From contig JAMPIL010000008.1 of the NCBI GenBank assembly GCA_023662725.1, positions 4,471 to 68,470 on the forward strand: a stretch of DNA of 64,000 nt, read 5' to 3'. The notes under the pieces were generated by a model. It had not been told where the DNA came from. It did not search any database and saw only the letters and a program-made list of their open reading frames with translations. Below, piece by piece: positions 1 to 64,000 of this stretch (position 1 is the stretch's first letter; every line of letters starts with the position of its first letter). Made by a program: the position numbers and the translations under genes. Source of the stretch: Ruminococcus flavefaciens. Lineage in GTDB: Bacteria > Bacillota > Clostridia > Oscillospirales > Ruminococcaceae.

Positions 1-1685
1 ATAAAATTTACTGCGCTTACAGATTTAACGGCTTGACAATGGAAATGTTCACTGCGGTAAACGATATGTTTTCAAATCCAATGCCAAGCTTCAAGGCTGC
101 CGATATTTTGGCAGGATTTATTACAGCGGCAGCTTTCAAGCTGTTTCTGTACATCAAGAAGAAAAACAAGAAAAATTACCGCGACAAGGAAGAATACGGC
201 TCTGCACGCTGGGGAACGGCAAAGGATATTGAACCGTATGTTGATACGGAAAATCCCAAAAACAATATAATCCTCACTCAGACCGAGTGTTTGACTATGA
301 ACGGCAGAGTGCCTAATCCGAAATACGCACGAAATAAAAATATACTTGTTGTGGGCGGTTCAGGTTCAGGCAAAACAAGATTTTTCGTAAAGCCTAATAT
401 CATGCAAATGCACAGCAGCTACGTTGTCACCGACCCGAAAGGCACGATAGTTTTAGAGTGCGGAAAAATGCTGCAAACGGCAGGATACCGCATAAAAGTC
501 ATAAACACTATAAACATGGACAAGTCCATGCACTACAATCCTTTCGCCTATCTGCACAGCGAGGAAGATATTCTGAACCTTGCAAATACGATAATCACCA
601 ACACAAAAGGCGAGGGAGACAAAAGCGGAGAAGATTTTTGGGTAAAAGCTGAAAGACTGCTTTATGTTGCGTTTATCGCTTTGATATATTATGAATTTCC
701 TGCCGAAGAAAAACATTTCGGTACGCTCTTATGGCTTATCAACCAGTGCGAAACACGGGAGGACGATGAAACGTTCAAGAACCGTGTTGACATTGCTTTT
801 GAAAAGCTTGAAAAGAAAAAGGGCGAAGACCATTTTGCGGTAAGACAGTACAAAAAATATAAACTGGCGGCAGGAAAGACCGCAAAATCTATCCTTATTT
901 CGTGCGGCGCGAGACTTGCGCCGTTTGACATAGAAAAAGTCAGAAAAATGATGGCTTATGACGAAATGGAACTTGACACGCTCGGAGACCCCGACCAAAA
1001 AACGGCTCTGTTCGTAATAGTTTCGGACACGTCAACAACTTTCAATTTTATTATTGCGATGTTGTACACGCAGCTTTTCAATCTGCTCTGTACCGTCGCT
1101 GATGATAAATACGGCGGCAGACTGCCTACTCACGTTCGCTGTCTGCTTGATGAGTTTGCGAACATCGGGCAAATCCCGAATTTCGATAAGCTCATAGCCA
1201 CTATCAGAAGCCGTGAAATATCGGCTTCTATTATTTTGCAGTCCAAATCGCAGTTAAAAGCGATTTACAAAGATAACGCCGATACCATTATCGGCAACTG
1301 TGATACCGAACTGTTTCTCGGCGGAAAGGAAAAGTCAACACTCAAGGAGTTGTCCGAAATTTTAGGTAAACAGACTATCGACCTTTTCACCACATCGGAA
1401 ACAAGAGGACAGTCGCAGTCATCAGGGACTAATTACAACAGAACAGGGAGGGAGCTGATGTCACAGGACGAAATCGCGGTAATGGACGGCGGCAAATGTA
1501 TCATGCAAATCAGAGGAACGAGAGCGTTTTTCTCGGACAAGTTTGATATTACAAAGCACGACCGTTACAAGGAATTATCTGATTTCGACCCTAAAAACAC
1601 ATTTGACATAACGGGATATGTCAAATCAAGAGCAAAAATCAAGAAAAACGACGAAATAGAAATCATGTCCCGAATGGTTTTCTAA
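1..1685 (+). CDS. virD4: Type IV coupling protein VirD4/TraG (5' partial; frame is open from position 3)
   Basis: YGSARW motif, Walker A GGSGSGKT, DPKG, LLDEFAN Walker B, ILQS motif. Confidence 0.93.
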   Translation, partial: KIYCAYRFNGLTMEMFTAVNDMFSNPMPSFKAADILAGFITAAAFKLFLYIKKKNKKNYRDKEEYGSARWGTAKDIEPYVDTENPKNNIILTQTECLTMNGRVPNPKYARNKNILVVGGSGSGKTRFFVKPNIMQMHSSYVVTDPKGTIVLECGKMLQTAGYRIKVINTINMDKSMHYNPFAYLHSEEDILNLANTIITNTKGEGDKSGEDFWVKAERLLYVAFIALIYYEFPAEEKHFGTLLWLINQCETREDDETFKNRVDIAFEKLEKKKGEDHFAVRQYKKYKLAAGKTAKSILISCGARLAPFDIEKVRKMMAYDEMELDTLGDPDQKTALFVIVSDTSTTFNFIIAMLYTQLFNLLCTVADDKYGGRLPTHVRCLLDEFANIGQIPNFDKLIATIRSREISASIILQSKSQLKAIYKDNADTIIGNCDTELFLGGKEKSTLKELSEILGKQTIDLFTTSETRGQSQSSGTNYNRTGRELMSQDEIAVMDGGKCIMQIRGTRAFFSDKFDITKHDRYKELSDFDPKNTFDITGYVKSRAKIKKNDEIEIMSRMVF

Positions 1686-1719
1686 CCGTCAAAGCATTTA
1701 TTTTATGGAGGTAAAACCA

Positions 1720-1941
1720 ATGGATTTTTTTGCAGACGCAATAGGCGCATTACAGACAGTTATGATACTTATCGGCGCAGGACTTGGCGCATGGGGAATT
1801 TTCGGCTTGCTTGAAGCGTACAGTTCCGATAATGCAGCAGCCAAAGCTTCGGGTATAAAGCAAATCATGGGCGGAGGAGGAATCATACTTCTTGCCACAA
1901 TACTTATCCCGAAGCTGAAAGACCTCATGTCAACATCATGA
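1720..1941 (+). CDS. Maff2-family small membrane (pilin-like) conjugation protein
   Basis: GGAGG SD before ATG 1720; two hydrophobic helices, GLGAWG and GIKQIMGGGGI motifs; position after virD4. Confidence 0.75.
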   Translation: MDFFADAIGALQTVMILIGAGLGAWGIFGLLEAYSSDNAAAKASGIKQIMGGGGIILLATILIPKLKDLMSTS

Positions 1942-1955
1942 GTGTATTCCAGAAA

Positions 1956-1975
1956 GCGTGTCACGGTGACACACT
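1956..1975 (+). repeat. Dispersed palindrome copy 1 (core GTGTCACGGTGACAC 1958-1972)
   Basis: Exact 15-bp core in intergenic gap after the Maff2-like gene. Confidence 0.95.
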
Positions 1976-2040
1976 GAAATAATATAAAAATGCCGTCACG
2001 ATTTTATTCGTGGCGGCACAATATTCGGGAGGTGATTTAT

Positions 2041-2982
2041 TTGGGAAAAGTAAGCGATGCGATTGATGGTATTAAGGACGGTATTGTAGATGCAATAGAA
2101 GAATTTATACAGAAAACATTAGGCGGCATGATTGAAAGTATTCTTACAACATCAGCAGACTGCCTTGAAACTGCAATTGGAGACGCAAGCAGTAAAGTTT
2201 CTGTAACTCCAAGCGGTTGGCTCAGCGGAAAAATGCCTGACGGTCAGTCGCCATACGAAGTTCTTCAGCAAATTTCCAATGCAGCAATTATGCCGATAGC
2301 TATAGGTATAATGGCGATTATTATCTGCTATGACCTGATTTCAGCTTGTACCGACAAAAACAGTTTCAAGGAATTTGACACATCAATATTTTTTCGATTT
2401 ATTGTCAAAGCGTGGGTAGCAATTTATTTTATGAATAACTGTTTCACTATTTTTTCGGGAATATTCGATATAGGGGCGTCGATAGTCAGCAAAACCACAG
2501 CGATAATTACTTCATCAAACGTTTCTGTGACAAGCCAGTTAGCACAAGTTTTCTCCGGAAAATGGTACACCAATTTCTCTGTTGGACAGCTTTCCACTTC
2601 GCTTTTGCTATCGCTGTTGACCTATATAGCCTCATTAGCTATATTTGTTATTATCATGGTCGTCACGGCTGGGCGAATGATAGAAATAATGATTTATTTC
2701 TGCTCCGCCCCTATTCCATTTGCAACAATGACGAACAAAGAATGGAGTCATATCGGGTTTTCGTTCCTTAAAACACTGTTCGCCTTTGCGCTTCAATCAT
2801 TCATCATAATTGTTATTCTTGTACTGTTTGAAGTCATTTTCAATGCAGAGGTCATAACGGCAATCAGCGATATGGATTCTCTTCCATTAGCACTGCTTAA
2901 GTGGTTGGGTTATGCTACTGTCTGCTGCTTTATGCTTTTAAAATCCGGAAGTATAGCAAAATCAATTTGCGGAACGCATTAA
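2041..2982 (+). CDS. VirB6/TrbL-like polytopic conjugation membrane protein
   Basis: GGAGGTGA SD before TTG 2041; multiple TM segments; GRMIEIMIY..APIPFAT motif typical of Firmicutes ICE VirB6. Confidence 0.8.
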   Translation: MGKVSDAIDGIKDGIVDAIEEFIQKTLGGMIESILTTSADCLETAIGDASSKVSVTPSGWLSGKMPDGQSPYEVLQQISNAAIMPIAIGIMAIIICYDLISACTDKNSFKEFDTSIFFRFIVKAWVAIYFMNNCFTIFSGIFDIGASIVSKTTAIITSSNVSVTSQLAQVFSGKWYTNFSVGQLSTSLLLSLLTYIASLAIFVIIMVVTAGRMIEIMIYFCSAPIPFATMTNKEWSHIGFSFLKTLFAFALQSFIIIVILVLFEVIFNAEVITAISDMDSLPLALLKWLGYATVCCFMLLKSGSIAKSICGTH

Positions 2983-2994
2983 GGAGGTCGAAAA

Positions 2995-3384
2995 ATGGCT
3001 TTATACATGAAAATACCAAAAGATTTGAACAATATCAAAGACACGGTAATGTTCAAAATGACAAAACGCCAGCTCATTTTCAACGCTATAGGCTTAGCAT
3101 TGGGTTTTACAGCATTTTGGCTGACATACAAGCCGCTTGGAACAAGCACGGCAGGAATTTTGCTGTTTTGTCTCGGCTGTCCGTTCTTTATCATGGGAAT
3201 GTACGAAAGAAACGGATTTACGCTTGAAAAAATATTGCTGAACTTTATACGGTACAAGCTCTGTCCGCAGATACGACCGTATAAGACGGAAAACATTTAC
3301 CGTAAAATTGCGGAAGAAATTGAATACAAGAAAGAGGTGGAAATGCTTGAAACAGTCAGAAAAAAAGTCAAACTCAAAAACTAA
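2995..3384 (+). CDS. prgI: PrgI-family (VirB3-like) protein
   Basis: IPKDLNNIKDTVMFKMTKRQL N-terminus, two TM helices, directly before virB4. Confidence 0.85.
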   Translation: MALYMKIPKDLNNIKDTVMFKMTKRQLIFNAIGLALGFTAFWLTYKPLGTSTAGILLFCLGCPFFIMGMYERNGFTLEKILLNFIRYKLCPQIRPYKTENIYRKIAEEIEYKKEVEMLETVRKKVKLKN

Positions 3385-5833
3385 GACCGTGCCGCTTTCA
3401 AAACAGGAATATGAAGCTGTCAAGCAAAGTGTTTCGGCAAAAGAAAAACAGCGGAACGCCGTTAAATTGCCGCAAACCGCACAGCAGTCCATACCCTTTG
3501 ACTATATGACCAAAGACGGTATTGCGGTATCAAGCGAACATGAAAAATTTTCGCTTATTGCATTTCTGTTCGGAAAAAAGAAGCCGACGGAAATAAGGTA
3601 CAGCAAGACGGTACAGTTTTACGACGTTGATTACGAAATAGCGGAAATTTCAAAACAGCAGAATATTTTCGCTAAATACTGCGGTCTGCTGAACTGCTTT
3701 GACAGCAGTGTGAAATTTCAGATTTCCGTTGTGAATGTCACAAACGACGATGATTTTGAGGACATAATAGAGCTGCCGGAACGTAACGACGATTTCAACG
3801 ATATTCGCAAGGAATACTGCGATATGCTCCGTGAAAAGCTTGCAAAGGGCAATAACGGCTTTATCCGTGTGAATTATATAACCTTTTCCGTAACGGAAAA
3901 AAATATAAACAAGGCACGTCAGCAGCTCACGGGAATTGAAAAAGACGTTATCCGTGCATTAAGGTCATTCGGCGTGGCGGCTGTTCCGCTGAACGGAGAG
4001 GAAAGGCTGTTTGCACTGTACAAAATGCTTCACCAATACTCAAACGACACGTTTCTGTGCGATTTTGACAGTATGTCCGAAGCCGGATATATGCCAAATG
4101 ACTACATTGCGCCGTCCTCGCTTAATTTCTCCAAAAAAGACGAGTTCAAGTGCGGAAATTTCTGCGGCTCTACATTTTCAATCAATTTGCTTGCTTCGGA
4201 AGTATCGGACAGATTTCTTTCAGACCTTATGGACACGGAAAATCCCATAGCTTTCAATATGCACTTTACGGCGGTGGATAACCTTGAAGCTAAAAAATTC
4301 GTCAAACTGAAATTATCCAACGTTGAAAAAATGAAAGTTGACGAACAGAAAAAAGCGGCACAGCAAGGCTACGATATGGACATTCTTCCTCCCGACATGA
4401 AAACATACATCAATGAACTTAACGTTCTGCTTGACGATTTGGAAAACAAAAATGAGAGAATGTTCCTTGTGACTATCCTTGTAACCAATTTTGCCAAAAG
4501 CGGAAAAATGCTGAACGTGTGCAACGACAGACTTAATCGTATCGTTTTACAGGCAAATTCACAGCTTATTCCTCTTGACTATCGGCAGGATTTGGGACTT
4601 GCTTCAATTCTTCCCCTTGCGGAAAACAGGATTGAAATAGAACGTCGCCTGACTACAAGCTCGGCTGCTATTTTCCTGCCATTCTCCACAAAAGAAATTT
4701 TTATGGGCGGTGAAGCCGTGTATTACGGTCTTAATCAGATTTCCGACAATATGATTATGGCTGACAGAAAACAGCTTGACAACCCTAACGGTATAGTATT
4801 GGGTGTTCCGGGCGGCGGTAAGTCGTTTCAGGTCAAATGTGAAATAGCTCCGGTTTTTCTGTTCACAAACGACGATATTATGATTTGCGACCCCGAAGAT
4901 GAGTATCATCCGCTTGTCAAGGAATTTCATGGACAGGTCATTGAGATTTCAACCGACAGCTCAGACTATATAAATCCCATGGATATTGACCGAAACAGCG
5001 GCGAGGAAGATATTATCGGCGTAAAATCGGAGTTTATTATCTCTCTTTGCGAACTTGTTGCAGGAGGAAAATACGGACTTGACCCGCAGGAAATTTCAAT
5101 TATCGACCGTTGTGTACGAAATCTGTACATAAACTTTTTTTCGGAAATGGAAAATGCGACCGAGGAAGAATTCAAGGCAAATATGCCGATTTTAGGCGAT
5201 TTGCAAAAGGCTCTTATTGAGACCGGAGAAGATTACGCAAGGCGTGTTGCAAATTCCCTTGAAATTTACGTTACTGGTTCTCTGAATATTTTCAATCACC
5301 GCACAAACGTTGATTTGAAGAACCGTATCGTCTGCTACAACATCAAAAAGCTGAAAAATACACTCAGAAAGCTCGGTATGCTGATAGTGCAAGACCAAGT
5401 ATGGAACAAGGTTTCAATGAACCGCGGCAAAAAATCAACATGGTACTACATGGACGAATTTCACTTGCTGCTCAAGGAGGAACAGACCGCAAAATATTCC
5501 GTTGAGATGTGGAAACGTTTCAGAAAATGGGGCGGTATTCCTACCGGACTTACGCAGAATGTAAATGATTTTCTTTCATCGAAAGAAGTCGAATCCATTT
5601 TTGACAATTCCTCGTTTGTCATAATGCTGAAACAGGCGGTCGGAGACGTTGACGTGCTTGCACAAAAACTGAAAATTTCTCCCTCGCAGCAGAAATATAT
5701 TGAAAGCACTGTGCCGAGGGGCAGCGGACTTATTTACTATGGCGGAAGTATTCTTCCATTCAACAACCGTTTCCCGACTGATACAAAGCTTTACGGACTT
5801 ATGACAACAAAGCCGCAGGAAAGCATGATTTGA
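3308..5833 (+). CDS. virB4: VirB4-like conjugative ATPase (true start may be TTG near 3348)
   Basis: Walker A GVPGGGKSF, DPEDEY, Walker B MDEFH, RKWGG motif. Confidence 0.92.
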   Translation: MRKKLNTRKRWKCLKQSEKKSNSKTKTVPLSKQEYEAVKQSVSAKEKQRNAVKLPQTAQQSIPFDYMTKDGIAVSSEHEKFSLIAFLFGKKKPTEIRYSKTVQFYDVDYEIAEISKQQNIFAKYCGLLNCFDSSVKFQISVVNVTNDDDFEDIIELPERNDDFNDIRKEYCDMLREKLAKGNNGFIRVNYITFSVTEKNINKARQQLTGIEKDVIRALRSFGVAAVPLNGEERLFALYKMLHQYSNDTFLCDFDSMSEAGYMPNDYIAPSSLNFSKKDEFKCGNFCGSTFSINLLASEVSDRFLSDLMDTENPIAFNMHFTAVDNLEAKKFVKLKLSNVEKMKVDEQKKAAQQGYDMDILPPDMKTYINELNVLLDDLENKNERMFLVTILVTNFAKSGKMLNVCNDRLNRIVLQANSQLIPLDYRQDLGLASILPLAENRIEIERRLTTSSAAIFLPFSTKEIFMGGEAVYYGLNQISDNMIMADRKQLDNPNGIVLGVPGGGKSFQVKCEIAPVFLFTNDDIMICDPEDEYHPLVKEFHGQVIEISTDSSDYINPMDIDRNSGEEDIIGVKSEFIISLCELVAGGKYGLDPQEISIIDRCVRNLYINFFSEMENATEEEFKANMPILGDLQKALIETGEDYARRVANSLEIYVTGSLNIFNHRTNVDLKNRIVCYNIKKLKNTLRKLGMLIVQDQVWNKVSMNRGKKSTWYYMDEFHLLLKEEQTAKYSVEMWKRFRKWGGIPTGLTQNVNDFLSSKEVESIFDNSSFVIMLKQAVGDVDVLAQKLKISPSQQKYIESTVPRGSGLIYYGGSILPFNNRFPTDTKLYGLMTTKPQESMI

Positions 5834-5834
5834 G

Positions 5835-8800
5835 GTGAGTTATGTGAGCAACCGTGACGAACAGTTATTAGCGTTGGAAGCTGCTGTGAAAAGTGCGGAA
5901 AGCAAGCTTAAATCAGCAGAAATGACGGTAAAGGACGTTGATGGGAAAATAAAGTCAGCTGACGAGGCTTTTGAACAAAAGCTTGCCGAAAAAGCGGCAG
6001 GATACAAGGAGCAGACGGGAGCTGATTTCAGCCGTACAGTTGATGAAAACGGCAGAGTTACCTACTCTTTCAGCCGTGAAAAAACGGAAAAAGAGCGGAA
6101 CAAGAGCCGCAATCTGACGATAAAACGGTCTTTTGACAGCGAAACGGGAAAAGTCAAACATAAAATAGAGCTTACCGACAACGGCAGTCAGACTGTCGCT
6201 GTAAATTCGGCAAAAGACCTGAAAAAGCCTAAGAACAGAAAAAGATATATTGCATATAACCTGTTCGGCTATCGGAAACTGGAGTTAAGCACAGAGGTCA
6301 ACAATCCGTTTCTGAATACTGTCGGAAAGCCGATAATTGTTCCGATTCAGACCGCAGCTCGGCTTGCGGAAAAATTCAAAGATACCGCCGCAAAAGTTGC
6401 TGACAGCTCTGTTGGAAGAGGTGTTTCTGACGCTGCTAAAATTGTTTCCGCTCCAATCGTTATTCCTGCAAAAATAGTCAAGGATATTGCGGATAAAGGC
6501 GGAGTGATACACGCTGTTACCGATTTGGGCAGCAAAATCAAAATTGAGGGATATAACGTTCCAAAGCCATTGAAAACAGGACTTCATGCCGCTTCATCGG
6601 CAGCAAAGGGAGCTGAAACGCTTACGGTAGGCACGGCTAAAGGCTTGAAAAAATTCTCTGTCGAAATCGCTAAAGAGCAGTTATATCAGAAAATTCACGA
6701 GGGCATATCGGAAAACGAGGGTACTCAGGCGGCTTATGTTATCGGTATCAGAGCCGTTGACGTTTACAAGGTTCTCAACGAACACGCAAAATTCCGAAAA
6801 GCCGTAAGGAGAGACAAGGCAGGAAACGACGTTAAGGACGTGAATGTTTCGCGCTATCTTGCGGAAAAGGAAGAAGCCAAATTTGCTAAGGTTCAAGACA
6901 GACTTGAAGCGGAAAGAGCAGCCGCCGATTATTCGGCGGACAATGCAAGAAAAGAATACGAAGCGGCAAAGAAAAGAGAAGAAATTGCCAATTCGATTTC
7001 TAAAAAAGGTGCTGAAAAAAAGGACACAGAAAAAAATCCCAGCAAAATTGATAAAGAAATTGAAAAAACAAAACAAAAACTAAGGTCTGCTCAGAAGCAT
7101 AAATACAAGCTAAGCATGAAGCCTGTTTTTGACGAAAAAAAGGGCAAAATTGTTACTAAACCGACAGTCAAGAGAGTGGAAATTACCGGAGAAAAGCCAA
7201 TGACGGCTTTGCAGACAGGTAAGAAACTCGGAGGACTTGCAGTTCGTGACACTGCTATGAGTATGCGCCGAAAGGCAATGAGAGACGGCGGCGATAATGC
7301 AGGAGTTGAAGCCGCTAATTTTGCAATTACAGCTTCTCAGCAGACAAGGAGAGCCGCTAAAACATTAAATGAAAAAGTACGGCAGTTTTCGGAACGACAC
7401 TATGAGCAGAAGCTTCAAAAACTGAACAATGCGAAAAAGCTTGAAGAACAGACCGTTCCAAAGAGTAAAGCATATGAAAAAAAATCACCGGATAAAAAAA
7501 GAAAAAAGAAATCCGGAAATCAGAAGCATATGCAGAAAAAGAAAATTCAGAGGAAAGTCTATAATCGCAAAAAGAAGGAAAGAGAAGTTTTCAAGAGCAT
7601 TGTGAACGATGTTAAGGGTTTCGTTTTCAAGCAGTTAAAAGGTGCGGGAATTGTGATTGCCGGAATTATGGCTGTCGTTCTTCTGCCTATGCTGTTTCTT
7701 ACAATGTGCGGCGGTGGCGGCGGTCTCGCTTCATCAGGTGTATTTAAGAGTCCGCTTGACTTATATGACATTGGTTCTATAGACCTTTATTACACAGAGC
7801 TTGCAAAGGATATGATTGACACTCACCAAAATATTGAAAGTTACTATGTCGATTATGACAAATATGTTTGTCTTACGGAAATAAGTGAAATCAGTCATTC
7901 TCCCGCAAAACTTTTACCGTGCGTTACGGCTGATATGGAGTACCCTATTGTCGACGAAATGACGAAAGACTGGTTATTAGACAGTGCTAAATCGGAAGTT
8001 GAAGAAATTTTCAACGCACAGTATGAATTTTACACAAATGAAATTCATGAGGTGAGAAAAAATGTTACGACCGTTACATACTCGAACGAGGACAGTTATT
8101 ATTCCGCTTTCGGCACTTCCGAATATAACCTTGAAAGACCGGAGGGAGCGAATATTCCAAATCCGCTGAAATCCGAATATTATACGGGATATGCCAATAC
8201 CTACACTCATGTGGAAGTGCCGATAATAAACGGATATATTGAAAATACGCTTGATTGTATAGGCGTTTACACGGACGAAAACGGTCAGACCACGGAATAT
8301 GAGGATATGCAGACAATGACGTTCTATAACTTTTGGCAGATAACTCTTGTGTTTGATTATATGGACGACGGCGAATATCAGGAATACTGGAAATACACAG
8401 AACAGCGGCAGGAGTATTTTGAGTACGACTACTATATCCTTGAATATGCTATCAGGGAAAACAACATTGAAGTGCCTGACAGCTACTGGTCTGATACCGA
8501 TGAAAACTGGCAGGACAATAATTTTAACAGGCTGATTTACAATATAGTTTCGGATATGGACGGAGAAGAACAGGCATTTTTCTACGGATACCTTGCGTTC
8601 AATATGGGGCGGCAGATTTTCAAAAGTCCGTTTTTGGATGCTCAGATAGCAAAATATCCGGGATACAACACTGATATTTACGGAGATATGTCGCTTGAAA
8701 ATAGCATTATTTTCTACTCCTCGGCAGGGCAGGAAATAGTATGTGGCACTGACGGCGAAATCACTGTAACAGATAACGGTTTTTCTGTATATAACAAAAA

Positions 8801-8957
8801 ATACGGAACTCTGTACTATGAGGGAGCGACTGCTCCAACTGCGCAAACAGGTACTAAAGGCGCAGTAGTATCAACTGCAACAGGCGATACGCTAAAAGTT
8901 ACCTATATTGACAACGACGGCAATTATGTTAATCCATTATTTGCTTTTCAAAACTAA
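5835..8957 (+). CDS. CD1108-like conjugation protein with Lys-rich N-terminus, one TM helix and degenerate M23-like C-terminus
   Basis: Position after virB4; TM near aa 605-630; ends GNYVNP like M23 domains but lacks HxH. Confidence 0.6.
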   Translation: MSYVSNRDEQLLALEAAVKSAESKLKSAEMTVKDVDGKIKSADEAFEQKLAEKAAGYKEQTGADFSRTVDENGRVTYSFSREKTEKERNKSRNLTIKRSFDSETGKVKHKIELTDNGSQTVAVNSAKDLKKPKNRKRYIAYNLFGYRKLELSTEVNNPFLNTVGKPIIVPIQTAARLAEKFKDTAAKVADSSVGRGVSDAAKIVSAPIVIPAKIVKDIADKGGVIHAVTDLGSKIKIEGYNVPKPLKTGLHAASSAAKGAETLTVGTAKGLKKFSVEIAKEQLYQKIHEGISENEGTQAAYVIGIRAVDVYKVLNEHAKFRKAVRRDKAGNDVKDVNVSRYLAEKEEAKFAKVQDRLEAERAAADYSADNARKEYEAAKKREEIANSISKKGAEKKDTEKNPSKIDKEIEKTKQKLRSAQKHKYKLSMKPVFDEKKGKIVTKPTVKRVEITGEKPMTALQTGKKLGGLAVRDTAMSMRRKAMRDGGDNAGVEAANFAITASQQTRRAAKTLNEKVRQFSERHYEQKLQKLNNAKKLEEQTVPKSKAYEKKSPDKKRKKKSGNQKHMQKKKIQRKVYNRKKKEREVFKSIVNDVKGFVFKQLKGAGIVIAGIMAVVLLPMLFLTMCGGGGGLASSGVFKSPLDLYDIGSIDLYYTELAKDMIDTHQNIESYYVDYDKYVCLTEISEISHSPAKLLPCVTADMEYPIVDEMTKDWLLDSAKSEVEEIFNAQYEFYTNEIHEVRKNVTTVTYSNEDSYYSAFGTSEYNLERPEGANIPNPLKSEYYTGYANTYTHVEVPIINGYIENTLDCIGVYTDENGQTTEYEDMQTMTFYNFWQITLVFDYMDDGEYQEYWKYTEQRQEYFEYDYYILEYAIRENNIEVPDSYWSDTDENWQDNNFNRLIYNIVSDMDGEEQAFFYGYLAFNMGRQIFKSPFLDAQIAKYPGYNTDIYGDMSLENSIIFYSSAGQEIVCGTDGEITVTDNGFSVYNKKYGTLYYEGATAPTAQTGTKGAVVSTATGDTLKVTYIDNDGNYVNPLFAFQN

Positions 8958-8974
8958 ATTGAAAGGAGCACATT

Positions 8975-9262
8975 ATGAAAAAAATATCAACCGCAAAGAA
9001 AAAGACAGCCAAGCTGAATGCCGAAATACAGCAGCTTGAAGCTCACATAGCCGATAGCAACAAAAAGCTGTCTGCTTTAAAAGAAGCTAAAGCAGAAGCG
9101 GAAAACACTGAAATCATTTCTATCGTGAGAGGTGCGGATTTATCCGTTGACGATATAGCGGAACTGATTTCAGATTTTACATCGGTAAAAAAATCGCCGC
9201 CAAAGCCTGAAAAGCAAACAGCGGCGGACACGGATTTGAAAGGAGAAGAAATTGCTATATGA
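8975..9262 (+). CDS. DUF4315-like coiled-coil ICE protein
   Basis: KAEAENTEIISIVRG motif and position typical of Clostridiales ICEs. Confidence 0.7.
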   Translation: MKKISTAKKKTAKLNAEIQQLEAHIADSNKKLSALKEAKAEAENTEIISIVRGADLSVDDIAELISDFTSVKKSPPKPEKQTAADTDLKGEEIAI

Positions 9263-10218
9263 CTAAAAGAATTTTTGCTTTTCTCACAGCTTTATCGCTT
9301 GTGACAGGCATTTCAGGAGCTGCCGTTTCAGCGGCAGGAAAAGATGAAACTGCAACAACAGAAACAACTGCCGCTCCGACAGATGAAATAATTGAGGATA
9401 TTACCGGAGAAGAAATTGTTTCTTTAGAAGAATTTCTCGAAAGGAACGAGGAGCTGCAAGCTCAGATTGATGAAATAAGACAGCTTTTTGAGGATAACGG
9501 TTATAACATTGACGGTCTTAACGGCAATGTTGAAAATCTGAACGGAGAAATTGACGGTTTGCAGATGTCGCTCAACGATTTATACAGTCTTATCAATGCG
9601 CTTCAAACGCAGCAAAAGAACAGCAGTGCATCTTCTGTTTCGGGCGGAGGCTCAGCAGCTGCACAGCAAACAACTCCAAAGCAGCAGCCGACAGTTGTTA
9701 CGACTACTACAACAGCTATTGAACCGAATACAGAACCTAACGGCTATCTTGTTGAAAAGGTTGAAAAATATCCGGAGGAACGTGACTTTATTACCGTAAC
9801 CACAAGGGACGGTCACGTTTTCTATATCGTCATAGACTATGAGGGAGAAAATCAGAATGTTTATTTTCTCAATACGGTTGATACGGTCGATTTAAAATAT
9901 CTCCTTGAGGGAAACAGCACGGTAACTACGACCTTTAATGTTGAAACTGAAAATAAAACTACAGAGACAAAGGCAGCCGAAACTACGGAAGAAACAAAAA
10001 AAGCGAAAACAGAAAAAAAGAAAAACAGCAACACTGTTTTATACATAGTCGGTGTAATAGCGATTGTGGCATTTGCGTTCATTGCCAAGAAAAAATTGTC
10101 GGGCGGTAAAAAGAAATTCGACGATGACGAGGATAATGACGGCGGCGATGATTACACAGAGGAAGAACCCGAAATTTATGTAAATGAGGACAGTCGGGAG
10201 GACGATTACGATGAATAA
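9259..10218 (+). CDS. DUF4366 (CD1107-like) cell-surface protein
   Basis: Signal peptide, RDFITVTTRDGHVFYIVID...VYFLNTVD motif, C-terminal TM and acidic tail. Confidence 0.8.
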   Translation: MTKRIFAFLTALSLVTGISGAAVSAAGKDETATTETTAAPTDEIIEDITGEEIVSLEEFLERNEELQAQIDEIRQLFEDNGYNIDGLNGNVENLNGEIDGLQMSLNDLYSLINALQTQQKNSSASSVSGGGSAAAQQTTPKQQPTVVTTTTTAIEPNTEPNGYLVEKVEKYPEERDFITVTTRDGHVFYIVIDYEGENQNVYFLNTVDTVDLKYLLEGNSTVTTTFNVETENKTTETKAAETTEETKKAKTEKKKNSNTVLYIVGVIAIVAFAFIAKKKLSGGKKKFDDDEDNDGGDDYTEEEPEIYVNEDSREDDYDE

Positions 10219-10549
10219 AAAAACGTTTGCTCTTATTGCGTTAGGTTCTTTTGCAGGAGCGGTTTTATATCGCGTTAAAAAGAAACGTCACCAAATATAC
10301 GAATATGCCGAAGCAATAACGGAAATTCTTAACTACCCTGAAATAACAGATTTTAAGCTTTACTCGGATTATTTGCTTGAATATTACGGAATTATCGCAA
10401 AAAATATTTTCGGCAAGGTAGTTGAATATTCATCTTCCGATTTTAACACATCAATAACAAGCGACGATATTCAGGAATACGGAAAAAGCGGCTACGGTTA
10501 CGACATGGACGATTTGGAAATGTTCTTTTCCTCCAACCGTGAATTGTGA
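10211..10549 (+). CDS. Hypothetical protein with N-terminal hydrophobic segment
   Basis: ATG overlapping the previous stop; open frame of 112 aa. Confidence 0.55.
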   Translation: MNKKTFALIALGSFAGAVLYRVKKKRHQIYEYAEAITEILNYPEITDFKLYSDYLLEYYGIIAKNIFGKVVEYSSSDFNTSITSDDIQEYGKSGYGYDMDDLEMFFSSNREL

Positions 10550-10555
10550 GTATAT

Positions 10556-10576
10556 AGTGTGTCACGGTGACACACT
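10556..10576 (+). repeat. Dispersed palindrome copy 2 (AGTGTGTCACGGTGACACACT)
   Basis: Perfect 21-bp palindrome 7 bp after a stop codon, followed by the hairpin ATCCGTCCC...GGGACGGAT. Confidence 0.95.
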
Positions 10577-10681
10577 GAAAAATCCGTCCCGTTTTTGGTC
10601 GGGACGGATAAAATCAATGGGTAATGTATATTATATCCTATTTATTAGGGTTTGTTAATAGAAAAATTTAAATTTTGAAAG

Positions 10682-11041
10682 GTGAAGTTAGCTATGAAAA
10701 CATTATCATTGTATTCTGAATTATTATCACTTTCATCTCCGGCGGCGATAAAATCCAAACTTAGAAACATTAAATATCATAGGTTGGAAAGAAACGAAAA
10801 GTCAATTGGTATTTTCATAGGTGCTCACGGTCGTGGATGTGGTATCCACCCGTGGGACAATTTGAAAAAATGTCCGAGGTGCGGAGGTTATCCGTGGTTC
10901 GTAGGAAAAGACGGAAAAGACTTTCACAGCGGTTCTCCGTATAAAATAATTTGCATGAATGAAAAATGTAATTATCAAAGCGTGAAGTCTGACGATGTTG
11001 AGGTATGCATAAACGATTGGAACGAGAAAGAACCTGATTAG
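10682..11041 (+). CDS. Lar-like (restriction alleviation) zinc-finger protein
   Basis: LKKCPRCGG...ICMNEKC...DWN pattern matches the Lar family CxxC/CxxC/WN signature. Confidence 0.55.
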   Translation: MKLAMKTLSLYSELLSLSSPAAIKSKLRNIKYHRLERNEKSIGIFIGAHGRGCGIHPWDNLKKCPRCGGYPWFVGKDGKDFHSGSPYKIICMNEKCNYQSVKSDDVEVCINDWNEKEPD

Positions 11042-11043
11042 CC

Positions 11044-11547
11044 ATGAGTGTTGTGATAGTTGAAAAAAATATTACATCAGCAACTGCTGACTTAATTGTA
11101 AATGCTGCCAATGGTTGGGGTTATATGGGCGGTGAAAAAGCTCGTCAAGGACTTCTGAACGGCGTTGCAGAAAGTCTCAACCGTGCTACGAATGGCGAAA
11201 TGGAGAAATATTGTCTGAAAAATTCAAGAAAATTTGAACACCTTTCCTCGGTGATATTTGGTACAAAGGCAGGAAAAATATATACCTCTCCTGCCTTTGG
11301 ACTGAATTGCAAAAAGGTTATTCATGCCGTAACAATGAACGCTCCTGCAAGCAAAAGCAATATAAGAACCATTACAATTCTTGTGAATTCAATATTTAGG
11401 TACTGCAAAGAAAACGGATATAGCACAATTGCAATGCCGCTGCTCGGAACAGGAACGGGCAGCTTAGACAAAGAGGAAGTATATAACGTTATTTCAAAAA
11501 CTGCAATGCTTTTTCCCGAATTATCAATAGATATTTACGTAAACTGA
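11044..11547 (+). CDS. Macro domain (ADP-ribose binding/hydrolase) protein
   Basis: NIT..ADLIVNAAN, GG..GVA, VIHAV, IAMPLLGTGTG motifs. Confidence 0.85.
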   Translation: MSVVIVEKNITSATADLIVNAANGWGYMGGEKARQGLLNGVAESLNRATNGEMEKYCLKNSRKFEHLSSVIFGTKAGKIYTSPAFGLNCKKVIHAVTMNAPASKSNIRTITILVNSIFRYCKENGYSTIAMPLLGTGTGSLDKEEVYNVISKTAMLFPELSIDIYVN

Positions 11548-11575
11548 AAATAAATTTTAGGAGGCAGAAAAATAT

Positions 11576-13915
11576 ATGAAACTCATAATCGCAGAAAAGA
11601 AAAGCGTAGGCGAAACAATCGCTAAAGTGCTTGGAGCAAAGAGCAAAAATAACGGATACATAGAGGGAAACGGCTACATCATTTCTTGGTGTCAGGGACA
11701 TCTTGTCGGACTTTCTCTCCCCGATAGCTACGGCGAACAGTATGAGAATTACTGGACGTTTGACAATCTTCCCATTATTCCGCAGGAATGGAAGTTTGAA
11801 GCTGACGGCAACAAGGTAAAGCAGCTTAAAGTTTTAAAAGACCTTATGTATAACAGTTCCGTTGACGAGATAATTTGTGCAACTGATGCAGGACGTGAGG
11901 GCGAGTGTATTTTCAGGTATGTGTATAATTTTGTAGGCTGCCGAAAGCCTGTCAAGCGTTTATGGATTTCATCTATGGAAGATACGGCTATTCGTGAGGG
12001 TATGCAAAATTTGCAGTTCAGCAGCAATTACGACAATCTTTTTGCCGCCGGACTTTGCAGAGCCAAAGCCGACTGGCTTATCGGTATGAACGGTTCTCGC
12101 CTGTTCTCCAACCGTTACAGTGCAGCTCTGAACGTGGGACGTGTCCAAACTCCTGTGCTTGCAATGGTGGTAAAACGTGATTACGATATTGTACATTTTA
12201 TCAAGCAGAAATTCTATAATGTCGCTCTGAACTGCGGCGATTTTGACGTAATTTCCGAAAGAATTGAAGATGAAAGCAAGGCTCTTGAAATCGCTCAGAA
12301 GTGTGGCGGCAAAACGGTGGAGGTCACTGACGTTGAAAAGGAAGTGAAAACTGAAAATCCCCCGAAGCTGTACGACCTGACCACACTGCAGAGAGAAGCC
12401 AACAGACAGTACGGCTACACGGCAAAGCAGACACTGGAATACACACAGTCCCTTTATGAAGCTAAACTTGTCACGTATCCGCGTACAGACAGCCAATATA
12501 TTACGGACGATATGGAGCAAACTGTTTATGATTTGGTTGATACAGTCAAGCAAGTTTTTCCTGAATTCTCAACAGGAGTATCCTTTGACGAGGAAACACA
12601 TACAGGTGTTAAACGTTGTATAAACAATGCAAAGGTATCAGACCACACGGCGATTATTCCCACTGCTGAAATTGCAAACGCAGACATTGAGGGGCTGCCA
12701 ACCGGAGAAAAAAATATTCTTTTCCTCATAGCCGCAAAACTTATTACTGCAACGTCTGAACCGCATAAATATGAAGCGGTGAAAGTCACGGTCAATTCAG
12801 AGGGATATGACTTTTTTTCTCACGGCAAGACCGTTATTTCAGGCGGTTTCAAGGATATTGAGAACCTTATAAAATCCCGACTCAAAGGTGAAAATGAAGC
12901 ACCCGAAAAAACAACTGCTTTGCCTGAACTTTTTGAGGGACAGAAGTTTGAACACGCTTCATCAACGGTTACAAGCGGTTATACTTCTCCCCCGAAAGCC
13001 TACACGGAAGATACCTTGCTCAAAGCTATGGCAACGGCAGGAAATACCGATTATGACGAAAATTCCGAAGTGGAGAAAAAAGGCTTGGGTACTCCTGCAA
13101 CGAGAGCGGATATTATTGAAAACCTTGTAAAACGTGGATATATCGAGCGTGACAAGAAAAAAGTAACGGCTTCTGAAAAGGGCGCGCATTTGATTGAAGT
13201 CGTTCCCGAAGAAGTAAAATCCGCCAAACTTACCGCCGATTGGGAAACGAATTTGCAGCATATTGAAAAGGGACAGGCTTCTGCCGACAGCTTTATGACT
13301 GAAATTGAGGATTTCACAAAAGAGCTTGTAAAAAAATATGCCGAAAAAGAGGATGGTCACGGTTTCGCAAAAGAAAAAGAAATACTCGGCAAGTGTCCTC
13401 GCTGCGGCAAGAATATTTATGAGGGTAAACAGAATTATTACTGCGAAAGCGGCAAAGACGGCTGCGGATTTACAGTATGGAAAAATCAGAAATACCCTAA
13501 TACAACAATATCTCCGGAGCAAATAAAAGAGCTTTTAACGGCAGGAAAAACAAGACTTAAAGCCGTATCGAAAGAGGGCAAGGAATACACGGCGGATTTT
13601 ACGCTTGAAGATACCGGAAAATATATCAATCTTGTTTTTTCATATTCCGAAAATGAAGCTTTAGGCAAATGTCCGAAATGCGGCGGAGACGTTCTGAAAG
13701 GTCAGTACGGCTTTTACTGCAAGGGCAAGTGCGGCATGAATATAGGCAAGGTTTACGGCAAGAGCCTGACGGAAACACAAGTGAAAAAATTGCTTAGCGG
13801 CAAGGAAATTTCTTATACCGCCAATGACAAAAAGACCGTTGTGCTGCCGGAAGTGGCTGAAAATAACTATCAGGGAAAAATTTACTATCAATGGAAAACA
13901 AAGAAATCGGAGTAG
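11576..13915 (+). CDS. topB: DNA topoisomerase III (type IA) with C-terminal zinc ribbons
   Basis: IIAEK Toprim, ATDAGREGE, GRVQTP, LVTYPRTDS catalytic Tyr, GLGTPATRA. Confidence 0.95.
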   Translation: MKLIIAEKKSVGETIAKVLGAKSKNNGYIEGNGYIISWCQGHLVGLSLPDSYGEQYENYWTFDNLPIIPQEWKFEADGNKVKQLKVLKDLMYNSSVDEIICATDAGREGECIFRYVYNFVGCRKPVKRLWISSMEDTAIREGMQNLQFSSNYDNLFAAGLCRAKADWLIGMNGSRLFSNRYSAALNVGRVQTPVLAMVVKRDYDIVHFIKQKFYNVALNCGDFDVISERIEDESKALEIAQKCGGKTVEVTDVEKEVKTENPPKLYDLTTLQREANRQYGYTAKQTLEYTQSLYEAKLVTYPRTDSQYITDDMEQTVYDLVDTVKQVFPEFSTGVSFDEETHTGVKRCINNAKVSDHTAIIPTAEIANADIEGLPTGEKNILFLIAAKLITATSEPHKYEAVKVTVNSEGYDFFSHGKTVISGGFKDIENLIKSRLKGENEAPEKTTALPELFEGQKFEHASSTVTSGYTSPPKAYTEDTLLKAMATAGNTDYDENSEVEKKGLGTPATRADIIENLVKRGYIERDKKKVTASEKGAHLIEVVPEEVKSAKLTADWETNLQHIEKGQASADSFMTEIEDFTKELVKKYAEKEDGHGFAKEKEILGKCPRCGKNIYEGKQNYYCESGKDGCGFTVWKNQKYPNTTISPEQIKELLTAGKTRLKAVSKEGKEYTADFTLEDTGKYINLVFSYSENEALGKCPKCGGDVLKGQYGFYCKGKCGMNIGKVYGKSLTETQVKKLLSGKEISYTANDKKTVVLPEVAENNYQGKIYYQWKTKKSE

Positions 13916-13919
13916 TGCT

Positions 13920-14096
13920 ATGAAAAAAAGAATTGCAAAAAAGCAGCTTAAACGCTCGTTAAACATACCTGTTCTTGCGTTCAGAACAGGCGGATTGCCG
14001 AATAGTTACACCTGTCCTCGCTGCGGAAACCGTAATATACAAGAGCCGTGCTGCTTTAAATGCGGTCAGAGGATTTATTTTGAGGAAAGAGTGTGA
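13920..14096 (+). CDS. Small zinc-ribbon protein
   Basis: YTCPRCG...CFKCGQRI; ATG 5 nt after the topB stop. Confidence 0.6.
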   Translation: MKKRIAKKQLKRSLNIPVLAFRTGGLPNSYTCPRCGNRNIQEPCCFKCGQRIYFEERV

Positions 14097-14116
14097 AGTG
14101 TGTCACGGTGACACAC
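14097..14116 (+). repeat. Dispersed palindrome copy 3
   Basis: AGTGTGTCACGGTGACACAC begins at the base after the stop codon. Confidence 0.95.
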
Positions 14117-14135
14117 CGGAAAGGAAAAATCTGTT

Positions 14136-14816
14136 ATGAAAGTGAAAAATATAGTATGTGCTATAGCGTGTTTCGCTGCGGTCACATCATTCACAGGGTG
14201 CATTCCTATGGACAATTCGGTTCATATGAGCAATGAAAAAAACAGCGAAAATATTGTATTAACATACGAAGCAATGATGTATGACAATACCGGAAACAAC
14301 TATGTAACATTCAAGGGGAACAGCTTTAATATTACTCCTAACAAAACCAAGCAATGGGGATACAACTCAAACGGTTCATGGAGCAGTTGGTACGAGACAA
14401 GCTCCGTTGTTTCGATTGAGATTGACGGTCACTATATTCAATCATGCGGCAGTACAATTATTTTTAAAGATTCACGTCTTGAAATAACGCCATTGGAAAC
14501 CGAAATCGGAGTTTTGGACAGTTCCAATCAATCAGGATATTCGGTAGATATTCCTGCTGACAATTTTAAAAATTACTTTGCTCTTACCAATTGGTGGTAT
14601 GATTTGCACGAAAACGGACAAGGCGGAGCAAAAGCGGTTCTTATTCAATCTCAGGACGGATATAACATTGGTGTTATTGAGGGAAATGAAGTTACATGGG
14701 AAGTTGCAGAAAAGCTGCCCAAAACAACGTTGATTAAAATTGACGGTATGCCGTTGTATATACATCGCTGCAATTTTTCTATTATTGATACTGCTCTGTT
14801 TGACAGTGTTACATAA
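14136..14816 (+). CDS. DUF5052-like lipoprotein
   Basis: Lipobox-like FTGC; SSVVSIEIDG..IQSCGSTIIF motif; flanked on both sides by palindrome copies. Confidence 0.65.
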   Translation: MKVKNIVCAIACFAAVTSFTGCIPMDNSVHMSNEKNSENIVLTYEAMMYDNTGNNYVTFKGNSFNITPNKTKQWGYNSNGSWSSWYETSSVVSIEIDGHYIQSCGSTIIFKDSRLEITPLETEIGVLDSSNQSGYSVDIPADNFKNYFALTNWWYDLHENGQGGAKAVLIQSQDGYNIGVIEGNEVTWEVAEKLPKTTLIKIDGMPLYIHRCNFSIIDTALFDSVT

Positions 14817-14830
14817 CATAATTGCAAAAC

Positions 14831-14851
14831 AGTGTGTCACGGTGACACACT
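14831..14851 (+). repeat. Dispersed palindrome copy 4
   Basis: Perfect 21-bp palindrome. Confidence 0.95.
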
Positions 14852-14959
14852 ATCTCATTAATAAAGGATGGTTATTTATATTTTTTATTATGACAATCAA
14901 AGAAATAAAGGAAGATATTAAAAATGTAAATCAAACGGAAGATTGCGACCAAAATTAAT

Positions 14960-14977
14960 TGTGTCACGGTGACACAC
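14960..14977 (+). repeat. Dispersed palindrome copy 5
   Basis: TGTGTCACGGTGACACAC. Confidence 0.95.
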
Positions 14978-15059
14978 GACATAATAAACGCACCAATTAA
15001 CACACGAATATAATCCCTTTGGGGTTATAAAATATAAAAATAAAAGGAGCAAAAAATCT

Positions 15060-15533
15060 ATGAAACACACAAAAAAGACACTCGCACTCACATTGGCGGC
15101 AGTAATGGGACTGTCAGCTGCACCAACGTTAAGCTGCTCGGCAATTGAACGAACGGAGTTTGAAAAAACGTATTTCAGCTCTACATACGAAGAACCGTTT
15201 ACCCTTGATTTTATCGTTATCATGTGGTCTGAAAACGAAAACGGAGAGCTTACCATAACAGGCTGTTCCCCTATGTGGTCAAGCAGAGTAAGCGACTATC
15301 CGACAGCTAATGTTCTCGGTGGATTTGTTTTTAACGGTACGCTGAAATTGCCGTCGCATATTAACGGCAAGCCTGTCACGGAAATAAGCGGAGTTAATAT
15401 TGCAAAGTCGGTAGGCGCAAACACAGTTATAATCAACGAAAATATTACGGAAATTTCCGATAATGCTTTCGGGAAAGGCATAACGGTTATGACTACCGAC
15501 AAGGAACTCAGGCAATCGCCTATTTATTATTGA
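15060..15533 (+). CDS. Secreted protein with BspA/LRR-like remnant
   Basis: Signal peptide; GELTITGC and LPSHINGKPVTEI motifs precede LRR_5 repeats in Ruminococcus surface proteins. Confidence 0.55.
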   Translation: MKHTKKTLALTLAAVMGLSAAPTLSCSAIERTEFEKTYFSSTYEEPFTLDFIVIMWSENENGELTITGCSPMWSSRVSDYPTANVLGGFVFNGTLKLPSHINGKPVTEISGVNIAKSVGANTVIINENITEISDNAFGKGITVMTTDKELRQSPIYY

Positions 15534-15613
15534 TTTTTCTCACAGCAATTTAATATTACGGTCAAGGGAGTATGCGTTTTGTATACTCCCTTTTCTGTTT
15601 CGGGAGGTGGAAA

Positions 15614-15856
15614 ATGTATCAGATATTATTTGCCCTTATCGTTTGCGAATTTTCGGCTGACGTTCTTAAAGGTATGTGCAGTAAGCAAAAAAATATTCTT
15701 GAAGAAAAAGCAGCGTATCTTTCTCCAAAAGAAAAAAGAAAATGTGAACAGAAAATCTGTATTTCAGTTTTTTTTGAAAAATTTCTGAAATACGGCGGCA
15801 TAGTCTATGCTTTGCTTGCAGTTATTTTGAAATTCCTACAGCTTATTATTGCTTAG
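15614..15856 (+). CDS. Small two-TM membrane protein
   Basis: GGAGGTGG SD before ATG 15614; two hydrophobic stretches. Confidence 0.55.
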   Translation: MYQILFALIVCEFSADVLKGMCSKQKNILEEKAAYLSPKEKRKCEQKICISVFFEKFLKYGGIVYALLAVILKFLQLIIA

Positions 15857-15873
15857 AAAAACAAGGAGAAGAA

Positions 15874-16929
15874 ATGAATGTATTAAGTTTGTTTGACGGT
15901 ATTTCCTGCGGAATGGTGGCACTGGAACGTGCAGAAATACCCGTTGAAAAATATTCCGCATATGAGATTGATAAATACGCTTTGACAGTCTCAAAGAAAA
16001 ACTATCCCGAAATAGAACAGTATGGAGACGTATTCGAGGGCAATTTCAAAAAACATAAAGGCTGCGATTTGCTTATCGGAGGCTCACCATGCACTTTTTG
16101 GAGCGTTGCTAAAAAAGACAGGGAAACAACTCCCGACGGTGAGGGTTTCAGAATGTTTATGCAGTACATACGAGCATTAGAGGAAAGCAGTCCGAAATAT
16201 TTTTTATATGAGAATAATTTCAGTATTCACAAGGATATAAAGACGGAAATATCTAAATTCTTAGGTGTTGAGCCGATTATGATTAACTCCGCTTTGGTGT
16301 CCGCACAGCATAGGAAAAGATGTTACTGGACTAATATTCCTAACATAATGCAGCCGGAGGACAAAGGCATTTTGCTGAAAGATATTATCATCAGCGGCAT
16401 TCCTTGGCAGAACAAGTCTTATGCTTATACAACAAGATGTCAGGCTGCAACGTTTAAAGATACGCTTGAACGTCACAGGCATACAATGATAGCCAAGCCT
16501 GTCATACTTAACGACATAAACGGAAAGGCAAGGACTATAAAAGCACAGTATAAAAATACGGGTATTCCGAACGCTGCCCGTGCAGACGGTTTTGGGGCAA
16601 CTATGGTTGCAGAGCCTGTCACAAAGCCTATCCATATCGGCAAGTATGGCAGCGGAGGTCAGGGACAGCGTATCTACTCGGTGCATGGTAAATCCGTCAC
16701 GCTTTCTGCAAACGGAGGCGGAAAGGGAGCAAAAACAGGTCTGTATAAAATTGATTTGCCTGACGGCGATTACATAATCCGCAAGCTGTACCCCATTGAA
16801 GCGGAACGTCTGCAAACACTCCCCGATAATTATACTGAGGGAGTTTCCGACACTCAGAGATACAAGGGTATCGGCAATGGTTGGACTGTTGACGTTATCG
16901 CTCACATTCTCGGATTTATGCCGAAATAA
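15874..16929 (+). CDS. C5-cytosine DNA methyltransferase
   Basis: VLSLFDGISCG (motif I), GGSPC (catalytic), EN (VI), Q.RKR (VIII), RYKGIGNGW (X). Confidence 0.92.
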   Translation: MNVLSLFDGISCGMVALERAEIPVEKYSAYEIDKYALTVSKKNYPEIEQYGDVFEGNFKKHKGCDLLIGGSPCTFWSVAKKDRETTPDGEGFRMFMQYIRALEESSPKYFLYENNFSIHKDIKTEISKFLGVEPIMINSALVSAQHRKRCYWTNIPNIMQPEDKGILLKDIIISGIPWQNKSYAYTTRCQAATFKDTLERHRHTMIAKPVILNDINGKARTIKAQYKNTGIPNAARADGFGATMVAEPVTKPIHIGKYGSGGQGQRIYSVHGKSVTLSANGGGKGAKTGLYKIDLPDGDYIIRKLYPIEAERLQTLPDNYTEGVSDTQRYKGIGNGWTVDVIAHILGFMPK

Positions 16930-16947
16930 AAAGAAAGGACTGAACAA

Positions 16948-17712
16948 ATGGAACATATTTTGTCTCTCAGCTACGGCAAGGACAGTCTTGCCTGTTTGGG
17001 GGCAATTGAAAAATTGGGGTGGCAGCTCGACAGGATAATTCACGCTGAGATATGGGCAACAAAAACCATTCCTGCCGACTTGCCCCCAATGGTTGAATTT
17101 AAAGAAAAAGCTGACAGAATCATAAAAGAACGTTATAGCTTGACTGTTGAACACATTACTGCCGATGATACATACGAAGATATATTTTTCCGCACTTATG
17201 CTAATGGCAAAAATAAGGGTATTATATACGGTTTCCCTTGTATAAAAGGCAACTGGTGCAACAGTAAACTAAAAGTAAAAGCAATCAATAAATGTAAAAC
17301 TGACGGTATTCAATATATCGGGATAGCTTATGACGAACCAAAAAGATTTAAGGTTTTGGACAGCTTTAAAATATCTCCCCTTGTATCTGCAAAATGGACT
17401 GAGAAAATGTGTTATGACTGGTGTATGGAAAATGATTTGCTTTCTCCAATATATAACACGTCAGCTCGCGGCGGCTGTTGGTTCTGCCATAATCAGAGCG
17501 TAGATCAGCTTCGCATACTTCGTAAAAGTTATCCCGATTACTGGAAGCTGCTCCTCCAATGGGACAGCGTTTCCCCTATTTCCTTTAAGCCTGAACATAC
17601 CGTACTTGACTATGAAAAGCGTTTTCAGCTTGAAGATATGGGACTGATATATCCAAACGACAGGCGTTTCCGGTGGGAATGGGTAAAATCATATTTTGAA
17701 AATCATACATAA
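16948..17712 (+). CDS. PAPS reductase-family (PP-loop) protein
   Basis: SLSYGKDS PP-loop; RGGCWFC C-terminal motif. Confidence 0.85.
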   Translation: MEHILSLSYGKDSLACLGAIEKLGWQLDRIIHAEIWATKTIPADLPPMVEFKEKADRIIKERYSLTVEHITADDTYEDIFFRTYANGKNKGIIYGFPCIKGNWCNSKLKVKAINKCKTDGIQYIGIAYDEPKRFKVLDSFKISPLVSAKWTEKMCYDWCMENDLLSPIYNTSARGGCWFCHNQSVDQLRILRKSYPDYWKLLLQWDSVSPISFKPEHTVLDYEKRFQLEDMGLIYPNDRRFRWEWVKSYFENHT

Positions 17713-17713
17713 G

Positions 17714-17733
17714 GTGTGTCACGGTGACACACT
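17714..17733 (+). repeat. Dispersed palindrome copy 6
   Basis: GTGTGTCACGGTGACACACT between a stop codon and the next SD. Confidence 0.95.
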
Positions 17734-17749
17734 TTGAAAGGAGAAGATA

Positions 17750-20659
17750 ATGCCAAAATATACTGACGAACAGGTGGAACGTGCAAAAAATACCGACGTC
17801 CGCACGTTTCTTGAACAGACAGAGGGTTATACTTTTCAGAAAAGCGGAAAGTATCTTAAATGCCAAAATCCCGAAAGGACCGGACAGCCGTCCTCGCTTA
17901 CTGTGGATACCAACATGAACCGCATATTTTACAACTCTGAAACAGGCAACCGTCCGCTTTCCGCTTTGGACTGGTGCAAGGAAATAAAAAAGCTTGATTT
18001 TCAATCTTCCATGCAGCTTATTCTCGGTGAAAATCCACAGGGCGAAAGAGCCGAAAAGCCAAAGTATCAGCAGCACAGGTCAGAGCCTGTCAACAATGAA
18101 CCGAAAAGCCTTGAATTGTCCGAAAAATCGGATACGTCAAAAAATGTGTATGCCTATCTCACCAAAACAAGAGGTATTCCCGAAAACATCGTCAAGGACT
18201 GTCTTAATAAAAATCTCATATATCAGGACGTGAGAAAAAATGCCGTATTTGTAGGATATGACAATGATAACAATGCCAAATATGCCGCACGGCGCGGAAC
18301 GTTCACGCCAGATGGTAAAGAGCCTTTTAAGCGTGACTGCACAGGCAGCGACAAGAATTTTGCTTTCAGGTTAGAGGGCAAAAATACCGACACAATTTAC
18401 GTTGCAGAAGCCGCTATCGACGCACTAAGTCTTGCCGCACTGGAGGACAAATTTCACGGCAGCGGAGCGTATAAGGAAAAAACGTACATATCAACAGGCG
18501 GCGCAGGAATTGACAGCGCAGTAGAGCAGTTCTGCAAGACACACGACGTTAAAACAATCAACATCTGCTTTGACAATGACGAAGCCGGAAAGAACGGAAT
18601 GGAAAAAATAATGCAGCAATTCCGTGAGCAAGGCTATGAGGTAAACGATATGAGGGCAAGTCAGGCGCACGACTATAACGATGAGCTGCTTGCTTTCAAT
18701 CAAAATCCGCAGTTTTATCCTGAACCGCCGTTGACGGTAAGAACGGCTGCCGAAAACGTCCGCACGGAGAAAACAGAGAATATTCAGCCGCCCGAAGCTA
18801 CGGAAAACTATCCCGAACCGCCGATAAATGAAGCGGATATTCCTCCCGAAGATTATTATGCGTACTATGGCGAACCGGACATACCGCCGGAGGATTATTA
18901 CAACAGTTATGAGCAGTACGAAGAAGAAATACCGCCTATGCCCGAACCGATACAAGAAGAAAGGATTGATACCATGCCTGAAATTAGCGTAACGGAAAAT
19001 ACACAGCCGGAGGAAAAAAAGACAAAAGAGGTTGAACAGCCTGTTATGGAGGAAATTAAGACTGTTCCCGAACAGCCGCAGACAAGGATTGTTGAAATGG
19101 CTGAAAGCGTTAATAAGCCGAAAAAAGAGGAAGTTATTCTCCCGAAAAGAGAAGCAGTACCGCCAATACAGACAACTGAAAGCACAGAAAAAAAGCAGGA
19201 AATAAATTCTGTGTCCTCACAGCCGGAACGCAAGGTGGAATTTACCGAAAAACAGCTTGAAAACCTTGATACAGAGGGCAAAATGAATTTTTTGCTTGCT
19301 TCAATGAAAGACCGACAGGAAAATAAACGTGCAGAGCTGCTTGACAAAATCGATAGGATAGACAGCAAAATTGCCGACCGACAGGGACGCATAGACAAGC
19401 TGAATAATAAAATTGCGGATATTGAGACTTCCTTGAAAACGTCTGCTGCATTTAAACGTGCTTTTGGCAATACGCCCATCGGCAAGCTGATTGACAACAG
19501 CATTGAGAAAAAACAAGCCAAAATTCAAAAAATCCGTGAAACGAAAATCCCTAAACATAAAGAAAAACTGGACAGGCAGACCGATAAAAAAGCTAAATCC
19601 GTTAAACGTCTCGGCAAGGTAAATAGGAAAATTAACAAAATTGACAAAGTACAGGGATTTTTCACAGCTATAGGCAGCGATAATAGAGAGGAAAGGCATA
19701 AAGGATTTGTGAATGGTCTTGAAAGCCTTTCCAATATTCGCCGTGAAAGTCTTGAAAACAAGCTGCATAAGACTGAAACTAAAATTGATATGCTTTCGGC
19801 TAAATACAGTTCTCCCGATATTTCTCATACGGAGCGTTATGAGATAGGTAAAAATATTCGCTCTCTCAGAGCTAAATCCACCGTTTTATCCGACAAAATA
19901 GAGAACATGAACAAGCTGCACAGCGATTTGGACGATATAAAGAACGGTAAATTTACCGAAGCTGAAATTGAGACGGTTGTCAATAAGACTGCCGATAAAA
20001 TTTCAGAACGTTTTGAAAAATCCGATAATCAGGAAAAGGGCATTATCAACACGGTAATTGCCAATTCCGTTGAATCCGGAAGTGAAGCAATAAACGAAGT
20101 TACGGCGGAAAAGGCTATTGAACAGGCTGAAAAAAGTAAACCGTCTATTGAACGTGAACGTACTCCCGAAGAAAGAGAGCCTGACGTGAACAAGACAAAG
20201 GAGCTTGATATTTTGACAATGGCAGCGGTCATAACGGGTGTTAATATTTCTGAACTCAACAGACTTCCTGCTGAAATAAAGGCTGACATTGTCGCTGAAT
20301 TTCAGGAGAATAACGGCAATATTTCTTCTGAACAGCTTGCGGAAAGAATATGCGAAATTGCCGATATTGAGCCGCCCGAAGCGGTCAAACCGTCAGAACC
20401 TGAAATAAAGCCGCAAAAAAACAAAGAAAAGGAAAATCCTTTGCGTGAAATTGAGGAAATGACAGAATTGAATTATAACCACATTGACGGGATAATCAAT
20501 AATCTTCCGCCGGAAAAGCCAAAAGAAATTGAACCGGAAAAGGACGAACCTCTTTTTTCACGTTCAAAAATTATGGGAGATGATTTTAAGCCGACTTCCG
20601 AAAAATCGCAGGAGGATAAGGAAAAAAGCAAAAATAAAAACAGTCACATAGAACTGTAA
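17750..20659 (+). CDS. DUF3991/Toprim primase-like protein with long acidic and coiled-coil C-terminus
   Basis: YAYLTKTRGI, NAVFVG, VAEAAIDALS, ICFDNDEAG Toprim motifs, HDYND. Confidence 0.85.
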   Translation: MPKYTDEQVERAKNTDVRTFLEQTEGYTFQKSGKYLKCQNPERTGQPSSLTVDTNMNRIFYNSETGNRPLSALDWCKEIKKLDFQSSMQLILGENPQGERAEKPKYQQHRSEPVNNEPKSLELSEKSDTSKNVYAYLTKTRGIPENIVKDCLNKNLIYQDVRKNAVFVGYDNDNNAKYAARRGTFTPDGKEPFKRDCTGSDKNFAFRLEGKNTDTIYVAEAAIDALSLAALEDKFHGSGAYKEKTYISTGGAGIDSAVEQFCKTHDVKTINICFDNDEAGKNGMEKIMQQFREQGYEVNDMRASQAHDYNDELLAFNQNPQFYPEPPLTVRTAAENVRTEKTENIQPPEATENYPEPPINEADIPPEDYYAYYGEPDIPPEDYYNSYEQYEEEIPPMPEPIQEERIDTMPEISVTENTQPEEKKTKEVEQPVMEEIKTVPEQPQTRIVEMAESVNKPKKEEVILPKREAVPPIQTTESTEKKQEINSVSSQPERKVEFTEKQLENLDTEGKMNFLLASMKDRQENKRAELLDKIDRIDSKIADRQGRIDKLNNKIADIETSLKTSAAFKRAFGNTPIGKLIDNSIEKKQAKIQKIRETKIPKHKEKLDRQTDKKAKSVKRLGKVNRKINKIDKVQGFFTAIGSDNREERHKGFVNGLESLSNIRRESLENKLHKTETKIDMLSAKYSSPDISHTERYEIGKNIRSLRAKSTVLSDKIENMNKLHSDLDDIKNGKFTEAEIETVVNKTADKISERFEKSDNQEKGIINTVIANSVESGSEAINEVTAEKAIEQAEKSKPSIERERTPEEREPDVNKTKELDILTMAAVITGVNISELNRLPAEIKADIVAEFQENNGNISSEQLAERICEIADIEPPEAVKPSEPEIKPQKNKEKENPLREIEEMTELNYNHIDGIINNLPPEKPKEIEPEKDEPLFSRSKIMGDDFKPTSEKSQEDKEKSKNKNSHIEL

Positions 20660-20746
20660 CAAAACTTGTGCAAAGTGCCGAAATATAAAGTCAAGATAGA
20701 AATATCTTGACTTTAGCACTTTAATGTGATATAATATAATGGAGGA

Positions 20747-23700
20747 ATGGAAATGCAAAACAACAAGGTAAGTGAGGCACAAGCAATTTATATCAATGAA
20801 ATACGGCGTGTTCAGGAGACTGCCGAAAAGTGGAAAGATTTTCTTGATTTTGCGGCACAGGCACAGATAAGTGAAAATCAAAGTGAATTTGAATTCTCCT
20901 CAAAGCTTATTATCCATGCCGAAAATCCCAACGCAGCAGACTGTCGGACGTTCGGAGAGTGGAAAACAGCAGACGGAAATCATATCAAACAGGGGCAGCA
21001 CGGCATAGCCGTATTGTCCCGAAACAGCAAAGGAAATCAGTCTGTAACATATCTTTTTGACACAAGTCAGACTGCGCTTGCCAAAGAGCCTGAACGTCCC
21101 GAAATACCCGAAGAAATCAAAAATAATCTTAAATCCGCTTTAAGCGATGTGATTGAAATACATTCCGGTAACGCTTCATTTTCAGACGAACAGAAACGCA
21201 TTTTTGCGGCAACCGCCGAATACAGGCTGTGCAAACAGTACAGTCTTGAAACTGACGAAAATTCGGAAAGATTTTCGGGAATTGAAAAGCTGTCGGTAAA
21301 GGAAATTGCCAATATCGGAGTTTCTCTTAACAGGTGCAGTCAGTCGTTTTCCGACATTGTGAATAATGAGAGGAGTAATTTTTATGAGGCACAACGAAGC
21401 AATGATGGTCAATCAAGAGATGATAGGACGGAACTTTATAGACGAGAACAACGAGGAATGGATTTGGGTGGAGGGAGAAGCGGAAACTCCAATGCATATG
21501 AAGAAATACGACTTCAACGAGGAAACGAACAGGTGGGGCAAGCTGAACGAGGAACAGGGAGTATACGAGCCGATGTTTTGGGTACATCAGCCGAAGCCGA
21601 CAGCGGCAATGGGCAAGTACGGCAGCATGAGACTGAAATTCATATGGCAGACCCCTCACCTGATAGAAGCTATAATGCTGAACGAGGAACTGGACGTAGA
21701 GGAGCAGAACCTGAACAGGCACTGCGAGGAGATGAACGAGAAAGTTCTGAACCTGATAGAGGAAATCGTGGAGAAGAAAAAGCAGTCGGAGGAATACAAG
21801 GCGATAGAGGAATCGGGGAAATTCCTGCCGAAAGTGCAGATACTGGAGAGGTACAAAGCGGAAGCGGAGGAAGAAATACTTCCGGTGACGGTGTACGCGA
21901 TATAACGGAGAAAACGGCAGAACCTGAAAAGGTTTCTGCCGTTTCTGATTTGTCCGTTCAGGAAGAAACTCCGGAGGTAAATATTCAGCCTGAAATCAGC
22001 ATTGAAGCAAAACAGGGTGAAATTACTTCCGATATACTCAGGGGAAGTGGTATTCAGGGCGGTAAGCAAAGAATAGAAGCGTTCTATAACGAACAGCAGC
22101 CGAATAGAAAAGATTTTGCCGATTTTCTTAAAAATGAATACGGTATAGGCGGTCATTCAGGCAACGAACCGCTTAAAAGCCAATTTCACGACAGCAAAGG
22201 ACTTTCCTATAAATTTGCAGACGGCACGGACATTCGTCTGAGTTGGTCAGAAGCCGCAAAAAGAATATCGAATTTAATTGACAGAAATGAGTATCTTAAC
22301 GCCGATGAGATTACTCCGAATGACCTAAACGAGCGGAAAGAGAACAGGTCAGACCCTTTTGAAAACTCCAAACGTTCCAAAAACGGAGATGTTATCTTAG
22401 GCAACACAACTTTCAGATATATCCCCGAAAAAACCTATACCAAAATTGATAAAGACATAGCTGCCGAGGTATCGGAGCAGCTTGAAAAACAAGGCATAAA
22501 ATTTTCGGGAGTTATAAAGGGAGATACAGCAACAATTACCGTCAGCAAGCCGCAGAAAGAAACGCTTGATAAGATTATTGCGGATATTTCTTCTCCCGAC
22601 CTTGATGTACAGCTTTCTCAAAGTGAATTTATAGAAATCGCTTCAAATTTGCTATCGGCTGATACAACAGTTTCCAATGCGCATAAGTATTCCGACAAGC
22701 AGAATTACCGCACAGAAATTGATAACGGAATAGACCGTATTTTTACCGAAGCATTGACAGGAAACAGGGATATTGGTTATTCCGTTCCTGAAATGTCACA
22801 GCTTTGGAACGAATTTCAAAATGACAGTAATGTCCGTGAATATATTAGGAATATCGTTTCAGAAAATGTTGATATTTCTCTCACCGCCAATGAACAGCTT
22901 GAGATTTTTTCTAATGCTGAAAAAAACGATAAAGCAATATCCTTTTCAAGCTTGGATTTTGAAAAGAAAATTCCAAATGAAATGAGATGGAAAGAAAATT
23001 CTATTGTTGAGGATAACACAGCTTTATATTGGGTAACGCAAGAAATTTTTACCGAAGCTGACCTTGACAAATTTCAAGCGGCACTAAAAGATACCGATAT
23101 TAAAAAAGCCTATGTTATTCCCCGTGATTTAAGCGGATACAGCTTTGAGGACGATATGGCAAATAATACTCCATTTGCCGTTGTTACAAAAGACAGTATT
23201 TCCTGCAAGGACTATATTAACACAATAAAGTCCGTATATAATTATGATGTTTCAAAGCAACAGGAAGAAGAAAATATCGTCCAAAGTTCAGAGCAACGCA
23301 TATATGACCGCACAGAAGCCGCAATCACAAGGGATATGTACCAAACCGAAAATCCCGATGTGCTTGTTATAAAGGGCAGAGGCAGCCTTGCAAAGATTGA
23401 TATTTCCGTCAGTGATGAACTGTGGGAAAGACTTGCCGAAAAGGGACTTGTAAGGAACGAGGACAGCGTTGACAGGGTAATTTTTAATACCGATAACGGG
23501 AACTGGAACAAGCTTGTAATTCCCGATAAATGGGGAAATTTGACCAACAATATCAGTATCGAGGACGTTTTTACCCGTGAGGAATTGCAGACCGCTAAAT
23601 CCGTTGCGGATTTTGTTATCGGAAACGATGATGTTCAGCAAGTGCTTGACAATTTCAAAGAAGATATAACGTCTGTTGAAAATAACGTTAATGATGTCAA

Positions 23701-26700
23701 GGAAAGTGAGAGAATTTGTACGCCAATTCTTGAAACAGCGGACGAAAATGGCAGACCAACAAGCTATTCCACTAAATATAACGATAAATTTTATTGGATA
23801 AGCGAAAACGCTGACGGTAAGTACGATATTGAAACGGATTTCGGCAATGGTATCGTAAACGTAGGTGAGGAATATTCTGATTTTCCTGCAAGGTATCTTG
23901 CGGAAGAAGCCTTTGAGGACTATATTGCCGACGTTCTTTCAGCCGAACATGAAGCGGAAATAACCGAACCGCAGAATGAACCATTCTTGGAGGAAATAAG
24001 CGGCAATAACGGCACTGTCAAATATAAGGTCACGGAGAACGCTGACGAGCAGTACAAATACAATGTACAGATATTTACTCAGGGCGAAAACGGCGAATTT
24101 TATTACAGCGGCAGCGGTCGCTTCTGCGAAACACTCGATGAAGCTCATGCATTTATTGAAAATGATATTGCAGAGCGTACCGCCGAAAAGGATAGACAAC
24201 ATTCCGTTAAGGACGAAATTCCCGGAAACGATAAACATAACATTTCACAAGGACAGATGTCATTGTTCGATGATATTCCGGATACAGAGGAATTTTCCAA
24301 TGAAAAAAACTATCAGGTTGTCACCTATTCTAATGATTCGGGTGCAGATGATAAAAAGGATTTTCCTACACTGGACGAAGCCGTTGAAAAAGGCAGAAGT
24401 TATTTGTATGACAGGGAATACGAGGGTTATTATTCGGGCATTGCAATTCTTAACACAAAAGAACACAAGGTTGAATATTATGAGGGCGATTTCCCGTTAG
24501 AGGGTATTTTCAGCGAACAGGTATATCAAAACAGCGGTGAATGGCAACGTGTTGAAGCAACACCAAACGTATTTGACACGAATGCTCCGGGAGCTATGAA
24601 AACGGAACAGGCAAGACTTATGAATGAAAAAAGTGCCAATAAGTTAATTAAAAGCGGCGAAGTGGACATTCCTCTGCCACAGGATTTAGCTGCTCCGATA
24701 CAGTTTGAACAGTCTCCTTTAAATGCAGAGCGTGTCACGGTGACACACTCCGAAGCTTCGGCAGCTCCTGCCGAAGAAGTGGTTAAAACTCTCGACCTTG
24801 AAAATGACAAGCCGGAAGAAAAGAAGTCCGATAACCTTTTCCGCATAACAGACGGGCATTTGGGCGAGGGCAGCAAAAAAGAAAAATTCAAGAACAATAT
24901 TGAAGCTATAAAAACGCTGCAAATACTTGAAGCAGAAGAACGTGCTGCCACTCCCGATGAACAGGAAACATTATCAAAATATATCGGCTGGGGCGGTTTG
25001 CAGGAAGCCTTTGACGATTCAATCTCCGCTTGGAACGCCGAATATCACGAACTCAAAAATTTTATTTCCGAAGAAGAATACGAAGCCGCACGGTCTACCG
25101 TAAACGACGCATTTTACACCTCCCCTGTCATAACTCAGGCAATTTATGAGGGACTTGCTAATATCGGCTTTAACGGCGGCGAAGTACTTGAGCCGTCAAT
25201 GGGCATTGGAAACTTTTTCGGAACTATGCCCGATAAAATGCGTGAAAACAGTAATCTGTCGGGAATTGAAATTGACAGCATTTCAGGACGTATCGCACAA
25301 AAACTCTATCCCGAAGCCAACATTGCCATAAACGGTTTTGAAAATGTAAAGCCGCCGAAAGCTACTTTTGATTTGGCAGTCGGCAACGTTCCTTTCGGAA
25401 ATCACGGTGTAAACGACAAAACAAAAGTATATAAAGGACTTCTTATACACGACTATTTCTTTGCAAAATCACTTGACAGCGTTCGTCCGGGCGGTGTGGT
25501 ATCTTTTGTAACTTCAACAGGCACGCTCGATAAAGAAGATACGAAAGTCCGTCAAATGCTTGCACAAAAGGCGGAGCTTATGGGCGCGGTCAGACTGCCA
25601 AACAACGCTTTTCAGAAAAACGCAGGAACGCAAACGGCAACCGATATTATATTTTTGAAAAAGCGTGAAAAACCGCTTAATATCGGCGATATGCCTATGG
25701 ACAAATCCTGTGATTGGGTGCATACAAAGGAAAACTCCGACGGTCTTAAGATAAACAGCTATTTTGCCGACAATCCCGAAATGGTTTTAGGCGAACTTTC
25801 CGACAAGGGACGTTTCGGCAGTATAATCTGCACTCCGATTCAGGGCGCAGACCTTAAAGAGCAGCTCCATGAAGCTATGAAAAATATCAAGGGAGAGTAC
25901 TCTCCTCTTGAATTTCAGGCTGAACTTGACGAACGTGCGGAAAATAGCTACTTAACCGCAACTCCCGATATTGAAAATCTGACCTATACGGTTGTGGACG
26001 ATAAACTGTATTTCCGTGTTGACGATAATCTTATTCCGCTGAAAGAAAGCGAACAGCACGGAGTTACCGCCGAAAGGCGCAAAGCAATGAGCGGTCTTGG
26101 CGAAACTACCCGTGAACTTCTTCAGGCACAGGTCGAGGACAGACCCGACAAGGAAATAAAGCTGCTGCAAGCGGAGCTTAACGTTAAGTATGACAAATTC
26201 GTTCAGAAATTCGGACGGATAAATCCTATTGAAACGCCTAACCCACGAAATGCAAGCGGCGTTACAAGAAAAGCACCAAACAGCAACGTTTTCAAAAACG
26301 ACGTAAGACTTCCCCTTTTGCAGTCCCTTGAAAAAATGAAAGAGGGACAGTTTGTCGGTAAAACGGCTATTTTTACCGAAAGAACTATACGTCCCCGTAA
26401 AGTCGCAGAACACGTTGATACCGCACATGAAGCATTGATTTTGTCAATGTCCGAAAAGGGAAAAATTGATTTTGATTATATGCAGGACTTGACAGGCTTT
26501 GAGAAAGAAAAAATAATTTCCGATTTGCACGGTGACATCTACCCTGTTCCCGAACTTTCCACGGAAGATAACACTGTGTATCAAACAAGCGATGAATATT
26601 TATCGGGCAATATTTACAAGAAAATAGCTATGGCAGAAGCAAAAATATCCGAAAATCCTGCCTACGCTGAAAACGTTGCGGCTCTGACAGAAGTAATACC

Positions 26701-29700
26701 GAAACCGCTGAAAGCTACGGAAATAGATATGCAGCTCGGTATGACTTGGATCGATACAAAAATTATCAATCAGTTTATGTATGAGACTTTTGAAACTCCG
26801 CAGAGATTTAAGGAATATGACGGAGACGTGCCGCAGAAAAATCCCTCCGCTATAACGGTTGAATATTCGGGCGCAGGAAAAGGCTCTTGGAAAGTTGAAA
26901 ACGCACGTCTTGACAATTCCGTGAAGTCTACAAAAAATTTCGGTACAAAGGACTATAACGCTTATGAGCTGCTTGAAAAAATTCTGAACGCTAAATCTGT
27001 TGCGGTAACGCAAGTCGTGAGAGATGACGAGGGCAGACAAAAGACTGTAATTCTTGAAAAGCAGACAAAGACGGCGGAAGATAAGGTAAAACAAATAAAT
27101 GCCGCTTTCAAAAAATGGGTTTTTGCAGACCCCGAAAGACGCAACGAACTTGTCAAAACATATAACGAAAAATTTAACGGTATACGTCCCCGTGAATACG
27201 ACGGCAGCAATCTTAATTTCTTCGGTTCAAATCCCGAAATTACATTAAAGCCACATCAGAAAAACGCTGTCGCACACGCACTTTTTGGCGGCAATACGCT
27301 GTTTGCACATCAGGTTGGTGCCGGAAAAACGTTCGAGATGATAGCAACTGCTATGGAGGGAAAACGGCTCGGATTGCATAATAAGAGTATGTTTGTCGTT
27401 CCAAATCATCTGACGGAACAGATAGGCTCTGACTTTATGAAGCTGTACCCTAACGCAAATATTCTTGTCGCAAAGCCTGACGATTTTTCGCCGCAGAAGC
27501 GCAGACAGATGTGTGCGAGAATTGCAACAGGAAATTTTGACGCGGTAATTATCGGGCATTCGCAACTTATAAAAATACCCCTTTCCGCGAAGCGTGAAGA
27601 AGCCTTTATAAAAAATCAAATCGACGATATAGTGTCTGCTCTTGAAGCTGCCAAAGAAACAGACAACAAAAGCTACACGGTAAAGCAGCTTGAAGCCACA
27701 AGAAAAAATCTACGTGAACGTCTTGAAAAGCTTACTAACGGCACGGTCAAGGACAATGCGGTCACATTTGAGGAGCTTGGCGTTGACAAGCTGTTTGTGG
27801 ACGAAGCTCACGAGTTTAAAAACCTATATGTTTCAACAAAAATGGAGAATGTTTCGGGACTTTCAACTAATGCTGACGTTCAGAAAACGCAGGATTTGTA
27901 CATGAAATGTCAGTACCTTGACGAAAAAACGGACAGTAAAGGTATCGTTTTCAGCACGGGAACTCCTGTGACCAATGCTCTTTCGGAAATGTATACCACA
28001 ATGAAATATTTGCAGTCCGACTTGCTGAGAGAAACAGGTCTTGACAGCTTTGACGCGTGGGCAGGAAATTTCACAAGAAAATCTACCGAAGCTGAAATCT
28101 CGCCCAGCGGCAGCGACTGGAGAATGAAAACACGTCTTAAATTTACCAATGTTCCCGAACTTGTCACTATGTTTAAAGAATGTGCCGACGTAAAAATGGC
28201 TGACCAACTCAATCTTGACGTGCCTGAATGTGAAAAGCACATTGTTTCGGTAGAGCCGACAGAAGCGCAGAAAGCGGTTGTACACTCCCTTGCAATAAGA
28301 GCAGAAGCAATCAGCAAGGGAGAGGTTTCAAGAACAGAGGATAATATGCTTGTTGTAACGGGTGACGGAAGAAAGCTCGGTCTTGACCAACGGCTTTATG
28401 ACCTGAAACTGCCAGATGAACCGCAGACAAAGCTGAACGCTTGTATTCAGAACGTTTTTGATATTTGGGAAAAAACGTCCGACAAAAAATCAACGCAGCT
28501 TGTTTTCTGTGATTTGGGCGTACCGCAGTCCAAAGAGGATTTAAAGAAAAATGGTGAAAGGTTTGACGTTTATGCCGATATTCGTTCAAAGCTGATAGAA
28601 AAAGGCGTTCCCGAAAAGGAAATAGCCTTTATCCATGAAGCCAACAGCGAGACGGAAAAGGCGAAATTATTTGCCAAAGTCCGCAGCGGAGACGTTCGTG
28701 TGCTTATCGGTTCAACGCAAAAAATGGGCGCAGGAACTAACGTGCAGGACAAGCTTGTTGCACTTCACGACCTCGATTGTCCGTGGAGACCTGCCGACCT
28801 TACACAGCGTTTGGGACGTATGGTCCGGCAAGGCAACGAGAACAAGAAAGTAGATAATTTCAGATATGTTACTAAAGGCACGTTCGACGCGTATCTGTAC
28901 CAAATGGTGGAGAAAAAGCAGGAGAGCATTTCGCAGATTTTCACTTCAAAGGCTATTGCACGAACCTGTGACGATATTGACGATATGGCTGTGGACTTAA
29001 TGCAAGTCAAAATGGCTGCTGTCGGCGATGACCGTATCAGGCGGCAAATGGAACTCAAAGAGGATATTCGCAGTCTGAATATGCTGAAAAATACATACCT
29101 TGAAAACAAATATGAAATCGAGGACAATATAAAAAGGCTGCCGGAAAAAATATCACGAACCGAAAAAATAATCGAGGGAATTGCCGCCGACACAAAAACG
29201 GTAAATGGGTATGTTCCTAAAAAAGACATTGACGGTCAGGAAATTTTTGAAATGCAAGTCGGAAATACCTTATACGTTGAAAAAAAAGAAGCGGCGGAAG
29301 CTCTCAAAACCGCTATGACAACTGCTGTTGTGGGAAATCCTAAAGCGCAGACGGATATAGCCGAATACAAAGGCTTCAAAATTGCAGTTTCCTATGACAG
29401 CTTCACAAAATCATACACGGGACACCTAAAAGGCGAAAACAGCTATCAATTTGAATTTGGCAGCAGCGAAAGCGGAAATATGACGAGAATAGATAACGCT
29501 ATTGCCGCAGTTCCGCTGCGTATTGACGGAGCTTGCAACGAGCTTGACCGCTTGAAAACAGAGCTTGCCGACAGTATAAAGGAAGTTGATAAACCATTTG
29601 AGCATGAAGCGGAGCTTGAGGAAAAGAAGCAGGAGCTTGAACGTTTGACAGATGAGATAAATGCCGATAAGGTCAAGGGTGAGATTGCTCCGGAGCAGCC

Positions 29701-30136
29701 GGAAAGTACGGAAAAATCTTCTGAAAAAGCTGAAAATCAGGCAGAAAAAGCCGGAAATCTCAACATAAAATGGCGGCAGAACGATAAGGAGCTTCGCATA
29801 ACCTATGACAGTACCGCCGAAAACAAAATTACTGCGTATTCTGACGGAAAAGAAATAGGACACTGCACTCCCGATGAGCTGACGGTCACAAAAATAAGCG
29901 AGAGCGAACAGAAGAATTATCCCGACGGAATAAACAAATGCGTTAAGCCGCTTAATCTTGCGTTCAGCAATAAAATCTCCATGCACATAAGAGAGTTTGC
30001 TGTAAGGGTCAGAGCTGCCGAAAAGTCCGCTGAAAAGGACGATAAGGCTCTTTTCTCCCGTGACAGAATTATGAGTGATGAATTTAAGCCGACTTCGGAA
30101 AAAACTTCCGATACTCCTAAACAGCAGGAGCATTGA
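20747..30136 (+). CDS. Giant DarB-like protein: ArdC-like N-terminus, N6-adenine methyltransferase, SNF2 helicase
   Basis: WKDFL..TFGEWK..YLFDTSQT (ArdC-like); EPSMGIGNF and VGNVPF (MTase); HQVGAGKT, VDEAH, QRLGRMVRQGN (SF2 helicase). Confidence 0.9.
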   Translation: MEMQNNKVSEAQAIYINEIRRVQETAEKWKDFLDFAAQAQISENQSEFEFSSKLIIHAENPNAADCRTFGEWKTADGNHIKQGQHGIAVLSRNSKGNQSVTYLFDTSQTALAKEPERPEIPEEIKNNLKSALSDVIEIHSGNASFSDEQKRIFAATAEYRLCKQYSLETDENSERFSGIEKLSVKEIANIGVSLNRCSQSFSDIVNNERSNFYEAQRSNDGQSRDDRTELYRREQRGMDLGGGRSGNSNAYEEIRLQRGNEQVGQAERGTGSIRADVLGTSAEADSGNGQVRQHETEIHMADPSPDRSYNAERGTGRRGAEPEQALRGDERESSEPDRGNRGEEKAVGGIQGDRGIGEIPAESADTGEVQSGSGGRNTSGDGVRDITEKTAEPEKVSAVSDLSVQEETPEVNIQPEISIEAKQGEITSDILRGSGIQGGKQRIEAFYNEQQPNRKDFADFLKNEYGIGGHSGNEPLKSQFHDSKGLSYKFADGTDIRLSWSEAAKRISNLIDRNEYLNADEITPNDLNERKENRSDPFENSKRSKNGDVILGNTTFRYIPEKTYTKIDKDIAAEVSEQLEKQGIKFSGVIKGDTATITVSKPQKETLDKIIADISSPDLDVQLSQSEFIEIASNLLSADTTVSNAHKYSDKQNYRTEIDNGIDRIFTEALTGNRDIGYSVPEMSQLWNEFQNDSNVREYIRNIVSENVDISLTANEQLEIFSNAEKNDKAISFSSLDFEKKIPNEMRWKENSIVEDNTALYWVTQEIFTEADLDKFQAALKDTDIKKAYVIPRDLSGYSFEDDMANNTPFAVVTKDSISCKDYINTIKSVYNYDVSKQQEEENIVQSSEQRIYDRTEAAITRDMYQTENPDVLVIKGRGSLAKIDISVSDELWERLAEKGLVRNEDSVDRVIFNTDNGNWNKLVIPDKWGNLTNNISIEDVFTREELQTAKSVADFVIGNDDVQQVLDNFKEDITSVENNVNDVKESERICTPILETADENGRPTSYSTKYNDKFYWISENADGKYDIETDFGNGIVNVGEEYSDFPARYLAEEAFEDYIADVLSAEHEAEITEPQNEPFLEEISGNNGTVKYKVTENADEQYKYNVQIFTQGENGEFYYSGSGRFCETLDEAHAFIENDIAERTAEKDRQHSVKDEIPGNDKHNISQGQMSLFDDIPDTEEFSNEKNYQVVTYSNDSGADDKKDFPTLDEAVEKGRSYLYDREYEGYYSGIAILNTKEHKVEYYEGDFPLEGIFSEQVYQNSGEWQRVEATPNVFDTNAPGAMKTEQARLMNEKSANKLIKSGEVDIPLPQDLAAPIQFEQSPLNAERVTVTHSEASAAPAEEVVKTLDLENDKPEEKKSDNLFRITDGHLGEGSKKEKFKNNIEAIKTLQILEAEERAATPDEQETLSKYIGWGGLQEAFDDSISAWNAEYHELKNFISEEEYEAARSTVNDAFYTSPVITQAIYEGLANIGFNGGEVLEPSMGIGNFFGTMPDKMRENSNLSGIEIDSISGRIAQKLYPEANIAINGFENVKPPKATFDLAVGNVPFGNHGVNDKTKVYKGLLIHDYFFAKSLDSVRPGGVVSFVTSTGTLDKEDTKVRQMLAQKAELMGAVRLPNNAFQKNAGTQTATDIIFLKKREKPLNIGDMPMDKSCDWVHTKENSDGLKINSYFADNPEMVLGELSDKGRFGSIICTPIQGADLKEQLHEAMKNIKGEYSPLEFQAELDERAENSYLTATPDIENLTYTVVDDKLYFRVDDNLIPLKESEQHGVTAERRKAMSGLGETTRELLQAQVEDRPDKEIKLLQAELNVKYDKFVQKFGRINPIETPNPRNASGVTRKAPNSNVFKNDVRLPLLQSLEKMKEGQFVGKTAIFTERTIRPRKVAEHVDTAHEALILSMSEKGKIDFDYMQDLTGFEKEKIISDLHGDIYPVPELSTEDNTVYQTSDEYLSGNIYKKIAMAEAKISENPAYAENVAALTEVIPKPLKATEIDMQLGMTWIDTKIINQFMYETFETPQRFKEYDGDVPQKNPSAITVEYSGAGKGSWKVENARLDNSVKSTKNFGTKDYNAYELLEKILNAKSVAVTQVVRDDEGRQKTVILEKQTKTAEDKVKQINAAFKKWVFADPERRNELVKTYNEKFNGIRPREYDGSNLNFFGSNPEITLKPHQKNAVAHALFGGNTLFAHQVGAGKTFEMIATAMEGKRLGLHNKSMFVVPNHLTEQIGSDFMKLYPNANILVAKPDDFSPQKRRQMCARIATGNFDAVIIGHSQLIKIPLSAKREEAFIKNQIDDIVSALEAAKETDNKSYTVKQLEATRKNLRERLEKLTNGTVKDNAVTFEELGVDKLFVDEAHEFKNLYVSTKMENVSGLSTNADVQKTQDLYMKCQYLDEKTDSKGIVFSTGTPVTNALSEMYTTMKYLQSDLLRETGLDSFDAWAGNFTRKSTEAEISPSGSDWRMKTRLKFTNVPELVTMFKECADVKMADQLNLDVPECEKHIVSVEPTEAQKAVVHSLAIRAEAISKGEVSRTEDNMLVVTGDGRKLGLDQRLYDLKLPDEPQTKLNACIQNVFDIWEKTSDKKSTQLVFCDLGVPQSKEDLKKNGERFDVYADIRSKLIEKGVPEKEIAFIHEANSETEKAKLFAKVRSGDVRVLIGSTQKMGAGTNVQDKLVALHDLDCPWRPADLTQRLGRMVRQGNENKKVDNFRYVTKGTFDAYLYQMVEKKQESISQIFTSKAIARTCDDIDDMAVDLMQVKMAAVGDDRIRRQMELKEDIRSLNMLKNTYLENKYEIEDNIKRLPEKISRTEKIIEGIAADTKTVNGYVPKKDIDGQEIFEMQVGNTLYVEKKEAAEALKTAMTTAVVGNPKAQTDIAEYKGFKIAVSYDSFTKSYTGHLKGENSYQFEFGSSESGNMTRIDNAIAAVPLRIDGACNELDRLKTELADSIKEVDKPFEHEAELEEKKQELERLTDEINADKVKGEIAPEQPESTEKSSEKAENQAEKAGNLNIKWRQNDKELRITYDSTAENKITAYSDGKEIGHCTPDELTVTKISESEQKNYPDGINKCVKPLNLAFSNKISMHIREFAVRVRAAEKSAEKDDKALFSRDRIMSDEFKPTSEKTSDTPKQQEH
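21384..21905 (+). CDS. tnpV: TnpV-like protein nested in the +1 frame of the giant helicase ORF
   Basis: SD GAGAGGAG (21368-21375) 8 nt before ATG; MGKYGSMRLKF...AEAEEEIL...VY matches TnpV family pattern. Confidence 0.7.
   Translation: MRHNEAMMVNQEMIGRNFIDENNEEWIWVEGEAETPMHMKKYDFNEETNRWGKLNEEQGVYEPMFWVHQPKPTAAMGKYGSMRLKFIWQTPHLIEAIMLNEELDVEEQNLNRHCEEMNEKVLNLIEEIVEKKKQSEEYKAIEESGKFLPKVQILERYKAEAEEEILPVTVYAI
24732..24749 (+). repeat. Dispersed palindrome copy 7 (intragenic, encodes VTVTH)
   Basis: GTGTCACGGTGACACACT inside the giant helicase. Confidence 0.9.
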
Positions 30137-30141
30137 TACAG

Positions 30142-30187
30142 TCCCCCGAATGCACATTTACGGTGCGTTCGGGGGATATTTTTTTGT
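30142..30187 (+). terminator. Rho-independent terminator closing the transfer operon
   Basis: TCCCCCGAA...TTCGGGGGA stem followed by a T tract. Confidence 0.85.
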
Positions 30188-30413
30188 TGAAAAAATAAAG
30201 CAATTATGATATACTTATTACAGTATTAATAGTTTAATGATATAACATTATTACAATGTGAAATAACACCTGTTTAACGTTGAAAAAGCGACACGATTTT
30301 GTGCAGCTATACAAAAATATTATTATTTCAAAAAAATTCGAAAGAAAACAACACTTACAAGGCATTTATATATGGAAAATTGAAAGTGAAGCGAATTTAA
30401 GGAGCAAATATAT

Positions 30414-30878
30414 ATGTTTGATGAAATCGTAAACAGATATTACAGCGTAATTCTGAATTACTGTAAATATAAGCTGAACGGCAATAAATCTGCCGCTGAG
30501 GACGTTACGCAGGAAGTGTTTTTAACGCTTTATCAAAAAATAAACCGTTTGAAGCTAAGCGAAAATATAAAATTTTGGCTTTACCGCACGGCTGATAATA
30601 AAGTCAAGTCGTACATAAGAAAAAATCCCTCTTTTCTGCCAATTGAAGATTGCTTGGAAATTACGCAGAAAGACGATTATCCCTCGCTTTCGGAAAGCGA
30701 TTTTGATTGTTTGAGCGGCGAGGAAAAAGATTTACTTATAGATTATTACAGCGATGGCAGCAGAGAAAATATTGCCAAAGCACATAATCTGAACATGAAT
30801 GCACTCTATATCCGCATTCATAAAATTAAGAAAAAACTTGCTGATAAATCGAGCAAAAACAACAAAATAAAAATATGA
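30414..30878 (+). CDS. ECF-type RNA polymerase sigma factor
   Basis: AEDVTQEVFL region 2, WLYRTA, C-terminal HTH ending YIRIHKIKKKL. Confidence 0.85.
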   Translation: MFDEIVNRYYSVILNYCKYKLNGNKSAAEDVTQEVFLTLYQKINRLKLSENIKFWLYRTADNKVKSYIRKNPSFLPIEDCLEITQKDDYPSLSESDFDCLSGEEKDLLIDYYSDGSRENIAKAHNLNMNALYIRIHKIKKKLADKSSKNNKIKI

Positions 30879-30962
30879 TTTTTGTACATATATACAAAAT
30901 TAAATTTTGCCGAAAGAAAACAGGGGTTTTCAGGCATTTATTAAGCAGAGGAGTGAAATTGT

Positions 30963-31769
30963 ATGAAAGAACTGGCAGATAAACTAAACGCCGATAAACA
31001 TTTTAAATCGGAAGCCTGCCAATTTATGAAGCGGCAGCTTGACGAAGAAACTGCAAAGCCTTTACGCAAGCGTGACTTTGATAAAATTGAACAGCTTACC
31101 AATGCAATAAGTGAACTGCTTGACGATACGGATTATTCTGAGGGAATTTCAAAATTATATTTCCGTATTGAACAGGAAAAAATCAAAAACAAAAAGCCTG
31201 TCAGGAAATTAAAGAAATTCCTTCCTGCCGTTTGCTGTGCCGCTGTAATACTGGCGGCGAACTGCATATCAGTAGCAGCGTGGAATACAAATATTGTTTC
31301 GGCGGTTATAAAATTTACAAAAGGCGGCTTTTCTGTTGATTTTAATAATAGCGAAAGCACTGTTGAGCTGCCGACATCAGAGAACGACCCTTACGGAATT
31401 ATTGCGGAATGTGCAAAATACGATATTTATCCCGAAACGCCGTTTTATTTGCCTGACGGGTTTGAACTGGAGCATATAAGTTCAAATATAAATGAGAACG
31501 TTTCAAGCATAGTTCGTTTTGTTTTCAAAAACGGCAATCAAAGTATAAGCTTTGATTTTGAACTCTTTCAAAATGATGTAGGACAGATAGGTATCCCAAG
31601 TGACCATTACAATATTTCCGAAACAGAGGTGAACGGCTGTCCTGCTATAGTTTCAAAAGAGGACAACCAGTACACAATTACATATCAAAAAGATAAAACT
31701 GTATTTTTTATGTTTACGCAAGACGTTTCTTATGATGAATGTGAAAAAATAGTTGAATCAATAAAATGA
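30963..31769 (+). CDS. Anti-sigma-like membrane protein with DUF4367 domain
   Basis: Follows ECF sigma; single TM; PFYLPDGFEL and EVNGCPA motifs. Confidence 0.75.
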   Translation: MKELADKLNADKHFKSEACQFMKRQLDEETAKPLRKRDFDKIEQLTNAISELLDDTDYSEGISKLYFRIEQEKIKNKKPVRKLKKFLPAVCCAAVILAANCISVAAWNTNIVSAVIKFTKGGFSVDFNNSESTVELPTSENDPYGIIAECAKYDIYPETPFYLPDGFELEHISSNINENVSSIVRFVFKNGNQSISFDFELFQNDVGQIGIPSDHYNISETEVNGCPAIVSKEDNQYTITYQKDKTVFFMFTQDVSYDECEKIVESIK

Positions 31770-31782
31770 CAGGAGAAAATTT

Positions 31783-32241
31783 ATGAAAAAGACATTTTTG
31801 GCTTTAGGTGTTGCAGGAGTTCTTACATACAGTATTCCGGCAATGCCTGTAAAAGCGGCAAACAACTGTGAGACAAGCACATACAGCAGTGAAATACAGC
31901 CGTATACGGCAGGACTTATAAGCAGATATAAATTGTCTGTAACAACATCAAACGGTAACTTGTATTTAAACGGATATACTCTTTCAAATAGTAAAATGAA
32001 ATCTATCGGTTTCAAAAATATAGTTATACAGCGCAGTTCTGACGGAGTTAATTGGGTAAAAGAAAAAAGTCTTAGCGACATACTTAAATCCGATTATGAA
32101 TATTACCTTGACAACTACTCCGTTACTGTTAATGGCGGTTATTATTACCGTGTAACTTGTACCCACTACGCCAAGGAAAGCGGACTGTTAGGCAGCTCTC
32201 AGAGCGTGGACAACACTTCCAACAGCGTTTGGATAAGTTAA
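31783..32241 (+). CDS. Secreted beta-rich protein
   Basis: Signal peptide ending VKA; GYYYRVTCTHYA motif common downstream of ECF/DUF4367 pairs. Confidence 0.6.
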   Translation: MKKTFLALGVAGVLTYSIPAMPVKAANNCETSTYSSEIQPYTAGLISRYKLSVTTSNGNLYLNGYTLSNSKMKSIGFKNIVIQRSSDGVNWVKEKSLSDILKSDYEYYLDNYSVTVNGGYYYRVTCTHYAKESGLLGSSQSVDNTSNSVWIS

Positions 32242-32262
32242 AGTGTGTCACGGTGACACACT
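32242..32262 (+). repeat. Dispersed palindrome copy 8
   Basis: Perfect 21-bp palindrome starting at the base after the stop codon. Confidence 0.95.
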
Positions 32263-32538
32263 ATGAAAGGCGGTGGTTATATTGATTGTATAAATTAATT
32301 CTGGACTTTTTTCACACAACCAAAACATTCGGAGAAATCCAAACGGATTAAGAGACATATTTTTTAACTTACATTTCGGACGTACTACAAAAATACATCA
32401 GGATTGACAGAACGGTTTTCTCCTCACACTTGAAAGTGAGGAATTACTATGAAAATGACAAAAAGAATTGCTGCTATGGTGGCTTGTGCGGTTATGGCTG
32501 CAACATCTATGGTTGGCATTGGTGCTTCGGCGGCTGAT
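32258..32538 (+). repeat. Direct repeat copy A: leader plus signal-peptide coding region
   Basis: 32331-32480 aligns with 34491-34640 with about 7 mismatches in 150 nt by eye. Confidence 0.9.
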
Positions 32539-33126
32539 GAGCAAATTAAACCATATGAAGAAGTAATTGCGGAGGAATTTGATGTTGTAAGTGCAAATGA
32601 CACAACAATCAAACTTCTTCCTGTACCATTTTGCCCACAGGAAACATACTATTATTGTGCTCCTGCAACATTTCAGCAGGTTTACGCATATTATAAGGGA
32701 ATTGAAAATGCTGTCAGTCAGAGAAGCATAGCATTGATGTGGGGAATGAAAGATGGTGATGACAGTGGGCTTGATGATTTTAACAAAATCACTGATTGGC
32801 TTAACAAATTCTTTTATCAACAGTTGAATTATGAATGGAAATTTAAAAATGGTGCATATACGTCTTCAGCTACTATGCGTAGTTTCATTACATCTTCTAT
32901 CAATTCAGATGTTCCAGTAATAATTCACATTAGTAAACCAAGTTCAACAGACTGGAAATACTCTGTATCTGATGGACATTATCTTAACGCTACTGGATAT
33001 ACAACTGATTATATTCAGTTGACTGACCCTTACCTTGAAGGGCATGGAATATCATCAGGAAAATACCTTGTAACTCCAAGTCTATTGTACAAGTATTGTG
33101 ACCGAATGGCTGTTAATACTAAATAG
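32449..33126 (+). CDS. Secreted C39-like cysteine peptidase
   Basis: Signal peptide; PQETYYYCAPA (Gln/Cys), GHYL (His), LTDP (Asp). Confidence 0.75.
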   Translation: MKMTKRIAAMVACAVMAATSMVGIGASAADEQIKPYEEVIAEEFDVVSANDTTIKLLPVPFCPQETYYYCAPATFQQVYAYYKGIENAVSQRSIALMWGMKDGDDSGLDDFNKITDWLNKFFYQQLNYEWKFKNGAYTSSATMRSFITSSINSDVPVIIHISKPSSTDWKYSVSDGHYLNATGYTTDYIQLTDPYLEGHGISSGKYLVTPSLLYKYCDRMAVNTK

Positions 33127-33143
33127 TAAAGGCTGATATATTT

Positions 33144-34406
33144 ATGAAAATAAACATTGCCCATTTAATAAAATGCTGCTTTGTGCTAAGTACAGTGTTG
33201 TTATGTTCATGCTCAAATAACAAAACAATCAGCACTAATTCTGATATTTCAGTTACTTCTGCGGATTTTCAAATTCAAAGCACAAGTCAATCAAACATTG
33301 AAGATATAACTGAAACTTCTGATATTTCTGATGTTGAGGTTATGCACATTAATGAACAGGTAAAATATATTTCAGATTATACAGAACTTAATGCAGACAA
33401 ATGGGATTGTGCTAAATTACGTCTTGAATGTTTTTCGGGCAATGATTTATTTCTAACATATTCAAATAATGATATGTTAGAGATATATAAAATCAACACG
33501 GAAAATAATGACAATAAATTAATTGGAACGTGTAATTGGTCTGTAATGTATGGCTTTCTAAGTACAGTAATTGGGAATCGTTATTTTGTTATTATGCCAT
33601 CAAAAGCCGTTCTTAACGGACTGAAATCTACTTTATATGTATATGATATACATAGTGATGAATTTTATAGTGCCGATACCTTTTTGGCATACAATATGGT
33701 ACAGTATATAACTAATATAAGCGACAATAAAATTGCGTATTATTACTATGAAAATAAATCCAAAGACTGGGTTATAAAGGAATATGATTTTATTACAAAA
33801 ATCAGTAAAGAGTTGTATCATAACAACAGTGATGAAGATAAGCGATTTTCTCCTGTAGGATTAACATACAATGGTGAAAATCTTGTCTTAGCTGTTCAAT
33901 ACTATAACAATGAACTTGTAACTGAAACAAAATTTATTGAAATTGATATGCAAGGTAACAAAGTACAAGAAAATAGACTAAATGATTTCCCTATTGCAAT
34001 TGGATATGAATTAAACTTTGACGGTAAATATTACAATGTGTGCGGCAATAAGTATCGTGCAACAATTGAACTTTCATCTATGGTTATTGATTTGCAGGCT
34101 AATAGTTTTGACACTATTTTACCTTTATCTGCCGATTTAACCGTTCCAACAAATCTTAATAACAATAGACAATTATGCATCAACATAATTCAGTGTAATA
34201 AAAATGACTTTGCATTAATTGATACCAACAGAAATAATTTGACTTATTTTAATATTGAAGTTCCTGATTATAACGATATACATTCAAGCGTAAGTAATGA
34301 GAACAATGACCTTGCTGTTATAAAATGTGATGAAAATTACAATAATTTCAAGTTGATTATTGTTAAAAACAGTGCAATTTGTGATAGTTCTTTTGAGGAC
34401 AATTGA
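33144..34406 (+). CDS. Lipoprotein, probably beta-propeller-like
   Basis: Lipobox LLCSC; Ser/Thr-rich linker; beta-rich body. Confidence 0.65.
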   Translation: MKINIAHLIKCCFVLSTVLLCSCSNNKTISTNSDISVTSADFQIQSTSQSNIEDITETSDISDVEVMHINEQVKYISDYTELNADKWDCAKLRLECFSGNDLFLTYSNNDMLEIYKINTENNDNKLIGTCNWSVMYGFLSTVIGNRYFVIMPSKAVLNGLKSTLYVYDIHSDEFYSADTFLAYNMVQYITNISDNKIAYYYYENKSKDWVIKEYDFITKISKELYHNNSDEDKRFSPVGLTYNGENLVLAVQYYNNELVTETKFIEIDMQGNKVQENRLNDFPIAIGYELNFDGKYYNVCGNKYRATIELSSMVIDLQANSFDTILPLSADLTVPTNLNNNRQLCINIIQCNKNDFALIDTNRNNLTYFNIEVPDYNDIHSSVSNENNDLAVIKCDENYNNFKLIIVKNSAICDSSFEDN

Positions 34407-34417
34407 TTTCGACTAAT

Positions 34418-34701
34418 ACACTGTGAAAGAGGTAGTTATCTTGATTGTATTAACTGATTTTCGACTTCTATCATACATAAATAAAACTTTGGAGAACTCC
34501 AAACGGATTAAGAGACATATTTTTTAACTTACTTTTCGGACGTACCACAAAAATACATCAGAATTGACAGAACGGTTTTCTCCTCACCTATGAAAGTGAG
34601 GAATTACTATGAAAATGACAAAAAGAATTGCTGCTATGGTAATGTGCAGCGTTATGGCTGTTTCTTCTATGGTTGGTATGGGGGCATCGGCAGCAGCAGA
34701 T
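34418..34701 (+). repeat. Direct repeat copy B: leader plus signal-peptide coding region
   Basis: Same leader and MKMTKRIAAMV start as copy A, offset 2160 bp. Confidence 0.9.
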
Positions 34702-35523
34702 GACTATGGAAACACTATATCAACTGCGTATACTCTTACAACAAGCGGTTGTTATGGAACAATTAATTATGCCGGAGATGCTGATATGTTTTCCTTTACC
34801 CCATCAATTTCCGGAATTTATTATTTTTATACAACGGGAAGTACCGATACAACAGGAACATTGTACAATTCAAACGGTTCTATAATAAAATCATCTTCTT
34901 GGGGATTTGCAAAAGACAAAAATATGATGGTTGCAGCAGAGCTTAAGGCAGGAACTAAATATTATATTGCAGTTACTGGTTCATACTCTTCGACTACTGG
35001 TGGATATGAAATCAACGTTGGCAGAGATAGTTTATCTGTACGTGTTAATAGACTTGCACAGGCAGATTCACGTTAGAACAATGTACATCTTGGAAATATT
35101 AGTAGCAATCCAACAATAGGAAGTAAAGGATGTGCCTTAACTACTTTTACAATGGTTTTAAATTTTTGGAATAGCAGTTCCAAAACACCTCAAGATGTTA
35201 ACGATACTATGGGAGCGGCGGCTTATGATTTTCAGTGGTCAACTGCCAAATCAAAATATGGACTACAGCTGGCACAAGAAGGCTCATCCACTGCACATAC
35301 CACTACGAGTAAGGGAACTTCGTTTGCAATTGAACAATTAAAATTAGGCAGACCCGTTATTATTGGAATGACAAGTCCCACTACTACTCATTTTGTTGTT
35401 GCAACTGCTTATTATAATAATGAAATATACATAAAGGATCCTGCTGGTAGAAATTATACTAAACTATCACAGTACACAAATACCTCATACTCTATATATG
35501 AGGTATTTGCTTATTATAAATAA
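34609..35523 (+). pseudogene. Secreted PPC-domain plus C39-like peptidase interrupted by in-frame TAG (35074-35076)
   Basis: Frame continues through TAG: QADSR*NNVHLG...TIGSKGCALT..HFVV..KDP; the stop sits where C39_2 has the Trp of Q.D.RW. Confidence 0.8.
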
Positions 35524-35544
35524 TCAATTTAAAGGTGATGTAAT

Positions 35545-36312
35545 TTGAAAAAAATGATTTATATTATAATTTTGGCATTAACGAATTTAATGTGTATTAC
35601 AGCTTGTAGTTCCATTACTGAAAGTATCAACACACAAGCCGCAGAAAGTAGTTCAATAGAGACAGAATATAACATAGAATTAAATTCAGAAAATGTATCT
35701 ACAACCATTGAAATTGACAGTAAGATTAAATCAGAGCTAATTAATATTATCGAATGTTACTATCACCTTAAAGATTTAATTGGCGGACGATATTGTTATA
35801 TCACAGGACATTATGAAACAAGAAATTTAAACAATGAATATTCATCAAATGAATTCAAATATGATATGGAGATTAAATATTGCAAATTTGACACACTTGA
35901 CGATTTTTATTCAATATATGAAGAGCTGTTTTTCAGAAATAATAAAGCAATTGTTTTTTCTTCTTCAAATATTACAAGAAATGATTATGAAGAAATGGCG
36001 TTATCCTATATGACAATGGAATTTTATAATAAAAATTTTTATGGAATTTTTGATGATATTATTGACGATGATAATTATATTAGTCCGTCAAAATATTGGT
36101 ATTGTAATGGAAATTTATTAATAAATCTAAGCTCAGACTATATATATGGCGGCATAAATGACTATAATTATTTTACTATAGATAAAATTACAAACAATAG
36201 TGTTGTAATTACAACAGTAAGGAAATACTCTGAGCTTGATAGTCATGTACAGTTTTCATTTGTATTGGAAAATAATTTGTGGAAATTATCAGATATTTAT
36301 TATTTAGATTAG
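35545..36312 (+). CDS. Lipoprotein
   Basis: AAGGTGA SD, TTG start, lipobox ITAC; C-terminal ENNLWKLSDI motif. Confidence 0.65.
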   Translation: MKKMIYIIILALTNLMCITACSSITESINTQAAESSSIETEYNIELNSENVSTTIEIDSKIKSELINIIECYYHLKDLIGGRYCYITGHYETRNLNNEYSSNEFKYDMEIKYCKFDTLDDFYSIYEELFFRNNKAIVFSSSNITRNDYEEMALSYMTMEFYNKNFYGIFDDIIDDDNYISPSKYWYCNGNLLINLSSDYIYGGINDYNYFTIDKITNNSVVITTVRKYSELDSHVQFSFVLENNLWKLSDIYYLD

Positions 36313-36330
36313 CTAAATAATAACATTATT

Positions 36331-36374
36331 AATAGCCGTGACAGAACAGTTGGGTCTGTCACGGCTATTTTTTA
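36331..36374. terminator. Bidirectional terminator between convergent operons
   Basis: AATAGCCGTGACAG...CTGTCACGGCTATT stem with T-rich flanks. Confidence 0.85.
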
Positions 36375-36390
36375 TTATTTGTCCATTCCT

Positions 36391-37794
36391 CTATAACTCC
36401 AAATTATTATTTTTAGTCCTGCCAATATCCTTGTCCTTACTGCTCGTAGGAGCATACTTGTCAGAACTGATTTCGGCGATTGAGAATAAAGGCTCTTTTT
36501 CTTGTTCATATTTCTTTTCAGAAATAGGTGGAACGGTTGGTTTAACTGTTCTGCGTTCAGGCTTGACAGGTTTCTTTTTCACCTGTTCCGCAGCTCGCTT
36601 TTCCTTGCCGAACATTGAAACAGCTTTTTTCAGTTTGTCCTTAATATCAGAGAAAAAATTATATATACTGCTTTCGGCAGTGTGTGTACCCTTTTCAATT
36701 TTAGACTTAGCCTTAGTCAGAGCTTGCGGTGTTTCAAGCGTGACAAGTTTGACCGACATCGTTCCATTCTCGTTTTGAGTTTCTTTTGTAAGCGTGATTT
36801 TTGATGATACTTTAGTATTGGGCATTTTTTCACGCTTCTCAATTTCCGCATTGACTGCTTTTATTTCATTCAGAATAATATCTTTAACATCACTGTTGTG
36901 TGGGTCTTGTGCCTGAGCCGTAAGCCTTTCAGCAACATTTTTAAGCATATCGGAATTGTAAATAGTTCTGTTGCTGAATACCGACAGCTTCTTTTCGTAG
37001 GCTTTTTTAGCGGATTCCGAATGTGTTTCCGCATACTTTGTCCTCTTGCTTCTAAGCTGTTTTAAATCGGCTTTAATGGTCGAATACTCGGAATTATTCA
37101 GTACTTTTTCATGCAGCCGCTGACGTTCTTCTGTCGGAATTTCTATAATGCACCTGTCAACATTGTTTACCTTGTCGTGTTCAACGAGTGAAACTATCTT
37201 AATCTCCTGAACGCTTCTGCGACCGTCGTTGTTGTATGTCCTGTCAGAGGGGAACTGTGACATTCCGTGAGCAATATTAGGATTATTTTTATCGAGCTTG
37301 AAAAAAGCATATATTCTTTCATCGGGAGTTTTCTTGTTTTCCGGTTCAAATACAAGCATAAAGTCAGCAGCGATTTCAGAGCTGTAAGGGCGGTGGGTTC
37401 TATGACAGTCCGAATTCCACGAATACGCTTTTACATTACTGCTGTTCAGAACATCACGAAAATTCGTAAGAGTATCTATTCTATCATCGAGGGTATAAGC
37501 CACGCCATTTTTTTGAGGGTCGTTAAATACATCTCCCCAAAAGCTGCTTTCCGAAATATCCTGATATGTAATATCACTGTCAAGTATTTTATTAAGTAAT
37601 TCTGAACTGCTTATTTCCGATTGATTTATAATATCGCTTAACTTCTCCAATCCGGATAAGTGCATAAAGTGACTTCTGTTTAAAGTAAAGGAGGCTTCGC
37701 TTATTGTTCCGGAATTATACAGTTCGATTTTGTATTCATATTCACTGTTTTGAAGATATGCAGCAGCACAATCATGTAATTTATCATTTTCCAT
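36391..37794 (-). CDS. PBECR4-family (Barnase/EndoU/Colicin/RelE-like) nuclease with long C-terminal extension
   Basis: SHFMHLSGLEKLSDI, ITYQDISES, SEIAADFML motifs match PBECR4; the C-terminal half is coiled-coil and Lys-rich. Confidence 0.75.
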   Translation of the reverse strand: MENDKLHDCAAAYLQNSEYEYKIELYNSGTISEASFTLNRSHFMHLSGLEKLSDIINQSEISSSELLNKILDSDITYQDISESSFWGDVFNDPQKNGVAYTLDDRIDTLTNFRDVLNSSNVKAYSWNSDCHRTHRPYSSEIAADFMLVFEPENKKTPDERIYAFFKLDKNNPNIAHGMSQFPSDRTYNNDGRRSVQEIKIVSLVEHDKVNNVDRCIIEIPTEERQRLHEKVLNNSEYSTIKADLKQLRSKRTKYAETHSESAKKAYEKKLSVFSNRTIYNSDMLKNVAERLTAQAQDPHNSDVKDIILNEIKAVNAEIEKREKMPNTKVSSKITLTKETQNENGTMSVKLVTLETPQALTKAKSKIEKGTHTAESSIYNFFSDIKDKLKKAVSMFGKEKRAAEQVKKKPVKPERRTVKPTVPPISEKKYEQEKEPLFSIAEISSDKYAPTSSKDKDIGRTKNNNLEL

Positions 37795-37802
37795 ATTTCA
37801 CC

Positions 37803-37831
37803 TAAAAAAATAACTCTGCAAAGCAGAGTTA
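37803..37831 (-). terminator. Terminator between ncRNA copy A and the PBECR4 gene
   Basis: AACTCTGC-TTT-GCAGAGTT hairpin followed by T7 on the minus strand, just before the AGGTGA SD. Confidence 0.8.
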
Positions 37832-37850
37832 AATTTTGCACTGTTTTTTT

Positions 37851-37980
37851 CAGCATTTCTGCCTAAGACAGGTATGGATTATGCCTACCACGCCAAAGCT
37901 CCATGTAAACCCCCTGACACTGCGTACACTTCATAGCTTAGCAATCCCGATTACTTACGGGCAATGCTTGATTTTCATCA
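37851..37980 (-). ncRNA. Putative structured ncRNA, copy A (candidate RNA antitoxin)
   Basis: Near-duplicate of 38107-38237 with conserved stems and no conserved ORF; bounded by promoter and terminator. Confidence 0.7.
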
Positions 37981-37985
37981 TTTAT

Positions 37986-38014
37986 ATTATATGCTATTTT
38001 TCCGGATTTGTCAA
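37986..38014 (-). promoter_or_regulatory. Consensus sigma-A promoter TTGACA-17-TATAAT
   Basis: -35 at 38014-38009, -10 at 37991-37986. Confidence 0.9.
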
Positions 38015-38059
38015 GTGTTTTTTGAAAAAATATCAGCAAAATATTTGGAAATATTAATA

Positions 38060-38090
38060 ATAAAAAGCGGCTCTGAAAACAGAGCCGCTT
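38060..38090 (-). terminator. Terminator after ncRNA copy B
   Basis: AAGCGGCTCTG-TTTT-CAGAGCCGCTT hairpin plus T tract. Confidence 0.85.
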
Positions 38091-38106
38091 ATTGCATATT
38101 TTCTTT

Positions 38107-38237
38107 CAGCATTTCTGCCTACGTCAAGTCTGGTTTCTATGCAACCACTAAAGCTCCATGCACACCTCTTGACTCCTGCGTGACACTTCATGGCTTAGCA
38201 ATCCCGATTACTCACGGGCAATGCTTGATTTTCATCA
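38107..38237 (-). ncRNA. Putative structured ncRNA, copy B
   Basis: See copy A; repeat period about 257 bp. Confidence 0.7.
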
Positions 38238-38242
38238 CTTAT

Positions 38243-38271
38243 ATTATATGCTATTTTTTCGGATTTGTCAA
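38243..38271 (-). promoter_or_regulatory. Consensus sigma-A promoter TTGACA-17-TATAAT
   Basis: -35 at 38271-38266, -10 at 38248-38243. Confidence 0.9.
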
Positions 38272-38276
38272 TAAGA

Positions 38277-38528
38277 TTATGAAGCCATTGCCAAAATAAA
38301 GGCTATTAAAATAGACATTACCAAAAAAGCATTACTTGTAAAGCTTAATATTCGGTGTAGTGAATCCAAACTTCTTAATTTGCCCTTTACTTTACGCATA
38401 TCATTGAACGACGTTTCTTCTTCGGAATTGTTGAAATCATATACTTCTTTGTCAGCTTTTCTGTCAATAAGACGGCAAATCACTCTTAAACCCGCATATA
38501 TTAAAATAACTTTAAACAATATAAACAC
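38277..38528 (-). CDS. Small two-TM membrane protein
   Basis: ORF with hydrophobic ends. Confidence 0.45.
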   Translation of the reverse strand: MFILFKVILIYAGLRVICRLIDRKADKEVYDFNNSEEETSFNDMRKVKGKLRSLDSLHRILSFTSNAFLVMSILIAFILAMAS

Positions 38529-38675
38529 ATCCTGTCACTATATTTTGTCTTTATTATTATACCATAATATGTATAATCCGTCAAGTTTTTTCTACGAAAT
38601 ATTTATAATAACAGTTTGTTAATATTTTCCCGATTTAAAAATATCATCGTGGCACACCGATAAATATACATTTTG

Positions 38676-38960
38676 TTATATCATATCATCCGTTTCCTCG
38701 CGCAGTTTCAGTAGCCGTTTTCTGAGGATTTCATTTTCTGTTTTCAGAAGTTCAAGCTGCTCATCGCGGAGCTTGTCTTTCTGCTTTTTTCTCTGTCTCA
38801 AATTGTACATTCTCAGAGCCGTTTTCTGTCGGTCTGACTGCTCACGGCAAGCGGAACAATATTTAACTCTTATGTGGCGAAAATAATCGCAGTCCTCAGA
38901 ATTTATATTGCTAATCAGCTTTCCGCACATTTGACAAAATTTATAATCATTCACTTTCAA
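38676..38960 (-). CDS. Zinc-finger/coiled-coil protein
   Basis: GAGAGGGGAG SD before TTG 38960; FCQMCG and YCSAC pairs. Confidence 0.6.
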   Translation of the reverse strand: MKVNDYKFCQMCGKLISNINSEDCDYFRHIRVKYCSACREQSDRQKTALRMYNLRQRKKQKDKLRDEQLELLKTENEILRKRLLKLREETDDMI

Positions 38961-39402
38961 ACGCTCCCCTCTCGTTAATTTCTTCAATTTTTGTATCGTT
39001 ACCGTAATTGTTTTCGTAACACCGTTCCGATAAATTTTTGATTTCGGACAATAGAGAAGAACGAAGTCTTTTTCGTTCACTGTACGCAATTTTCAAAAGC
39101 TCATTTGAATTGTTATTCTTTCCGTCAATCCACAAATCATATCTTTGCTTCTCACCAAAACTGTTCAGCCACTCGCATGATATTACTTTCTCATGCTCAT
39201 CCGGAGAGCATACGGAAATATCGGTAATCATTTTCTCAACAGTTTGAAGCTGCTCACGAAGATTATTCAGCCGTTCAATCTGTTCTGAAATACACTCAAA
39301 TTCTAATCTTCCGTTATCGCTTGTGCTATTGAACTTGCAACAAAATTTATACAAAACGTAAATCAAAAAAGCAAGCCATGTTATACTAATAATTCTTTCC
39401 AT
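38947..39402 (-). CDS. Hypothetical protein with N-terminal membrane anchor
   Basis: AGAAAGG SD 8 nt before ATG 39402; translationally coupled to the next gene. Confidence 0.6.
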   Translation of the reverse strand: MERIISITWLAFLIYVLYKFCCKFNSTSDNGRLEFECISEQIERLNNLREQLQTVEKMITDISVCSPDEHEKVISCEWLNSFGEKQRYDLWIDGKNNNSNELLKIAYSERKRLRSSLLSEIKNLSERCYENNYGNDTKIEEINERGAFESE

Positions 39403-39418
39403 TTCATAAACCTTTCTA

Positions 39419-39447
39419 TTGACGAAAGGAAAGTGTTGTGTTATAAT
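39419..39447 (+). promoter_or_regulatory. Sigma-A promoter TTGACG-17-TATAAT, antisense to the local operon
   Basis: Direct sequence match. Confidence 0.75.
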
Positions 39448-39453
39448 AACACT

Positions 39454-39525
39454 GTCGGACACCTTTCGTCCGTCGGACAGGGCAGAACCGGAAGTGTGGA
39501 GCTTGGCGGTCTGTCCTGTTTTTTA
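39454..39525 (+). ncRNA. Putative antisense small RNA (about 70 nt)
   Basis: Between the above promoter and hairpin GGACAGGGCAGAACCG...CGGTCTGTCC plus T6. Confidence 0.55.
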
Positions 39526-39532
39526 TTTTAGA

Positions 39533-39551
39533 AGTGTGTCACCGTGACACA
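39533..39551 (-). repeat. Dispersed palindrome copy 9 (central C on plus strand)
   Basis: AGTGTGTCACCGTGACACA. Confidence 0.95.
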
Positions 39552-39558
39552 TTTTTCG

Positions 39559-39960
39559 TTATATGTAAAATCTATCCGTGTCGCAGAATAAAACCACCTT
39601 GGCAAGTCCCCATAACCATACGGCGGCAGCAAATACAATACTGTACAATTTTGCGGCTATTGCAGGCATAAAATTGATTGCAAGAACGAGAAGCATTACA
39701 AGTATTATGCAGAGGAACCAAGTCCAACCCATTTCCTTGAATGCACTCCAACCGTCTTTAAGATTAAAAATTATTCCGCATATCAGTCCCAGTATGCTAA
39801 GTCCGAGTATAAAATTGCCGGCAATTGTTATCAAATACGCTGCGATATTCAAAAATAATATAAAAGTATTCTGAAAAATCAGCAGTGCCAGTGACAACAA
39901 ACCCAATAACGCAAAAAAAGCGAACCGTACCGGAAAAGAAATTATTTTTAGTACAAGCAT
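39559..39960 (-). CDS. Multi-TM membrane protein
   Basis: Highly hydrophobic ORF with SD. Confidence 0.6.
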   Translation of the reverse strand: MLVLKIISFPVRFAFFALLGLLSLALLIFQNTFILFLNIAAYLITIAGNFILGLSILGLICGIIFNLKDGWSAFKEMGWTWFLCIILVMLLVLAINFMPAIAAKLYSIVFAAAVWLWGLAKVVLFCDTDRFYI

Positions 39961-39973
39961 TATTGTCTCCTTT

Positions 39974-40315
39974 TTATTTGTTCTGTTCTTTTATTTCGCT
40001 GTTAAAAAAGTCAATCAGAATTTCCTGAGATATGCTCGCGGCGTCGGCAAGCAGCATTATCTCTTGTATCGAATCGGCAATCTTGCTTAAATACAGTTCC
40101 TGAGCGTTTTCCTTGCAGTTTTCGGTAAGTATGTAGCCGTTGGATTTAGTGCGGCTCACAATATCATTCTCCACAAGAATTTTAAAAATAATTCCCATTT
40201 GCTTTGGGGCAAGATTGTAATCTCTCGTAAAAATATATTCTCCGGATTTCTTTTTTCCCGACGTTATCGAGTAGATTATCTCGTTTAAAGTCATTTCTTG
40301 TTTTGTCATATTCAT
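39974..40315 (-). CDS. GntR-like winged-helix protein
   Basis: ITSG..KSGE...YNL...LVENDIVSRTKSNGY wHTH pattern. Confidence 0.55.
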   Translation of the reverse strand: MNMTKQEMTLNEIIYSITSGKKKSGEYIFTRDYNLAPKQMGIIFKILVENDIVSRTKSNGYILTENCKENAQELYLSKIADSIQEIMLLADAASISQEILIDFFNSEIKEQNK

Positions 40316-40321
40316 TGCTAT

Positions 40322-40582
40322 TTACTCCTTTTCATGTAATTGCTTTTCGACTGATTGGCAACTTTTTTCATTATAATATTTTATATCATTTTGACTTAAA
40401 AGTCCATATATTGTAAGACCAATACCTGAAATAATTAAATATAGCCACAACTCACAATCTAAAGCCATTGTGAGTACAACACTGTATATAAATGCATATA
40501 TTTTTGTTGTTATTCTGAATTTCTCACATCTGAGTACGCAAATAAAGAATATAAATGCTAAAAATCCAAATATTATTTTCAT
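40322..40582 (-). CDS. Small membrane protein
   Basis: Coupled ORF with hydrophobic helices. Confidence 0.45.
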   Translation of the reverse strand: MKIIFGFLAFIFFICVLRCEKFRITTKIYAFIYSVVLTMALDCELWLYLIISGIGLTIYGLLSQNDIKYYNEKSCQSVEKQLHEKE

Positions 40583-40845
40583 TGCGGTTTATTCTGCTCC
40601 TTTCTCCAATGCTTTTCAGCTTCTTTGCCGACGATATTTGTCAAATTATTGCCGAGATATTTATCACAATCACGACAATAACATTTTCCTGAATAGCTAT
40701 GCCCCAATCCATCATACATATCATAGTTAGCGGCTTCTTCACCATTAAACAGACTGTTAAACTCAATCTTGCCTTTAACAGTCTGTTTTTCGTAATACAT
40801 TTCACAACCGCAAAACGGGCAGCACGTTAATTCTTCAAATTTCAA
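40579..40845 (-). CDS. Small zinc-binding protein
   Basis: CPFCG and YCRDC pairs. Confidence 0.55.
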   Translation of the reverse strand: MKFEELTCCPFCGCEMYYEKQTVKGKIEFNSLFNGEEAANYDMYDGLGHSYSGKCYCRDCDKYLGNNLTNIVGKEAEKHWRKEQNKPQ

Positions 40846-40862
40846 GGTTCAATCCTCCATAG

Positions 40863-40883
40863 AGTGTGTCACCGTGACACACT
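40863..40883 (-). repeat. Dispersed palindrome copy 10
   Basis: Perfect 21-bp palindrome abutting the stop codon at 40884. Confidence 0.95.
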
Positions 40884-41360
40884 TCATTTAATCGGTGTGA
40901 TTTCATAAATCTTACCGTCAATTTCGGTTGTGACACCTACTGTAGTTTCCTCATGCGTGTTTACCGGTGGCTGCGGAATGTTTTCTTTAGGCGTTACAGT
41001 ATAAACACCATTTTTGAAATCAAAAATTTCATATTTTTCATAAAACTCATTTATATCCACGTTTTTGTCAAGAACAACTTCATATTTTCCAGTTGGCTTT
41101 TGAAATTTTTGGGGTATTATAGATGTCACATCTATTATTTCTATGACAACAGAATATGTAAAAACAAGAGCAAGACCTAATATACATCCAATAATCTCAT
41201 AAACACATGAGTATTTTATCTTAGACAAAAACATTCCTCCAAAAAGGAATAGACAGCCTAATACCATTATAATGAGAAAAATAACTAATAATAAAGCAAA
41301 CCCTATTCCACTTAATTCAGTACACTCTTTGATGAGAGATACTCCGTCCATAAATTCCAT
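40884..41360 (-). CDS. Two-TM membrane protein (phage/ICE type)
   Basis: Two TM helices then DINEFYEKYEI motif. Confidence 0.55.
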   Translation of the reverse strand: MEFMDGVSLIKECTELSGIGFALLLVIFLIIMVLGCLFLFGGMFLSKIKYSCVYEIIGCILGLALVFTYSVVIEIIDVTSIIPQKFQKPTGKYEVVLDKNVDINEFYEKYEIFDFKNGVYTVTPKENIPQPPVNTHEETTVGVTTEIDGKIYEITPIK

Positions 41361-41392
41361 TGTTCATTTTCCTTTCCAATGTATTTGTTCCG

Positions 41393-41968
41393 TCAATCAT
41401 TATTTACTGTAAAAGACATTTCTATTGCTATTTTTGCTTTGTCACAATAATCGCTTGATGTGAAGTTTTGCCACATAACAAAACAATACCCTACAACGTA
41501 AATAATCGCAAGAAATATAACTACTGCTGTTATATCAATTGAATTGATAAATATGCCTAATATAGCAAGCGCAAGTATAAAAATAAGTATTGGAATAAAC
41601 CACCGCAAAGATTCTTTCATTTTAGCTTTTTTGGTTGCTTTACTGTCAATAGAAATAAAACTGTCAAATATATCAAGGTCATAGCTGTCTTGCTCTCCTA
41701 CGATAAAGCAGTCTAATGTAGTTTCCTCAGACTTATTTTCTCCGTCTGTGAGAATACAAAAAAATTTATAAGAATTTTCGGAAAGATTATCAATCTGCAT
41801 TTCCTGTCCGTAATATTCGTCTAAACAATGTATTTCCGCAATGATCAGAATGTCTCCTTTTTCATAAATTTTATTTCCAATTCTTAATTCTTCAAGAATG
41901 GTTACCTTTGCGCCTACTTTATATGGCGTTCCTGCGATTTTTGTTATGTTTTCAACTATTTCTTTCAT
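41393..41968 (-). CDS. Hypothetical protein, SH3-like N-terminus plus two C-terminal TM helices
   Basis: GGAGG SD before ATG 41968. Confidence 0.55.
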   Translation of the reverse strand: MKEIVENITKIAGTPYKVGAKVTILEELRIGNKIYEKGDILIIAEIHCLDEYYGQEMQIDNLSENSYKFFCILTDGENKSEETTLDCFIVGEQDSYDLDIFDSFISIDSKATKKAKMKESLRWFIPILIFILALAILGIFINSIDITAVVIFLAIIYVVGYCFVMWQNFTSSDYCDKAKIAIEMSFTVNND

Positions 41969-42130
41969 GATTATCCTCCTGTTCAAAGTCGTTGTATTTG
42001 TTGAAATAATAATGATATTCATAAAAGCCTTGTTCAAACCCTACATCGTAACTTATATAAGCAATTATTACTACTATAACAATCATTATGGCAATAAAAA
42101 TAAAGATTTTTAACATTGCTTTTCCTTTCC

Positions 42131-42153
42131 GAGTGTGTCACCGTGACACACTC
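42131..42153 (-). repeat. Dispersed palindrome copy 11 (23 bp), overlapping the parB stop codon
   Basis: GAGTGTGTCACCGTGACACACTC; parB ends GAG AGT GTG TCA CGG TGA. Confidence 0.95.
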
Positions 42154-43061
42154 TCAAAATATTCCGTCAACAGCTTTTCCGCAAGCTCGTCAAGCTCTTG
42201 TTCGCTCTTGTCAATTGCAAACCTTAAAAAAATATTGTTATAAACATTGCTCCTGTATTTCTTCAAAGGTTTCGGCGCAAGCAGCTTTGTAAACTCATGG
42301 AACGGAACGTCCTCGCTGCCGTAATTCTCTACGATTTGAGCAAATTCCTTTGCAATTTCGGGAGTGATTTTCTTGCTGTCGGGACGTGAAAGAAAATTCA
42401 AAACGGCTTTTTGATTTTCCTCAGAAAATGCCGCTATGATTTCAGCGGCGGCAAGCTGAATTTTTCCCTCGTCTGCATATTTCTGTAAATGAACATTCAG
42501 ACTTGCAACGCTTATGTAACGGTACATGGTCTTTTTTGATACTCCAAACTTAGCGGCAATTTCTGCGGCTGTCATATCGGTATCGTCACGCTTCTCCATA
42601 TATGCGGAGAATATTTTTCCGTACTCGCTGGGCAAGGCTCTGTCCCTCTGAATGTTGCTCTCGGCAACAAATTTAAAGGCTTCATCGTCCGTGATTTTCC
42701 TGACCACGCAAGGCACAGACAGCAGATTAAGCTGCCGCGCCGCTTCGTAGCGGTGATGTCCTGCAATTATCTGATAATTGCCGCCGTCCGTCCTGCGTAC
42801 TATCAAAGGCGTTACAATGCCTATATCCTCGGCACTTGCCATAATCTGAGCTATCTTGTCACTGTTTAGATTAAAAGGCTGTGAGCCGCCTTTCTCGTCC
42901 TCATAGTGGTGCAGCAGATTAAGCTCGATACTTTCAACCTTTTCAAAGGAACTGCCCCATACATTCGCGTAAGCCTGTCCCAGTCCCGACATTGTGTCCG
43001 TAGCTTCTTCCGCTTCCAAATTATCAGGCTCGGAGAAGCTTGAAATATTTATTTTTCCCAT
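42138..43061 (-). CDS. parB: ParB-family protein (own SD and ATG, in frame with the upstream radical SAM ORF)
   Basis: AGAAAGGA SD before ATG 43061; GIVTPLIVR, IIAGHHRYEAA (GxxR), ESNIQR, HTH AAEIAAKFGVSKKTMYRY. Confidence 0.85.
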   Translation of the reverse strand: MGKINISSFSEPDNLEAEEATDTMSGLGQAYANVWGSSFEKVESIELNLLHHYEDEKGGSQPFNLNSDKIAQIMASAEDIGIVTPLIVRRTDGGNYQIIAGHHRYEAARQLNLLSVPCVVRKITDDEAFKFVAESNIQRDRALPSEYGKIFSAYMEKRDDTDMTAAEIAAKFGVSKKTMYRYISVASLNVHLQKYADEGKIQLAAAEIIAAFSEENQKAVLNFLSRPDSKKITPEIAKEFAQIVENYGSEDVPFHEFTKLLAPKPLKKYRSNVYNNIFLRFAIDKSEQELDELAEKLLTEYFESVSR

Positions 43062-43979
43062 ATTCCTGTCCTTTCTGTAAATATTATGCCGTCTGCAATA
43101 ATTATCCCATGTTTCACTGCGAAATTTGCCACTGTAAATAAACCTTTGTGCAAATTCCAACTGGATTTTATTAGGAATAATACCTTTGCTTTCGTTCCGT
43201 TCCGCTTGGGCATAAAGCGTTATGCCCTTGAATTTCTTTAACCGTTCGGCTCTTTCGGCTGCATTATCAACGTCCTTTGTAACCAACAGATAAATAAACA
43301 GCCTATAAGGTTTAACATCGTATTTCATAAGAAGCTCCGCTGCGTTTTCAATAGCCTTGATTTGCGCCAAAGTATCGCAGCTGAACCGAATGTATTTTAT
43401 CCATTCCAGCCGTGAGAGTATCTGAGCTATTCTGTCGGTCACAAGACGCGCGTCCATACCCTGATTAAGGTCAATGGCATAACCGCTGTCAATAAGACTC
43501 TCAAGCTGTCCTATACCGTATTCGCTTGCAAGAATGTTGTTGTCCATAAGTACAAGCTTGCTGCTGTCCGGTCTTACAAGCTGCTCCCATGTTCTGTACG
43601 GCTTTATACCGCCCTCTTTTTCGGGTACAACACACCAACGGCAATGATTGGGACAGCCCCTTGTGATGTAGCCCATAGCATAGTCGCATTCGGGATAAAT
43701 GCCGTAGTCGGGGAACATTTCCTCAATCTCGGCAGAAAGAACGGAATGTATATCATATCCCGTTCCACCCTTGATAGTATCAAGCGGCAGCAGAGGATTT
43801 TCGGGCGTGAAGTCAAAAATCTTGCTTGAATAAACCCTGTCGTATTTTTTCTCAGGCTGCCACCATTCAACGGTATCTCCGACCGACTTGTGATAAGCCG
43901 ATATTTTCATCAGCGCATAATTCGGGAACGTCTTTCTTTTCAGATATTCCCTTTCGCTGTCGTGCAAAGCGATATTCAT
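42138..43979 (-). CDS. Radical SAM protein read through in frame into ParB (613-aa fusion ORF)
   Basis: TRGCPNHCRWC = CxxxCxxC; FPNYALMKISAYHK N-terminus typical of mobile-element radical SAM proteins; no stop before parB. Confidence 0.75.
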   Translation of the reverse strand: MNIALHDSEREYLKRKTFPNYALMKISAYHKSVGDTVEWWQPEKKYDRVYSSKIFDFTPENPLLPLDTIKGGTGYDIHSVLSAEIEEMFPDYGIYPECDYAMGYITRGCPNHCRWCVVPEKEGGIKPYRTWEQLVRPDSSKLVLMDNNILASEYGIGQLESLIDSGYAIDLNQGMDARLVTDRIAQILSRLEWIKYIRFSCDTLAQIKAIENAAELLMKYDVKPYRLFIYLLVTKDVDNAAERAERLKKFKGITLYAQAERNESKGIIPNKIQLEFAQRFIYSGKFRSETWDNYCRRHNIYRKDRNMGKINISSFSEPDNLEAEEATDTMSGLGQAYANVWGSSFEKVESIELNLLHHYEDEKGGSQPFNLNSDKIAQIMASAEDIGIVTPLIVRRTDGGNYQIIAGHHRYEAARQLNLLSVPCVVRKITDDEAFKFVAESNIQRDRALPSEYGKIFSAYMEKRDDTDMTAAEIAAKFGVSKKTMYRYISVASLNVHLQKYADEGKIQLAAAEIIAAFSEENQKAVLNFLSRPDSKKITPEIAKEFAQIVENYGSEDVPFHEFTKLLAPKPLKKYRSNVYNNIFLRFAIDKSEQELDELAEKLLTEYFESVSR

Positions 43980-44380
43980 TACTCATCTGTAGTAATCAGT
44001 TTTTTGTATTTGCGATATAGGATTTCTAACTGAATTTCAATCTGTTTTTTTGCTACGTATGAGCCGTATTCTTTCTCAAATTGCAAAAACATATTTCCAA
44101 AATCTGTTTCGGGAACATTGTAAAGTCTTTCCGACATATTGATACAATTAACTGTTGCTCCTCTTACACTGCTTTCTAAGCATTCATAAATGACAAATCC
44201 GATTACAAAGCCAATCATAAAAAATACGTTTTCAAATGCAAAAGCGAATACAACAAACGCTATTGCAGCTAAACCTGAAATTAAATAAGCGGATTTAATC
44301 CGTTCTTTTTTTGAAAAAGAGTTTAGCACTTCTTCATAATCCATATCTAATATTTTCCTTTCTGTGTCACCGTGACACAC
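43979..44380 (-). CDS. Two-TM membrane protein (start probably near 44350)
   Basis: ORF with two hydrophobic helices. Confidence 0.5.
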   Translation of the reverse strand: MCHGDTERKILDMDYEEVLNSFSKKERIKSAYLISGLAAIAFVVFAFAFENVFFMIGFVIGFVIYECLESSVRGATVNCINMSERLYNVPETDFGNMFLQFEKEYGSYVAKKQIEIQLEILYRKYKKLITTDE

Positions 44381-44381
44381 T
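44363..44381 (-). repeat. Dispersed palindrome copy 12
   Basis: TGTGTCACCGTGACACACT between a stop codon and the next SD. Confidence 0.95.
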
Positions 44382-44385
44382 AAAT

Positions 44386-44673
44386 TTAATCCTGTTCTTC
44401 TGTAATAATCTCAAAATAATCATTGTTTGTCCTTTTGCTATTCATCAAAGTTATTTCATTAGTGTATTGCTCGTCGGTCATAAAGCCTCTTTTTATAACT
44501 TTACCATTTTTCTTAATTATCACATACACATTGTTGGCATTTTTCTTTTTGAAATAGATTGCATATAACTTTAAAATCAAAAACAGTGTAAGCAGTAAGC
44601 AAAAGGCGAAAAAAACGATTAAACGCATTTGTAATAATATATCTAACATATCGTTATTCCTCCAATATCTCAA
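44386..44673 (-). CDS. Small membrane-anchored protein
   Basis: ORF track; N-terminal TM. Confidence 0.45.
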   Translation of the reverse strand: MRYWRNNDMLDILLQMRLIVFFAFCLLLTLFLILKLYAIYFKKKNANNVYVIIKKNGKVIKRGFMTDEQYTNEITLMNSKRTNNDYFEIITEEQD

Positions 44674-45043
44674 TTACCGTGTTATTCTTTATAAAATGCG
44701 ACTTCATACTTCTGAAAGAAGTCCAGTACGGCAAATAATAATCGTACTGCATTCGCTTCTGAACTTCTTCCCTGACAGCTTTTCTCTCACGGCTAAGTTT
44801 CTTTTTTTCTTTCGCCGTAAGAATTGATTTCGTATGCTTATGATAAAATTTTTGCCTTATTTCGCAGTCTTGAGTAAGCCAATCCATTTTGATTTTGCCG
44901 TCGATATAAACCGAAAGAACATATTTCAAATTCTTTTCCGGTTCTACATTTACCGTGACATCATAACCGTCAATTTTCAGCTTGATATATCCGTATGGGT
45001 CGGCTAATTTTTGTTCAACATACTGCCAATCTTCTTTTGTCAT
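44654..45043 (-). CDS. Hypothetical phage/ICE protein
   Basis: ORF track, coupled to neighbours. Confidence 0.55.
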   Translation of the reverse strand: MTKEDWQYVEQKLADPYGYIKLKIDGYDVTVNVEPEKNLKYVLSVYIDGKIKMDWLTQDCEIRQKFYHKHTKSILTAKEKKKLSRERKAVREEVQKRMQYDYYLPYWTSFRSMKSHFIKNNTVIEILEE

Positions 45044-45044
45044 A

Positions 45045-45254
45045 TTAATTCACCTCTCGAACCGAAATGATTTCAACATATTCATCAATAATACTCAGTG
45101 CTTCATTGTAGCTGTCTGATGACGTGATACGGCTGCACATTTCCTTTGCCTTTTCTGCCATATTGTTCCTTTTCAGTGTTTTTGAAGCTATTCCCATAAG
45201 ATTAAATATATTTCCGTTCTGACATATAAGCGGACATTTTGGTTTCTTTGTCAT
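45045..45254 (-). CDS. Small conserved ICE protein (GNIFNLMGIA motif)
   Basis: KPKCPLI..NGNIFNLMG...SYNEALSII motif common in Firmicutes mobile elements. Confidence 0.6.
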   Translation of the reverse strand: MTKKPKCPLICQNGNIFNLMGIASKTLKRNNMAEKAKEMCSRITSSDSYNEALSIIDEYVEIISVREVN

Positions 45255-45255
45255 G

Positions 45256-45543
45256 TTAATTCACCCCATTGAATTTCAGTACAAATACCAGTATAAACGC
45301 TATCGGAATTAAAAAGAACAGCGGTTCAAATCCCAGACCGTCACGAATATCAAAATCATTTCGTCCCATGCGTATACCGAGAAGTATTATGTTCACACCG
45401 AGCCAAATAGAACAAACTCCAACTGCAATAAGCAAAATCCAATGTGCTAATACATTTGAAAATATATTTACAATAAGTGTTACCACAATCAGAGCAATAG
45501 TAATAATTCTGAAAATCAAATGATGTAATGATGTTTCCCTCAT
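45256..45543 (-). CDS. Small membrane protein
   Basis: Three hydrophobic segments. Confidence 0.5.
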   Translation of the reverse strand: MRETSLHHLIFRIITIALIVVTLIVNIFSNVLAHWILLIAVGVCSIWLGVNIILLGIRMGRNDFDIRDGLGFEPLFFLIPIAFILVFVLKFNGVN

Positions 45544-45547
45544 AATT

Positions 45548-46312
45548 TTATACCTCCGCCCTGTTTATAATTTCTTCCGCAACATTCATAAAAGCCTTAC
45601 CGATAGCAGTTTTATCGGAAATACTCTTGTCCGACATTACAGCCTGTTCAGCCTGTGCAGGACAGTAGGGAACAGTCGTGTTAAACACCAAATCCCCGTA
45701 ACGCTTTTTAACTTCGCTGACAATTTCCTGTGCAACAGAAGTCCGCTGCTGTTTGTTCAGAAGTATGCCGAGGACTTTAAGCTGACGGTTTGTGCTGTTG
45801 TTTATGGACTTCACCTTGTCAATCATTTTGTAAAGTCCCATATAAGAATACAGACCGCTTTCAACCGGAATAATCACACTGTCAGAAGCGTTCAGAGCAT
45901 TGGCGGCAAGCAAGTCAAGGAGCGTTCGGCAGTCGAAAATTATGTAGTCGTAAGCCTTGAAAATATCCCTGTCTAATGAACGTTTTATAACATATCCGCT
46001 GTCGCTGTCATTGGCAATAAAAGCTGTAATTCCCGTCAGCATTTGTGAAGCAGGAACATAGTCAACTCCGCTTTCAGAATGCCGTATTGCTTCGGAACAG
46101 TCCATATCAATCCCTGCAATAGTGTTGTAAATAAGCTCCGCAGACATCGGCTTTCCGTCATAAGAATAGCCGAGTGCCTTGCTTGCGTTCCCCTGTTGGT
46201 CAAGGTCGATTACAAGAACATTTTTACCCGAATTTGCAAGTCCTTTTGCTGTGTGTACGGCGGTCGTGGTTTTGCCCACACCGCCCTTTTCTGAAATAAC
46301 TGAAATAATCAT
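45548..46312 (-). CDS. parA: ParA/Soj-family ATPase
   Basis: EKGGVGKTTT deviant Walker A, VLVIDLDQQGN, DYIIFDC, NALNASDSVIIPV. Confidence 0.92.
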   Translation of the reverse strand: MIISVISEKGGVGKTTTAVHTAKGLANSGKNVLVIDLDQQGNASKALGYSYDGKPMSAELIYNTIAGIDMDCSEAIRHSESGVDYVPASQMLTGITAFIANDSDSGYVIKRSLDRDIFKAYDYIIFDCRTLLDLLAANALNASDSVIIPVESGLYSYMGLYKMIDKVKSINNSTNRQLKVLGILLNKQQRTSVAQEIVSEVKKRYGDLVFNTTVPYCPAQAEQAVMSDKSISDKTAIGKAFMNVAEEIINRAEV

Positions 46313-46332
46313 TTTGTACCCCCGTTTTCTAA

Positions 46333-46874
46333 TCAATCACTCTTAATTGTAGTCCTCTGCTTTCGTTTATGTTTTCTATGAAGCTTTGGTTTGTCAAAGT
46401 AACACATAATAAGTCCCGAAAAAGCAGATATAATGCCCAAACAACAAAATATACATTCGTCTAAATACCTTTTAACACCATTAGACAACATTGTTAAGGC
46501 AAACCATATCAGAAATATCAGAAATATGATAGCAATAGAAATACACGTTATTTTTGAAAATAAATCTATTTTTACAAATTTGTTTTTTCAAAATAGCTTA
46601 TATTAACACATTCTTCAATATCATTAGAATCATTAGACCTCACTATGTAGTCAAACATTCTCTCGTCAGCATAGAAGTTATCTGCTTTGCTTGAAAGTAC
46701 TTTTGGTAAAACCATACCGTATTCCAGTTTTACATCTTCTATAACAAACTCTGTACCTGCTTCATATCTTCCGTAATCAAGATAAATTGATTTTATAATA
46801 TTAACTGTCTGCCCTTTTTGATACGGGCTGTATTTTTTGCAGAATTCCTCTTCTGTTAAATAAGTGTTAAGCAT
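46333..46874 (-). pseudogene. Frameshifted tandem paralog of 46897-47418
   Basis: N-terminal MLNTYLTEEEFCKKYSPYQKGQTV matches the paralog; after a frameshift near 46575-46590 another frame gives two TM helices and the same ending QRTTIKSD. Confidence 0.75.
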
Positions 46875-46896
46875 TATCTTCTCCTCCATTTTCTAA

Positions 46897-47418
46897 TCAA
46901 TCACTCTTAATAGTAGTTCTCTGCTCCCGTTTACGTTTTTTATGAATTTCCGGACATCGAGTATACCAACCAAGTGTGATAAATGCAATTATAAAACTGC
47001 ATATCATGAGCCAACATGAATAGTCCTCATAACCCGTCAGTGCAATTGCGCCAATTAAATATACAGAAGCGACAACCGTTCCAATCGCTGCCTTTATAAA
47101 TTCAATTTTACACAATTTCACTTTTTCAATAAAATCAATGTCAATATAAAACGTTGGCGTATTTTCTTCAATGCTTCTAAGCTGTACCTCATACTTAAAC
47201 ATTCTTCCATCGGCATAAAAATCATCAACTTCACTTGAAAGCATCTCCGGTAACTTAATGTAATCTTTCAATGTTACATTTTTTATAACGACTTCTGTGC
47301 CAATCTCATATATTCCATAATCACATTTAGCTGGTTCTATAAGATTAACTGTCTGCCCTTTTTGATATGGACTGTACTTTTGGCAAAATTCATCTTCTGT
47401 TAAATAATTGTTAAGCAT
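46897..47418 (-). CDS. SH3-like domain plus two-TM membrane protein
   Basis: Intact copy of the tandem pair. Confidence 0.65.
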   Translation of the reverse strand: MLNNYLTEDEFCQKYSPYQKGQTVNLIEPAKCDYGIYEIGTEVVIKNVTLKDYIKLPEMLSSEVDDFYADGRMFKYEVQLRSIEENTPTFYIDIDFIEKVKLCKIEFIKAAIGTVVASVYLIGAIALTGYEDYSCWLMICSFIIAFITLGWYTRCPEIHKKRKREQRTTIKSD

Positions 47419-47722
47419 TATCTTCTCCTACGTTTTCTGAATTATTTTGAGTTGTTGGTTCAACAACGTAAAGACTTCCGTCAGGATTTAGCCGTGGTGT
47501 AATACCGCCATGACCTGCATTAAAATTTTTTTCACGGTACACAACATACTGAACTCCTGTTTCTTCATCTGTCCATATGTATATATAATCATTAAGCATT
47601 TCGCCGACTGTCGGTTTCGGCTCACTGATTTCTTCTATACCTTTACGTATTCCATCACAACTCACAGCACCAATAAAACAAAGCAATGCCGTTGAAATTG
47701 CAATGAGTTTTTTTGCTACCAT
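47411..47722 (-). CDS. DUF6440-like lipoprotein
   Basis: Lipobox AVSC; DEETGVQY...GGITPRLNPDG motif. Confidence 0.55.
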   Translation of the reverse strand: MVAKKLIAISTALLCFIGAVSCDGIRKGIEEISEPKPTVGEMLNDYIYIWTDEETGVQYVVYREKNFNAGHGGITPRLNPDGSLYVVEPTTQNNSENVGEDNA

Positions 47723-47755
47723 ATCAATCCCTCTACATCCATTTCTGTCCTCTCT

Positions 47756-48355
47756 TTATTGCAGCAATTTCTTTATTACCTCTTCATTCTTTCTGATAGC
47801 AGACTGATTACATAAAGCAATTTCAAATGCTACTCCCATAATTCCTATAATGCTCCAACAAAGAGCAAAGAAAACATTACCTATAATTCCATTGAAAGTA
47901 CTTTCGGACGGTAAGAAAAAATCACACCATTCACCGGTAAGCCACCCGAAGATTGATACAGCTATCAATCCTATAATCCAAAGCAGCAAAATCAGAATTA
48001 AGCCTACATTAATATGCCGCTTTTCAAGATATGCCTTATATTCATTGGTTCTGTCGATGTCAATCGTGAAGTATTCGCTGATAAATTTCTGTATTCTTTG
48101 CGGATATTTCGGAACATCATTTGAAAGGATACATTCCCCGTCTTTTTCAATCACATCACTCAGATACACATAATCATAATCATCTGATAATATGACTTTG
48201 TAGTAATCACAAAATCCGCCTTTTTCTTGACATAGCATAACCCTTGTTCCTTTTGAAATAATGCCACCCCTCGTTTGCAAATCCTTTTTCAATATAAGTA
48301 TAGTATCATCATCAGGCATATTCTCTGCAATCATTTCTTCATTTGATTTGAACAT
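47756..48355 (-). CDS. Membrane protein with two C-terminal TM helices
   Basis: ORF track; SD present. Confidence 0.55.
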   Translation of the reverse strand: MFKSNEEMIAENMPDDDTILILKKDLQTRGGIISKGTRVMLCQEKGGFCDYYKVILSDDYDYVYLSDVIEKDGECILSNDVPKYPQRIQKFISEYFTIDIDRTNEYKAYLEKRHINVGLILILLLWIIGLIAVSIFGWLTGEWCDFFLPSESTFNGIIGNVFFALCWSIIGIMGVAFEIALCNQSAIRKNEEVIKKLLQ

Positions 48356-48372
48356 TTTCTGCTCCCCCTATT

Positions 48373-48825
48373 TTACCGTATACGCACCCGAAGTCCCTCT
48401 AACGGAATACCATTTCCATCGGAACTTATCGACTTTGAACCAACAATATAATAATCATCTCCGTTATGTTCAACGCTGCTGACGACCCAACGGTAATAAC
48501 CATTCCAATCATCATAAGCATAGTATTCAATGCAGTTTCCGCAAGTGTATTCATGTGCGCTGCACTCATATCTTCCATTGCTGTTTTTGTGCAGAACATA
48601 CTCGCCCCTTATCGGCTTTTGAAGATAGCTTATTGTGCCGCTTGCTTCGGAAATATTCAGCATAACTTTCCGAAGCTCCTCGACCAATAAAAGCTGTTCG
48701 GGACTGTTACTGTCCGCTTCAATTTCTGATAAATCATCATACTTTTCAATCTCAGTTTTCTTGATAATACGTGTAAATTCTGAATTAAGCTCCGACAAAG
48801 ATTTCATCAATTCGTTAATGTTCAT
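48373..48825 (-). CDS. DUF5348-like protein
   Basis: NSNGRY..EYTCG...VEHNGDDYY...LEGLRVRIR motif. Confidence 0.6.
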   Translation of the reverse strand: MNINELMKSLSELNSEFTRIIKKTEIEKYDDLSEIEADSNSPEQLLLVEELRKVMLNISEASGTISYLQKPIRGEYVLHKNSNGRYECSAHEYTCGNCIEYYAYDDWNGYYRWVVSSVEHNGDDYYIVGSKSISSDGNGIPLEGLRVRIR

Positions 48826-48947
48826 ATCCCTGTGATTCCTTTCAATAAATTATTCAGCGGTTAACCCCTAATAATACTATACCATGAGGTGGCACAATTG
48901 TCAATATATGGAAATATATTTTTTATATTTAACTTAATAAATATTCA

Positions 48948-50309
48948 TCATTCCAACTCGCCGTTTGCCTTTTTCCGTTGCTGCTCAGAGCGTTCCACAT
49001 CAAGATACGCTTCAATTTTTTCATGAAGATTTTCAAGAGTTTTCAGTGATTTTTTCAGCGATTGATATTCATCAAGAAGCATTTCACGCTTGCCCTCGGT
49101 CTCGCTAATCTGCATTTCCAGTACAGAACGATTCGGCAGGGAAGTACCCGTGTATCTTTCTTTCAGCCATTCCTTTGAGGACTGAAAAATTGAAAGGTCG
49201 CGGCTATGTTCACGCTTGAATTTTTCTCTGTCGGAGCATTTCAAATATTCATCGTGAACGGCTTTTGTGTTCCAATAAGTTTGAAGCATTTTCAGCAGTT
49301 CTCTTTGCTCTCGTATTTCTTTTTCATAATCGTTCAGACCTTGTACGACATCAAATCTTCTGTCATACTGTTCCGATATTTTTTCTTCAAGCTGCGGAAC
49401 AGAACCTATACCGTAATCGGAGAGAACGTTTAAAATCTTTGAAGCCTCCTGCATATTTTTAAGAGCCGCCCACCTGTTCAGACCGACAGCATTTTCATCA
49501 TTTGAATGATAAAATCCGTTATCCTTTACAAGCTTGTCCGTCCGCTTTCTGAGCTGTCTTGCGATACGTTTTTCAATCTGTTCAGGCTCATAATACCAAC
49601 CTAACCTTTTTCGGCTGCACCTTGTAAAACGCTCCTGTTCCTCTGCTCTGAACGACAAAGAATTCCCCCTGATTTTATATTCATATTTCTTTTCGGTCTG
49701 CATTTTTTTCAAGAAATCATCATAGCTTTCAGCGGACAAAATACAATCGTCAATTGCTCTTTTCAGCTTGCCTTTGTAACTGTTGTCGCGCTGCTCCTGC
49801 AGCCATTCATAATAGCATTTTCCGTAACCTTTTTCGGGCATTGAAATAACCGATAATTTATTTTCGAGACAAATATCATCGCTTATTTTTCTGAGCTGTT
49901 TCCATGCAGGATTATTCTTTCTGTCATGCTCCGTTCCGAATGCCAAACCATTTTCAAAATTAACTCCGCAAATAATTATGTGATTGTGCAGATGTCCGCG
50001 GTCAAGGTGCGTGGAGATAACATATTCATACTTGCCTTTCAGAAATTCATCGGCAGTCTGAATACCGATTTTGTGTGCCTGTTCAGGAGTTACTTCGTCA
50101 GGCTTAAAGGATTGGATACAGTGAAAAGCAAGATTTTCCCCTTTGAATTTATGACGTTCTCTTGTCTTTGCAAACTCCAAATACGCCGTTTGTTCACTGC
50201 AAGCGAATGTAGAAACAAGCAGATTATCATCTGTTTTTTCGGGATTTACAATGTAGGATATAGCTTTGTCAAGCGTGGTTTTTATCGGATGTATTTTCGT
50301 GTATGCCAA
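48948..50309 (-). CDS. MOBP-type relaxase
   Basis: MAYTKIHPIK, YIVNPEKT (motif I Tyr), HCIQSF (II), THLDRGHLHNHII (HUH motif III). Confidence 0.93.
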   Translation of the reverse strand: MAYTKIHPIKTTLDKAISYIVNPEKTDDNLLVSTFACSEQTAYLEFAKTRERHKFKGENLAFHCIQSFKPDEVTPEQAHKIGIQTADEFLKGKYEYVISTHLDRGHLHNHIIICGVNFENGLAFGTEHDRKNNPAWKQLRKISDDICLENKLSVISMPEKGYGKCYYEWLQEQRDNSYKGKLKRAIDDCILSAESYDDFLKKMQTEKKYEYKIRGNSLSFRAEEQERFTRCSRKRLGWYYEPEQIEKRIARQLRKRTDKLVKDNGFYHSNDENAVGLNRWAALKNMQEASKILNVLSDYGIGSVPQLEEKISEQYDRRFDVVQGLNDYEKEIREQRELLKMLQTYWNTKAVHDEYLKCSDREKFKREHSRDLSIFQSSKEWLKERYTGTSLPNRSVLEMQISETEGKREMLLDEYQSLKKSLKTLENLHEKIEAYLDVERSEQQRKKANGELE

Positions 50310-50310
50310 C

Positions 50311-50700
50311 TTATTTTTCCTCCGTTTCTTTCATAAAAAGCTTCATAATTTCAACCTGTTTTTTCTGTAAAAAATCAACCTGATTTTTTAAATCCTGCAA
50401 GTCCTCACCGTAAAAATTTCCCGTTGAATTTACACGCTTTGCAATTTGATTTATGCTCTTTGCGGCATTGCTCATAAGATAATTATTCTTTCTGATTTCG
50501 CTTTCAAATTCGGAATAATCATACCTGACACACTGTCCGTCAATAGCCATTTTTCTTAGATATGCTTCACGTTTTTTTATGTGGAGCATTTTCATTTTTG
50601 CCTGAATGAATTTCAATTCATCATCATCAACACGAAAGAACAGTCTGTTTTTTCTTACTCTTTGTTTTTCTTTAATCTCATTTTTGTTATCCATTTTCAT
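50311..50700 (-). CDS. mobC: MobC relaxosome accessory protein
   Basis: RHH N-terminus, YLRKMAIDG, INQIAKRVN motif; directly upstream of relaxase. Confidence 0.9.
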   Translation of the reverse strand: MKMDNKNEIKEKQRVRKNRLFFRVDDDELKFIQAKMKMLHIKKREAYLRKMAIDGQCVRYDYSEFESEIRKNNYLMSNAAKSINQIAKRVNSTGNFYGEDLQDLKNQVDFLQKKQVEIMKLFMKETEEK

Positions 50701-50719
50701 TATCCTTTCCGCTGTTTAG

Positions 50720-50800
50720 AGGGTTTGGGAGATTTCCCAAAATGATTTTCGGACTTGCCGAAAATTTGCAAGTGGACACCCACTTGCGTTGCTTGCTATA
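50720..50800 (-). promoter_or_regulatory. Candidate oriT: three stacked inverted repeats upstream of mobC
   Basis: TTGGGA/TCCCAA, TTTTCGG/CCGAAAA and GCAAGTGG/CCACTTGC repeats; position typical for MOBP ICE oriT (inference). Confidence 0.5.
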
Positions 50801-51090
50801 TTAGAATTGCCCTCTACACTGATAATTACTACACCTTACCACTAACCATTATTATATCAGAGGTTAAAATAATCGTCGTTGACGGGCAAAAAAGCAGCAA
50901 AAAATTGTTCCTCTAATATTATAGTGAAAAAATACGACGTTTGTAAATAGGAAACATCTTGTTAAAATAAAAAAATATTTCCTTGCGTATTTACAAAATA
51001 AGTTAAATAAGATATAATAAATTTATGCAGAACTTAAACCGATTTGCGTTTGTGGCTTTTTGCCACAAATAAATATTCGGAGGTTTTGCT

Positions 51091-51494
51091 ATGAGCAAAA
51101 AAAAACGTTCCGTCTTGAAAACGGAACATTGGTAACGGGAAACAGCGATATTTACAAAGCTTATGCAAGTAAGCGCAATAAAGAGCGTTACCTGAAACGC
51201 AAGCGTGACGAATTTGTAACAATGTCACTTGATGACGAAAATGCAGCTTTTTCCTTTAAAGCTGATACGGACGTTGAGAACGAAGTCGAAAAGCGTATCC
51301 GTATTGAATCGGTTCGAGAAGCAGTTCGGGAGCTGCCCGAAGCTGAACGGCGGCTAATTCACGAATACTTCTTTGAAAATGTTTCGTTAAGAGTGCTTGC
51401 AAAAAGATACGGTGTGTCCCACACTTATATCAGCGGCAGAATAAGTGAAATTCTGATTAAACTCAGAGAGTGCATAACCGACAAAAACAATTAA
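51091..51494 (+). CDS. Sigma-70 region 4 (Orf7-like) regulator; SD-preceded ATG is out of frame across an A9 tract
   Basis: GGAGG SD, ATG 51091, A9 at 51097-51105; downstream frame encodes AVRELPEAERRLI..SLRVLAKRYGVSHTYIS region-4 HTH. Confidence 0.7.
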
Positions 51495-51977
51495 TTTAAT
51501 TTGTTTAAAACGCTGATTTTTTGAAAAAATGCCCTTTTTTCGTTTACAGTATGCGAAAAATTTCACTATAAATTATAGAGGGGTATATTTGCAAAAAATA
51601 TCTTTCTAAAAATACACGCCGCAACGAACCTTGAAAATTGAATAGACTGTATCGGAACACAAAAAGTCTGAACCTTTTTTGCCACGACTGCCTGAGAATT
51701 TTTTCTTTCTTACAGCCATGAACTGCCGTGTCGGCAGCGAAACTAAGGCACGAGCGATAACGCATAACAGCTAATCAAAATAACTGTAAGCAAATGCAAT
51801 ACATATTGGACAGGCTTATAATGATACTTCCGTGTTGAACGCTTCACCGCATTGCACGGCTTACCCACAGGAATGGGACGGGAAAGAAGTGTATCCGATA
51901 ACTTCTTCTTCATGTGCGACGGTATTGCTTGCCGTCCGTTCGATACGGTCATTAAACTTTTTATCGGAGGTGTTTTT

Positions 51978-53856
<1,879 letters not shown>

Positions 53857-53887
53857 TTGTAATTTTTGTTTTCTTCGCAGTCAATAC

Positions 53888-56452
53888 TTATACCTCCTTG
53901 AGTTGCTTTACAGTTATGTCAATATACTTATCAAACTCAGAATAGAATTTTTTAATACGTACGTTGAAATCCTCAATATCTTTGCATTCAAGAGCGATTT
54001 TTACGAGATTAATTGTCGTAAATGAGCAGTTACCACGACCAATGGACGTTTTTTCTCCGTGCCGATTTTCAAACACTCTCGTTCTGCAATTGTGAGAATA
54101 GATTCCGCTTACCTCAAAATGATCACTGATTGTTTCAACATCATAGCTATATGCAGTTCTTTCTATAGTTTCAGTAGAAACGACTTCGCTTTTGAAAAAT
54201 AAATCATTAACTTCTCTTTTTACAACATTATTTATTTTCTTTTCAGATATAATATATGTTAGAAGATCTTCTGTCGGAACAAATTCAACTCTGTAACGAA
54301 TTGCAACAGGATTGTTTTGAGAATAATTATTGTGATAAATTTTAGATGGCATTCCTAACGCTTGTGCTAAAGCCATTTGTTGTAAGGCAAGTTCCTTATT
54401 TACCGAACCAATTTGCACTACTGAACCACCGTGAGTCGTCGGATTAATATAACCATCCGCATCAATCATTCCTGCTAAAAAAGCAAGTTTAGCAGTATAA
54501 TTCCATGCAAAAACTTCATTGGGAATGTGTCTACGATTTTTTGTCAGTCCTTCAAATTTTGTTGAAAGATAGTCTATAATATGTGTTACATCACCACTAC
54601 AACGCAAATCTTTATAATTACCCTTTTTATCTCGATGTCTTTCGATAACTTTAACATCATTATCAAAACATTTTTTCATTCGCATAATATATGCTTCCTG
54701 AATGTCATCCTCTCCTTCAAGGGCAATTGAAGATGTGACGTGTGAATCGTAACAGCCATCGCAAAGAATAAACCCTAACAGCCACGCTTTTTCATCACTG
54801 AACACGGAATTTTCTTCATAATATTGCTGAGGATTAACATTAACAATATCACCAATATTAAGATTTTCAGCATATACTCGGCCTCTATCTGTGTGGAACG
54901 GATGATCAGTCGTACAAAGAAGTGAGCGTCCATGAGATAACTTTACATTTACCCACTTGTCACTTGTGTTTCTTATTACTCGTTTTACAGTCACAAATCC
55001 CTTTTTAGTATCATATATTTCTACATTTTCAACATCAAGATACAGGTTTTGGATATCGCCTTTATTCTGTTTCTTTGTTTCAAAATAATCAGAAAGTCTG
55101 TTCCACATCCTTCTGAAAGATTCAACAAATAATCTACCATTATATTTATAGGTTACAACCTCATTACCGTCTACGCATCCCATCGTAGCCACTTCATATT
55201 CATACCTTTTAGGATCGTTGGCATCCCACTTGTCATGTTTGTTGAACGACGCATCAAGATTAAGAAAATTAGGAAAAAATCTTTTAGCCGTTACCTTACA
55301 GGCAAGTTTAAGAAGATCATAATTTCTGTCTCCTTCTACTGCACTTACTCCTTCTTTTAGCTTCCAGATCTGAATTGGAAAAATCGGAGTTTCACCATTT
55401 CCTACTCCATGATATGTAGATAGAAGCAGTTCTCTGATAATACAGCGTCCTTCGGCAGAAGTGTCCGTTCCATAGTTAATCGAGGAGAACACAACCTGAT
55501 TACCGCCTCTGGAGTGGATAGTATTCATATTATGAATGAATGCTTCCATTGCCTGATGAACACGTTTTTGTGTCTCAATAATTGCCTTTTTTACCGGCTT
55601 GGGGTAACTTACTGTTATATTATCATCGCAAATATAATCCTTAATTTCATAATCGTAATAAGAAGAATAATCAGCATTATCATATTCCTCAAGTTTTTTG
55701 ATTTCCTCAATATATGTACGTCTTACATAAGGTGCTAAATAAAAATCAAATGCCGGTATTGCTTGTCCGCCGTGCATTTCATTCTGTACGGTTTCCATAC
55801 TGATGCATCCTATAATGGAAGCTGTTTCGATTCTTTTAGCCGGTCTGCTTGCTCCGTGTCCTGCACGAAAACCATTTTCAAGAATACGATCAAGGGGATG
55901 CTGCAAACAAGTAAGGGATTTTGTAGGATAATAATCTTTGTCATGTACATGAATGTAATTATTGTCGATAGCATCTCTTGCTTCTGGACTTATAAGGCAA
56001 TCATCCGTATAAGCTTTTGTTGTTTCACTTGCAAATTTCATCATCATCCCAGCAGGAGTTTCGGCATTCATATTTGCATTCTCTTTTGTGATCTCATTAG
56101 ATTCGGCATTGACGATTCCATTAAATACTCGGTATGTTTTAGAATTTCTTAATTTGTTTCGTTCTGCTCTGTAAAGAATATACGCTCTTGCAACAGCTTT
56201 GTCACACTCCATAAGCTGTTCTTCAACCATATCCTGTATAACCTCTACATGAATTTCTTCAACTACTTTTTTCTGTAAATTATGAGTGATATTTGCTGCA
56301 ATGTCATATCCTAAATGTAAAGGAATTCCGTTTTGATTATCCTTGTTAAGATAAACCGATTTTACAGCATTATTAACTGCTGATATTATTGAAAACTCAT
56401 CATATCTTCGTATTTCACCATCTCTTTTTTTAACTTTTATCGCCATAATCAT
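53888..56452 (-). pseudogene. nrdD: Anaerobic (class III) ribonucleotide reductase large subunit, 3'-truncated, with intein
   Basis: ATP cone, HVHDKDYY, NEMHGGQ, SINYG, MG/CRT, GRGN.SFTTINL; ends at KQLKEV* without the C-terminal Zn and glycyl-radical region. Confidence 0.85.
54089..55177 (-). other. Intein (363 aa) with LAGLIDADG homing endonuclease in nrdD
   Basis: Starts CVDGNE after EVATMG, ends SHN before Cys of CRTR; LLGFILCDG and FLAGMIDADG motifs. Confidence 0.92.
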
Positions 56453-56706
56453 ATACTCCTTATATTTGCACTACCGTTATTCTCCAACTCCATAAGTTTT
56501 GAAATATACCACTCGCATTTTGCCATATCTTTTTCAGAGCTCTCGCCGTTCTTATTCCCGGCTCTGTAACGATATTTAAAAGCGTTGCATCGACAGAAAT
56601 CCTTAACCGCTTCTACTCCGAAAAGTGCGATCATTTCGTCGATACACTCGTATTTACCTGTGTTGTAATGTGACGGATGATCTATCATTTCTGTATTCTT
56701 ATTCAT
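56449..56706 (-). CDS. DUF3310 (SaV-like) phage protein
   Basis: DHPSHYNTGKYECID...NAFKYRYRAG.K..EKDMAKCEWY. Confidence 0.85.
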   Translation of the reverse strand: MNKNTEMIDHPSHYNTGKYECIDEMIALFGVEAVKDFCRCNAFKYRYRAGNKNGESSEKDMAKCEWYISKLMELENNGSANIRSI

Positions 56707-56709
56707 TGG

Positions 56710-57429
56710 TTACACCTCCTCGCCTGTTATTAGTTCTGAATATGGCAGTCTCTCAATCCAGTTACAAAAATCGTGCCACTCATCAAGTTTATGGTTCTTA
56801 CGACTATGATACATATTTCTTAGTACTTGATAATTCAACTGCACTGTTGAACGCTGATTGTAGCTTGAAGGAAGAAGCTGTATTATCTGCCACCAAATAC
56901 GCTTATCATTTGGTTTGATTTCTTTTTTATCTTCAAGATCAAAATAAAATATTCTTTCGTCAGCACTCATACCATACATTGGATCGTCAAATTTTCGTCC
57001 ATGTACATAACAAGTTCTATACATATTAAGCGTATTTATAGTATCAGCTAACATACTGACTCCAAGTTTTGTAAGATGCTCATGCGAAAAATCATCAATA
57101 GTAAATTCTTTTTCATGAATTTTATGCATGGTGGAACACGAATTTCTGACAGTTCCAACCTTGTATGTATCAAACTCTTTCCACCAGTACATTGGAGCAA
57201 CAATATCGCAAGTCACTGTAATCATTCGCATGAATTTGCTATGATCTGTTCCGGCAGAAACGAGTTTCTTCATCAGTTTTAAATCGTTTTCACCAATGTC
57301 AAGGCGTTCAGCAAAAATTTTGTAATAAAAGCTACTGTCCGACTTATCCCAACTATTCATTGGATTTCGCATTCCACGAATAGCAGCTTCCCAGCCATAA
57401 ACCTCTACATTTTCAATTTTTATCATCAC
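56710..57429 (-). CDS. Phage ThyX-like (thymidylate synthase complementing) protein
   Basis: HSKFMRMI, APMYWWKEFDTYK, NSCSTMHKI, SRKNHKLDEW motifs. Confidence 0.65.
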   Translation of the reverse strand: MMIKIENVEVYGWEAAIRGMRNPMNSWDKSDSSFYYKIFAERLDIGENDLKLMKKLVSAGTDHSKFMRMITVTCDIVAPMYWWKEFDTYKVGTVRNSCSTMHKIHEKEFTIDDFSHEHLTKLGVSMLADTINTLNMYRTCYVHGRKFDDPMYGMSADERIFYFDLEDKKEIKPNDKRIWWQIIQLLPSSYNQRSTVQLNYQVLRNMYHSRKNHKLDEWHDFCNWIERLPYSELITGEEV

Positions 57430-57647
57430 TTCACCTCAAATTCAGAAAATAAGCATTCAGCCATTTCAGCGTCATCGCTATGCACAATTACATTGACTGG
57501 TTTACTCAGATTGAGACTAAATAATCCCATAATGCTTTTGCCGTCAACTTTGTAACGTTCTGATGTAACATCCACATTGTGCATAAATCCCTGAGCAAGG
57601 CTGCAAAACTTCTTTACCTTTGGGATTGTATTAATTAAAATCTTCAT
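57426..57647 (-). CDS. HPr-like phosphocarrier domain protein
   Basis: YKVDGKSIMGLFSLNLSKPV (Ser46 region); no His15. Confidence 0.75.
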   Translation of the reverse strand: MKILINTIPKVKKFCSLAQGFMHNVDVTSERYKVDGKSIMGLFSLNLSKPVNVIVHSDDAEMAECLFSEFEVK

Positions 57648-57854
57648 TTACACTCTTTCCTTTCTTGTTACTTTTAATTTATGGCATGATTCTGTTTTCT
57701 TACCAAAAGCATTTTCAAACTCCTCGCACGTCATCTGTCTTGTATGTACGGGTTGATTTTGATTTATCATATTATAATATTTTATGCTTCTCTCAACCTC
57801 TCTCGCATATTCTTTTCTGCTTCGAGAATCAAGAATTTTCTCAGCTGGTGTCAT
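57648..57854 (-). CDS. Hypothetical phage protein
   Basis: Short coupled ORF. Confidence 0.45.
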   Translation of the reverse strand: MTPAEKILDSRSRKEYAREVERSIKYYNMINQNQPVHTRQMTCEEFENAFGKKTESCHKLKVTRKERV

Positions 57855-57880
57855 TGTACATTTCTATCCTTTCTTTTTAA

Positions 57881-58534
57881 CTAAAGTAATTTTTTTCGTG
57901 AACGAACAGGCGTGAAAAATGCTTTTTCTATCGTCCAATTCAAATGATTAATACGGTTTTGAAGTGCTGGGTAATTAATATTTAATATCTGCGACCATTC
58001 CATTAATGTATGTGTTTCGCCACTCCATGTAATATTGTGATTCTTTCTTGTATTATTCGCTTGCTGGTGTGAAGTCGCCCATCTGCAATTTTTAGGTGTA
58101 TAATTTCCGTTTACGTCTATCCTGTCAATGGATAATTCTTTGGAATATCCATTTTCGTACGCCCAGTTTTGAAAATTAACAAAATTCTCATTCCATTCGC
58201 TGCATATCGTAATACCTCTTCCACCATAATGCTTATAACTTGGGTCATGTGGATTGTTGCACCTCAACTTCATTCCACGCCATATGTTGTACAGCCTTGT
58301 ATTTTTACCTCCGTGTATGGTTTTTGTTTTCTTATTGAACATTGCCGTATTTTCTTTTCGATAACACCCACAAGATTTAGTTGAACCTTTTCTAAGATTA
58401 CCAGCTAAAACATCTTTCGAGTTGCCGCAATCACAATCGCAATGCAAATAAGTGGTACAACCATGTTTAACAGGATATCTCACTTTCAACCTACCGAATC
58501 TCTGTCCAATCAGGTTTTCACCTTTTATTTCCAT
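57881..58534 (-). CDS. HNH-type homing endonuclease-like protein
   Basis: GQRFGRLKV, CDCDCGN, KSCGC, YGGRGITICSEW, SIDRIDVNGNY.PKNCRWAT. Confidence 0.8.
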   Translation of the reverse strand: MEIKGENLIGQRFGRLKVRYPVKHGCTTYLHCDCDCGNSKDVLAGNLRKGSTKSCGCYRKENTAMFNKKTKTIHGGKNTRLYNIWRGMKLRCNNPHDPSYKHYGGRGITICSEWNENFVNFQNWAYENGYSKELSIDRIDVNGNYTPKNCRWATSHQQANNTRKNHNITWSGETHTLMEWSQILNINYPALQNRINHLNWTIEKAFFTPVRSRKKLL

Positions 58535-58536
58535 GT

Positions 58537-59256
58537 TTAATATGCTCCTATGTAATTACAATTAATGTCATAAAACCAATTCTTCATATCTGGATGACAA
58601 CCATCAAAATAAAACAATCGTGAATCTATCGTTCCGTAAACAAGAACATATACAGCAGCGTTATAATCATCTTCTGTATAATATCCTAAACTATTTGCTG
58701 TAGTAAATTGATTGGGAGCGAATATCACCTCGTTAACAGTTTCGCCGAAATAATTGCATCTGTTTATCACGCAAGATGCAACAGCTATTTTCCCGTCCCA
58801 TGTTGCGGAAGATTCATGATTTATAAGTTGCGCAAGAAGAACCGCATCAGATTCATTATAATAAAATTGATCTTCGTTAACAGACTCGACATATGGTTCG
58901 CAATTAATAGTTTCCAACTCATTGTCGTATTCATAGTTGACTTTCGCATCAGTCTCTGTAATGCTCGCCGTATCTGCTGTAGTTGTCGTTGATATATTCG
59001 TCTCTATTGTCAATGTACCTGTAGTTGTCGTTTGGGTTCTCGTAGAAACCACTGTTGTTGAAGTTGTGACCGCTTGTATCATAGGACATGCCGTTGTAAC
59101 CTCCTGAGTAATATTAGGCGGTGCGTTACTTTCTGTGTCCACTCTCTGCACGTCCTTATGTACGCACCCTGACGCTCCTATCAAAATGAGGGCGGATGTA
59201 ATTGCAATTATGCTTGTCCTCTTGTGAGGACATCGATTCTTGTTTAAATTCTTCAT
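58537..59256 (-). CDS. SleB-like (Hydrolase_2) cell wall hydrolase lipoprotein
   Basis: Lipobox ASGC, Thr-rich linker, LLAQLINHES, IAVASCVINR, APNQF. Confidence 0.8.
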   Translation of the reverse strand: MKNLNKNRCPHKRTSIIAITSALILIGASGCVHKDVQRVDTESNAPPNITQEVTTACPMIQAVTTSTTVVSTRTQTTTTGTLTIETNISTTTTADTASITETDAKVNYEYDNELETINCEPYVESVNEDQFYYNESDAVLLAQLINHESSATWDGKIAVASCVINRCNYFGETVNEVIFAPNQFTTANSLGYYTEDDYNAAVYVLVYGTIDSRLFYFDGCHPDMKNWFYDINCNYIGAY

Positions 59257-59318
59257 TGGATTTCACCTTTTCCTTTCTTGGTGTTGTTTTTTATTAAACA
59301 GCCTATGTAAGCCATATC

Positions 59319-60104
59319 TTATTCAGACATTATATAATTTTTAAGCATAATATCTCGAGCCTTTTTATAAAAATCTGTATTTACTTCAAAACCGTAACTA
59401 CTTCTGCCTAATTCGGCTGCTGCTCTTAATGTTGTACCACTTCCGCAAACAGGATCAATAACAATATCACCCTCATCTGTAAATATTTCTATTAATCTTT
59501 TAATTACTGAAACAGGTTTCTGAGTTGGATGAATTTTAGGATAGTCCTTGTTATTGTCACGTCTCCACTCAAACCAATTGAAAATCATATGTCCTTTGCC
59601 GTCTGAATCTTTGTTATTAAATTTTGGCAGTTTGTCACGATAAAGAACTACTGCATATTCCGTTGCGCCTACTATTTTCATATTCGCTTTTAATACCTGC
59701 GCTGAATAATTCTTACAAAATACCAAAGGATAGCTATTTTTAAATCCATGTTTTTTGCCGTATTCAATGACAGTTTGTATCTGTTCAAATGCGCAGAACA
59801 CAATCATTGCAGGAGCTTTGTTACGCTCTTTCGGTTCTTTGATAAGAAGTTTATTACAGAAGTGAAAATATTCCGCTATATTAAACTGTCCGTCCCCATT
59901 GAAAAAAGCGCTCGCTGCCTTTTTGCTTTCACCGTTTTTGTTATTTCCTCCAACATACCATTCGGGATTTGAAGCGTATGCGTTTACTCCCAGATTATAG
60001 GGTATATCGGCTATTACGAGCTGCGCCTTTCTAATGTTATATCTTTTGTAATTCTGGAAATTATCGTGTATAATTTCTGTTTTTATCTTTTTTGTATCTG
60101 ACAT
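59319..60104 (-). CDS. N4/N6 (beta-class) DNA methyltransferase
   Basis: ADIPY (motif IV), HPTQKP, DPVCGSGTT (motif I). Confidence 0.9.
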   Translation of the reverse strand: MSDTKKIKTEIIHDNFQNYKRYNIRKAQLVIADIPYNLGVNAYASNPEWYVGGNNKNGESKKAASAFFNGDGQFNIAEYFHFCNKLLIKEPKERNKAPAMIVFCAFEQIQTVIEYGKKHGFKNSYPLVFCKNYSAQVLKANMKIVGATEYAVVLYRDKLPKFNNKDSDGKGHMIFNWFEWRRDNNKDYPKIHPTQKPVSVIKRLIEIFTDEGDIVIDPVCGSGTTLRAAAELGRSSYGFEVNTDFYKKARDIMLKNYIMSE

Positions 60105-60144
60105 TTTATTTCCTCCTATAAAATCCAATCATTGTTTCTCCTTT

Positions 60145-61367
60145 TTATTTATACCGTATAAAATCATTCCCATAAGCATCGTTCAGCATATCGAATACTC
60201 TTCCCATGCCTAAACCCTCCTTTGACGGAGTCCATATTCTCTTAGGATTCCAATTAACCCATCCAATTTCATCAGGTTCAGTGCTTGCTTTTGGATCATA
60301 AAAAGGATTGTCATTCCATTCTCCACCATTAATGCAAAAATTGTACTGTTTTGGATGAGTTTTAGCTAAACGCTGAAATCTTGTTTCTCCTTTTTCAAGG
60401 TGAACTCCATACGCACAGAATACACATCCTGTACGGTTACAACCAGTAGTACAAAGTTTTCTTTCGGTTGAAACAGATTTGTCAAATGTAAGTTGATTTA
60501 TTTCATCTTCATACTTGATGTCTCCATAAACACTTGCTATAGATAGGTTATATCTTTTTATGTATTCAAGCACATCTTGTTCTGTCCAGAATGACATCGG
60601 CTGAGAAGATTTCTTCTTTGAATCAAAAGCGTTACAGCCATGTCTTAACCATGCTTGTTTTCTCATACGGCTTTCTTCTGCCATAGTCGCTATATATGGG
60701 TATAGTTTATTTTGGTTCTGGTACTTTGTTAATGGAGATTTCTTCATCACATTACAACAGTAATGACTGACTAAAAACGGCATATCTCTTGCTATAGGCA
60801 ACCATTTTTCTTTGTTAAATGCAGATTTCTTTTTACCATCACTGCTACCCATAATTCCCATCAACATTTTTCTCCGACAGTTCTCTTGTCCGATTTTGTC
60901 TTGTATAAAAACGAGTCCCAATAATTCTTTCTGCTTCCTTGCGGTCGTTCTCCAAGAAGTTTTTCGCTGTTTTTAATCCGCCGAGCGTAGTAAATAGCTT
61001 CTGATACTTCCTTTGATATAATTGGATAACCATAAGTTTTAACAACATTAAAAAATGTCATCTGCGGATAAACTGTTTCTACATTTTCAAAACTTGTAGC
61101 AAATTTTCTTACCTCCGGATATTCTAACCCTGTGTTACTAAACACGGCAGGAATATCAGGGAATATTTTTCGAGCTATGTCAAGCAGCACAGTCGAATCT
61201 TTACCGCCGCTAAAAGAAATATAAACATTGCCGTTGAAATGATAGTACCACTCAATAATCTTGCTCTGAGTTATCATTATTTTTCTATCAAGACTCATAG
61301 CTTGCAATTCTTTTAGTCGCAAATTATCATGTATAACTCCGTCTGACGAGTATTCGTATTCTGTCAT
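60145..61367 (-). pseudogene. Phage PAPS reductase-family gene split by a frameshift near 60960-60985
   Basis: N-part SFSGGKDS, NTGLEYPE; C-part CCNVMKK, RTGCVFC in another frame. Confidence 0.75.
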
Positions 61368-61441
61368 ATTTTCTCCTTTTCTGATTTTGTATTAACTGTT
61401 CAGCATGTACTGCACAACCTAATTCATGCAGCATATATTTT

Positions 61442-62368
61442 TCATTCATTCTTGAAACTAATCGGAACTCCGAATTCTCTTTCAGCTATTTCAGCAATTG
61501 CCCTCTGTTTCTGGATCTCTTCATAAGCTCTCTTACGAGCTAATACAGCCTTACGCGTCTCCCATTTTTCTTTCTTAACCTTTTTCTTTTCAGCAATTCT
61601 GAGTTCTTCCGCTTTGCACTTTTCAATTTCAGACTGCATTTTAGCGTTTTTTGCAGGAAGCTTATTGATCCAATAATCAGCGAGTTTGTTCATGGTATTA
61701 TCGTTGCCCATTGCTTTCTTTGCTAATGCAATTGCAAAACCGATATAAGCGTTAAACTCGGATTCAGGACATTCTACCGTTGTGACCGTTCCGTCAGTCC
61801 ATTCGAGCATTGTCCTCTTTCCCTTAATATGCTGTCTATATGTTTTATCAAAAATTGTGCAATCCTCTACTCTGTAATCAGAAATCATGATTTCTTCCTC
61901 TTTGTTTTTAACGTTATTTTTTTTGTTGCTTTGTTCATACTTAGGGTTTGATATTTTTTGCAGACCTTTTGCTGGAATACAAATATACATATCTTTTACA
62001 TCCAGTTTTACTTCACATAGAAGATGATGATCAAACGTTTGCAAGAGCGATTTGATACTCCCTTGTAAATCTTGTAAATCTGATGTGGATGTGTTTGATA
62101 ACTCGGGGATTGTATCAGTAATCCTCACTCTGTCTCCTATCTCTATCTGCGCCGGTGCAAGAACCGATTCGTCCCATACAAGAAGTCCATTGTCAATATC
62201 AAGTTTGTACATCGATTTTCCCAGAAACGCATTAACATCTGTTTGGGTAATAGTAGCTTCTTTTCCCTCATACCTTTTCATAATTGAAGCTGTTTCATGT
62301 GTTAATGGAATTATCGTTTCAACATTCTGTTTAATTAGAACTATATCCCCTATTTCGTATTTACTCAT
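61442..62368 (-). CDS. Hypothetical phage protein
   Basis: ORF track; WTDGTVTTV..IGFAIALAKKAMG motif seen in phage proteins. Confidence 0.6.
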   Translation of the reverse strand: MSKYEIGDIVLIKQNVETIIPLTHETASIMKRYEGKEATITQTDVNAFLGKSMYKLDIDNGLLVWDESVLAPAQIEIGDRVRITDTIPELSNTSTSDLQDLQGSIKSLLQTFDHHLLCEVKLDVKDMYICIPAKGLQKISNPKYEQSNKKNNVKNKEEEIMISDYRVEDCTIFDKTYRQHIKGKRTMLEWTDGTVTTVECPESEFNAYIGFAIALAKKAMGNDNTMNKLADYWINKLPAKNAKMQSEIEKCKAEELRIAEKKKVKKEKWETRKAVLARKRAYEEIQKQRAIAEIAEREFGVPISFKNE

Positions 62369-62560
62369 TTTTGATTTCCTCCTTTTGATTACATTTAAGA
62401 AAGTGCTAAGAGTATAAAATATACCAAGTCATTTAAACTACATTTTAAAAGGTCTAAAATGTAAAAAAATAACCAGATGTACTCATTACTCTTCTCTTGC
62501 CATTGTTATTATACACTATTGATTATATTTTGTCAAGTGTAAAACACATATATTTATATT

Positions 62561-64000
62561 TTAACTTTGAATTTTGCAACCGTTGTTGATATCTGAAAAC
62601 CACGTCTGCCGTGCAACAACCTTATTAGTACTGATACACTTCTTAAAAGCATAAGGTTCTGCCAGTAATAAGCATCGCTCCTTGGCTCTTGTAAGAGCGG
62701 TATAAAGCAAGCAATTATCAAGCAATGCAAAATGTGTATTGTCAACAATAAGGATAACCGACTTATAGCCTGAACCTTGCAAAGAATGTATTGTCATGGC
62801 ATAAGCCAGATCAATTTGCTCCGCTTCGTTCTGTGTGTAATCTATCTGTTTAGCTACGCCATTCAAGGTATATTCAACTGTAAACATATTGACCTTTTGT
62901 CTGCCTTTAATTTCCTGACGTATATCAACAATATATCCAACTTCACCATTGAATACGTCCTTTTCATAATTGTTGACCTTTTGAATAACCTTTGCTCCCA
63001 GCTTATACTTCCTATTACCGTACTTGACAAATCGTTCCTCGTTAGGAAGAAGCAATTCTTGTATGGTTTCATTGATTCGTGACGTACTGTTAACGCAATC
63101 CTTTTTTCGTGGAACTCCGATAATTGTTTGATCGATACCGGACTGCTTAATAACATTCATGTACGATTTAACAGCAATGTTATTGAGCATATCACGATCA
63201 TCACGAAACATATACGTCATATCTTTCAGTTCGCCGGTAACAGTTTTTAATTCAGGTGATTTTATAGGACTGCTGCCTTCCCGTATCATGTTAGCATCAG
63301 ATAAAATTCCCGACTTTTCAGCTTGTCTCAGAACTTTTGTTAAAGTAAAATTGCCAAAGCCACCACTGATGTCAAGAATGTCATTAAATGTGTTGCCATA
63401 TCCAATCGGAGGAAGCTGGCGATTGTCACCGCATATGATAAGTTTACTTTTATTTCTTACCGCACGAAGCAGATGAAAAAATATATCCGAACTTATCATT
63501 GAAGCTTCGTCAACAAAAATGACGTCATAATCAAGAGGCTTCTCTTCATTGAATCTGAACTTGCCAAGTCCCTGACATCCCAGAAGTCTATGAATTGTAG
63601 ACGCTTCAAATCCGGTCGCTTCGGTTATTCTCTGAGCTGCTTTTGCGGACAATGCACAGCAAGCGATTGAATATTTATTTTTGTACACATTCAGTATCGC
63701 TCTGGAAACCGATGTTTTACCGGTTCCCGCTTTTCCTGAGAGAACTATCAGATTATATTTTGTTCCCTCAACAACAATATTCCTCTGTTCTTCGGTAAGT
63801 GTAAATCCTTGCGTTTCTTCCGCTTCGGATATGCCCTTAATTATGTCGTTTTCGTCAACCTTGATTTCACACTCTCTGCTAATTGCAGTTAGTTTGTCAA
63901 ATATGTATTTTTCGGTATTATAGTAATGTTTTAATCCAACTTTTCTACCGCTTACAGCCAGAAAACTTTTATCATCATTTTTTGCAGATTCGATCAATTC
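62561..64000 (-). CDS. RecD-like SF1B helicase (5' partial)
   Basis: GKAGTGKTS, VDEASM, GDNRQLPPIG, LAYAMTIHSLQGS, LYTALTRAK. Confidence 0.9.
   Translation of the reverse strand, partial: ELIESAKNDDKSFLAVSGRKVGLKHYYNTEKYIFDKLTAISRECEIKVDENDIIKGISEAEETQGFTLTEEQRNIVVEGTKYNLIVLSGKAGTGKTSVSRAILNVYKNKYSIACCALSAKAAQRITEATGFEASTIHRLLGCQGLGKFRFNEEKPLDYDVIFVDEASMISSDIFFHLLRAVRNKSKLIICGDNRQLPPIGYGNTFNDILDISGGFGNFTLTKVLRQAEKSGILSDANMIREGSSPIKSPELKTVTGELKDMTYMFRDDRDMLNNIAVKSYMNVIKQSGIDQTIIGVPRKKDCVNSTSRINETIQELLLPNEERFVKYGNRKYKLGAKVIQKVNNYEKDVFNGEVGYIVDIRQEIKGRQKVNMFTVEYTLNGVAKQIDYTQNEAEQIDLAYAMTIHSLQGSGYKSVILIVDNTHFALLDNCLLYTALTRAKERCLLLAEPYAFKKCISTNKVVARQTWFSDINNGCKIQS

Follow-up and report, generated by a model that had tools for sequence, protein, structure and literature searches.

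Dispersed palindromes of a Clostridia-type ICE as probable recognition sites for its own ParB-family protein

The window (the whole stretch of DNA analysed, 64,000 nucleotides) carries an ICE, with a Clostridia-type gut or rumen bacterium as its host, in which one short palindrome recurs from gene junction to gene junction, raising the question of what reads it. An exact match to the core pattern GTGTCACSGTGACAC, that is, GTGTCAC-S-GTGACAC, recovered all 12 copies reported in an earlier note on this DNA, compared with 0.00 expected from 100 shuffles, and a search of the window allowing up to three mismatches added none. A further, degenerate copy that the note had placed at 38644-38658 has four mismatches and was rejected, because 15-mers at that distance are no commoner than chance (4 in the window versus 5.9 expected). 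The conserved unit spans 19-21 bp, A-G-T-(15-mer)-A-C-T, and has sharp edges, with no flank homology between sites (pairwise identity 3.8-4.0/12 over 12-nt flanks). The sites lie 0.1-8.6 kb apart across the transfer and accessory region, as follows.

1955..1975 (core 1958-1972), plus strand: site 1, between a Maff2-family gene and a TrbL/VirB6-like gene
10556..10576 (core 10559-10573), plus strand: site 2, 9 nt 3′ of the stop of a 121-aa ORF
14097..14117 (core 14100-14114), plus strand: site 3, the 21-mer abutting the stop codon at 14096 and followed by the ribosome-binding site (RBS) and ATG of a DUF5052 gene
14831..14851 (core 14834-14848), plus strand: site 4, 3′ of the DUF5052 gene
14958..14978 (core 14961-14975), plus strand: site 5, separated from site 4 by a 112-bp spacer that holds a possible 22-codon ORF
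17713..17733 (core 17716-17730), plus strand: site 6, abutting the stop at 17712 and followed by the RBS and ATG of a DUF3991/Toprim primase-like gene, 19 nt past the core
24729..24749 (core 24732-24746), plus strand: site 7, in frame inside a 3129-aa SNF2-helicase/methylase ORF
32242..32262 (core 32245-32259), plus strand: site 8, abutting the stop of a 152-aa gene downstream of sigma/DUF4367
39533..39553 (core 39536-39550), minus strand: site 9, 8 nt 3′ of the stop of a 133-aa gene
40863..40883 (core 40866-40880), minus strand: site 10, abutting the stop of a 158-aa gene and followed by an RBS and start
42132..42152 (core 42135-42149), minus strand: site 11, within which the ParB fusion gene terminates (TGA; ..ESVSR*)
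44361..44381 (core 44364-44378), minus strand: site 12, bordering a four-gene segment of 1.2 kb that the close relative L077 lacks

As the earlier note had described, 11 of the 12 sites occupy gene junctions, each between a stop codon and the next RBS, and the copy at 42135 overlaps the parB stop. The remaining copy, site 7, is translated within a low-complexity inter-domain linker (..AERVTVTHSE..) of its ORF. At five of the 11 junction sites the 21-mer begins immediately 3′ of the stop codon, and at five sites the core lies 17-21 nt from the next start. Most sites leave no space for a promoter, and sigma-70-like matches are not enriched. The sites may favour junctions because a 21-bp palindrome would be acceptable nowhere else except in a protein linker. 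The same note had found no copies past 44.4 kb, which is correct, but the ICE itself continues to about 53.9 kb: the 45.5-53.9-kb region encodes ParA, a relaxase, a NikA-like protein and a serine recombinase, so that 9.5 kb of the ICE is without sites. The 54-64-kb region is non-ICE DNA (NrdD with an intein, a cell-wall hydrolase, a methylase and a RecD-like helicase), and an exact pattern search detected no palindrome in it.

Two minus-strand genes of the ICE bear directly on the question.

42138..43979, minus strand: 613-aa ParB fusion protein, the proposed reader of the palindromes
45548..46336, minus strand: ParA-type ATPase (AAA_31, CbiA, ParA and NF041546 matches)

Residues 1-305 of the fusion form a radical-SAM-like domain with an invariant C109-x3-C113-x2-C116 motif, and from M307 onwards the protein is a complete ParB, in which a ParB_N domain with GHHR and ESNIQR motifs is followed by a helix–turn–helix (HTH) whose recognition helix reads S481-KKTMYRY. 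Pfam matches (ParB_N, 3e-15; HTH_ParB, 5e-5) and NCBIfam TIGR00180 (77.6 bits versus a cutoff of 58.45) agree with this assignment, and a phmmer search of the PDB matched Myxococcus xanthus ParB, Spo0J and Noc at about 1e-13, with the alignment running through the HTH, and KorB only weakly (E 6e-4); Foldseek returned the same relatives as phmmer at probability 1.0. GHHR (G407, R410) and ESNIQR (E440, N442, R445) are invariant in 14 homologues. Two of the CTPase boxes are variant, with QPF rather than QPR in box I and GHHR rather than GERR in box II, which makes CTP use by this protein uncertain, and nucleotide preference cannot be predicted for ParB box variants (PMC12704722). The parA gene lies five genes upstream of parB in the same minus-strand block, an order repeated in L121, L122, L124, L319-L322, L126 and L228. 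By sequence and fold, the 613-aa protein is a genuine ParB-family DNA binder with ParA close by, and the ICE has the features of a ParABS system, namely a protein with ParB_N and HTH, a ParA ATPase and a class-matched palindrome at the parB stop.

Related loci connect the palindrome with this protein. The half-site, TGTGTCAC, is identical to the canonical parS half-site, TGTTTCAC, at 7/8 positions, which bears out the earlier description of a parS-like site with a 1-bp spacer, although the extra central base pair excludes the canonical even 16-bp parS, TGTTNCACGTGAAACA, as the ICE site. Exact TGTCA-N3-TGACA occurs in most loci with a homologue of the ParB module (34-95% identity) and a helix of the form S[KRP]K[TS][MIL]YRY (L077, L121-L125, L319-L321, L228/L329 and L253/L327); L127 and L328 have one-mismatch copies only, and L326 has none in 17.8 kb. 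Nor does it occur in the 80 loci (722 kb) whose sole shared part is the radical-SAM domain. L228 is a standalone element, arranged parA–site–parB and carrying a tyrosine integrase; it has no further obvious ICE genes in common with the window. Where the helix or module differs, so does the palindrome: L322, otherwise syntenic with the window, has a 58% identical ParB module, the helix SIPTFSRY and the palindrome CGTTCAC-G-GTGAACG (ATCGTTCAC-G-GTGAACGAT); L324 has the helix STTTMYRY and TTCCCAC-C-GTGGGAA (AATTCCCAC-C-GTGGGAATT); and L126/L323, with a 27% identical module, have TTCGCCA-A-TGGCGAA (ATTCGCCA-A-TGGCGAAT). In all of these the changed palindrome lies at or adjoins the parB stop codon, just as the palindrome overlaps that codon in the window and most relatives. 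The parB 3′-end position (site 11) is kept across relatives and across palindrome classes, and that of site 8 is kept in L122, L124, L319, L320 and L322.

Among the loci compared, then, the palindrome co-varies in sequence with the ParB recognition helix over four specificity classes. Previous work showed that this helix inserts into the major groove of parS and that four interface residues switch ParB/Noc specificity (PMC7383237). Furthermore, the central 3 bp vary among relatives (CGG, TGA, CGA, CCG, TTA, TTT, CTC and others) while the half-sites are constant, a pattern typical of a DNA-binding protein that works as a dimer. Palindrome classes also differ from one another in further ICE genes, so the co-variation is no proof that ParB is the reader.

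We propose, with a probability of roughly 0.7, that the palindromes are double-stranded, parS-like DNA recognition sites for the ICE-encoded ParB, as the earlier note had suggested; the ParB and ParA genes, the 7/8 half-site and the helix co-variation all support this. The existence of the sites, the ParB identity of the protein and the helix co-variation are shown here, whereas ParB binding at the sites, clamping that depends on a nucleotide and any function that follows from it are inferred. In a ParB dimer, each HTH would read one half-site, (T)GTGTCA, with the middle three base pairs less constrained, and the 12 sites would act as nucleation or loading points from which ParB could cover most of the ICE, perhaps as an NTP-gated sliding clamp by analogy with characterized relatives. 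Together with the upstream ParA, it would partition the excised ICE, and may also exert long-range control of transfer genes, as KorB does on RK2 and BisD on ICEclc. Through the N-terminal radical-SAM-like domain, the sites would also bring an enzyme to ICE DNA.

There is one property that a symmetric DNA site does not lead one to expect. The plus-strand centre is G in sites 1-8 and C in sites 9-12, so that, as the earlier note had observed, it flips with gene orientation and the coding strand has G in 12/12; neither flank hitch-hiking, hairpin energy nor GC skew accounts for this. The note had taken the polarity as a possible sign of an RNA-level or recombination role. An RNA-level function would account for it: on polycistronic transcripts, each copy would fold into a hairpin (9-12 bp, 3-nt loop) immediately 5′ of the following RBS, and this could serve as a processing, stabilizing or translation-coupling signal through a sequence-specific factor. 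Consistent with this, predicted hairpin energies are about -11 kcal/mol, the order of stop, palindrome and RBS is tight, and relatives lean to sense G (about 26 G versus 7 C in our own tally, in which sites are non-independent). The L124 loops are pyrimidine-rich in the sense strand, and T-runs (U-runs in RNA) follow three of four L124 sites. A few other elements (L225, L227, L244 and L258) carry the motif at the apex of long hairpins that resemble terminators. However, the palindrome sequence follows the ParB HTH helix, and the polarity, although real here, does not hold between orthologous sites: 32245 in the window has G, whereas L319:20153 and L320:11059 have C, and the centre differs in L079 and L061 too. 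Arm changes are uncompensated in both directions (GTATCA gives A.C in the sense strand and TGATAC gives G.U), sense G.U pairs are no commoner than A.C pairs outside the 21-mer, and G- and C-centred hairpins have identical folding energies. One perfect copy lies inside an ORF, far from any RBS. No Rfam family falls at any of the sites, the only match of the window scan at gathering score being a drum RNA at 38091-38196 on the minus strand, away from all of them. Nor do the window copies have a U-tract in sense; they are terminator-like on the antisense strand only (14857-14825, 17732-17714 and 39530-39556), with sense flanks free of T-runs, and a stem-loop 3′ of site 2 (10582-10609) is likewise called terminator-like on the minus strand only. 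We therefore regard an RNA-level role as quite unlikely.

Less probable again is a recombination role, in which small gene cassettes would be shuffled at the palindromes in the manner of integron attC sites and the repeated intergenic cassettes of T4-type phages, with the link to ParB secondary. Between the window and L077, whose ParB module is 95% identical, homology breaks at palindromes (42132 and 44362 in the window; 4076/4990 in L077), and only the window has the segment of four genes (1.2 kb) that ends in site 12; the sites cluster among variable small ORFs, and three L126 ORFs end in the same palindrome-encoded YFANGE*, one of them sharing about 25 C-terminal residues with ParB. Yet breakpoints at gene ends are expected anyway, conserved core genes also flank sites (1, 3, 6 and 8), the copies lack flank homology to each other, and no dedicated recombinase is tied to the sites, the serine recombinase being of the type that ordinarily serves such elements as integrase. 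The tracking of the ParB helix by the half-sites is also left without account. Slightly more doubtful still is an operator of another ICE-encoded DNA-binding protein, such as a sigma-like factor or a small HTH protein. The 7-1-7 inverted repeat is a common operator form, and the ICE has genes for two ECF-like sigma proteins, besides many small ORFs that lack annotation; against this stand the co-variation specifically with the ParB recognition helix (L322 being otherwise syntenic with a 58% identical ParB), the standalone parA–site–parB element L228, which lacks the other obvious ICE genes of the window, and the want of promoter room at most sites, with sigma-70-like matches not enriched.

With ParB recognition as the preferred reading, the system is most likely of a known kind (ParB plus sites) in an unusual form. 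A bolder version, which we consider unlikely, envisages a Clostridia-type ICE family in which a ParB clamp with a fused radical-SAM enzyme loads at element-wide, lineage-specific parS-like sites and carries the enzyme along ICE DNA. If so, the enzyme could serve, for example, in self-marking, repair or anti-restriction; fast switching of helix and site, over at least four classes, would insulate co-resident elements; and the sense-strand centre bias would come from clamp loading and transcription acting on each other in a directional way.

Among known systems, KorB/OB and BisD/bisS come nearest. The IncP plasmid RK2 carries 12 OB sites. As in RK2 (with IncC/ParA), the ICE is a conjugative element that has a ParB-family gene beside ParA and bears, scattered along its entire length, a short odd palindrome centred on S. 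OB is the odd-centred TTTAGC-G-GCTAAA (TTTAGCGGCTAAA), and KorB is a CTP-dependent sliding clamp with roles in long-range control and partition (PMC11790492). By contrast, the ICE ParB is distant from KorB (E 6e-4 versus 1e-13 for chromosomal ParB and Noc) and has an N-terminal radical-SAM-like domain, the host is Clostridia-type, no KorA/TrbA partner was noted, and the sites lie in stop–RBS junctions without operator–promoter geometry. The weak KorB match, the absence of promoter space at most sites and the lack of enrichment of sigma-70-like matches argue against membership of the KorB/OB regulon. BisD of the Pseudomonas ICEclc is likewise an ICE-encoded ParB-like protein with an extra domain and an odd-centred repeat; bisS is an 11-n-11 inverted repeat, GAGCTATCCCC-n-GGGGATAGCTC, and BisD, which binds CTP, follows the direction of transcription as it spreads over some 50 kb of ICEclc (PMC12409273). 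The differences are that ICEclc has two bisS sites 2 kb apart rather than 12 dispersed ones, and the extra domain of BisD is a transcription activator with BisC, whereas that of the ICE protein is radical-SAM-like.

Chromosomal ParB/Spo0J–parS and Noc–NBS are the nearest relatives of the ICE ParB module in sequence and fold. They share the 7/8 half-site (with parS) and several dispersed sites per replicon, and the reprogramming of their specificity by few HTH-interface residues (PMC7383237) recalls the four palindrome classes of the ICEs. They differ in that the ICE sites are odd, 17-21 bp long and one base pair longer at the centre than the even 16-mer and carried on a mobile element, and in that the ICE ParB is a fusion with QPF and GHHR boxes. 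REP/BIME elements, integron attC sites and intrinsic terminators are also palindromes 3′ of stops, co-oriented with genes and foldable in single-stranded DNA or RNA. Selected window ORFs, scanned with Pfam and NCBIfam, included neither an integron integrase nor a RAYT transposase, and the palindromes are perfect, whereas those of the attC or REP–RAYT type are imperfect and carry extrahelical bases; both points argue against that type. Unlike all of these, the ICE sites lack a sense U-tract, RAYT and integron integrase, and their copies are identical, have sharp 21-bp edges, are confined to the ICE and co-vary with a DNA-binding helix.

The pattern GTGTCACSGTGACAC matches the 64-kb window exactly 12 times, against 0.00 expected from shuffles, recovering the twelve exact copies that the earlier note had located; tolerance of up to three mismatches added no site in the window. 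A further, degenerate copy proposed at 38644–38658 is discounted, because it carries four mismatches and the window contains four such 15-mers against 5.9 expected. In gene orientation, all copies follow the consensus (A)(G)(T)GTGTCAC-G-GTGACAC(A)(C)(T), with the three flanking positions on each side of the core kept in 9–12 of the 12 copies; outside this 21-mer the flanks are unrelated (3.8–4.0 identities per 12-nt flank across the 12 copies). At 11 of the 12 copies the order is stop codon, palindrome, next ribosome-binding site (RBS), which bears out the claimed placement of eleven copies at gene junctions. The 21-mer starts immediately 3′ of the stop codon in five of these 11, and the end of the core lies 17–21 nt from the next start codon at five sites. 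The reported overlap with the parB stop was likewise found, the TGA lying within copy 42135. Copy 24732 is translated in frame as AERVTVTHSE, within the low-complexity linker of a 3129-aa helicase/methylase ORF; the homologues found for this linker are only fragments of the adjacent methylase domain, and L061, the sole relative with DNA for the region, has no site there. Sites 4 and 5 enclose a 112-bp AT-rich spacer (14849–14960) that contains a candidate ORF of 22 codons (MTIKEIKEDIKNVNQTEDCDQN) and an RBS for it, which would be a mini-gene flanked by palindromes on both sides.

The array lies in one Clostridia-type integrative conjugative element (ICE) occupying window bases 1–53.9 kb, with the following features.

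Bases 1–53.9 kb, transfer and accessory genes: VirD4 (CD1115 type), Maff2, TrbL/VirB6-like, PrgI, VirB4-like ATPase, CD1107/CD1108 family proteins
Bases 1–53.9 kb, further ICE genes: topoisomerase III, C5 methyltransferase, DUF3991-Toprim primase-like protein, giant SNF2 protein
Bases 1–53.9 kb, regulators: two ECF-like sigma proteins, DUF4367
42138–43979, minus strand: ParB fusion protein
Past the last palindrome: ParA, MobA/VirD2 relaxase, NikA-like protein, large serine recombinase
53888–56452, minus strand: anaerobic ribonucleotide reductase NrdD, split by an intein with a LAGLIDADG homing endonuclease
From 54 kb on, non-ICE: the intein-containing NrdD, cell-wall hydrolase, methylase, RecD-like helicase

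The absence of sites beyond 44.4 kb stands, both in the approximately 9.5 kb of ICE past the last palindrome and in the non-ICE part from 54 kb onward, but 44.4 kb is too early for the element boundary, because ParA, the relaxase, the NikA-like protein and the serine recombinase lie beyond it and the ICE runs to 53.9 kb. The 3′ end of NrdD and the serine recombinase stop are 32 bp apart, and integration of the ICE beside or into the NrdD locus is therefore possible.

The ORF terminating inside site 42135 encodes 613 residues. From M307 (MGKIN...) the fusion is a complete ParB: standalone 299-aa ParBs of other elements open with the same peptide, and the module (residues 307–613) scores above the curated NCBIfam ParB threshold and aligns through the helix–turn–helix (HTH) to Myxococcus xanthus ParB, Spo0J and Noc (about 1e-13) and to KorB (6e-4), all of which its predicted fold also matches. 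Residues 1–305 contain an invariant C109-x3-C113-x2-C116 motif and give weak radical-SAM matches (PF04055). The AlphaFold model has low confidence in this N-terminal domain (pLDDT <50 over residues 1–129), so the radical-SAM assignment is based on the invariant CX3CX2C and the PF04055 matches. Elsewhere the domain is promiscuous, occurring standalone (about 340–390 aa), fused to C5 or MT-A70 methyltransferases, an ABC ATPase, VirD4 or PAPS reductase, and, in other elements, joined to an RNA-polymerase-alpha-CTD-like segment plus ParB. In a survey of ParB-fold fusions published recently (PMC12704722), 'radical SAM' has 0 occurrences and a fusion of ParB to such a domain goes unmentioned.

Contigs with full-length homologues of the fusion are syntenic ICEs. 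Comparison of site positions across these relatives, which the earlier note had proposed, revealed a shared placement: the same half-sites lie at gene junctions, very often on the parB stop codon. The central 3 bp vary (CGG, TGA, CGA, CCG, CAG, TGG, TCA, TTA, TTT, CTC and TTC) while the half-sites are kept, so the conserved element is (G)TGTCA-N3-TGACA(C), a pattern usual for proteins that bind DNA as dimers and leave the centre uncontacted. In a tblastn census, the motif went with the ParB module rather than with the radical-SAM domain. Exact copies are present at most loci whose ParB-module homologue is 34–95% identical (L127 and L328 have one-mismatch copies only, and L326 has none in 17.8 kb), among them an unrelated integrative element with the order tyrosine integrase, parA, site, standalone parB. 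By contrast, 80 metagenomic loci (722 kb) sharing only the radical-SAM domain contain no motif copy.

The palindrome sequence was not found in a literature search. A pattern scan of genome contigs returned at least 125 matches, nearly all of them single chance matches in unrelated high-GC genomes; the full 21-mer occurs in 5 of the 125 matches listed. A few of the matches listed are true relatives (L010, L038, L063, L077, L079 and L104). The element was found in just two runs of the source organism, both kept as contigs. L063 and L077 are clearly homologous to the window ICE yet binned as Alistipes (Bacteroidota), which is either mis-binning or cross-phylum carriage. Three GC-richer viral contigs (L206, L249 and L252, the last with an identified terminase and NinX) carry dense AAAC-TGTGTCAC-N-GTGACACA-GTTT arrays, for example 7 copies in 4 kb. 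The three contigs encode phage proteins, terminase included; a ParB homologue was not found in the part of them that was covered, and they were left out of the comparison because the arrays may belong to an unrelated regulator using a similar half-site. TGTGTCA-N3-TGACACA also stands at the tip of 15–19 bp perfect hairpins with T-runs after them in relatives of L038, a Hominimerdicola aceti contig (L225:9845, L227:1064, L244:7701 and L258:1888); these look like terminators between convergent genes.

Three kinds of relative carry a different palindrome in the same place, the parB 3′ end. L322, with a ParB module 58% identical to that of the window and nearer to it than several TGTCA-type (window-type) ParBs are, has ATCGTTCAC-G-GTGAACGAT immediately 3′ of the parB stop and a second copy 5 kb away (9657 and 14763). 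L324 has two copies of AATTCCCAC-C-GTGGGAATT at the parB 3′ end (3873 and 3910). L126 and L323, in which the ParB module is only 27% identical and the radical-SAM domain 78% identical, have ATTCGCCA-A-TGGCGAAT; one of the six copies in L126 (1297–8053) covers the last parB codons, and three different L126 ORFs terminate in the palindrome-encoded peptide YFANGE*. The class 3 and class 4 sites were defined as ATCGTTCACGGTGAACGAT and AATTCCCACCGTGGGAATT, respectively. Likewise among related elements, L158/L160 have their own dispersed junction palindrome, GTGCGAC(G/A)TCGCAC.

We took as the recognition helix the one aligning with the ParB recognition helix in the ParB-module alignment. All TGTCA-type proteins in the alignment, the most distant at 31% overall identity, have S-K/R/P-K-T-M/I-Y-R-Y here (the L326–L328 proteins, outside this alignment, have SKKSLYRY); the helix becomes S-I-P-T-F-S-R-Y in L322, S-T-T-T-M-Y-R-Y in L324 and G-K-D-S-V-A-R-L in L126. 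Set against the half-sites, the variants pair as KKTMY/TGTCAC, IPTFS/GTTCAC and TTTMY/TCCCAC. In ParB this helix enters the parS major groove, and a handful of interface residues suffices for a parS/NBS switch (PMC7383237). That helix and half-site change together is the strongest argument for ParB as the protein that would read the palindromes, in the form of duplex DNA. The suggested resemblance to parS with a 1-bp spacer also holds, half-site TGTGTCAC and the canonical half-site of parS, TGTTTCAC, being alike at all positions but one and the palindrome having one extra central base pair. On this sequence evidence, the best reading of the palindromes is an element-wide series of putative recognition sites for the ICE ParB, the role that had been proposed for them.

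The strand polarity described previously was borne out: the centre is G on the plus strand in the eight plus-block copies (1–8) and C in the four minus-block copies (9–12), so that all 12 copies have a coding-strand G, which is beyond chance (about 1 in 2000). Three candidate causes were rejected for the window element: hitch-hiking with flanks, because those of the 12 copies are unrelated; folding energy, which is −11.0 kcal/mol with either a G or a C centre; and GC skew, whose value of about 0.1 falls far short of what would be needed. In L122, L124, L321 and L322, too, the centre changes with the orientation of the genes, and our own count in relatives, with sites oriented by the following RBS or flanking genes, gave about 26 G to 7 C among S-centred sites outside the window, although these sites are not independent. 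The sense-G rule is not strict in relatives: the orthologue of site 32245 has a sense C in L319 and L320, as do L122:11874, L320:6252, L321:6546 and both L324 sites, and the L079 and L061 centres differ at the same locus.

The polarity had been taken as a possible pointer to an RNA-level role. The polarity itself stands, but the data do not call for an RNA-hairpin function, and several observations tell against one as the principal role: changes in the half-sites lack compensation, whichever arm they fall in; sense G·U and A·C departures are about equally frequent, with no wobble bias; one perfect copy lies within an ORF; there is no Rfam match at the sites; and no U-tract follows the window copies in sense. 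As for recombination, the repeats may favour cassette exchange. Homology breaks between the window and L077 (ParB module 95% identical) coincide with palindromes, the window alone has a 1.2-kb block of four genes that terminates in site 12, the sites are concentrated among variable small accessory ORFs, and in L126 the ParB 3′ end and its palindrome have clearly been duplicated onto another gene. We regard such exchange as a by-product, because it leaves the link to the ParB helix unaccounted for.

Some directional influence is possible, whether on the transcript, on clamp loading or via exposed-strand mutation. BisD enrichment on ICEclc tracks the direction of transcription (PMC12409273), so a clamp–transcription link is worth testing; if functional, the polarity would be a feature new to ParB sites.

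The system appears to work like KorB/OB and BisD/bisS and is an orthologue of neither. The palindromes share an odd centre with the sites of both of these mobile-element ParB relatives, TTTAGC-G-GCTAAA for KorB (PMC11790492) and 11-n-11 for bisS (PMC12409273). New here are the Firmicutes-type ICE, the stop–RBS junction sites, the radical-SAM-like domain fused to ParB and the putative specificity classes, of which there are at least four. There is current interest in ParB-family clamps with roles other than chromosome segregation (KorB, BisD, VirB and Noc), and to our knowledge the characterized mobile-element clamps are all from Proteobacteria. The helix/half-site pairs constitute a natural experiment in gut and rumen Firmicutes-type ICEs, offering a directly testable specificity code, with an element-wide site array instead of a single centromere. 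If the sites control partition or transfer-gene expression, they would provide handles with which to track or perturb the spread of these elements.

Several other regulatory features lie within the ICE. A strong sense terminator (30141–30215; 15-bp stem, nine GC pairs, T-run) closes the giant helicase gene and is followed by a promoter-like TTGAAA-17-TATACT with TG upstream of the sigma gene; in this gap, where the window has no site, L320 has the variant TTGTCAC-C-GTGACAA. The −10 box of a strong promoter-like site on the plus strand (39419–39447; TTGACG-17-TATAAT with TG) is overlapped by a second 7-1-7 palindrome, GTGTTAT-A-ATAACAC (39438–39452; also L077:3189), situated 100 bp from site 9; kept in the close relative L077, it could be an operator or antisense promoter. 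Where two ICE gene blocks converge, two tandem units of about 257 bp (37820–38271, minus strand; 89-nt core 96% identical) have perfect TTGACA-17-TATAAT promoters (38271–38243 and 38014–37986) and terminators (38090–38065 and 37831–37811); drum RNA (RF02958) matches the upstream unit at gathering score (38091–38196, 48.4 bits), and the second unit is a diverged copy.

Follow-up and report, generated by a model that had tools for sequence, protein, structure and literature searches.

The window, by which is meant the whole 64 kb stretch that was analysed, carries an ICE. A VirD4-like type IV coupling protein (T4CP) of the CD1115 family is encoded at 33..1685 (+) and was assigned with Pfam and with NCBIfam model NF045973 (558 bits, cutoff 250). 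It is followed by a block of T4SS channel genes (1990..10218, all on the + strand) comprising a VirB6-like gene (1990-2982), a VirB4-like gene of the CD1110 family (3308-5833), a CD1108-like gene (5835-8957, 1040 aa) and a CD1107-like gene (9259-10218). The relaxase of the ICE itself (48948..50309, -), which is of the MOBP type with a MobA/VirD2-like nuclease domain, was identified with Pfam and NCBIfam. The large serine recombinase at 52126..53856 (+; Resolvase, Recombinase, Zn_ribbon_recom and DUF4368 in Pfam) is the integrase and marks the right end of the element. The window also codes for two C39-like peptidases.

Three further genes are the subject of this analysis. The primase-like gene (17750..20659, +; 969 aa) encodes N-terminal DUF3991 and Toprim_2 domains (Pfam), followed by a long coiled-coil/charged middle, a small helical domain, a disordered linker with a DUF4316 motif and finally the tag described below. 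The giant polyvalent gene (20747..30136, +; 3129 aa) encodes an ArdC-N-like N-terminal module, which is also present in P0009, N6-adenine methylase motifs (YTSP at residue 1457 and NVPF at 1547, by motif scan), Pfam SNF2/ResIII/Helicase_C domains at residues 2165-2696 and the tag at its end. The PBECR4-domain gene (36391..37794, -; 467 aa) is convergent with the + strand block, and its Pfam PBECR4 domain (residues 5-171) is a predicted barnase/EndoU/RelE-like nuclease module. The original prediction held that the three genes are not adjacent, which is wrong for the primase and giant genes, as the gap between these is just 88 bp; the PBECR4 gene alone stands apart, 6 kb downstream and on the opposite strand.

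All three proteins end in the 21-residue consensus [DE]xP[LM]FS[RI]xxI[MSK]SDx[FY]xPTSxK, of which six-frame translation of the 64 kb window contained exactly three copies, each in a large ICE gene and 10-17 residues short of the stop codon. A strict regular expression (LFS..{2}I..D.[FY].PTS.K, all six frames) likewise matched only at the ends of these genes. In the primase-like protein the core is DEPLFSRSKIMGDDFKPTSEK (21 codons, 20543..20605, +) and is followed by the 17-residue tail SQEDKEKSKNKNSHIEL (20606..20656, +), which has mixed charge and ends h-E-h; in the giant the core DKALFSRDRIMSDEFKPTSEK (30041..30103, +) is followed by TSDTPKQQEH (10 aa, 30104..30133, +); and in the PBECR4 protein the core KEPLFSIAEISSDKYAPTSSK (36436..36498, -) is followed by DKDIGRTKNNNLEL (14 aa, 36394..36435, -). 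The peptides that had been reported for the primase (KDEPLFSRSKIMGDDFKPTSEK, 20540-20605, tail ...HIEL), the giant helicase (KDDKALFSRDRIMSDEFKPTSEK, 30035-30103, tail ...QQEH) and the PBECR4 protein (identical to its core, 36498-36436, tail ...NLEL) were all confirmed at these positions. The claim that the proteins share no other similarity also held after the last 45 residues had been trimmed; the best remaining blastp match (E = 1e-3, 19% identity) falls in charged or coiled-coil sequence.

A 21-column HMM of the core gave 46.3, 42.0 and 40.6 bits for the primase, giant and PBECR4 copies, respectively, versus 7.4 bits for the next-best ORF in the window plus 16 loci. The tag core was covered by none of the Pfam models, and a profile search of PDB chains found no relative of it. 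DUF4316 (PF14195) was considered as the tag family and rejected: its match in the primase covers residues 894-931 and stops just before the LFS…PTS core, its last residue being the K that opens the 22-residue primase peptide given above, and the giant and PBECR4 tails were unmatched by it even at E <= 10. Chance is ruled out as the origin of the motif, because it lies within the last 45 residues in five unrelated families (p about 6e-7 under random position).

The C-terminal position was maintained well beyond the window. Among 1.84 billion representative proteins there were 33 significant matches, 33/33 at the extreme C-terminus. Loci related to the window ICE are themselves ICEs. Six-frame ORFs of ICE loci, the window included, were surveyed in two sets with a tail-free core HMM, and the matches (26/26 in about 311,000 aa and 30/30 in about 282,000 aa) lay 10-19 residues before the stop; the next-best scores in the two sets were 7.4 and 4.9 bits. 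Neither the 56 locus matches nor the 33 database matches included an internal copy, and wherever the context could be read no carrier was found outside conjugative or mobilizable elements. The C-terminal bias was thereby upheld: the tag lies 10-24 residues from the C-terminus everywhere, save for one relaxase sequence that ends inside the motif. Homologues of the primase-like protein carried it in 46 of 76 cases, 15-21 aa from the end, and it was also present on the PBECR4 homologues P0029, P0011 and L007. Every tag type came from metagenomes, and no carrier was found among culturable or annotated plasmids.

The tag was found to be portable, occurring on at least five families without mutual similarity after tail removal; the carrier types identified are the primase, the methylase/SNF2/ArdC-like giant, the PBECR4 nuclease, an acidic protein, an ArdC-N-like protein and the MobQ relaxase. 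When 39 distinct tails were compared the motif columns were near-invariant and the flanks free. Conservation was restricted to about 21 columns, the strongest part being the downstream IMSDxFxPTSxK, and the extreme C-terminal residues were highly variable (HIEL, QQEH, NLEL, IGG, AQSK, RGRRR, GQGR). An AlphaFold model of the last 170 aa of the primase-like protein placed the tag in an island of pLDDT 70-76 after a linker at pLDDT 40-50; the core contains no amphipathic helix, and K+R versus D+E in the tails is 4/4 for the primase, 1/2 for the giant and 3/3 for PBECR4. The PBECR4 copy shares 48% nucleotide identity with the primase copy, and the two use different codons at 9/11 identical residues. 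The tag is a linear motif under selection at the protein level and not a DNA repeat.

The tag was present in 32/120 MobQ relaxases, 13-24 aa from the end except in the sequence that stops within the motif. The tagged relaxases belong to MobA/MobL (Pfam, 4e-78), and the contigs examined for them were small Rep_3 plasmids with no T4SS genes and no peptidase. Terminal overlaps fitting circles were present in two contigs examined, one of type A (L012) and one of type B (L025; the types are defined below). One and the same catalytic domain is combined with different tags in MobQ relaxases: type A on some, a tail resembling type B on P0212 and further tails on others. Basic tails occur only in some relaxases (e.g. 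P0032, ...RGRRR). A relaxase is an obligate T4SS protein substrate and must engage the coupling protein of the helper.

Other ICE lineages have other tags. With the motif of the window as type A, type B (L020 and L021) reads G[FY]F[SE]Rx[KR]LxxE[AS] and is present on three adjacent proteins, and type C (L017 and L019) reads ...[FS]F[SA]KDx[DE]E[LFM]E[FL]-COOH and ends three or four proteins (primase, ArdC-N/MPTase and small ORFs) with, for example, ...DEEEFEF or ...DDEELEF. These lineage tails may also be written GFFSRxKLxKEA… and …FSFSKDxEELEF-COOH. Types B and C were each restricted to their own lineage (1808 ORFs), and within one element the lineage tail recurs on the primase, on ArdC-like proteins, on the giant and on small proteins. 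A hydrophobic-F-S-[RK] kernel is common to types A, B and C. The sole co-variation comparison was provided by L013, which is also of type A and has a T4CP-like gene 25% identical to the window T4CP and probably a paralogue of it. The T4CP and the four T4SS channel genes of the window are untagged, as are its TopoIII, ParB and C5-methylase, all DNA proteins; the MOBP-type relaxase was untagged by HMM scan and tail reading, and the same is true of the MOBP-type relaxase of L019.

On the sequence evidence, the tag is probably (at a rough probability of 0.62) a modular, element-specific recruitment/translocation signal for the conjugative T4SS in the form of a portable short linear motif. The original prediction of a T4SS signal is therefore supported; export by means of the tag, and the VirD4-type protein (CD1115-family T4CP) as its receptor, are what we infer. 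The tag, which terminates a disordered linker, would dock its carrier onto the type IV secretion machinery of the element, the likely site being either the coupling protein of the CD1115 family or an adaptor attached to that protein, and conjugation would then take the recruited carrier into the recipient. The set delivered (primase, polyvalent giant, PBECR4 nuclease, acidic protein and ArdC-N-like protein) would be useful at DNA entry. Small mobilizable plasmids without a T4SS would gain access to the channel of a helper element by putting the tag on their MobQ relaxase. Since different ICE lineages have different tags, the tag may also encode specificity, and as the MOBP-type relaxase of the ICE is untagged it would not be a universal entry ticket. 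With its 3129 aa, the giant is a very large substrate for unfolding and threading, which counts against export.

A wider proposal is offered at slightly less than even odds: Gram-positive conjugative T4SSs might have a sequence-readable 'zip code', a lineage-specific family of modular C-terminal tags that defines the set of injected proteins and that mobilizable plasmids copy onto their relaxase in order to parasitise a particular helper. If this were true, the tag type alone would predict which ICE mobilises which plasmid, and sequence alone would reveal the conjugative 'effectorome' of primase, anti-restriction and polyvalent effectors and nucleases. To our knowledge no address label of this kind has been defined for Gram-positive conjugation.

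Other readings of the tag were weighed against recruitment to the T4SS. It is unlikely that the tag, unrelated to secretion, tethers DNA-processing carriers to a hub on the DNA (host or element SSB, sliding clamp, replisome or division protein, or relaxosome); the carriers would then gather on the strand being transferred, in the donor or in the recipient. Every identified carrier does work on nucleic acids, and the motifs of clamp, SSB and FtsZ partners are usually short C-terminal peptides past disordered linkers; the PLF/FS kernel bears a loose resemblance, a lead only, to the QL[SD]LF motif for clamp binding and to the FtsZ-tail box P-x-F-x-R, and type-C ...DEEEFEF-COOH is reminiscent of acidic SSB and TraD tips. 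The tag diverges among ICE lineages of related Clostridia, however, whereas clamp, SSB and FtsZ, the candidate host partners, are conserved, which argues for an element-encoded receptor. The best-conserved half of the tag, IMSDxFxPTSxK, is also without counterpart in clamp motifs; tethering would hardly benefit small plasmids that encode Rep and Mob alone, which do need T4CP access; and TopoIII, ParB, the C5-methylase and the relaxase of the same ICE all lack the tag. The beta-clamp motif QL[SD]LF itself, for which five or six residues are enough, was rejected, as the aligned positions read [DEK]-x-[PAT]-[LM]-F and the Gln is missing. Rather less probable still is an escort complex, in which tagged proteins bind each other or a dedicated element protein and ride passively with the relaxase-bound T-strand. 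Several F-like plasmid proteins require relaxosome assembly and DNA transfer for translocation (PMC8406263), and tagged genes are often neighbours (primase-giant in the window; primase-P0018-giant in L013); MobQ relaxases, which pilot their own T-strand, are tagged nonetheless, and the AlphaFold prediction is of a short isolated motif with no hint of a self-associating domain. Such an escort is a sub-variant of recruitment that is hard to tell apart from sequence alone.

Little weight can be given to a regulatory degron or processing site that would limit toxic element proteins in the donor through host Clp/Lon or the C39-like/MPTase peptidases of the element. Some carriers (the PBECR4 nuclease and the SNF2/methylase protein) are possibly toxic, two C39-like peptidases are encoded in the window and L017 and L019 carry an MPTase domain, but known C-terminal degrons require a conserved extreme C-terminus, and the last residues here vary widely; an ssrA-like degron, in which the conserved last residues bear the free carboxylate, was rejected on the same ground. 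Moreover, a cut 30-40 residues from the end would take off the tag only, peptidase types vary among elements with a common tag and the tagged plasmids are peptidase-free. That the tag is functionless, a recombination scar or the 3' end of one gene copied to others as a hitch-hiker, is barely credible: the 78% nucleotide identity (49/63) of the primase and giant copies fits recent copying between neighbours, but the PBECR4 copy preserves its residues through different codons, the motif has stayed near-invariant with drifting flanks over dozens of diverged homologues and its position relative to the C-terminus is fixed in at least five families.

The T4SS signal proposed here can be compared with known ones. 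C-terminal signals are read by T4CPs (PMC8406263), and the Agrobacterium VirB/D4 substrates VirE2, VirE3 and VirF have a C-terminal transport signal (Vergunst et al., 2005, as cited in PMC8406263). Like the tag, the Agrobacterium signal and the Bartonella BID-plus-tail signal are C-terminal, portable, present on unrelated substrates and located in an unstructured tail; the known ones are read by a VirD4-type protein. They differ in having an Arg-rich pattern of net positive charge and no sharp consensus, whereas the 21 residues of the tag are near-invariant, include hydrophobic anchors and a PTS box and precede a tail of mixed charge. The host system of the tag is also a different one, a CD1115/CD1110-family conjugative T4SS of the monoderm kind. 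An Agrobacterium-type signal (R-x7-R-x-R-x-R-like, net positive) was rejected, as K+R about equals D+E in the tails. Legionella Dot/Icm uses short C-terminal signals (E-block and a near-terminal hydrophobic residue) on hundreds of unrelated effectors, which are read by a coupling complex. The Glu-rich type-C tail with its terminal hydrophobic residue is much like the E-block, and the type-C tails of L017 and L019 are Glu-rich within the last ~20 residues; type A, with its mixed charge, is not. In Dot/Icm a Gram-negative pathogen has a type IVB system for translocating effectors, whereas the tag system belongs to conjugation in gut Clostridia.

XVIPCD is a conserved C-terminal module of otherwise unrelated Xanthomonas antibacterial T4SS effectors and binds the all-alpha domain of VirD4 (PMC8740702). 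It folds as a domain of about 120 residues, in contrast to the tag, which is linear, has 21 residues and lies in disordered sequence; a domain of this type was rejected on the ~21 conserved columns, the AlphaFold island in a disordered linker and the empty PDB profile search. A TraI TSA/TSB-type signal, which is an internal folded relaxase domain, was also rejected, the tag being terminal and linear and the ICE relaxase untagged.

Plasmid primases (Sog and TraC), ArdC and relaxases are known transferred proteins. The functional classes moved in Gram-negative conjugation are those tagged here, namely primase, ArdC-like anti-restriction protein and mobilizable-plasmid relaxase; the signals of the Gram-negative proteins are internal, diffuse or accessory-dependent, whereas here one recognisable motif unites the set. 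We know of no common sequence tag for Sog, TraC, ArdC, the F-plasmid set and R1162 MobA. Protein transfer in Gram-negative conjugation includes the Sog (ColIb-P9) and TraC (RP4) primases, ArdC and the F-plasmid SSB/PsiB/ParB set (PMC8406263). Two signals are present in the R1162 MobA relaxase-primase (Meyer, 2015, as cited in PMC8406263). Polyvalent proteins of conjugative elements and phages have been predicted to be carried over with the DNA in conjugation (PMC5512222). The giant (ArdC-N-like, methylase and SNF2) is a member of this class, as is the PBECR4 protein. The N-terminal ArdC-N domain of such proteins was proposed as a delivery 'header' by Iyer et al. (2017), who mention no C-terminal motif (PMC5512222). 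The tag differs from this header in lying at the opposite end of the protein and in occurring also on proteins that are not polyvalent, for instance MobQ relaxases.

Three genes of the window end in the type-A tag, a 21-residue C-terminal motif ([DE]xP[LM]FS[RI]xxI[MSK]SDx[FY]xPTSxK) regarded as a candidate T4SS translocation signal. They are a primase-like ORF (17750–20659, plus strand; Pfam DUF3991 and Toprim_2; C-terminal end ...KDEPLFSRSKIMGDDFKPTSEKSQEDKEKSKNKNSHIEL), the giant ORF of 3129 aa (20747–30136, plus strand; Pfam SNF2, ResIII and Helicase_C; ...KDDKALFSRDRIMSDEFKPTSEKTSDTPKQQEH) and the PBECR4 ORF (36391–37794, minus strand; Pfam PBECR4; ...KEPLFSIAEISSDKYAPTSSKDKDIGRTKNNNLEL). 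The positions of the three peptides in the original prediction were confirmed in these ORFs, and a six-frame scan of the window with the strict pattern gave these three occurrences and no others. The proteins are otherwise unlike, as had been claimed: after removal of the last 45 residues only weak charged or coiled-coil matches remained. They had also been described as not adjacent, which is wrong for the primase and the giant, neighbouring genes with 88 bp between them.

The window contains most of an integrative conjugative element (ICE). A VirD4-like coupling protein (T4CP; 33–1685; NCBIfam CD1115 family, 558 bits) is followed in gene order by a VirB6-like protein, a VirB4-like ATPase (NCBIfam CD1110 family, 918 bits) and CD1108-like and CD1107-like proteins; Lar-like, Macro, topoisomerase III and C5-methylase genes lie between the CD1107-like gene and the tagged primase. 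The interval between the giant and PBECR4 (30414–36312) contains genes for a sigma-70-like factor, a DUF4367 protein and a pair of C39-like cysteine peptidases, along with several ORFs that matched no family, and the first part of this block (sigma factor, DUF4367 protein and one C39-like peptidase) is syntenic in the related locus L046. ParB-like and ParA genes come after the tagged PBECR4 gene; the MOBP-type relaxase of the ICE, which is untagged, lies at 48948–50309 and a large serine recombinase with a DUF4368 C-terminus (52126–53856) at the right end of the element. The recombinase adjoins nrdD (anaerobic ribonucleotide reductase; 53888–56452, minus strand; LAGLIDADG intein inside), past which a cell-wall hydrolase, an N6/N4 methylase and a RecD-like helicase possibly belong to another mobile element or a prophage. 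Tagged genes number three of about 45 in the element, and an HMM scan of the window found the tag on none of the T4SS components, nor on the topoisomerase, the methylase, ParA/ParB or the relaxase that the element itself encodes.

A word-indexed search with the tail alignment returned four short fragments only, and an exhaustive search of representatives was used instead. Run over 1.84 billion representative proteins without word indexing, a 43-position profile matched 33 proteins of 46–3722 aa at E ≤ 1e-3, and all 33 matches end 0–19 residues from the C-terminus. A core HMM of 21 columns, which has no tail columns and therefore no built-in preference for protein ends, was scanned over all stop-to-stop ORFs of at least 30 aa. 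The window and 16 loci (310 773 aa) gave 26 matches of 27–46 bits, all 10–19 aa before the stop (next best score 7.4 bits), and 20 metagenome loci (281 942 aa) gave 30 further matches with identical spacing (next best 4.9 bits). The C-terminal positional bias implied by the original prediction was borne out in both searches; internal copies were found neither among the 33 database matches nor in the HMM-scanned ORFs of these loci. The tag was present in 46 of 76 primase homologues, 15–21 aa from the end, including all full-length homologues with roughly 50% or more identity along their length; the untagged homologues are truncated or distant. In some cases the primase-like gene is divided in two, an untagged N-terminal Toprim ORF (642–674 aa; proteins P0079–P0083) and a tagged C-terminal ORF (490–645 aa; P0005 and P0028).

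The analysis was comparative throughout and all tagged sequences came from MAGs and metagenomes (Oscillospiraceae, Ruminococcus, Clostridia). PLSDB was searched for an annotated or culturable example and contained no annotated plasmid with the tag; its nearest relaxase, from Ruminococcus albus 7 (NC_014827.1), matched in the catalytic domain only. Three loci (L001, L002 and L007) carry a Firmicutes-type ICE of 36–42% GC in MAGs labelled Alistipes (Bacteroidota), which probably reflects a binning error, the alternative being transfer across phyla.

With their tails removed, the carriers fell into at least five mutually unrelated families: primase-like proteins; giant polyvalent proteins, with which the relative P0009 has only their N-terminal ArdC-N-like module in common; PBECR4 proteins; a very acidic 436-aa protein (P0018/P0031), encoded in locus L013 between the tagged primase and the giant gene; and MobA/MobL relaxases. 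Two small orphans are further carriers. At random positions, the probability of finding the tag in the last 45 residues of all five families would be ∼6e-7. A ∼724-aa carrier in L044–L046 and L011 was rejected as a new family, being the C-terminal part of a split giant gene. In L044–L046 (for example L046, 3563–9990) the giant SNF2 gene is interrupted by a small element with a MobA/VirD2-type relaxase and a serine recombinase, and the residual ∼724-aa C-terminal ORF retains the terminal tag.

The relaxase P0032 (MobA/MobL, Pfam 4e-78) ends in ...QPLFSKEKIMSDKFTPTSEQQEEVTRHISRGRRR. Among 120 relatives with its type of catalytic domain, 32 were tagged (20–42 bits, 13–24 aa from the end; for example DKPLFSKDKVMSDEFKPRSE...), the best untagged score being −1.1 bits; the sequence of one of the 32, P0180, stops within the motif and looks truncated. 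The three type-A relaxase contigs examined look like small mobilizable plasmids: L012 (5.7 kb, 20-bp terminal overlap) encodes Rep_3 and Mob, L022 (13.4 kb) Rep_3, a toxin–antitoxin pair and four lactococcin-972 genes, and L023 (4.2 kb) a toxin gene and lactococcin-972 genes as in L022. None of the three carries T4SS genes. The relaxase of a mobilizable plasmid that lacks a T4SS must be accepted by the coupling protein of a helper element, and a docking signal is the simplest reason for such a plasmid's relaxase to share a peptide with an ICE primase, giant and nuclease. The MOBP-type relaxases of the ICEs are untagged in both the type-A element of the window and a type-C element (L019, 13831–15159), whereas the MobQ plasmid relaxases are tagged, a difference that points to two distinct routes of recruitment.

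In distant primase homologues the type-A motif is missing and the protein ends in ...FFLSKDEEEFEF or ...FSFSKDEDIEV. The elements that encode these homologues, L017 and L019 (type C), contain a TraC-like VirB4, ArdC-N/MPTase, T4CP and primase, and in them three or four unrelated proteins, the primase included, have the type-C tail in common; it was found on the ArdC-N/MPTase protein (...ISFSKDDEELEF, ...FSFAKDIDEELEL) and on small ORFs of 131–203 aa (...SEDEELEF, ...QNEEMEF, ...IDEELEF). The type-B elements L020/L021 (TopoIII, FtsK-gamma protein, primase with MuF_C, 2678-aa giant) carry tags on three adjacent proteins (GFFSRERLRRES, GFFSRKKLTKEA and CYFERAKLKKEA), with 22–28 residues from the motif to the C-terminus. 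A MobQ relaxase, P0212, ends in AYFSRAKLKESAKQVK..., the type-B tail minus one residue, and its gene shares a 5.0 kb contig (L025) with Rep_3; the ends of that contig overlap by 76 bp. Types B and C are each based on two or three loci. A regex cross-scan of 1808 ORFs confined each type to its own lineage; types A and B have the kernel hydrophobic-F-S-R-x-[KR]-[IL] in common, of which type C retains F-S-K. On plasmid L047, with the relaxase tail FVFSKERRAEI..., no second protein at the locus had that tail. Shared C-terminal modules may extend beyond short tags: at L049 (4041–12257) a longer C-terminal module of ∼50 aa, CVKPLxExGVTL..., is common to a 944-aa DUF6674 protein and a 1676-aa primase-polyvalent protein, and the giants carry a 'CVKPL' box resembling it ∼55 residues before their tag (∼29920–29960 in the window).

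Besides a docking signal, the tag could be explained, with lower probability, by binding to a hub on the DNA, by passive escort of its carriers in a complex, as a degron or processing site, or as a recombination scar. Codon usage and the opposite-strand PBECR4 copy stand against the last of these and rule out a DNA-level repeat or recombination site: the PBECR4 and primase copies are 48% identical in nucleotides and keep 11 of 21 residues, nine of which are encoded by different codons. When aligned, 39 distinct primase tails hardly vary in the columns of the motif, while the linker that flanks it drifts; judged from these alignments, selection on the tag acts at the protein level. An AlphaFold model of the last 170 primase residues (22-sequence alignment; mean pLDDT 67.7) gave a confident small helical domain, a disordered linker (pLDDT 40–50), the tag as an island of pLDDT 70–76 with two short helical turns and then a floppy tail, an arrangement characteristic of short linear recognition motifs. 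An amphipathic helix or membrane anchor was rejected because the hydrophobic moment of the tag was not better than that of shuffled sequences. No Pfam model covers the tag, and a PDB profile search returned no similar chain. Pfam DUF4316 (PF14195) was rejected as its identity, being a separate motif directly upstream in primases only. DUF4316 (primase residues 894–931; window 20429–20542) is a short conserved motif, NPLRxxExxxExNxNxxDGxxNN, within the disordered linker, was modelled as two short low-confidence helices and may be a second linear recognition motif.

Tails that are common within an element, differ between elements and are switched among relaxases of one family argue for an element-encoded rather than a host-encoded receptor. 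In the mechanism that we propose, with a probability of about 0.6, a flexible linker would present the tag at a constant short spacing from the free C-terminus, the tag would dock its carrier onto the coupling protein or an adaptor bound there, and the docked carrier would pass through the T4SS; the export of the carriers and the identity of the receptor are what we infer from the comparisons. In L013 the genes for topoisomerase III and the tagged primase flank a T4CP-like gene (4200–5381, 393 aa); its product is only 25% identical to the window T4CP, aligns from residue 70 of that protein on, so that the N-terminal part is missing, and may be a soluble paralogue acting as a substrate adaptor. 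When T4CPs were compared with tag types, the L013 gene was this short divergent paralogue and the type-B T4CP lay outside the L020/L021 locus. The ICE's own untagged relaxase would enter by a relaxosome route with its small upstream accessory gene, for which there is precedent in other systems (PMC12857230). 'Effectors' and foreign relaxases would be recruited through the tag. The tagged cargo makes biological sense by analogy with the proteins classically transferred by Gram-negative plasmids, namely primases (Sog, TraC), ArdC and relaxases. Delivery of polyvalent proteins along with DNA has been predicted (Iyer et al., PMC5512222), and the tag would supply the missing delivery determinant.

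Substrate choice by the coupling protein in Gram-positive conjugation has so far been essentially undefined: field reviews and the polyvalent-protein paper (PMC5512222) describe no sequence-defined signal for Gram-positive systems, and a 2025 review states that 'experimental evidence is limited' and cites only pIP501 TraJ–TraA contacts (PMC12857230). A sharp consensus motif opens the question to direct tests with peptides, point mutants and reporter fusions, and it would offer a bioinformatic handle on the gut mobilome as well, both as a list of proteins co-injected with DNA, anti-defence and establishment factors active before any gene expression, and for predicting helper–hitchhiker pairs in which an ICE serves one of the highly abundant small mobilizable plasmids. 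In its working the tag would resemble the C-terminal signals found on VirB/D4, Dot/Icm and Xanthomonas effectors, yet it fails the specific definition of each. The Agrobacterium VirB/D4-type signal is Arg-rich, whereas the type-A tag is not, and a positively charged tail of that kind was rejected for type A, the tail charge not being net positive; the Xanthomonas effector domain is folded and ∼120 aa long, unlike the tag. The Dot/Icm-type signal is Glu-rich, which the type-A tag is not but type C is.

Follow-up and report, generated by a model that had tools for sequence, protein, structure and literature searches.

Can one 522-nt segment of a conjugative element of Clostridia encode two proteins on the same strand, or is one of its two long open reading frames (ORFs) an accident? 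The window analyzed here, a stretch of 64,000 nt from a contig of Ruminococcus flavefaciens (JAMPIL010000008.1), contains a small ORF of 179 aa at 21366..21905 (plus strand), which lies within an ORF of 3,129 aa at 20747..30136 on the same strand. A sequence-only reading had described the small ORF as a TnpV-like gene nested in the +1 frame of a giant helicase gene. It had proposed that the helicase overprinted tnpV when ArdC-like and methyltransferase/SNF2 modules fused, or else that both products are made. The nesting itself follows directly from the ORF listing and from frame arithmetic, since (21384 − 20747) mod 3 = 1.

The nested tnpV gene and the giant ORF

The tnpV-like gene spans 21384..21905 (plus strand; 173 codons and TAA, 522 nt). 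We take 21384 as the functional start because the Shine-Dalgarno (SD) sequence GAGAGGAG (21368..21375, plus strand, inside the giant ORF) lies 8 nt before this ATG and because homologues begin at the aligned Met. The SD had been called strong in the sequence-only reading. Of 15 helicase-associated loci, which comprise 12 distinct sequences, 14 have an SD motif (GAGAGGAG, GAAAGGAG, GAAAGGAA, GATAGGAG, or GAGAGGAA) 7 to 9 nt 5' of the conserved ATG; the single locus without it, L019, is 5' truncated.

The predicted product matched Pfam PF14198 with 28.8 bits (E, 1.2e-6; profile positions 5 to 107 of 111), a thin margin of 1.8 bits above the gathering score (GA) of 27. A whole-genome TnpV scan scored the same protein at 30 bits, and an hhalign comparison of the subfamily alignment (A1) with 15 canonical TnpVs (A4) gave a probability of 95.6% (E, 1.1e-8; 125 columns). 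The NCBIfam search with TnpV returned nothing useful. Judged by these profile comparisons, TnpV is a real protein family and the nested gene is a member with a borderline Pfam score, so that the TnpV-like domain of the earlier reading holds. The 15 database homologues of the nested protein were 54 to 73% identical, and 35 residues (W, Y, G, P, and others) were invariant across 16 sequences, which also kept the stop codon and the length. In the structure model (pLDDT, 81.5), strands occupy positions 31 to 69 and helices positions 80 to 175; the extra N-terminal part, about 60 to 75 residues, is modelled as five beta strands. Because it has 173 residues and this additional part, compared with the usual single domain of ∼114 to 125 residues, we treat nested TnpV as a divergent subfamily, and in the TnpV tree its clade stands apart on a long branch. 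This longer subfamily is new. Foldseek of the model against the PDB gave no match at an E value of ≤1, Xis-like or otherwise.

The giant ORF (20747..30136, plus strand) has 3,129 codons when counted from 20747. ATG 20753 is the likelier start because the SD read from the sequence, GGAGG (20741..20745, plus strand), lies 7 nt upstream of 20753 and only 1 nt from 20747; giant-ORF homologues begin at an aligned Met (MPN...). A consensus scan found a promoter-like site at 20707..20735 (plus strand; TTGACT, 17 nt, TG-TATAAT; 11 of 12 matches), the sole strong plus-strand candidate for driving transcription of the giant ORF as well as of tnpV. The same kind of scan found no plus-strand promoter-like site, and thus no internal tnpV promoter, between 20760 and 21384.

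From its N terminus, the giant protein consists of an N-terminal domain, a low-complexity linker, variable modules, N6-methyltransferase-like motifs, and a SNF2/ResIII/Helicase_C region. The helicase part of the earlier assignment stands, with SNF2-rel_dom at 34.9 bits (GA, 24.9), Helicase_C at 31.3 bits (GA, 23.5), and ResIII at 26.0 bits (GA, 22.5) over residues 2165 to 2700. The methyltransferase part rests on motifs seen by eye (VLEPSMGIGNF and GNVPFG), and no methyltransferase Pfam match was found in the giant protein at an E value of ≤1. The modules 3' of the linker vary among relatives, and the giant gene adjoins genes of the conjugative element for a T4SS, a topoisomerase, and a Toprim protein.

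The N-terminal domain (N-domain; 20753..21382, plus strand; ∼210 residues) was modelled by AlphaFold2 with a pLDDT of 92 and a pTM of 0.89. Its mean column identity was 72% over 11 loci, and it is homologous to the N-domain of L048, another giant ORF with a nested tnpV (E, 2e-9). The proposal that this module is ArdC-like could not be confirmed: there was no Pfam match, to ArdC-N included, at an E value of ≤1, single-sequence and profile searches of the PDB found neither ArdC nor anything else meaningful, and Foldseek against the PDB found no ArdC and nothing at an E value of ≤0.001, with a LonA fragment as its best hit (E, 0.06). The N-domain has no stop codon of its own before 30136 and so could be made only as a fusion read through tnpV. 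On the other side of tnpV, the giant frame of the window continues for ∼300 residues of conserved-looking domain without a Met or an SD-preceded start.

Constraint on the two reading frames

The giant frame contains no stop codon across the whole tnpV overlap. The corresponding linker of the giant protein (21383..21906, plus strand; residues ∼213 to 387) is G/R/E/S/D rich and includes peptides such as ...GTGSIR and ADVLGTSAEADSGNGQVR. G, R, E, S, D, N, Q, T, A, and P make up 84% of the linker and hydrophobic residues 14%, versus 62% and 28% in the whole giant protein. Both the open frame and the low complexity had been pointed out in the sequence-only reading, which took them as the marks of an overprinted linker, and both are confirmed here.

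We estimated how often such openness would arise by chance. In simulations that kept the TnpV protein and drew codons at the frequencies of the downstream helicase, 19.7 giant-frame stops were expected in the window, and 0 of 1,000 simulated sequences were open. All 12 distinct loci behaved alike under helicase codon usage, with ∼15 to 20 stops expected and a P(open) of 0/1,000 each. When the synonymous codons of the window tnpV itself were shuffled, P(open) was 0.005, and with tnpV-own codon usage it was at most 0.01 in 11 of the 12 loci. Such double openness greatly exceeds what chance would give. A T at the third position of a tnpV codon before AA, AG, or GA occurred at 0 of 69 such positions in the window and at none in all 12 loci; in the downstream ORF, T was used in the same risky context at 26 to 39%. 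The codon comparisons thus indicate that the giant frame is kept open by codon choice, in that no T-ending tnpV codon precedes AA, AG, or GA.

Among close relatives, both frames were open in 12 of 12 distinct loci (TnpV identity, 57 to 86%). It is important to note that these loci are related and do not represent 12 independent trials. Across all 55 pairs, dN/dS in the tnpV frame was 0.15 to 0.4. Over the same bases, the giant frame gave values of about 1.0 to 1.9, above 1.0 in 53 of 55 pairs (0.83 and 0.98 in the other two), and the N-domain upstream gave 0.1 to 0.28, which indicates purifying selection. The NG86 estimate is biased in overlapping frames, where the "synonymous" sites of the giant frame are second positions of tnpV, so that a giant-frame value above 1 shows only that strong constraint on the peptide is not visible. 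The dS of tnpV was ∼2-fold lower than that of the N-domain at larger distances and equal to it in the closest pair. We set aside the lower dS as a sign of constraint on the linker peptide and regard it as a by-product of the limited codon choice. As far as substitution patterns can tell, tnpV is the constrained reading, and the one detectable constraint on the giant frame here is the absence of a stop codon, as expected of the overprinted linker that had been proposed. Of the two readings, tnpV is probably the older.

The arrangement extends well beyond close relatives. When 400 genomes of the class (Clostridia) were searched with the N-domain profile, 50 yielded giant ORFs, and 48 of the 50 also had TnpV matches. 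We fetched 27 distant loci; 23 had a TnpV HMM match, without exception in the +1 frame, and in 21 of the 23 this match lay within an open giant frame. Two more loci had TnpV-like +1 ORFs that the HMMs missed, which brings the count to 25 of 27, with 23 of the 25 inside an open giant frame. Stops in one frame among homologues would have spoken against dual coding, and they were the exception. Among the distant loci, L079 carries a giant-frame stop, and in L058 the N-domain is a separate closed ORF of 120 codons; fusion is therefore not obligatory everywhere.

Stand-alone copies serve as a control. A homologue of the nested TnpV sits after Rep3 on plasmid-like contigs. This copy is 88% identical in nucleotide sequence to the nested tnpV of L016, falls within the nested clade (support, 99/98), and has 4 stops in the frame that corresponds to the giant frame; its homology with L016 stops exactly at the SD and at the stop codon. 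A tblastn search of PLSDB with TnpV gave no match. Of 30 canonical stand-alone TnpV genes, 28 were interrupted by stops in the corresponding frame, with a mean of 5.4 per 104 codons, and the two without such stops turned out to be nested themselves.

A hairpin inside the giant ORF and explanations of the locus

Seven nucleotides past the tnpV stop codon, still within the giant ORF, lies a terminator-like hairpin (21912..21952, plus strand). Its stem pairs 21912 to 21924 with 21931 to 21944 (13 pairs with one bulge) around the loop TGAAAA and is followed by the U-rich tail CUGAUUUG. This tail is only moderately U rich; the consensus terminator scan made no call there, and the hairpin was found by folding. 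Read in the giant frame, the hairpin sequence corresponds to the conserved TAEPEKVSAVSDL. The hairpin was nearly invariant in the 12 loci, with a variable loop and only one-sided pair-preserving changes. No compensatory double changes occurred in these loci, and covariation support within the subfamily is nil. The hairpin is absent after the stand-alone plasmid tnpV. In other nested-tnpV subfamilies, sequence-unrelated hairpins followed by a run of 5 to 8 T's occupy the same position. A nearly invariant terminator-like hairpin just past the tnpV stop and inside the giant ORF is a new feature of these loci, and it probably still acts on the transcript, although there are no transcript-end data.

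Expression evidence is limited. The exact window sequence occurred only in two public runs (X1 and X2) of unstated type, most likely the isolate's own genome sequencing. Public runs labelled as RNA contained only contigs of relatives, 80 to 95% similar, which spanned the N-domain, tnpV, and the hairpin. Such contigs show the presence of a sequence and neither its translation nor its 3' ends. Two of them, of 5,136 nt and 897 nt, span the hairpin site. If they are RNA, there is at least some read-through past the hairpin; DNA carry-over is not excluded. As a separate observation, a terminator-like hairpin within an ORF would leave non-stop giant-frame messages, which is awkward for a dual-coding model.

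In our view, the segment is likely to be genuinely dual coding on one strand of a conjugative element of Clostridia, with the caveat that there is no protein- or ribosome-level evidence. In frame 0, ribosomes starting at ATG 20753 would make the folded N-domain, cross the overlap as a disordered G/R/E/S/D-rich linker, and end in the methylase/SNF2-helicase body of a polyvalent protein of 3,129 residues. In the +1 frame, initiation at the internal SD and ATG (21368 to 21386) would give a 173-residue TnpV-family protein, predicted to be a small beta domain joined to a helical bundle. By inference, and without direct demonstration, short as well as long transcripts could serve as templates for TnpV, and the giant protein would need transcripts that read through the hairpin. 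The most likely history, likewise an inference, starts from three adjacent but separate genes (for the N-domain, TnpV, and a polyvalent protein), the first of which lost its stop; this loss would have led to read-through of tnpV into the third. Overprinting of tnpV by the helicase and production of both proteins had been offered as alternatives. They are not exclusive, and the evidence favors both (again without support at the protein level), because tnpV has its own SD, ATG, and terminator-like hairpin and because stops are actively kept out of the giant frame.

The locus could instead hold three ordinary genes, namely, an N-domain ORF, tnpV, and a helicase starting 3' of 21905, with the open giant frame a by-product of purine-rich, T-poor sequence. 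The region is indeed purine rich (GC skew, ∼0.3; AT skew, ∼0.4), gene callers in public assemblies picked tnpV and a shortened helicase without calling the N-domain, and the distant locus L058 has the N-domain as a closed ORF of 120 codons. Composition does not account for the open frame, however: for 11 of 12 loci, no more than 1% of shuffles of tnpV's own synonymous codons opened it, the avoidance of T is specific to context (0/69 versus 11/104), and the close stand-alone copy has its 4 stops. Further points against separate genes are an N-domain that is under purifying selection yet lacks a stop codon, ∼300 codons after tnpV without a Met or SD-preceded start in the window, and a +1 relation shared by all 25 loci that have a TnpV-like ORF. 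We regard three separate genes as improbable.

Even less credible, in our judgment, is that only the giant protein is made and that tnpV is a silent relic conserved through the giant frame or an RNA constraint. Evidence for TnpV expression from the locus is lacking, the sole promoter-like site lies upstream of the giant ORF, and giant-frame ribosomes would pass over the tnpV start. Substitutions nevertheless track the tnpV frame (dN/dS, 0.15 to 0.4) rather than the giant frame (above 1), the ATG and its strong SD are kept at proper spacing, the stop, the length, and the 35 invariant residues persist across the 16 sequences, and the same protein is maintained as a free-standing plasmid gene. 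A programmed +1 frameshift near 21380, which would produce an N-domain-TnpV fusion and a separate helicase, could explain why the +1 relation is found everywhere, and the window has a T run (AAT TTT TAT G) exactly at the junction. This TTTTT before the tnpV ATG is not conserved (other loci have ...gtatgtcaaATG, ...gaatggaaaATG, or ...atgatctgaATG), and we rejected it as a frameshift site for that reason. Independent initiation is favored by the SD and ATG, and a giant frame kept open over 520 nt would be left unexplained, so that we give a frameshift next to no credence.

Within dual coding, a further reading, which we hold only tentatively and think rather unlikely, is that the tnpV cassette (SD, gene, and hairpin) forms a translation-gated switch within the giant gene. 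The hairpin would then be a working terminator at which most transcripts stop, yielding TnpV, and termination would be overridden only when a giant-frame ribosome closely trails the polymerase. If so, synthesis of the 3,129-residue anti-defense/helicase protein would be tied to ongoing translation, as might occur soon after the element enters a recipient cell, and the unrelated hairpins with T runs at the same site elsewhere would amount to covariation at the level of the whole element.

Relation to known systems and significance

Same-strand, out-of-frame nested genes are known from comS inside srfAB in Bacillus subtilis and from Rz1 inside Rz in phage lambda. As in the present locus, these are complete small genes in the +1 frame with their own ribosome-binding sites, and both partners are thought to be expressed. 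The overlap described here is longer (173 codons, compared with 46 for comS and ∼60 for Rz1). Unlike comS and Rz1, nested tnpV is a conserved and independently mobile partner, its host frame supplies a linker of no fixed sequence that is merely kept free of stops, and a terminator-like hairpin follows it inside the host ORF. Iyer and colleagues (J Bacteriol, 2017) are reported to have described polyvalent proteins of conjugative elements and phages, which the giant protein resembles in its size, its many domains, its methylase and SNF2-helicase modules, and its low-complexity linkers.

TnpV genes are associated with the DNA-processing genes of mobile elements, as on Rep3 plasmids, in TnpX transposons, and beside the gene for the DUF3991-Toprim protein here. 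The TnpVs of Tn4451/Tn4453 and Tn6104-Tn6106 (PF14198) belong to the same superfamily and are likewise carried on mobile elements of Clostridia next to such genes. Known TnpVs are free-standing genes of 114 to 125 codons, whereas the nested one has 173 codons and a beta-rich N-terminal extension and lies wholly inside another gene. An Xis-like role as an excision accessory was postulated for the TnpV of Tn4451, and we found no member of the family whose function has been tested (PMC3158075). In the searchable full-text literature, we found no description of tnpV nesting or of a second gene in the linker of a polyvalent protein.

Long overlaps between genes on the same strand are regarded as rare in bacteria, and comparative evidence backs few of them. 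The present case would have three strengths: 522 nt of dual coding kept across many families of Clostridia, a built-in control in the free-standing tnpV copies, which quickly gain stops in the other frame, and a division of labor between a conserved protein in one frame and a sequence-free linker kept open in the other. Because gene callers drop tnpV or truncate the giant gene and lose its N-domain, annotation of the locus is systematically wrong, and this misannotation affects a widespread class of conjugative elements of gut bacteria. The locus also offers a handle on the role of TnpV and, given the hairpin within the ORF, on how expression of the giant polyvalent protein may be controlled.

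Identity and placement of the nested tnpV gene

The sequence-only reading had described a TnpV-like ORF with a Shine-Dalgarno (SD) sequence nested in the +1 frame of a giant ORF, and this was borne out by the ORF listing, the sequence itself, and a Pfam match. The small ORF (21366..21905, +, 179 aa) lies entirely within the giant ORF (20747..30136, +, 3129 aa), and the offset of its ATG (21384-20747 = 637) places it in the +1 frame. An SD sequence, GAGAGGAG (21368-21375, +), was read with 8 nt between it and the ATG at 21384. In an alignment of relatives, homologues start at the Met aligned with this ATG, so tnpV is correctly placed at 21384-21905 (173 codons plus TAA).

The HMM search that had been proposed as a check on this ORF matched it to TnpV (PF14198; 28.8 bits; E value, 1.2e-6; profile positions 5-107 of 111), above the gathering score of 27. 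Because this score is borderline, we built alignments of 16 members of the window TnpV subfamily (A1) and of 15 canonical TnpVs drawn from a class-wide genome scan (A4) and compared their profiles with hhalign, which aligned them over 125 columns, nearly the entire canonical protein (probability, 95.6%; E value, 1.1e-8). The window subfamily formed a long, fully supported branch separate from canonical TnpVs in the tree, and its members have an additional N-terminal part beyond the canonical protein. In an AlphaFold2 model of TnpV (pLDDT, 81.5), this additional part forms five short strands (residues 31-69) and is followed by a five-helix C-terminal part (80-175). Among the 16 sequences, 35 positions were invariant. 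Foldseek found no PDB relative of this model, and the older proposal that TnpV is "Xis-like" (PMC3158075) therefore gains no support. A scan of the source genome found only one TnpV match.

The giant frame was stop-free throughout the tnpV segment and encoded there a peptide of 17% G, 13% R, and 12% E. Small, polar, and charged residues made up 84% of this overlap peptide versus 62% of the whole giant protein, and hydrophobic residues made up 14% versus 28%; the segment is purine rich, with G+C ∼10 points above its flanks. The earlier description of the giant ORF as open and of low complexity over this segment thus held.

The N-domain encoded upstream of the overlap (210 residues; mean column identity, 72%) was under purifying selection and was modeled with a pLDDT of 92 and a pTM of 0.89 (AlphaFold2). 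An SD sequence, GGAGG, was read 7 nt before the ATG at 20753, and, judging from the sequence, the giant ORF probably starts there rather than at the first ATG (20747). A consensus scan placed a promoter-like TTGACT-17-TGTATAAT at 20707-20735. The N-domain frame has no stop before 30136, and 3' of tnpV it runs for ∼300 residues without a Met despite conserved-looking domains there; thus, ribosomes that translate the N-domain must cross tnpV in frame 0 and go on beyond it. The N-domain is homologous to that of another giant ORF, in which a canonical TnpV is nested (locus L048; 23% identity over 121 residues; E value, 2e-9). By eye, we also noted N6-adenine methyltransferase-like motifs (VLEPSMGIGNF and GNVPFG) at window positions 25200-25900 (giant residues about 1490-1720); no Pfam methylase family was found in the giant protein at E≤1.

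Open frames and selection across related loci

A protein search returned 15 TnpV homologues (54-73% identity), nearly all with the TnpV Pfam domain and all annotated as separate genes, in two kinds of context. Conjugative-element contigs carried a DUF3991/Toprim gene, ∼600 uncalled bases, tnpV, and a giant SNF2 gene, in that order, and the ORF listing indicated a single open frame from the "uncalled" bases across tnpV into the giant gene. On small plasmid-like contigs (L005 to L007), tnpV directly followed a Rep3 initiator and preceded relB/yoeB (about 1647-2213), with no helicase. Scanning species-representative genomes yielded a further 12 loci, in MAGs of Ruminococcus, Oscillospiraceae, and other Clostridia. 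Every helicase-associated locus kept the frame one base upstream of tnpV open, from ∼620 nt 5' of tnpV as far as the fetched DNA extended; in the plasmid copies this frame was closed. Stops in one frame among homologues, which would have refuted the sequence-only reading, were therefore not encountered in these helicase-associated loci.

Two of the loci, L008 and L015 (TnpV identity, 86% and 66%), came from MAGs labeled Alistipes (Bacteroidota), all others being from Clostridia; either Firmicute element DNA was mis-binned in these two cases or the element has crossed phyla. In a Huintestinicola MAG (L019, 3959-4435), the giant frame is not open until 3982, within the 5' end of a tnpV shortened to 144 codons and annotated "TnpV protein" by NCBI; no SD was seen, and the N-domain is missing or displaced.

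Base composition alone could in principle leave both frames open, but simulation, third-position usage, and natural controls agree that the double openness exceeds composition. When the TnpV protein was fixed and synonymous codons were drawn from the downstream helicase usage of the same locus, the simulated genes had 15-20 giant-frame stops, and for each of 12 distinct loci none of 1,000 simulations left that frame open. When tnpV's own synonymous codons, a biased set to begin with, were permuted instead, the probability of an open frame was ≤0.01 in 11 of the 12 loci and 0.084 in the other. A giant-frame stop requires a T at a tnpV third position before a codon starting AA, AG, or GA; none of the 69 such positions in the window, and none in any of the 12 nested loci, had a T, compared with 11% at the other third positions of tnpV and 26% at positions of this context in the downstream ORF. 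The plasmid copy L005 and the nested copy L016 share 88% nucleotide and 90% protein identity, with homology that stops exactly at the SD and at the tnpV stop codon; in L005, 4 stops interrupt what was the giant frame, and third-position T is at 20% versus 12%. Since L005 falls within a clade with L016 (support, 99/98) and all other members of that subfamily with known context are nested, it looks like an escape from nesting. Canonical TnpV genes had stops in the equivalent frame in 28 of 30 cases (mean, 5.4 per 104 codons), and the two stop-free exceptions (L048 and L050) are also nested in a giant ORF.

Pairwise dN/dS values (NG86; 11 loci, 55 pairs) were consistent: 0.1-0.28 for the N-domain in the giant frame, 0.15-0.4 for the overlap in the tnpV frame, and 1.0-1.9 for the overlap in the giant frame, apart from two pairs at 0.83 and 0.98. 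Downstream modules gave 0.2-0.7, with saturated dS and module swaps. It should be noted that NG86 estimates are biased where frames overlap, and our reading is therefore limited: the visible protein-level constraint belongs to tnpV, and none beyond openness is seen for the giant frame. This pattern fits the overprinted linker proposed earlier.

A conserved hairpin after the tnpV stop

Seven bases after the tnpV stop, and inside the giant ORF, 21912-21924 pairs with 21931-21944 in a hairpin (21912-21952) of 13 pairs with one bulged U, a UGAAAA loop, and a U-rich tail, CUGAUUUG; in the giant frame it encodes TAEPEKVSAVSDL. The stem was nearly invariant in 12 loci, including four-fold third positions (ACG, GCA, CCT, TCT, GCC, GTT, and TCT), in contrast to a dS of 0.5 to above 1 elsewhere, and the loop varied (GAAAAG, TAATAC, GATATG, and GACATG). 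The few stem changes were one-sided and kept pairing (G-U to A-U or G-C), and the G-U pairs assign the structure to the + strand RNA. Because a consensus terminator scan did not call this hairpin and no double compensatory changes were found in the stem within the window subfamily, we describe it only as terminator-like. Contigs of relatives in RNA-labeled runs span the hairpin; if what was sequenced is indeed RNA, this would mean that the hairpin is read through.

Other nested-tnpV subfamilies (L052 to L055, L059, L061, L062, L066/L067, L073, and L080) have, at the corresponding place in the giant ORF, hairpins that are unrelated in sequence and are followed by a run of 5-8 T; the hairpin regions rank in the most stable 1.4-9.5% of the 63-nt windows in their own loci. 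None was found in the highest-scoring canonical group (L068 to L078), and the hairpin of the window subfamily is absent after plasmid tnpV. Directly 3' of the conserved ...SAVSDLS (21953 onward; L001, L004, and L008 to L016), the giant modules differ, with whole domains present or absent, and the hairpin block is therefore also a module-exchange boundary.

Breadth and possible origin of the layout

In a class-wide sample of 400 genomes, the N-domain profile matched 50, in most cases where an open frame of 2,000-3,900 codons begins; TnpV matches were found in 48 of these 50 versus 151 of all 400. Among 27 fetched loci with an HMM-detected N-domain (the window's own left out), 23 had a TnpV HMM match downstream, all in the +1 frame and 21 of them inside an open giant frame. 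At the same position in two more loci, L057 (reverse strand 2135-2575) and L060 (reverse strand 2189-2605), an ORF of 139-147 codons is nested in the +1 frame; its C terminus is TnpV-like (...KEVVEV/I), but the HMMs missed it, so further divergent nested subfamilies probably exist. In L079 (reverse strand 1423-3330), one in-frame stop interrupts the giant frame within the overlap. In L058 (reverse strand 1477-2230), the N-domain is an ORF of its own, closed after 120 codons, and tnpV and then a strong hairpin with a T-run come after it; these two loci may be decayed or unfused states. The layout thus extends over several TnpV subfamilies and occurs in many families of Clostridia.

Both reading frames, the inner SD and ATG, and the hairpin after the inner stop are conserved, and outer-frame stops are avoided at the codon level. 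We infer that one promoter-proximal transcript would carry both starts, with ribosomes from 20753 making the N-domain, linker, and body and those from 21384 making TnpV. The hairpin might end or stabilize a short transcript, in which case TnpV would be in excess and the giant protein would need read-through. As a putative history, the first of three adjacent genes may have lost its stop and so become fused with the others, tnpV being the older reading and the linker the newer. This would fit the constraint on one frame and not the other, the flanking of tnpV by an SD and a terminator-like hairpin as in a cistron, and the split variant L058. The earlier interpretation, overprinting or the making of both products, is supported by the conserved frames, stop avoidance, and selection; its "ArdC-like" label for the N-terminal module was not confirmed, with no Pfam match, no PDB sequence or profile match, and no ArdC among the Foldseek matches. 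We consider it likely, from sequence comparison, that both frames are functional; the protein products are inferred and have not been detected.

The window belongs to a conjugative element, with TrbL/VirB6-like, VirB4/TraG-type ATPase, CD1107-like, topoisomerase III, and C5 methylase genes, and a DUF3991-Toprim gene immediately upstream. No account of a nested tnpV turned up in full-text searches, in which TnpV was met solely as a stand-alone gene of Tn4451-like elements. Same-strand nested genes are known as a kind (comS/srfAB and Rz/Rz1); this nested pair, its length, its breadth, and its internal hairpin are not known to have been described. To this the window contributes a divergent 173-residue TnpV subfamily, a stand-alone control, and an invariant hairpin.
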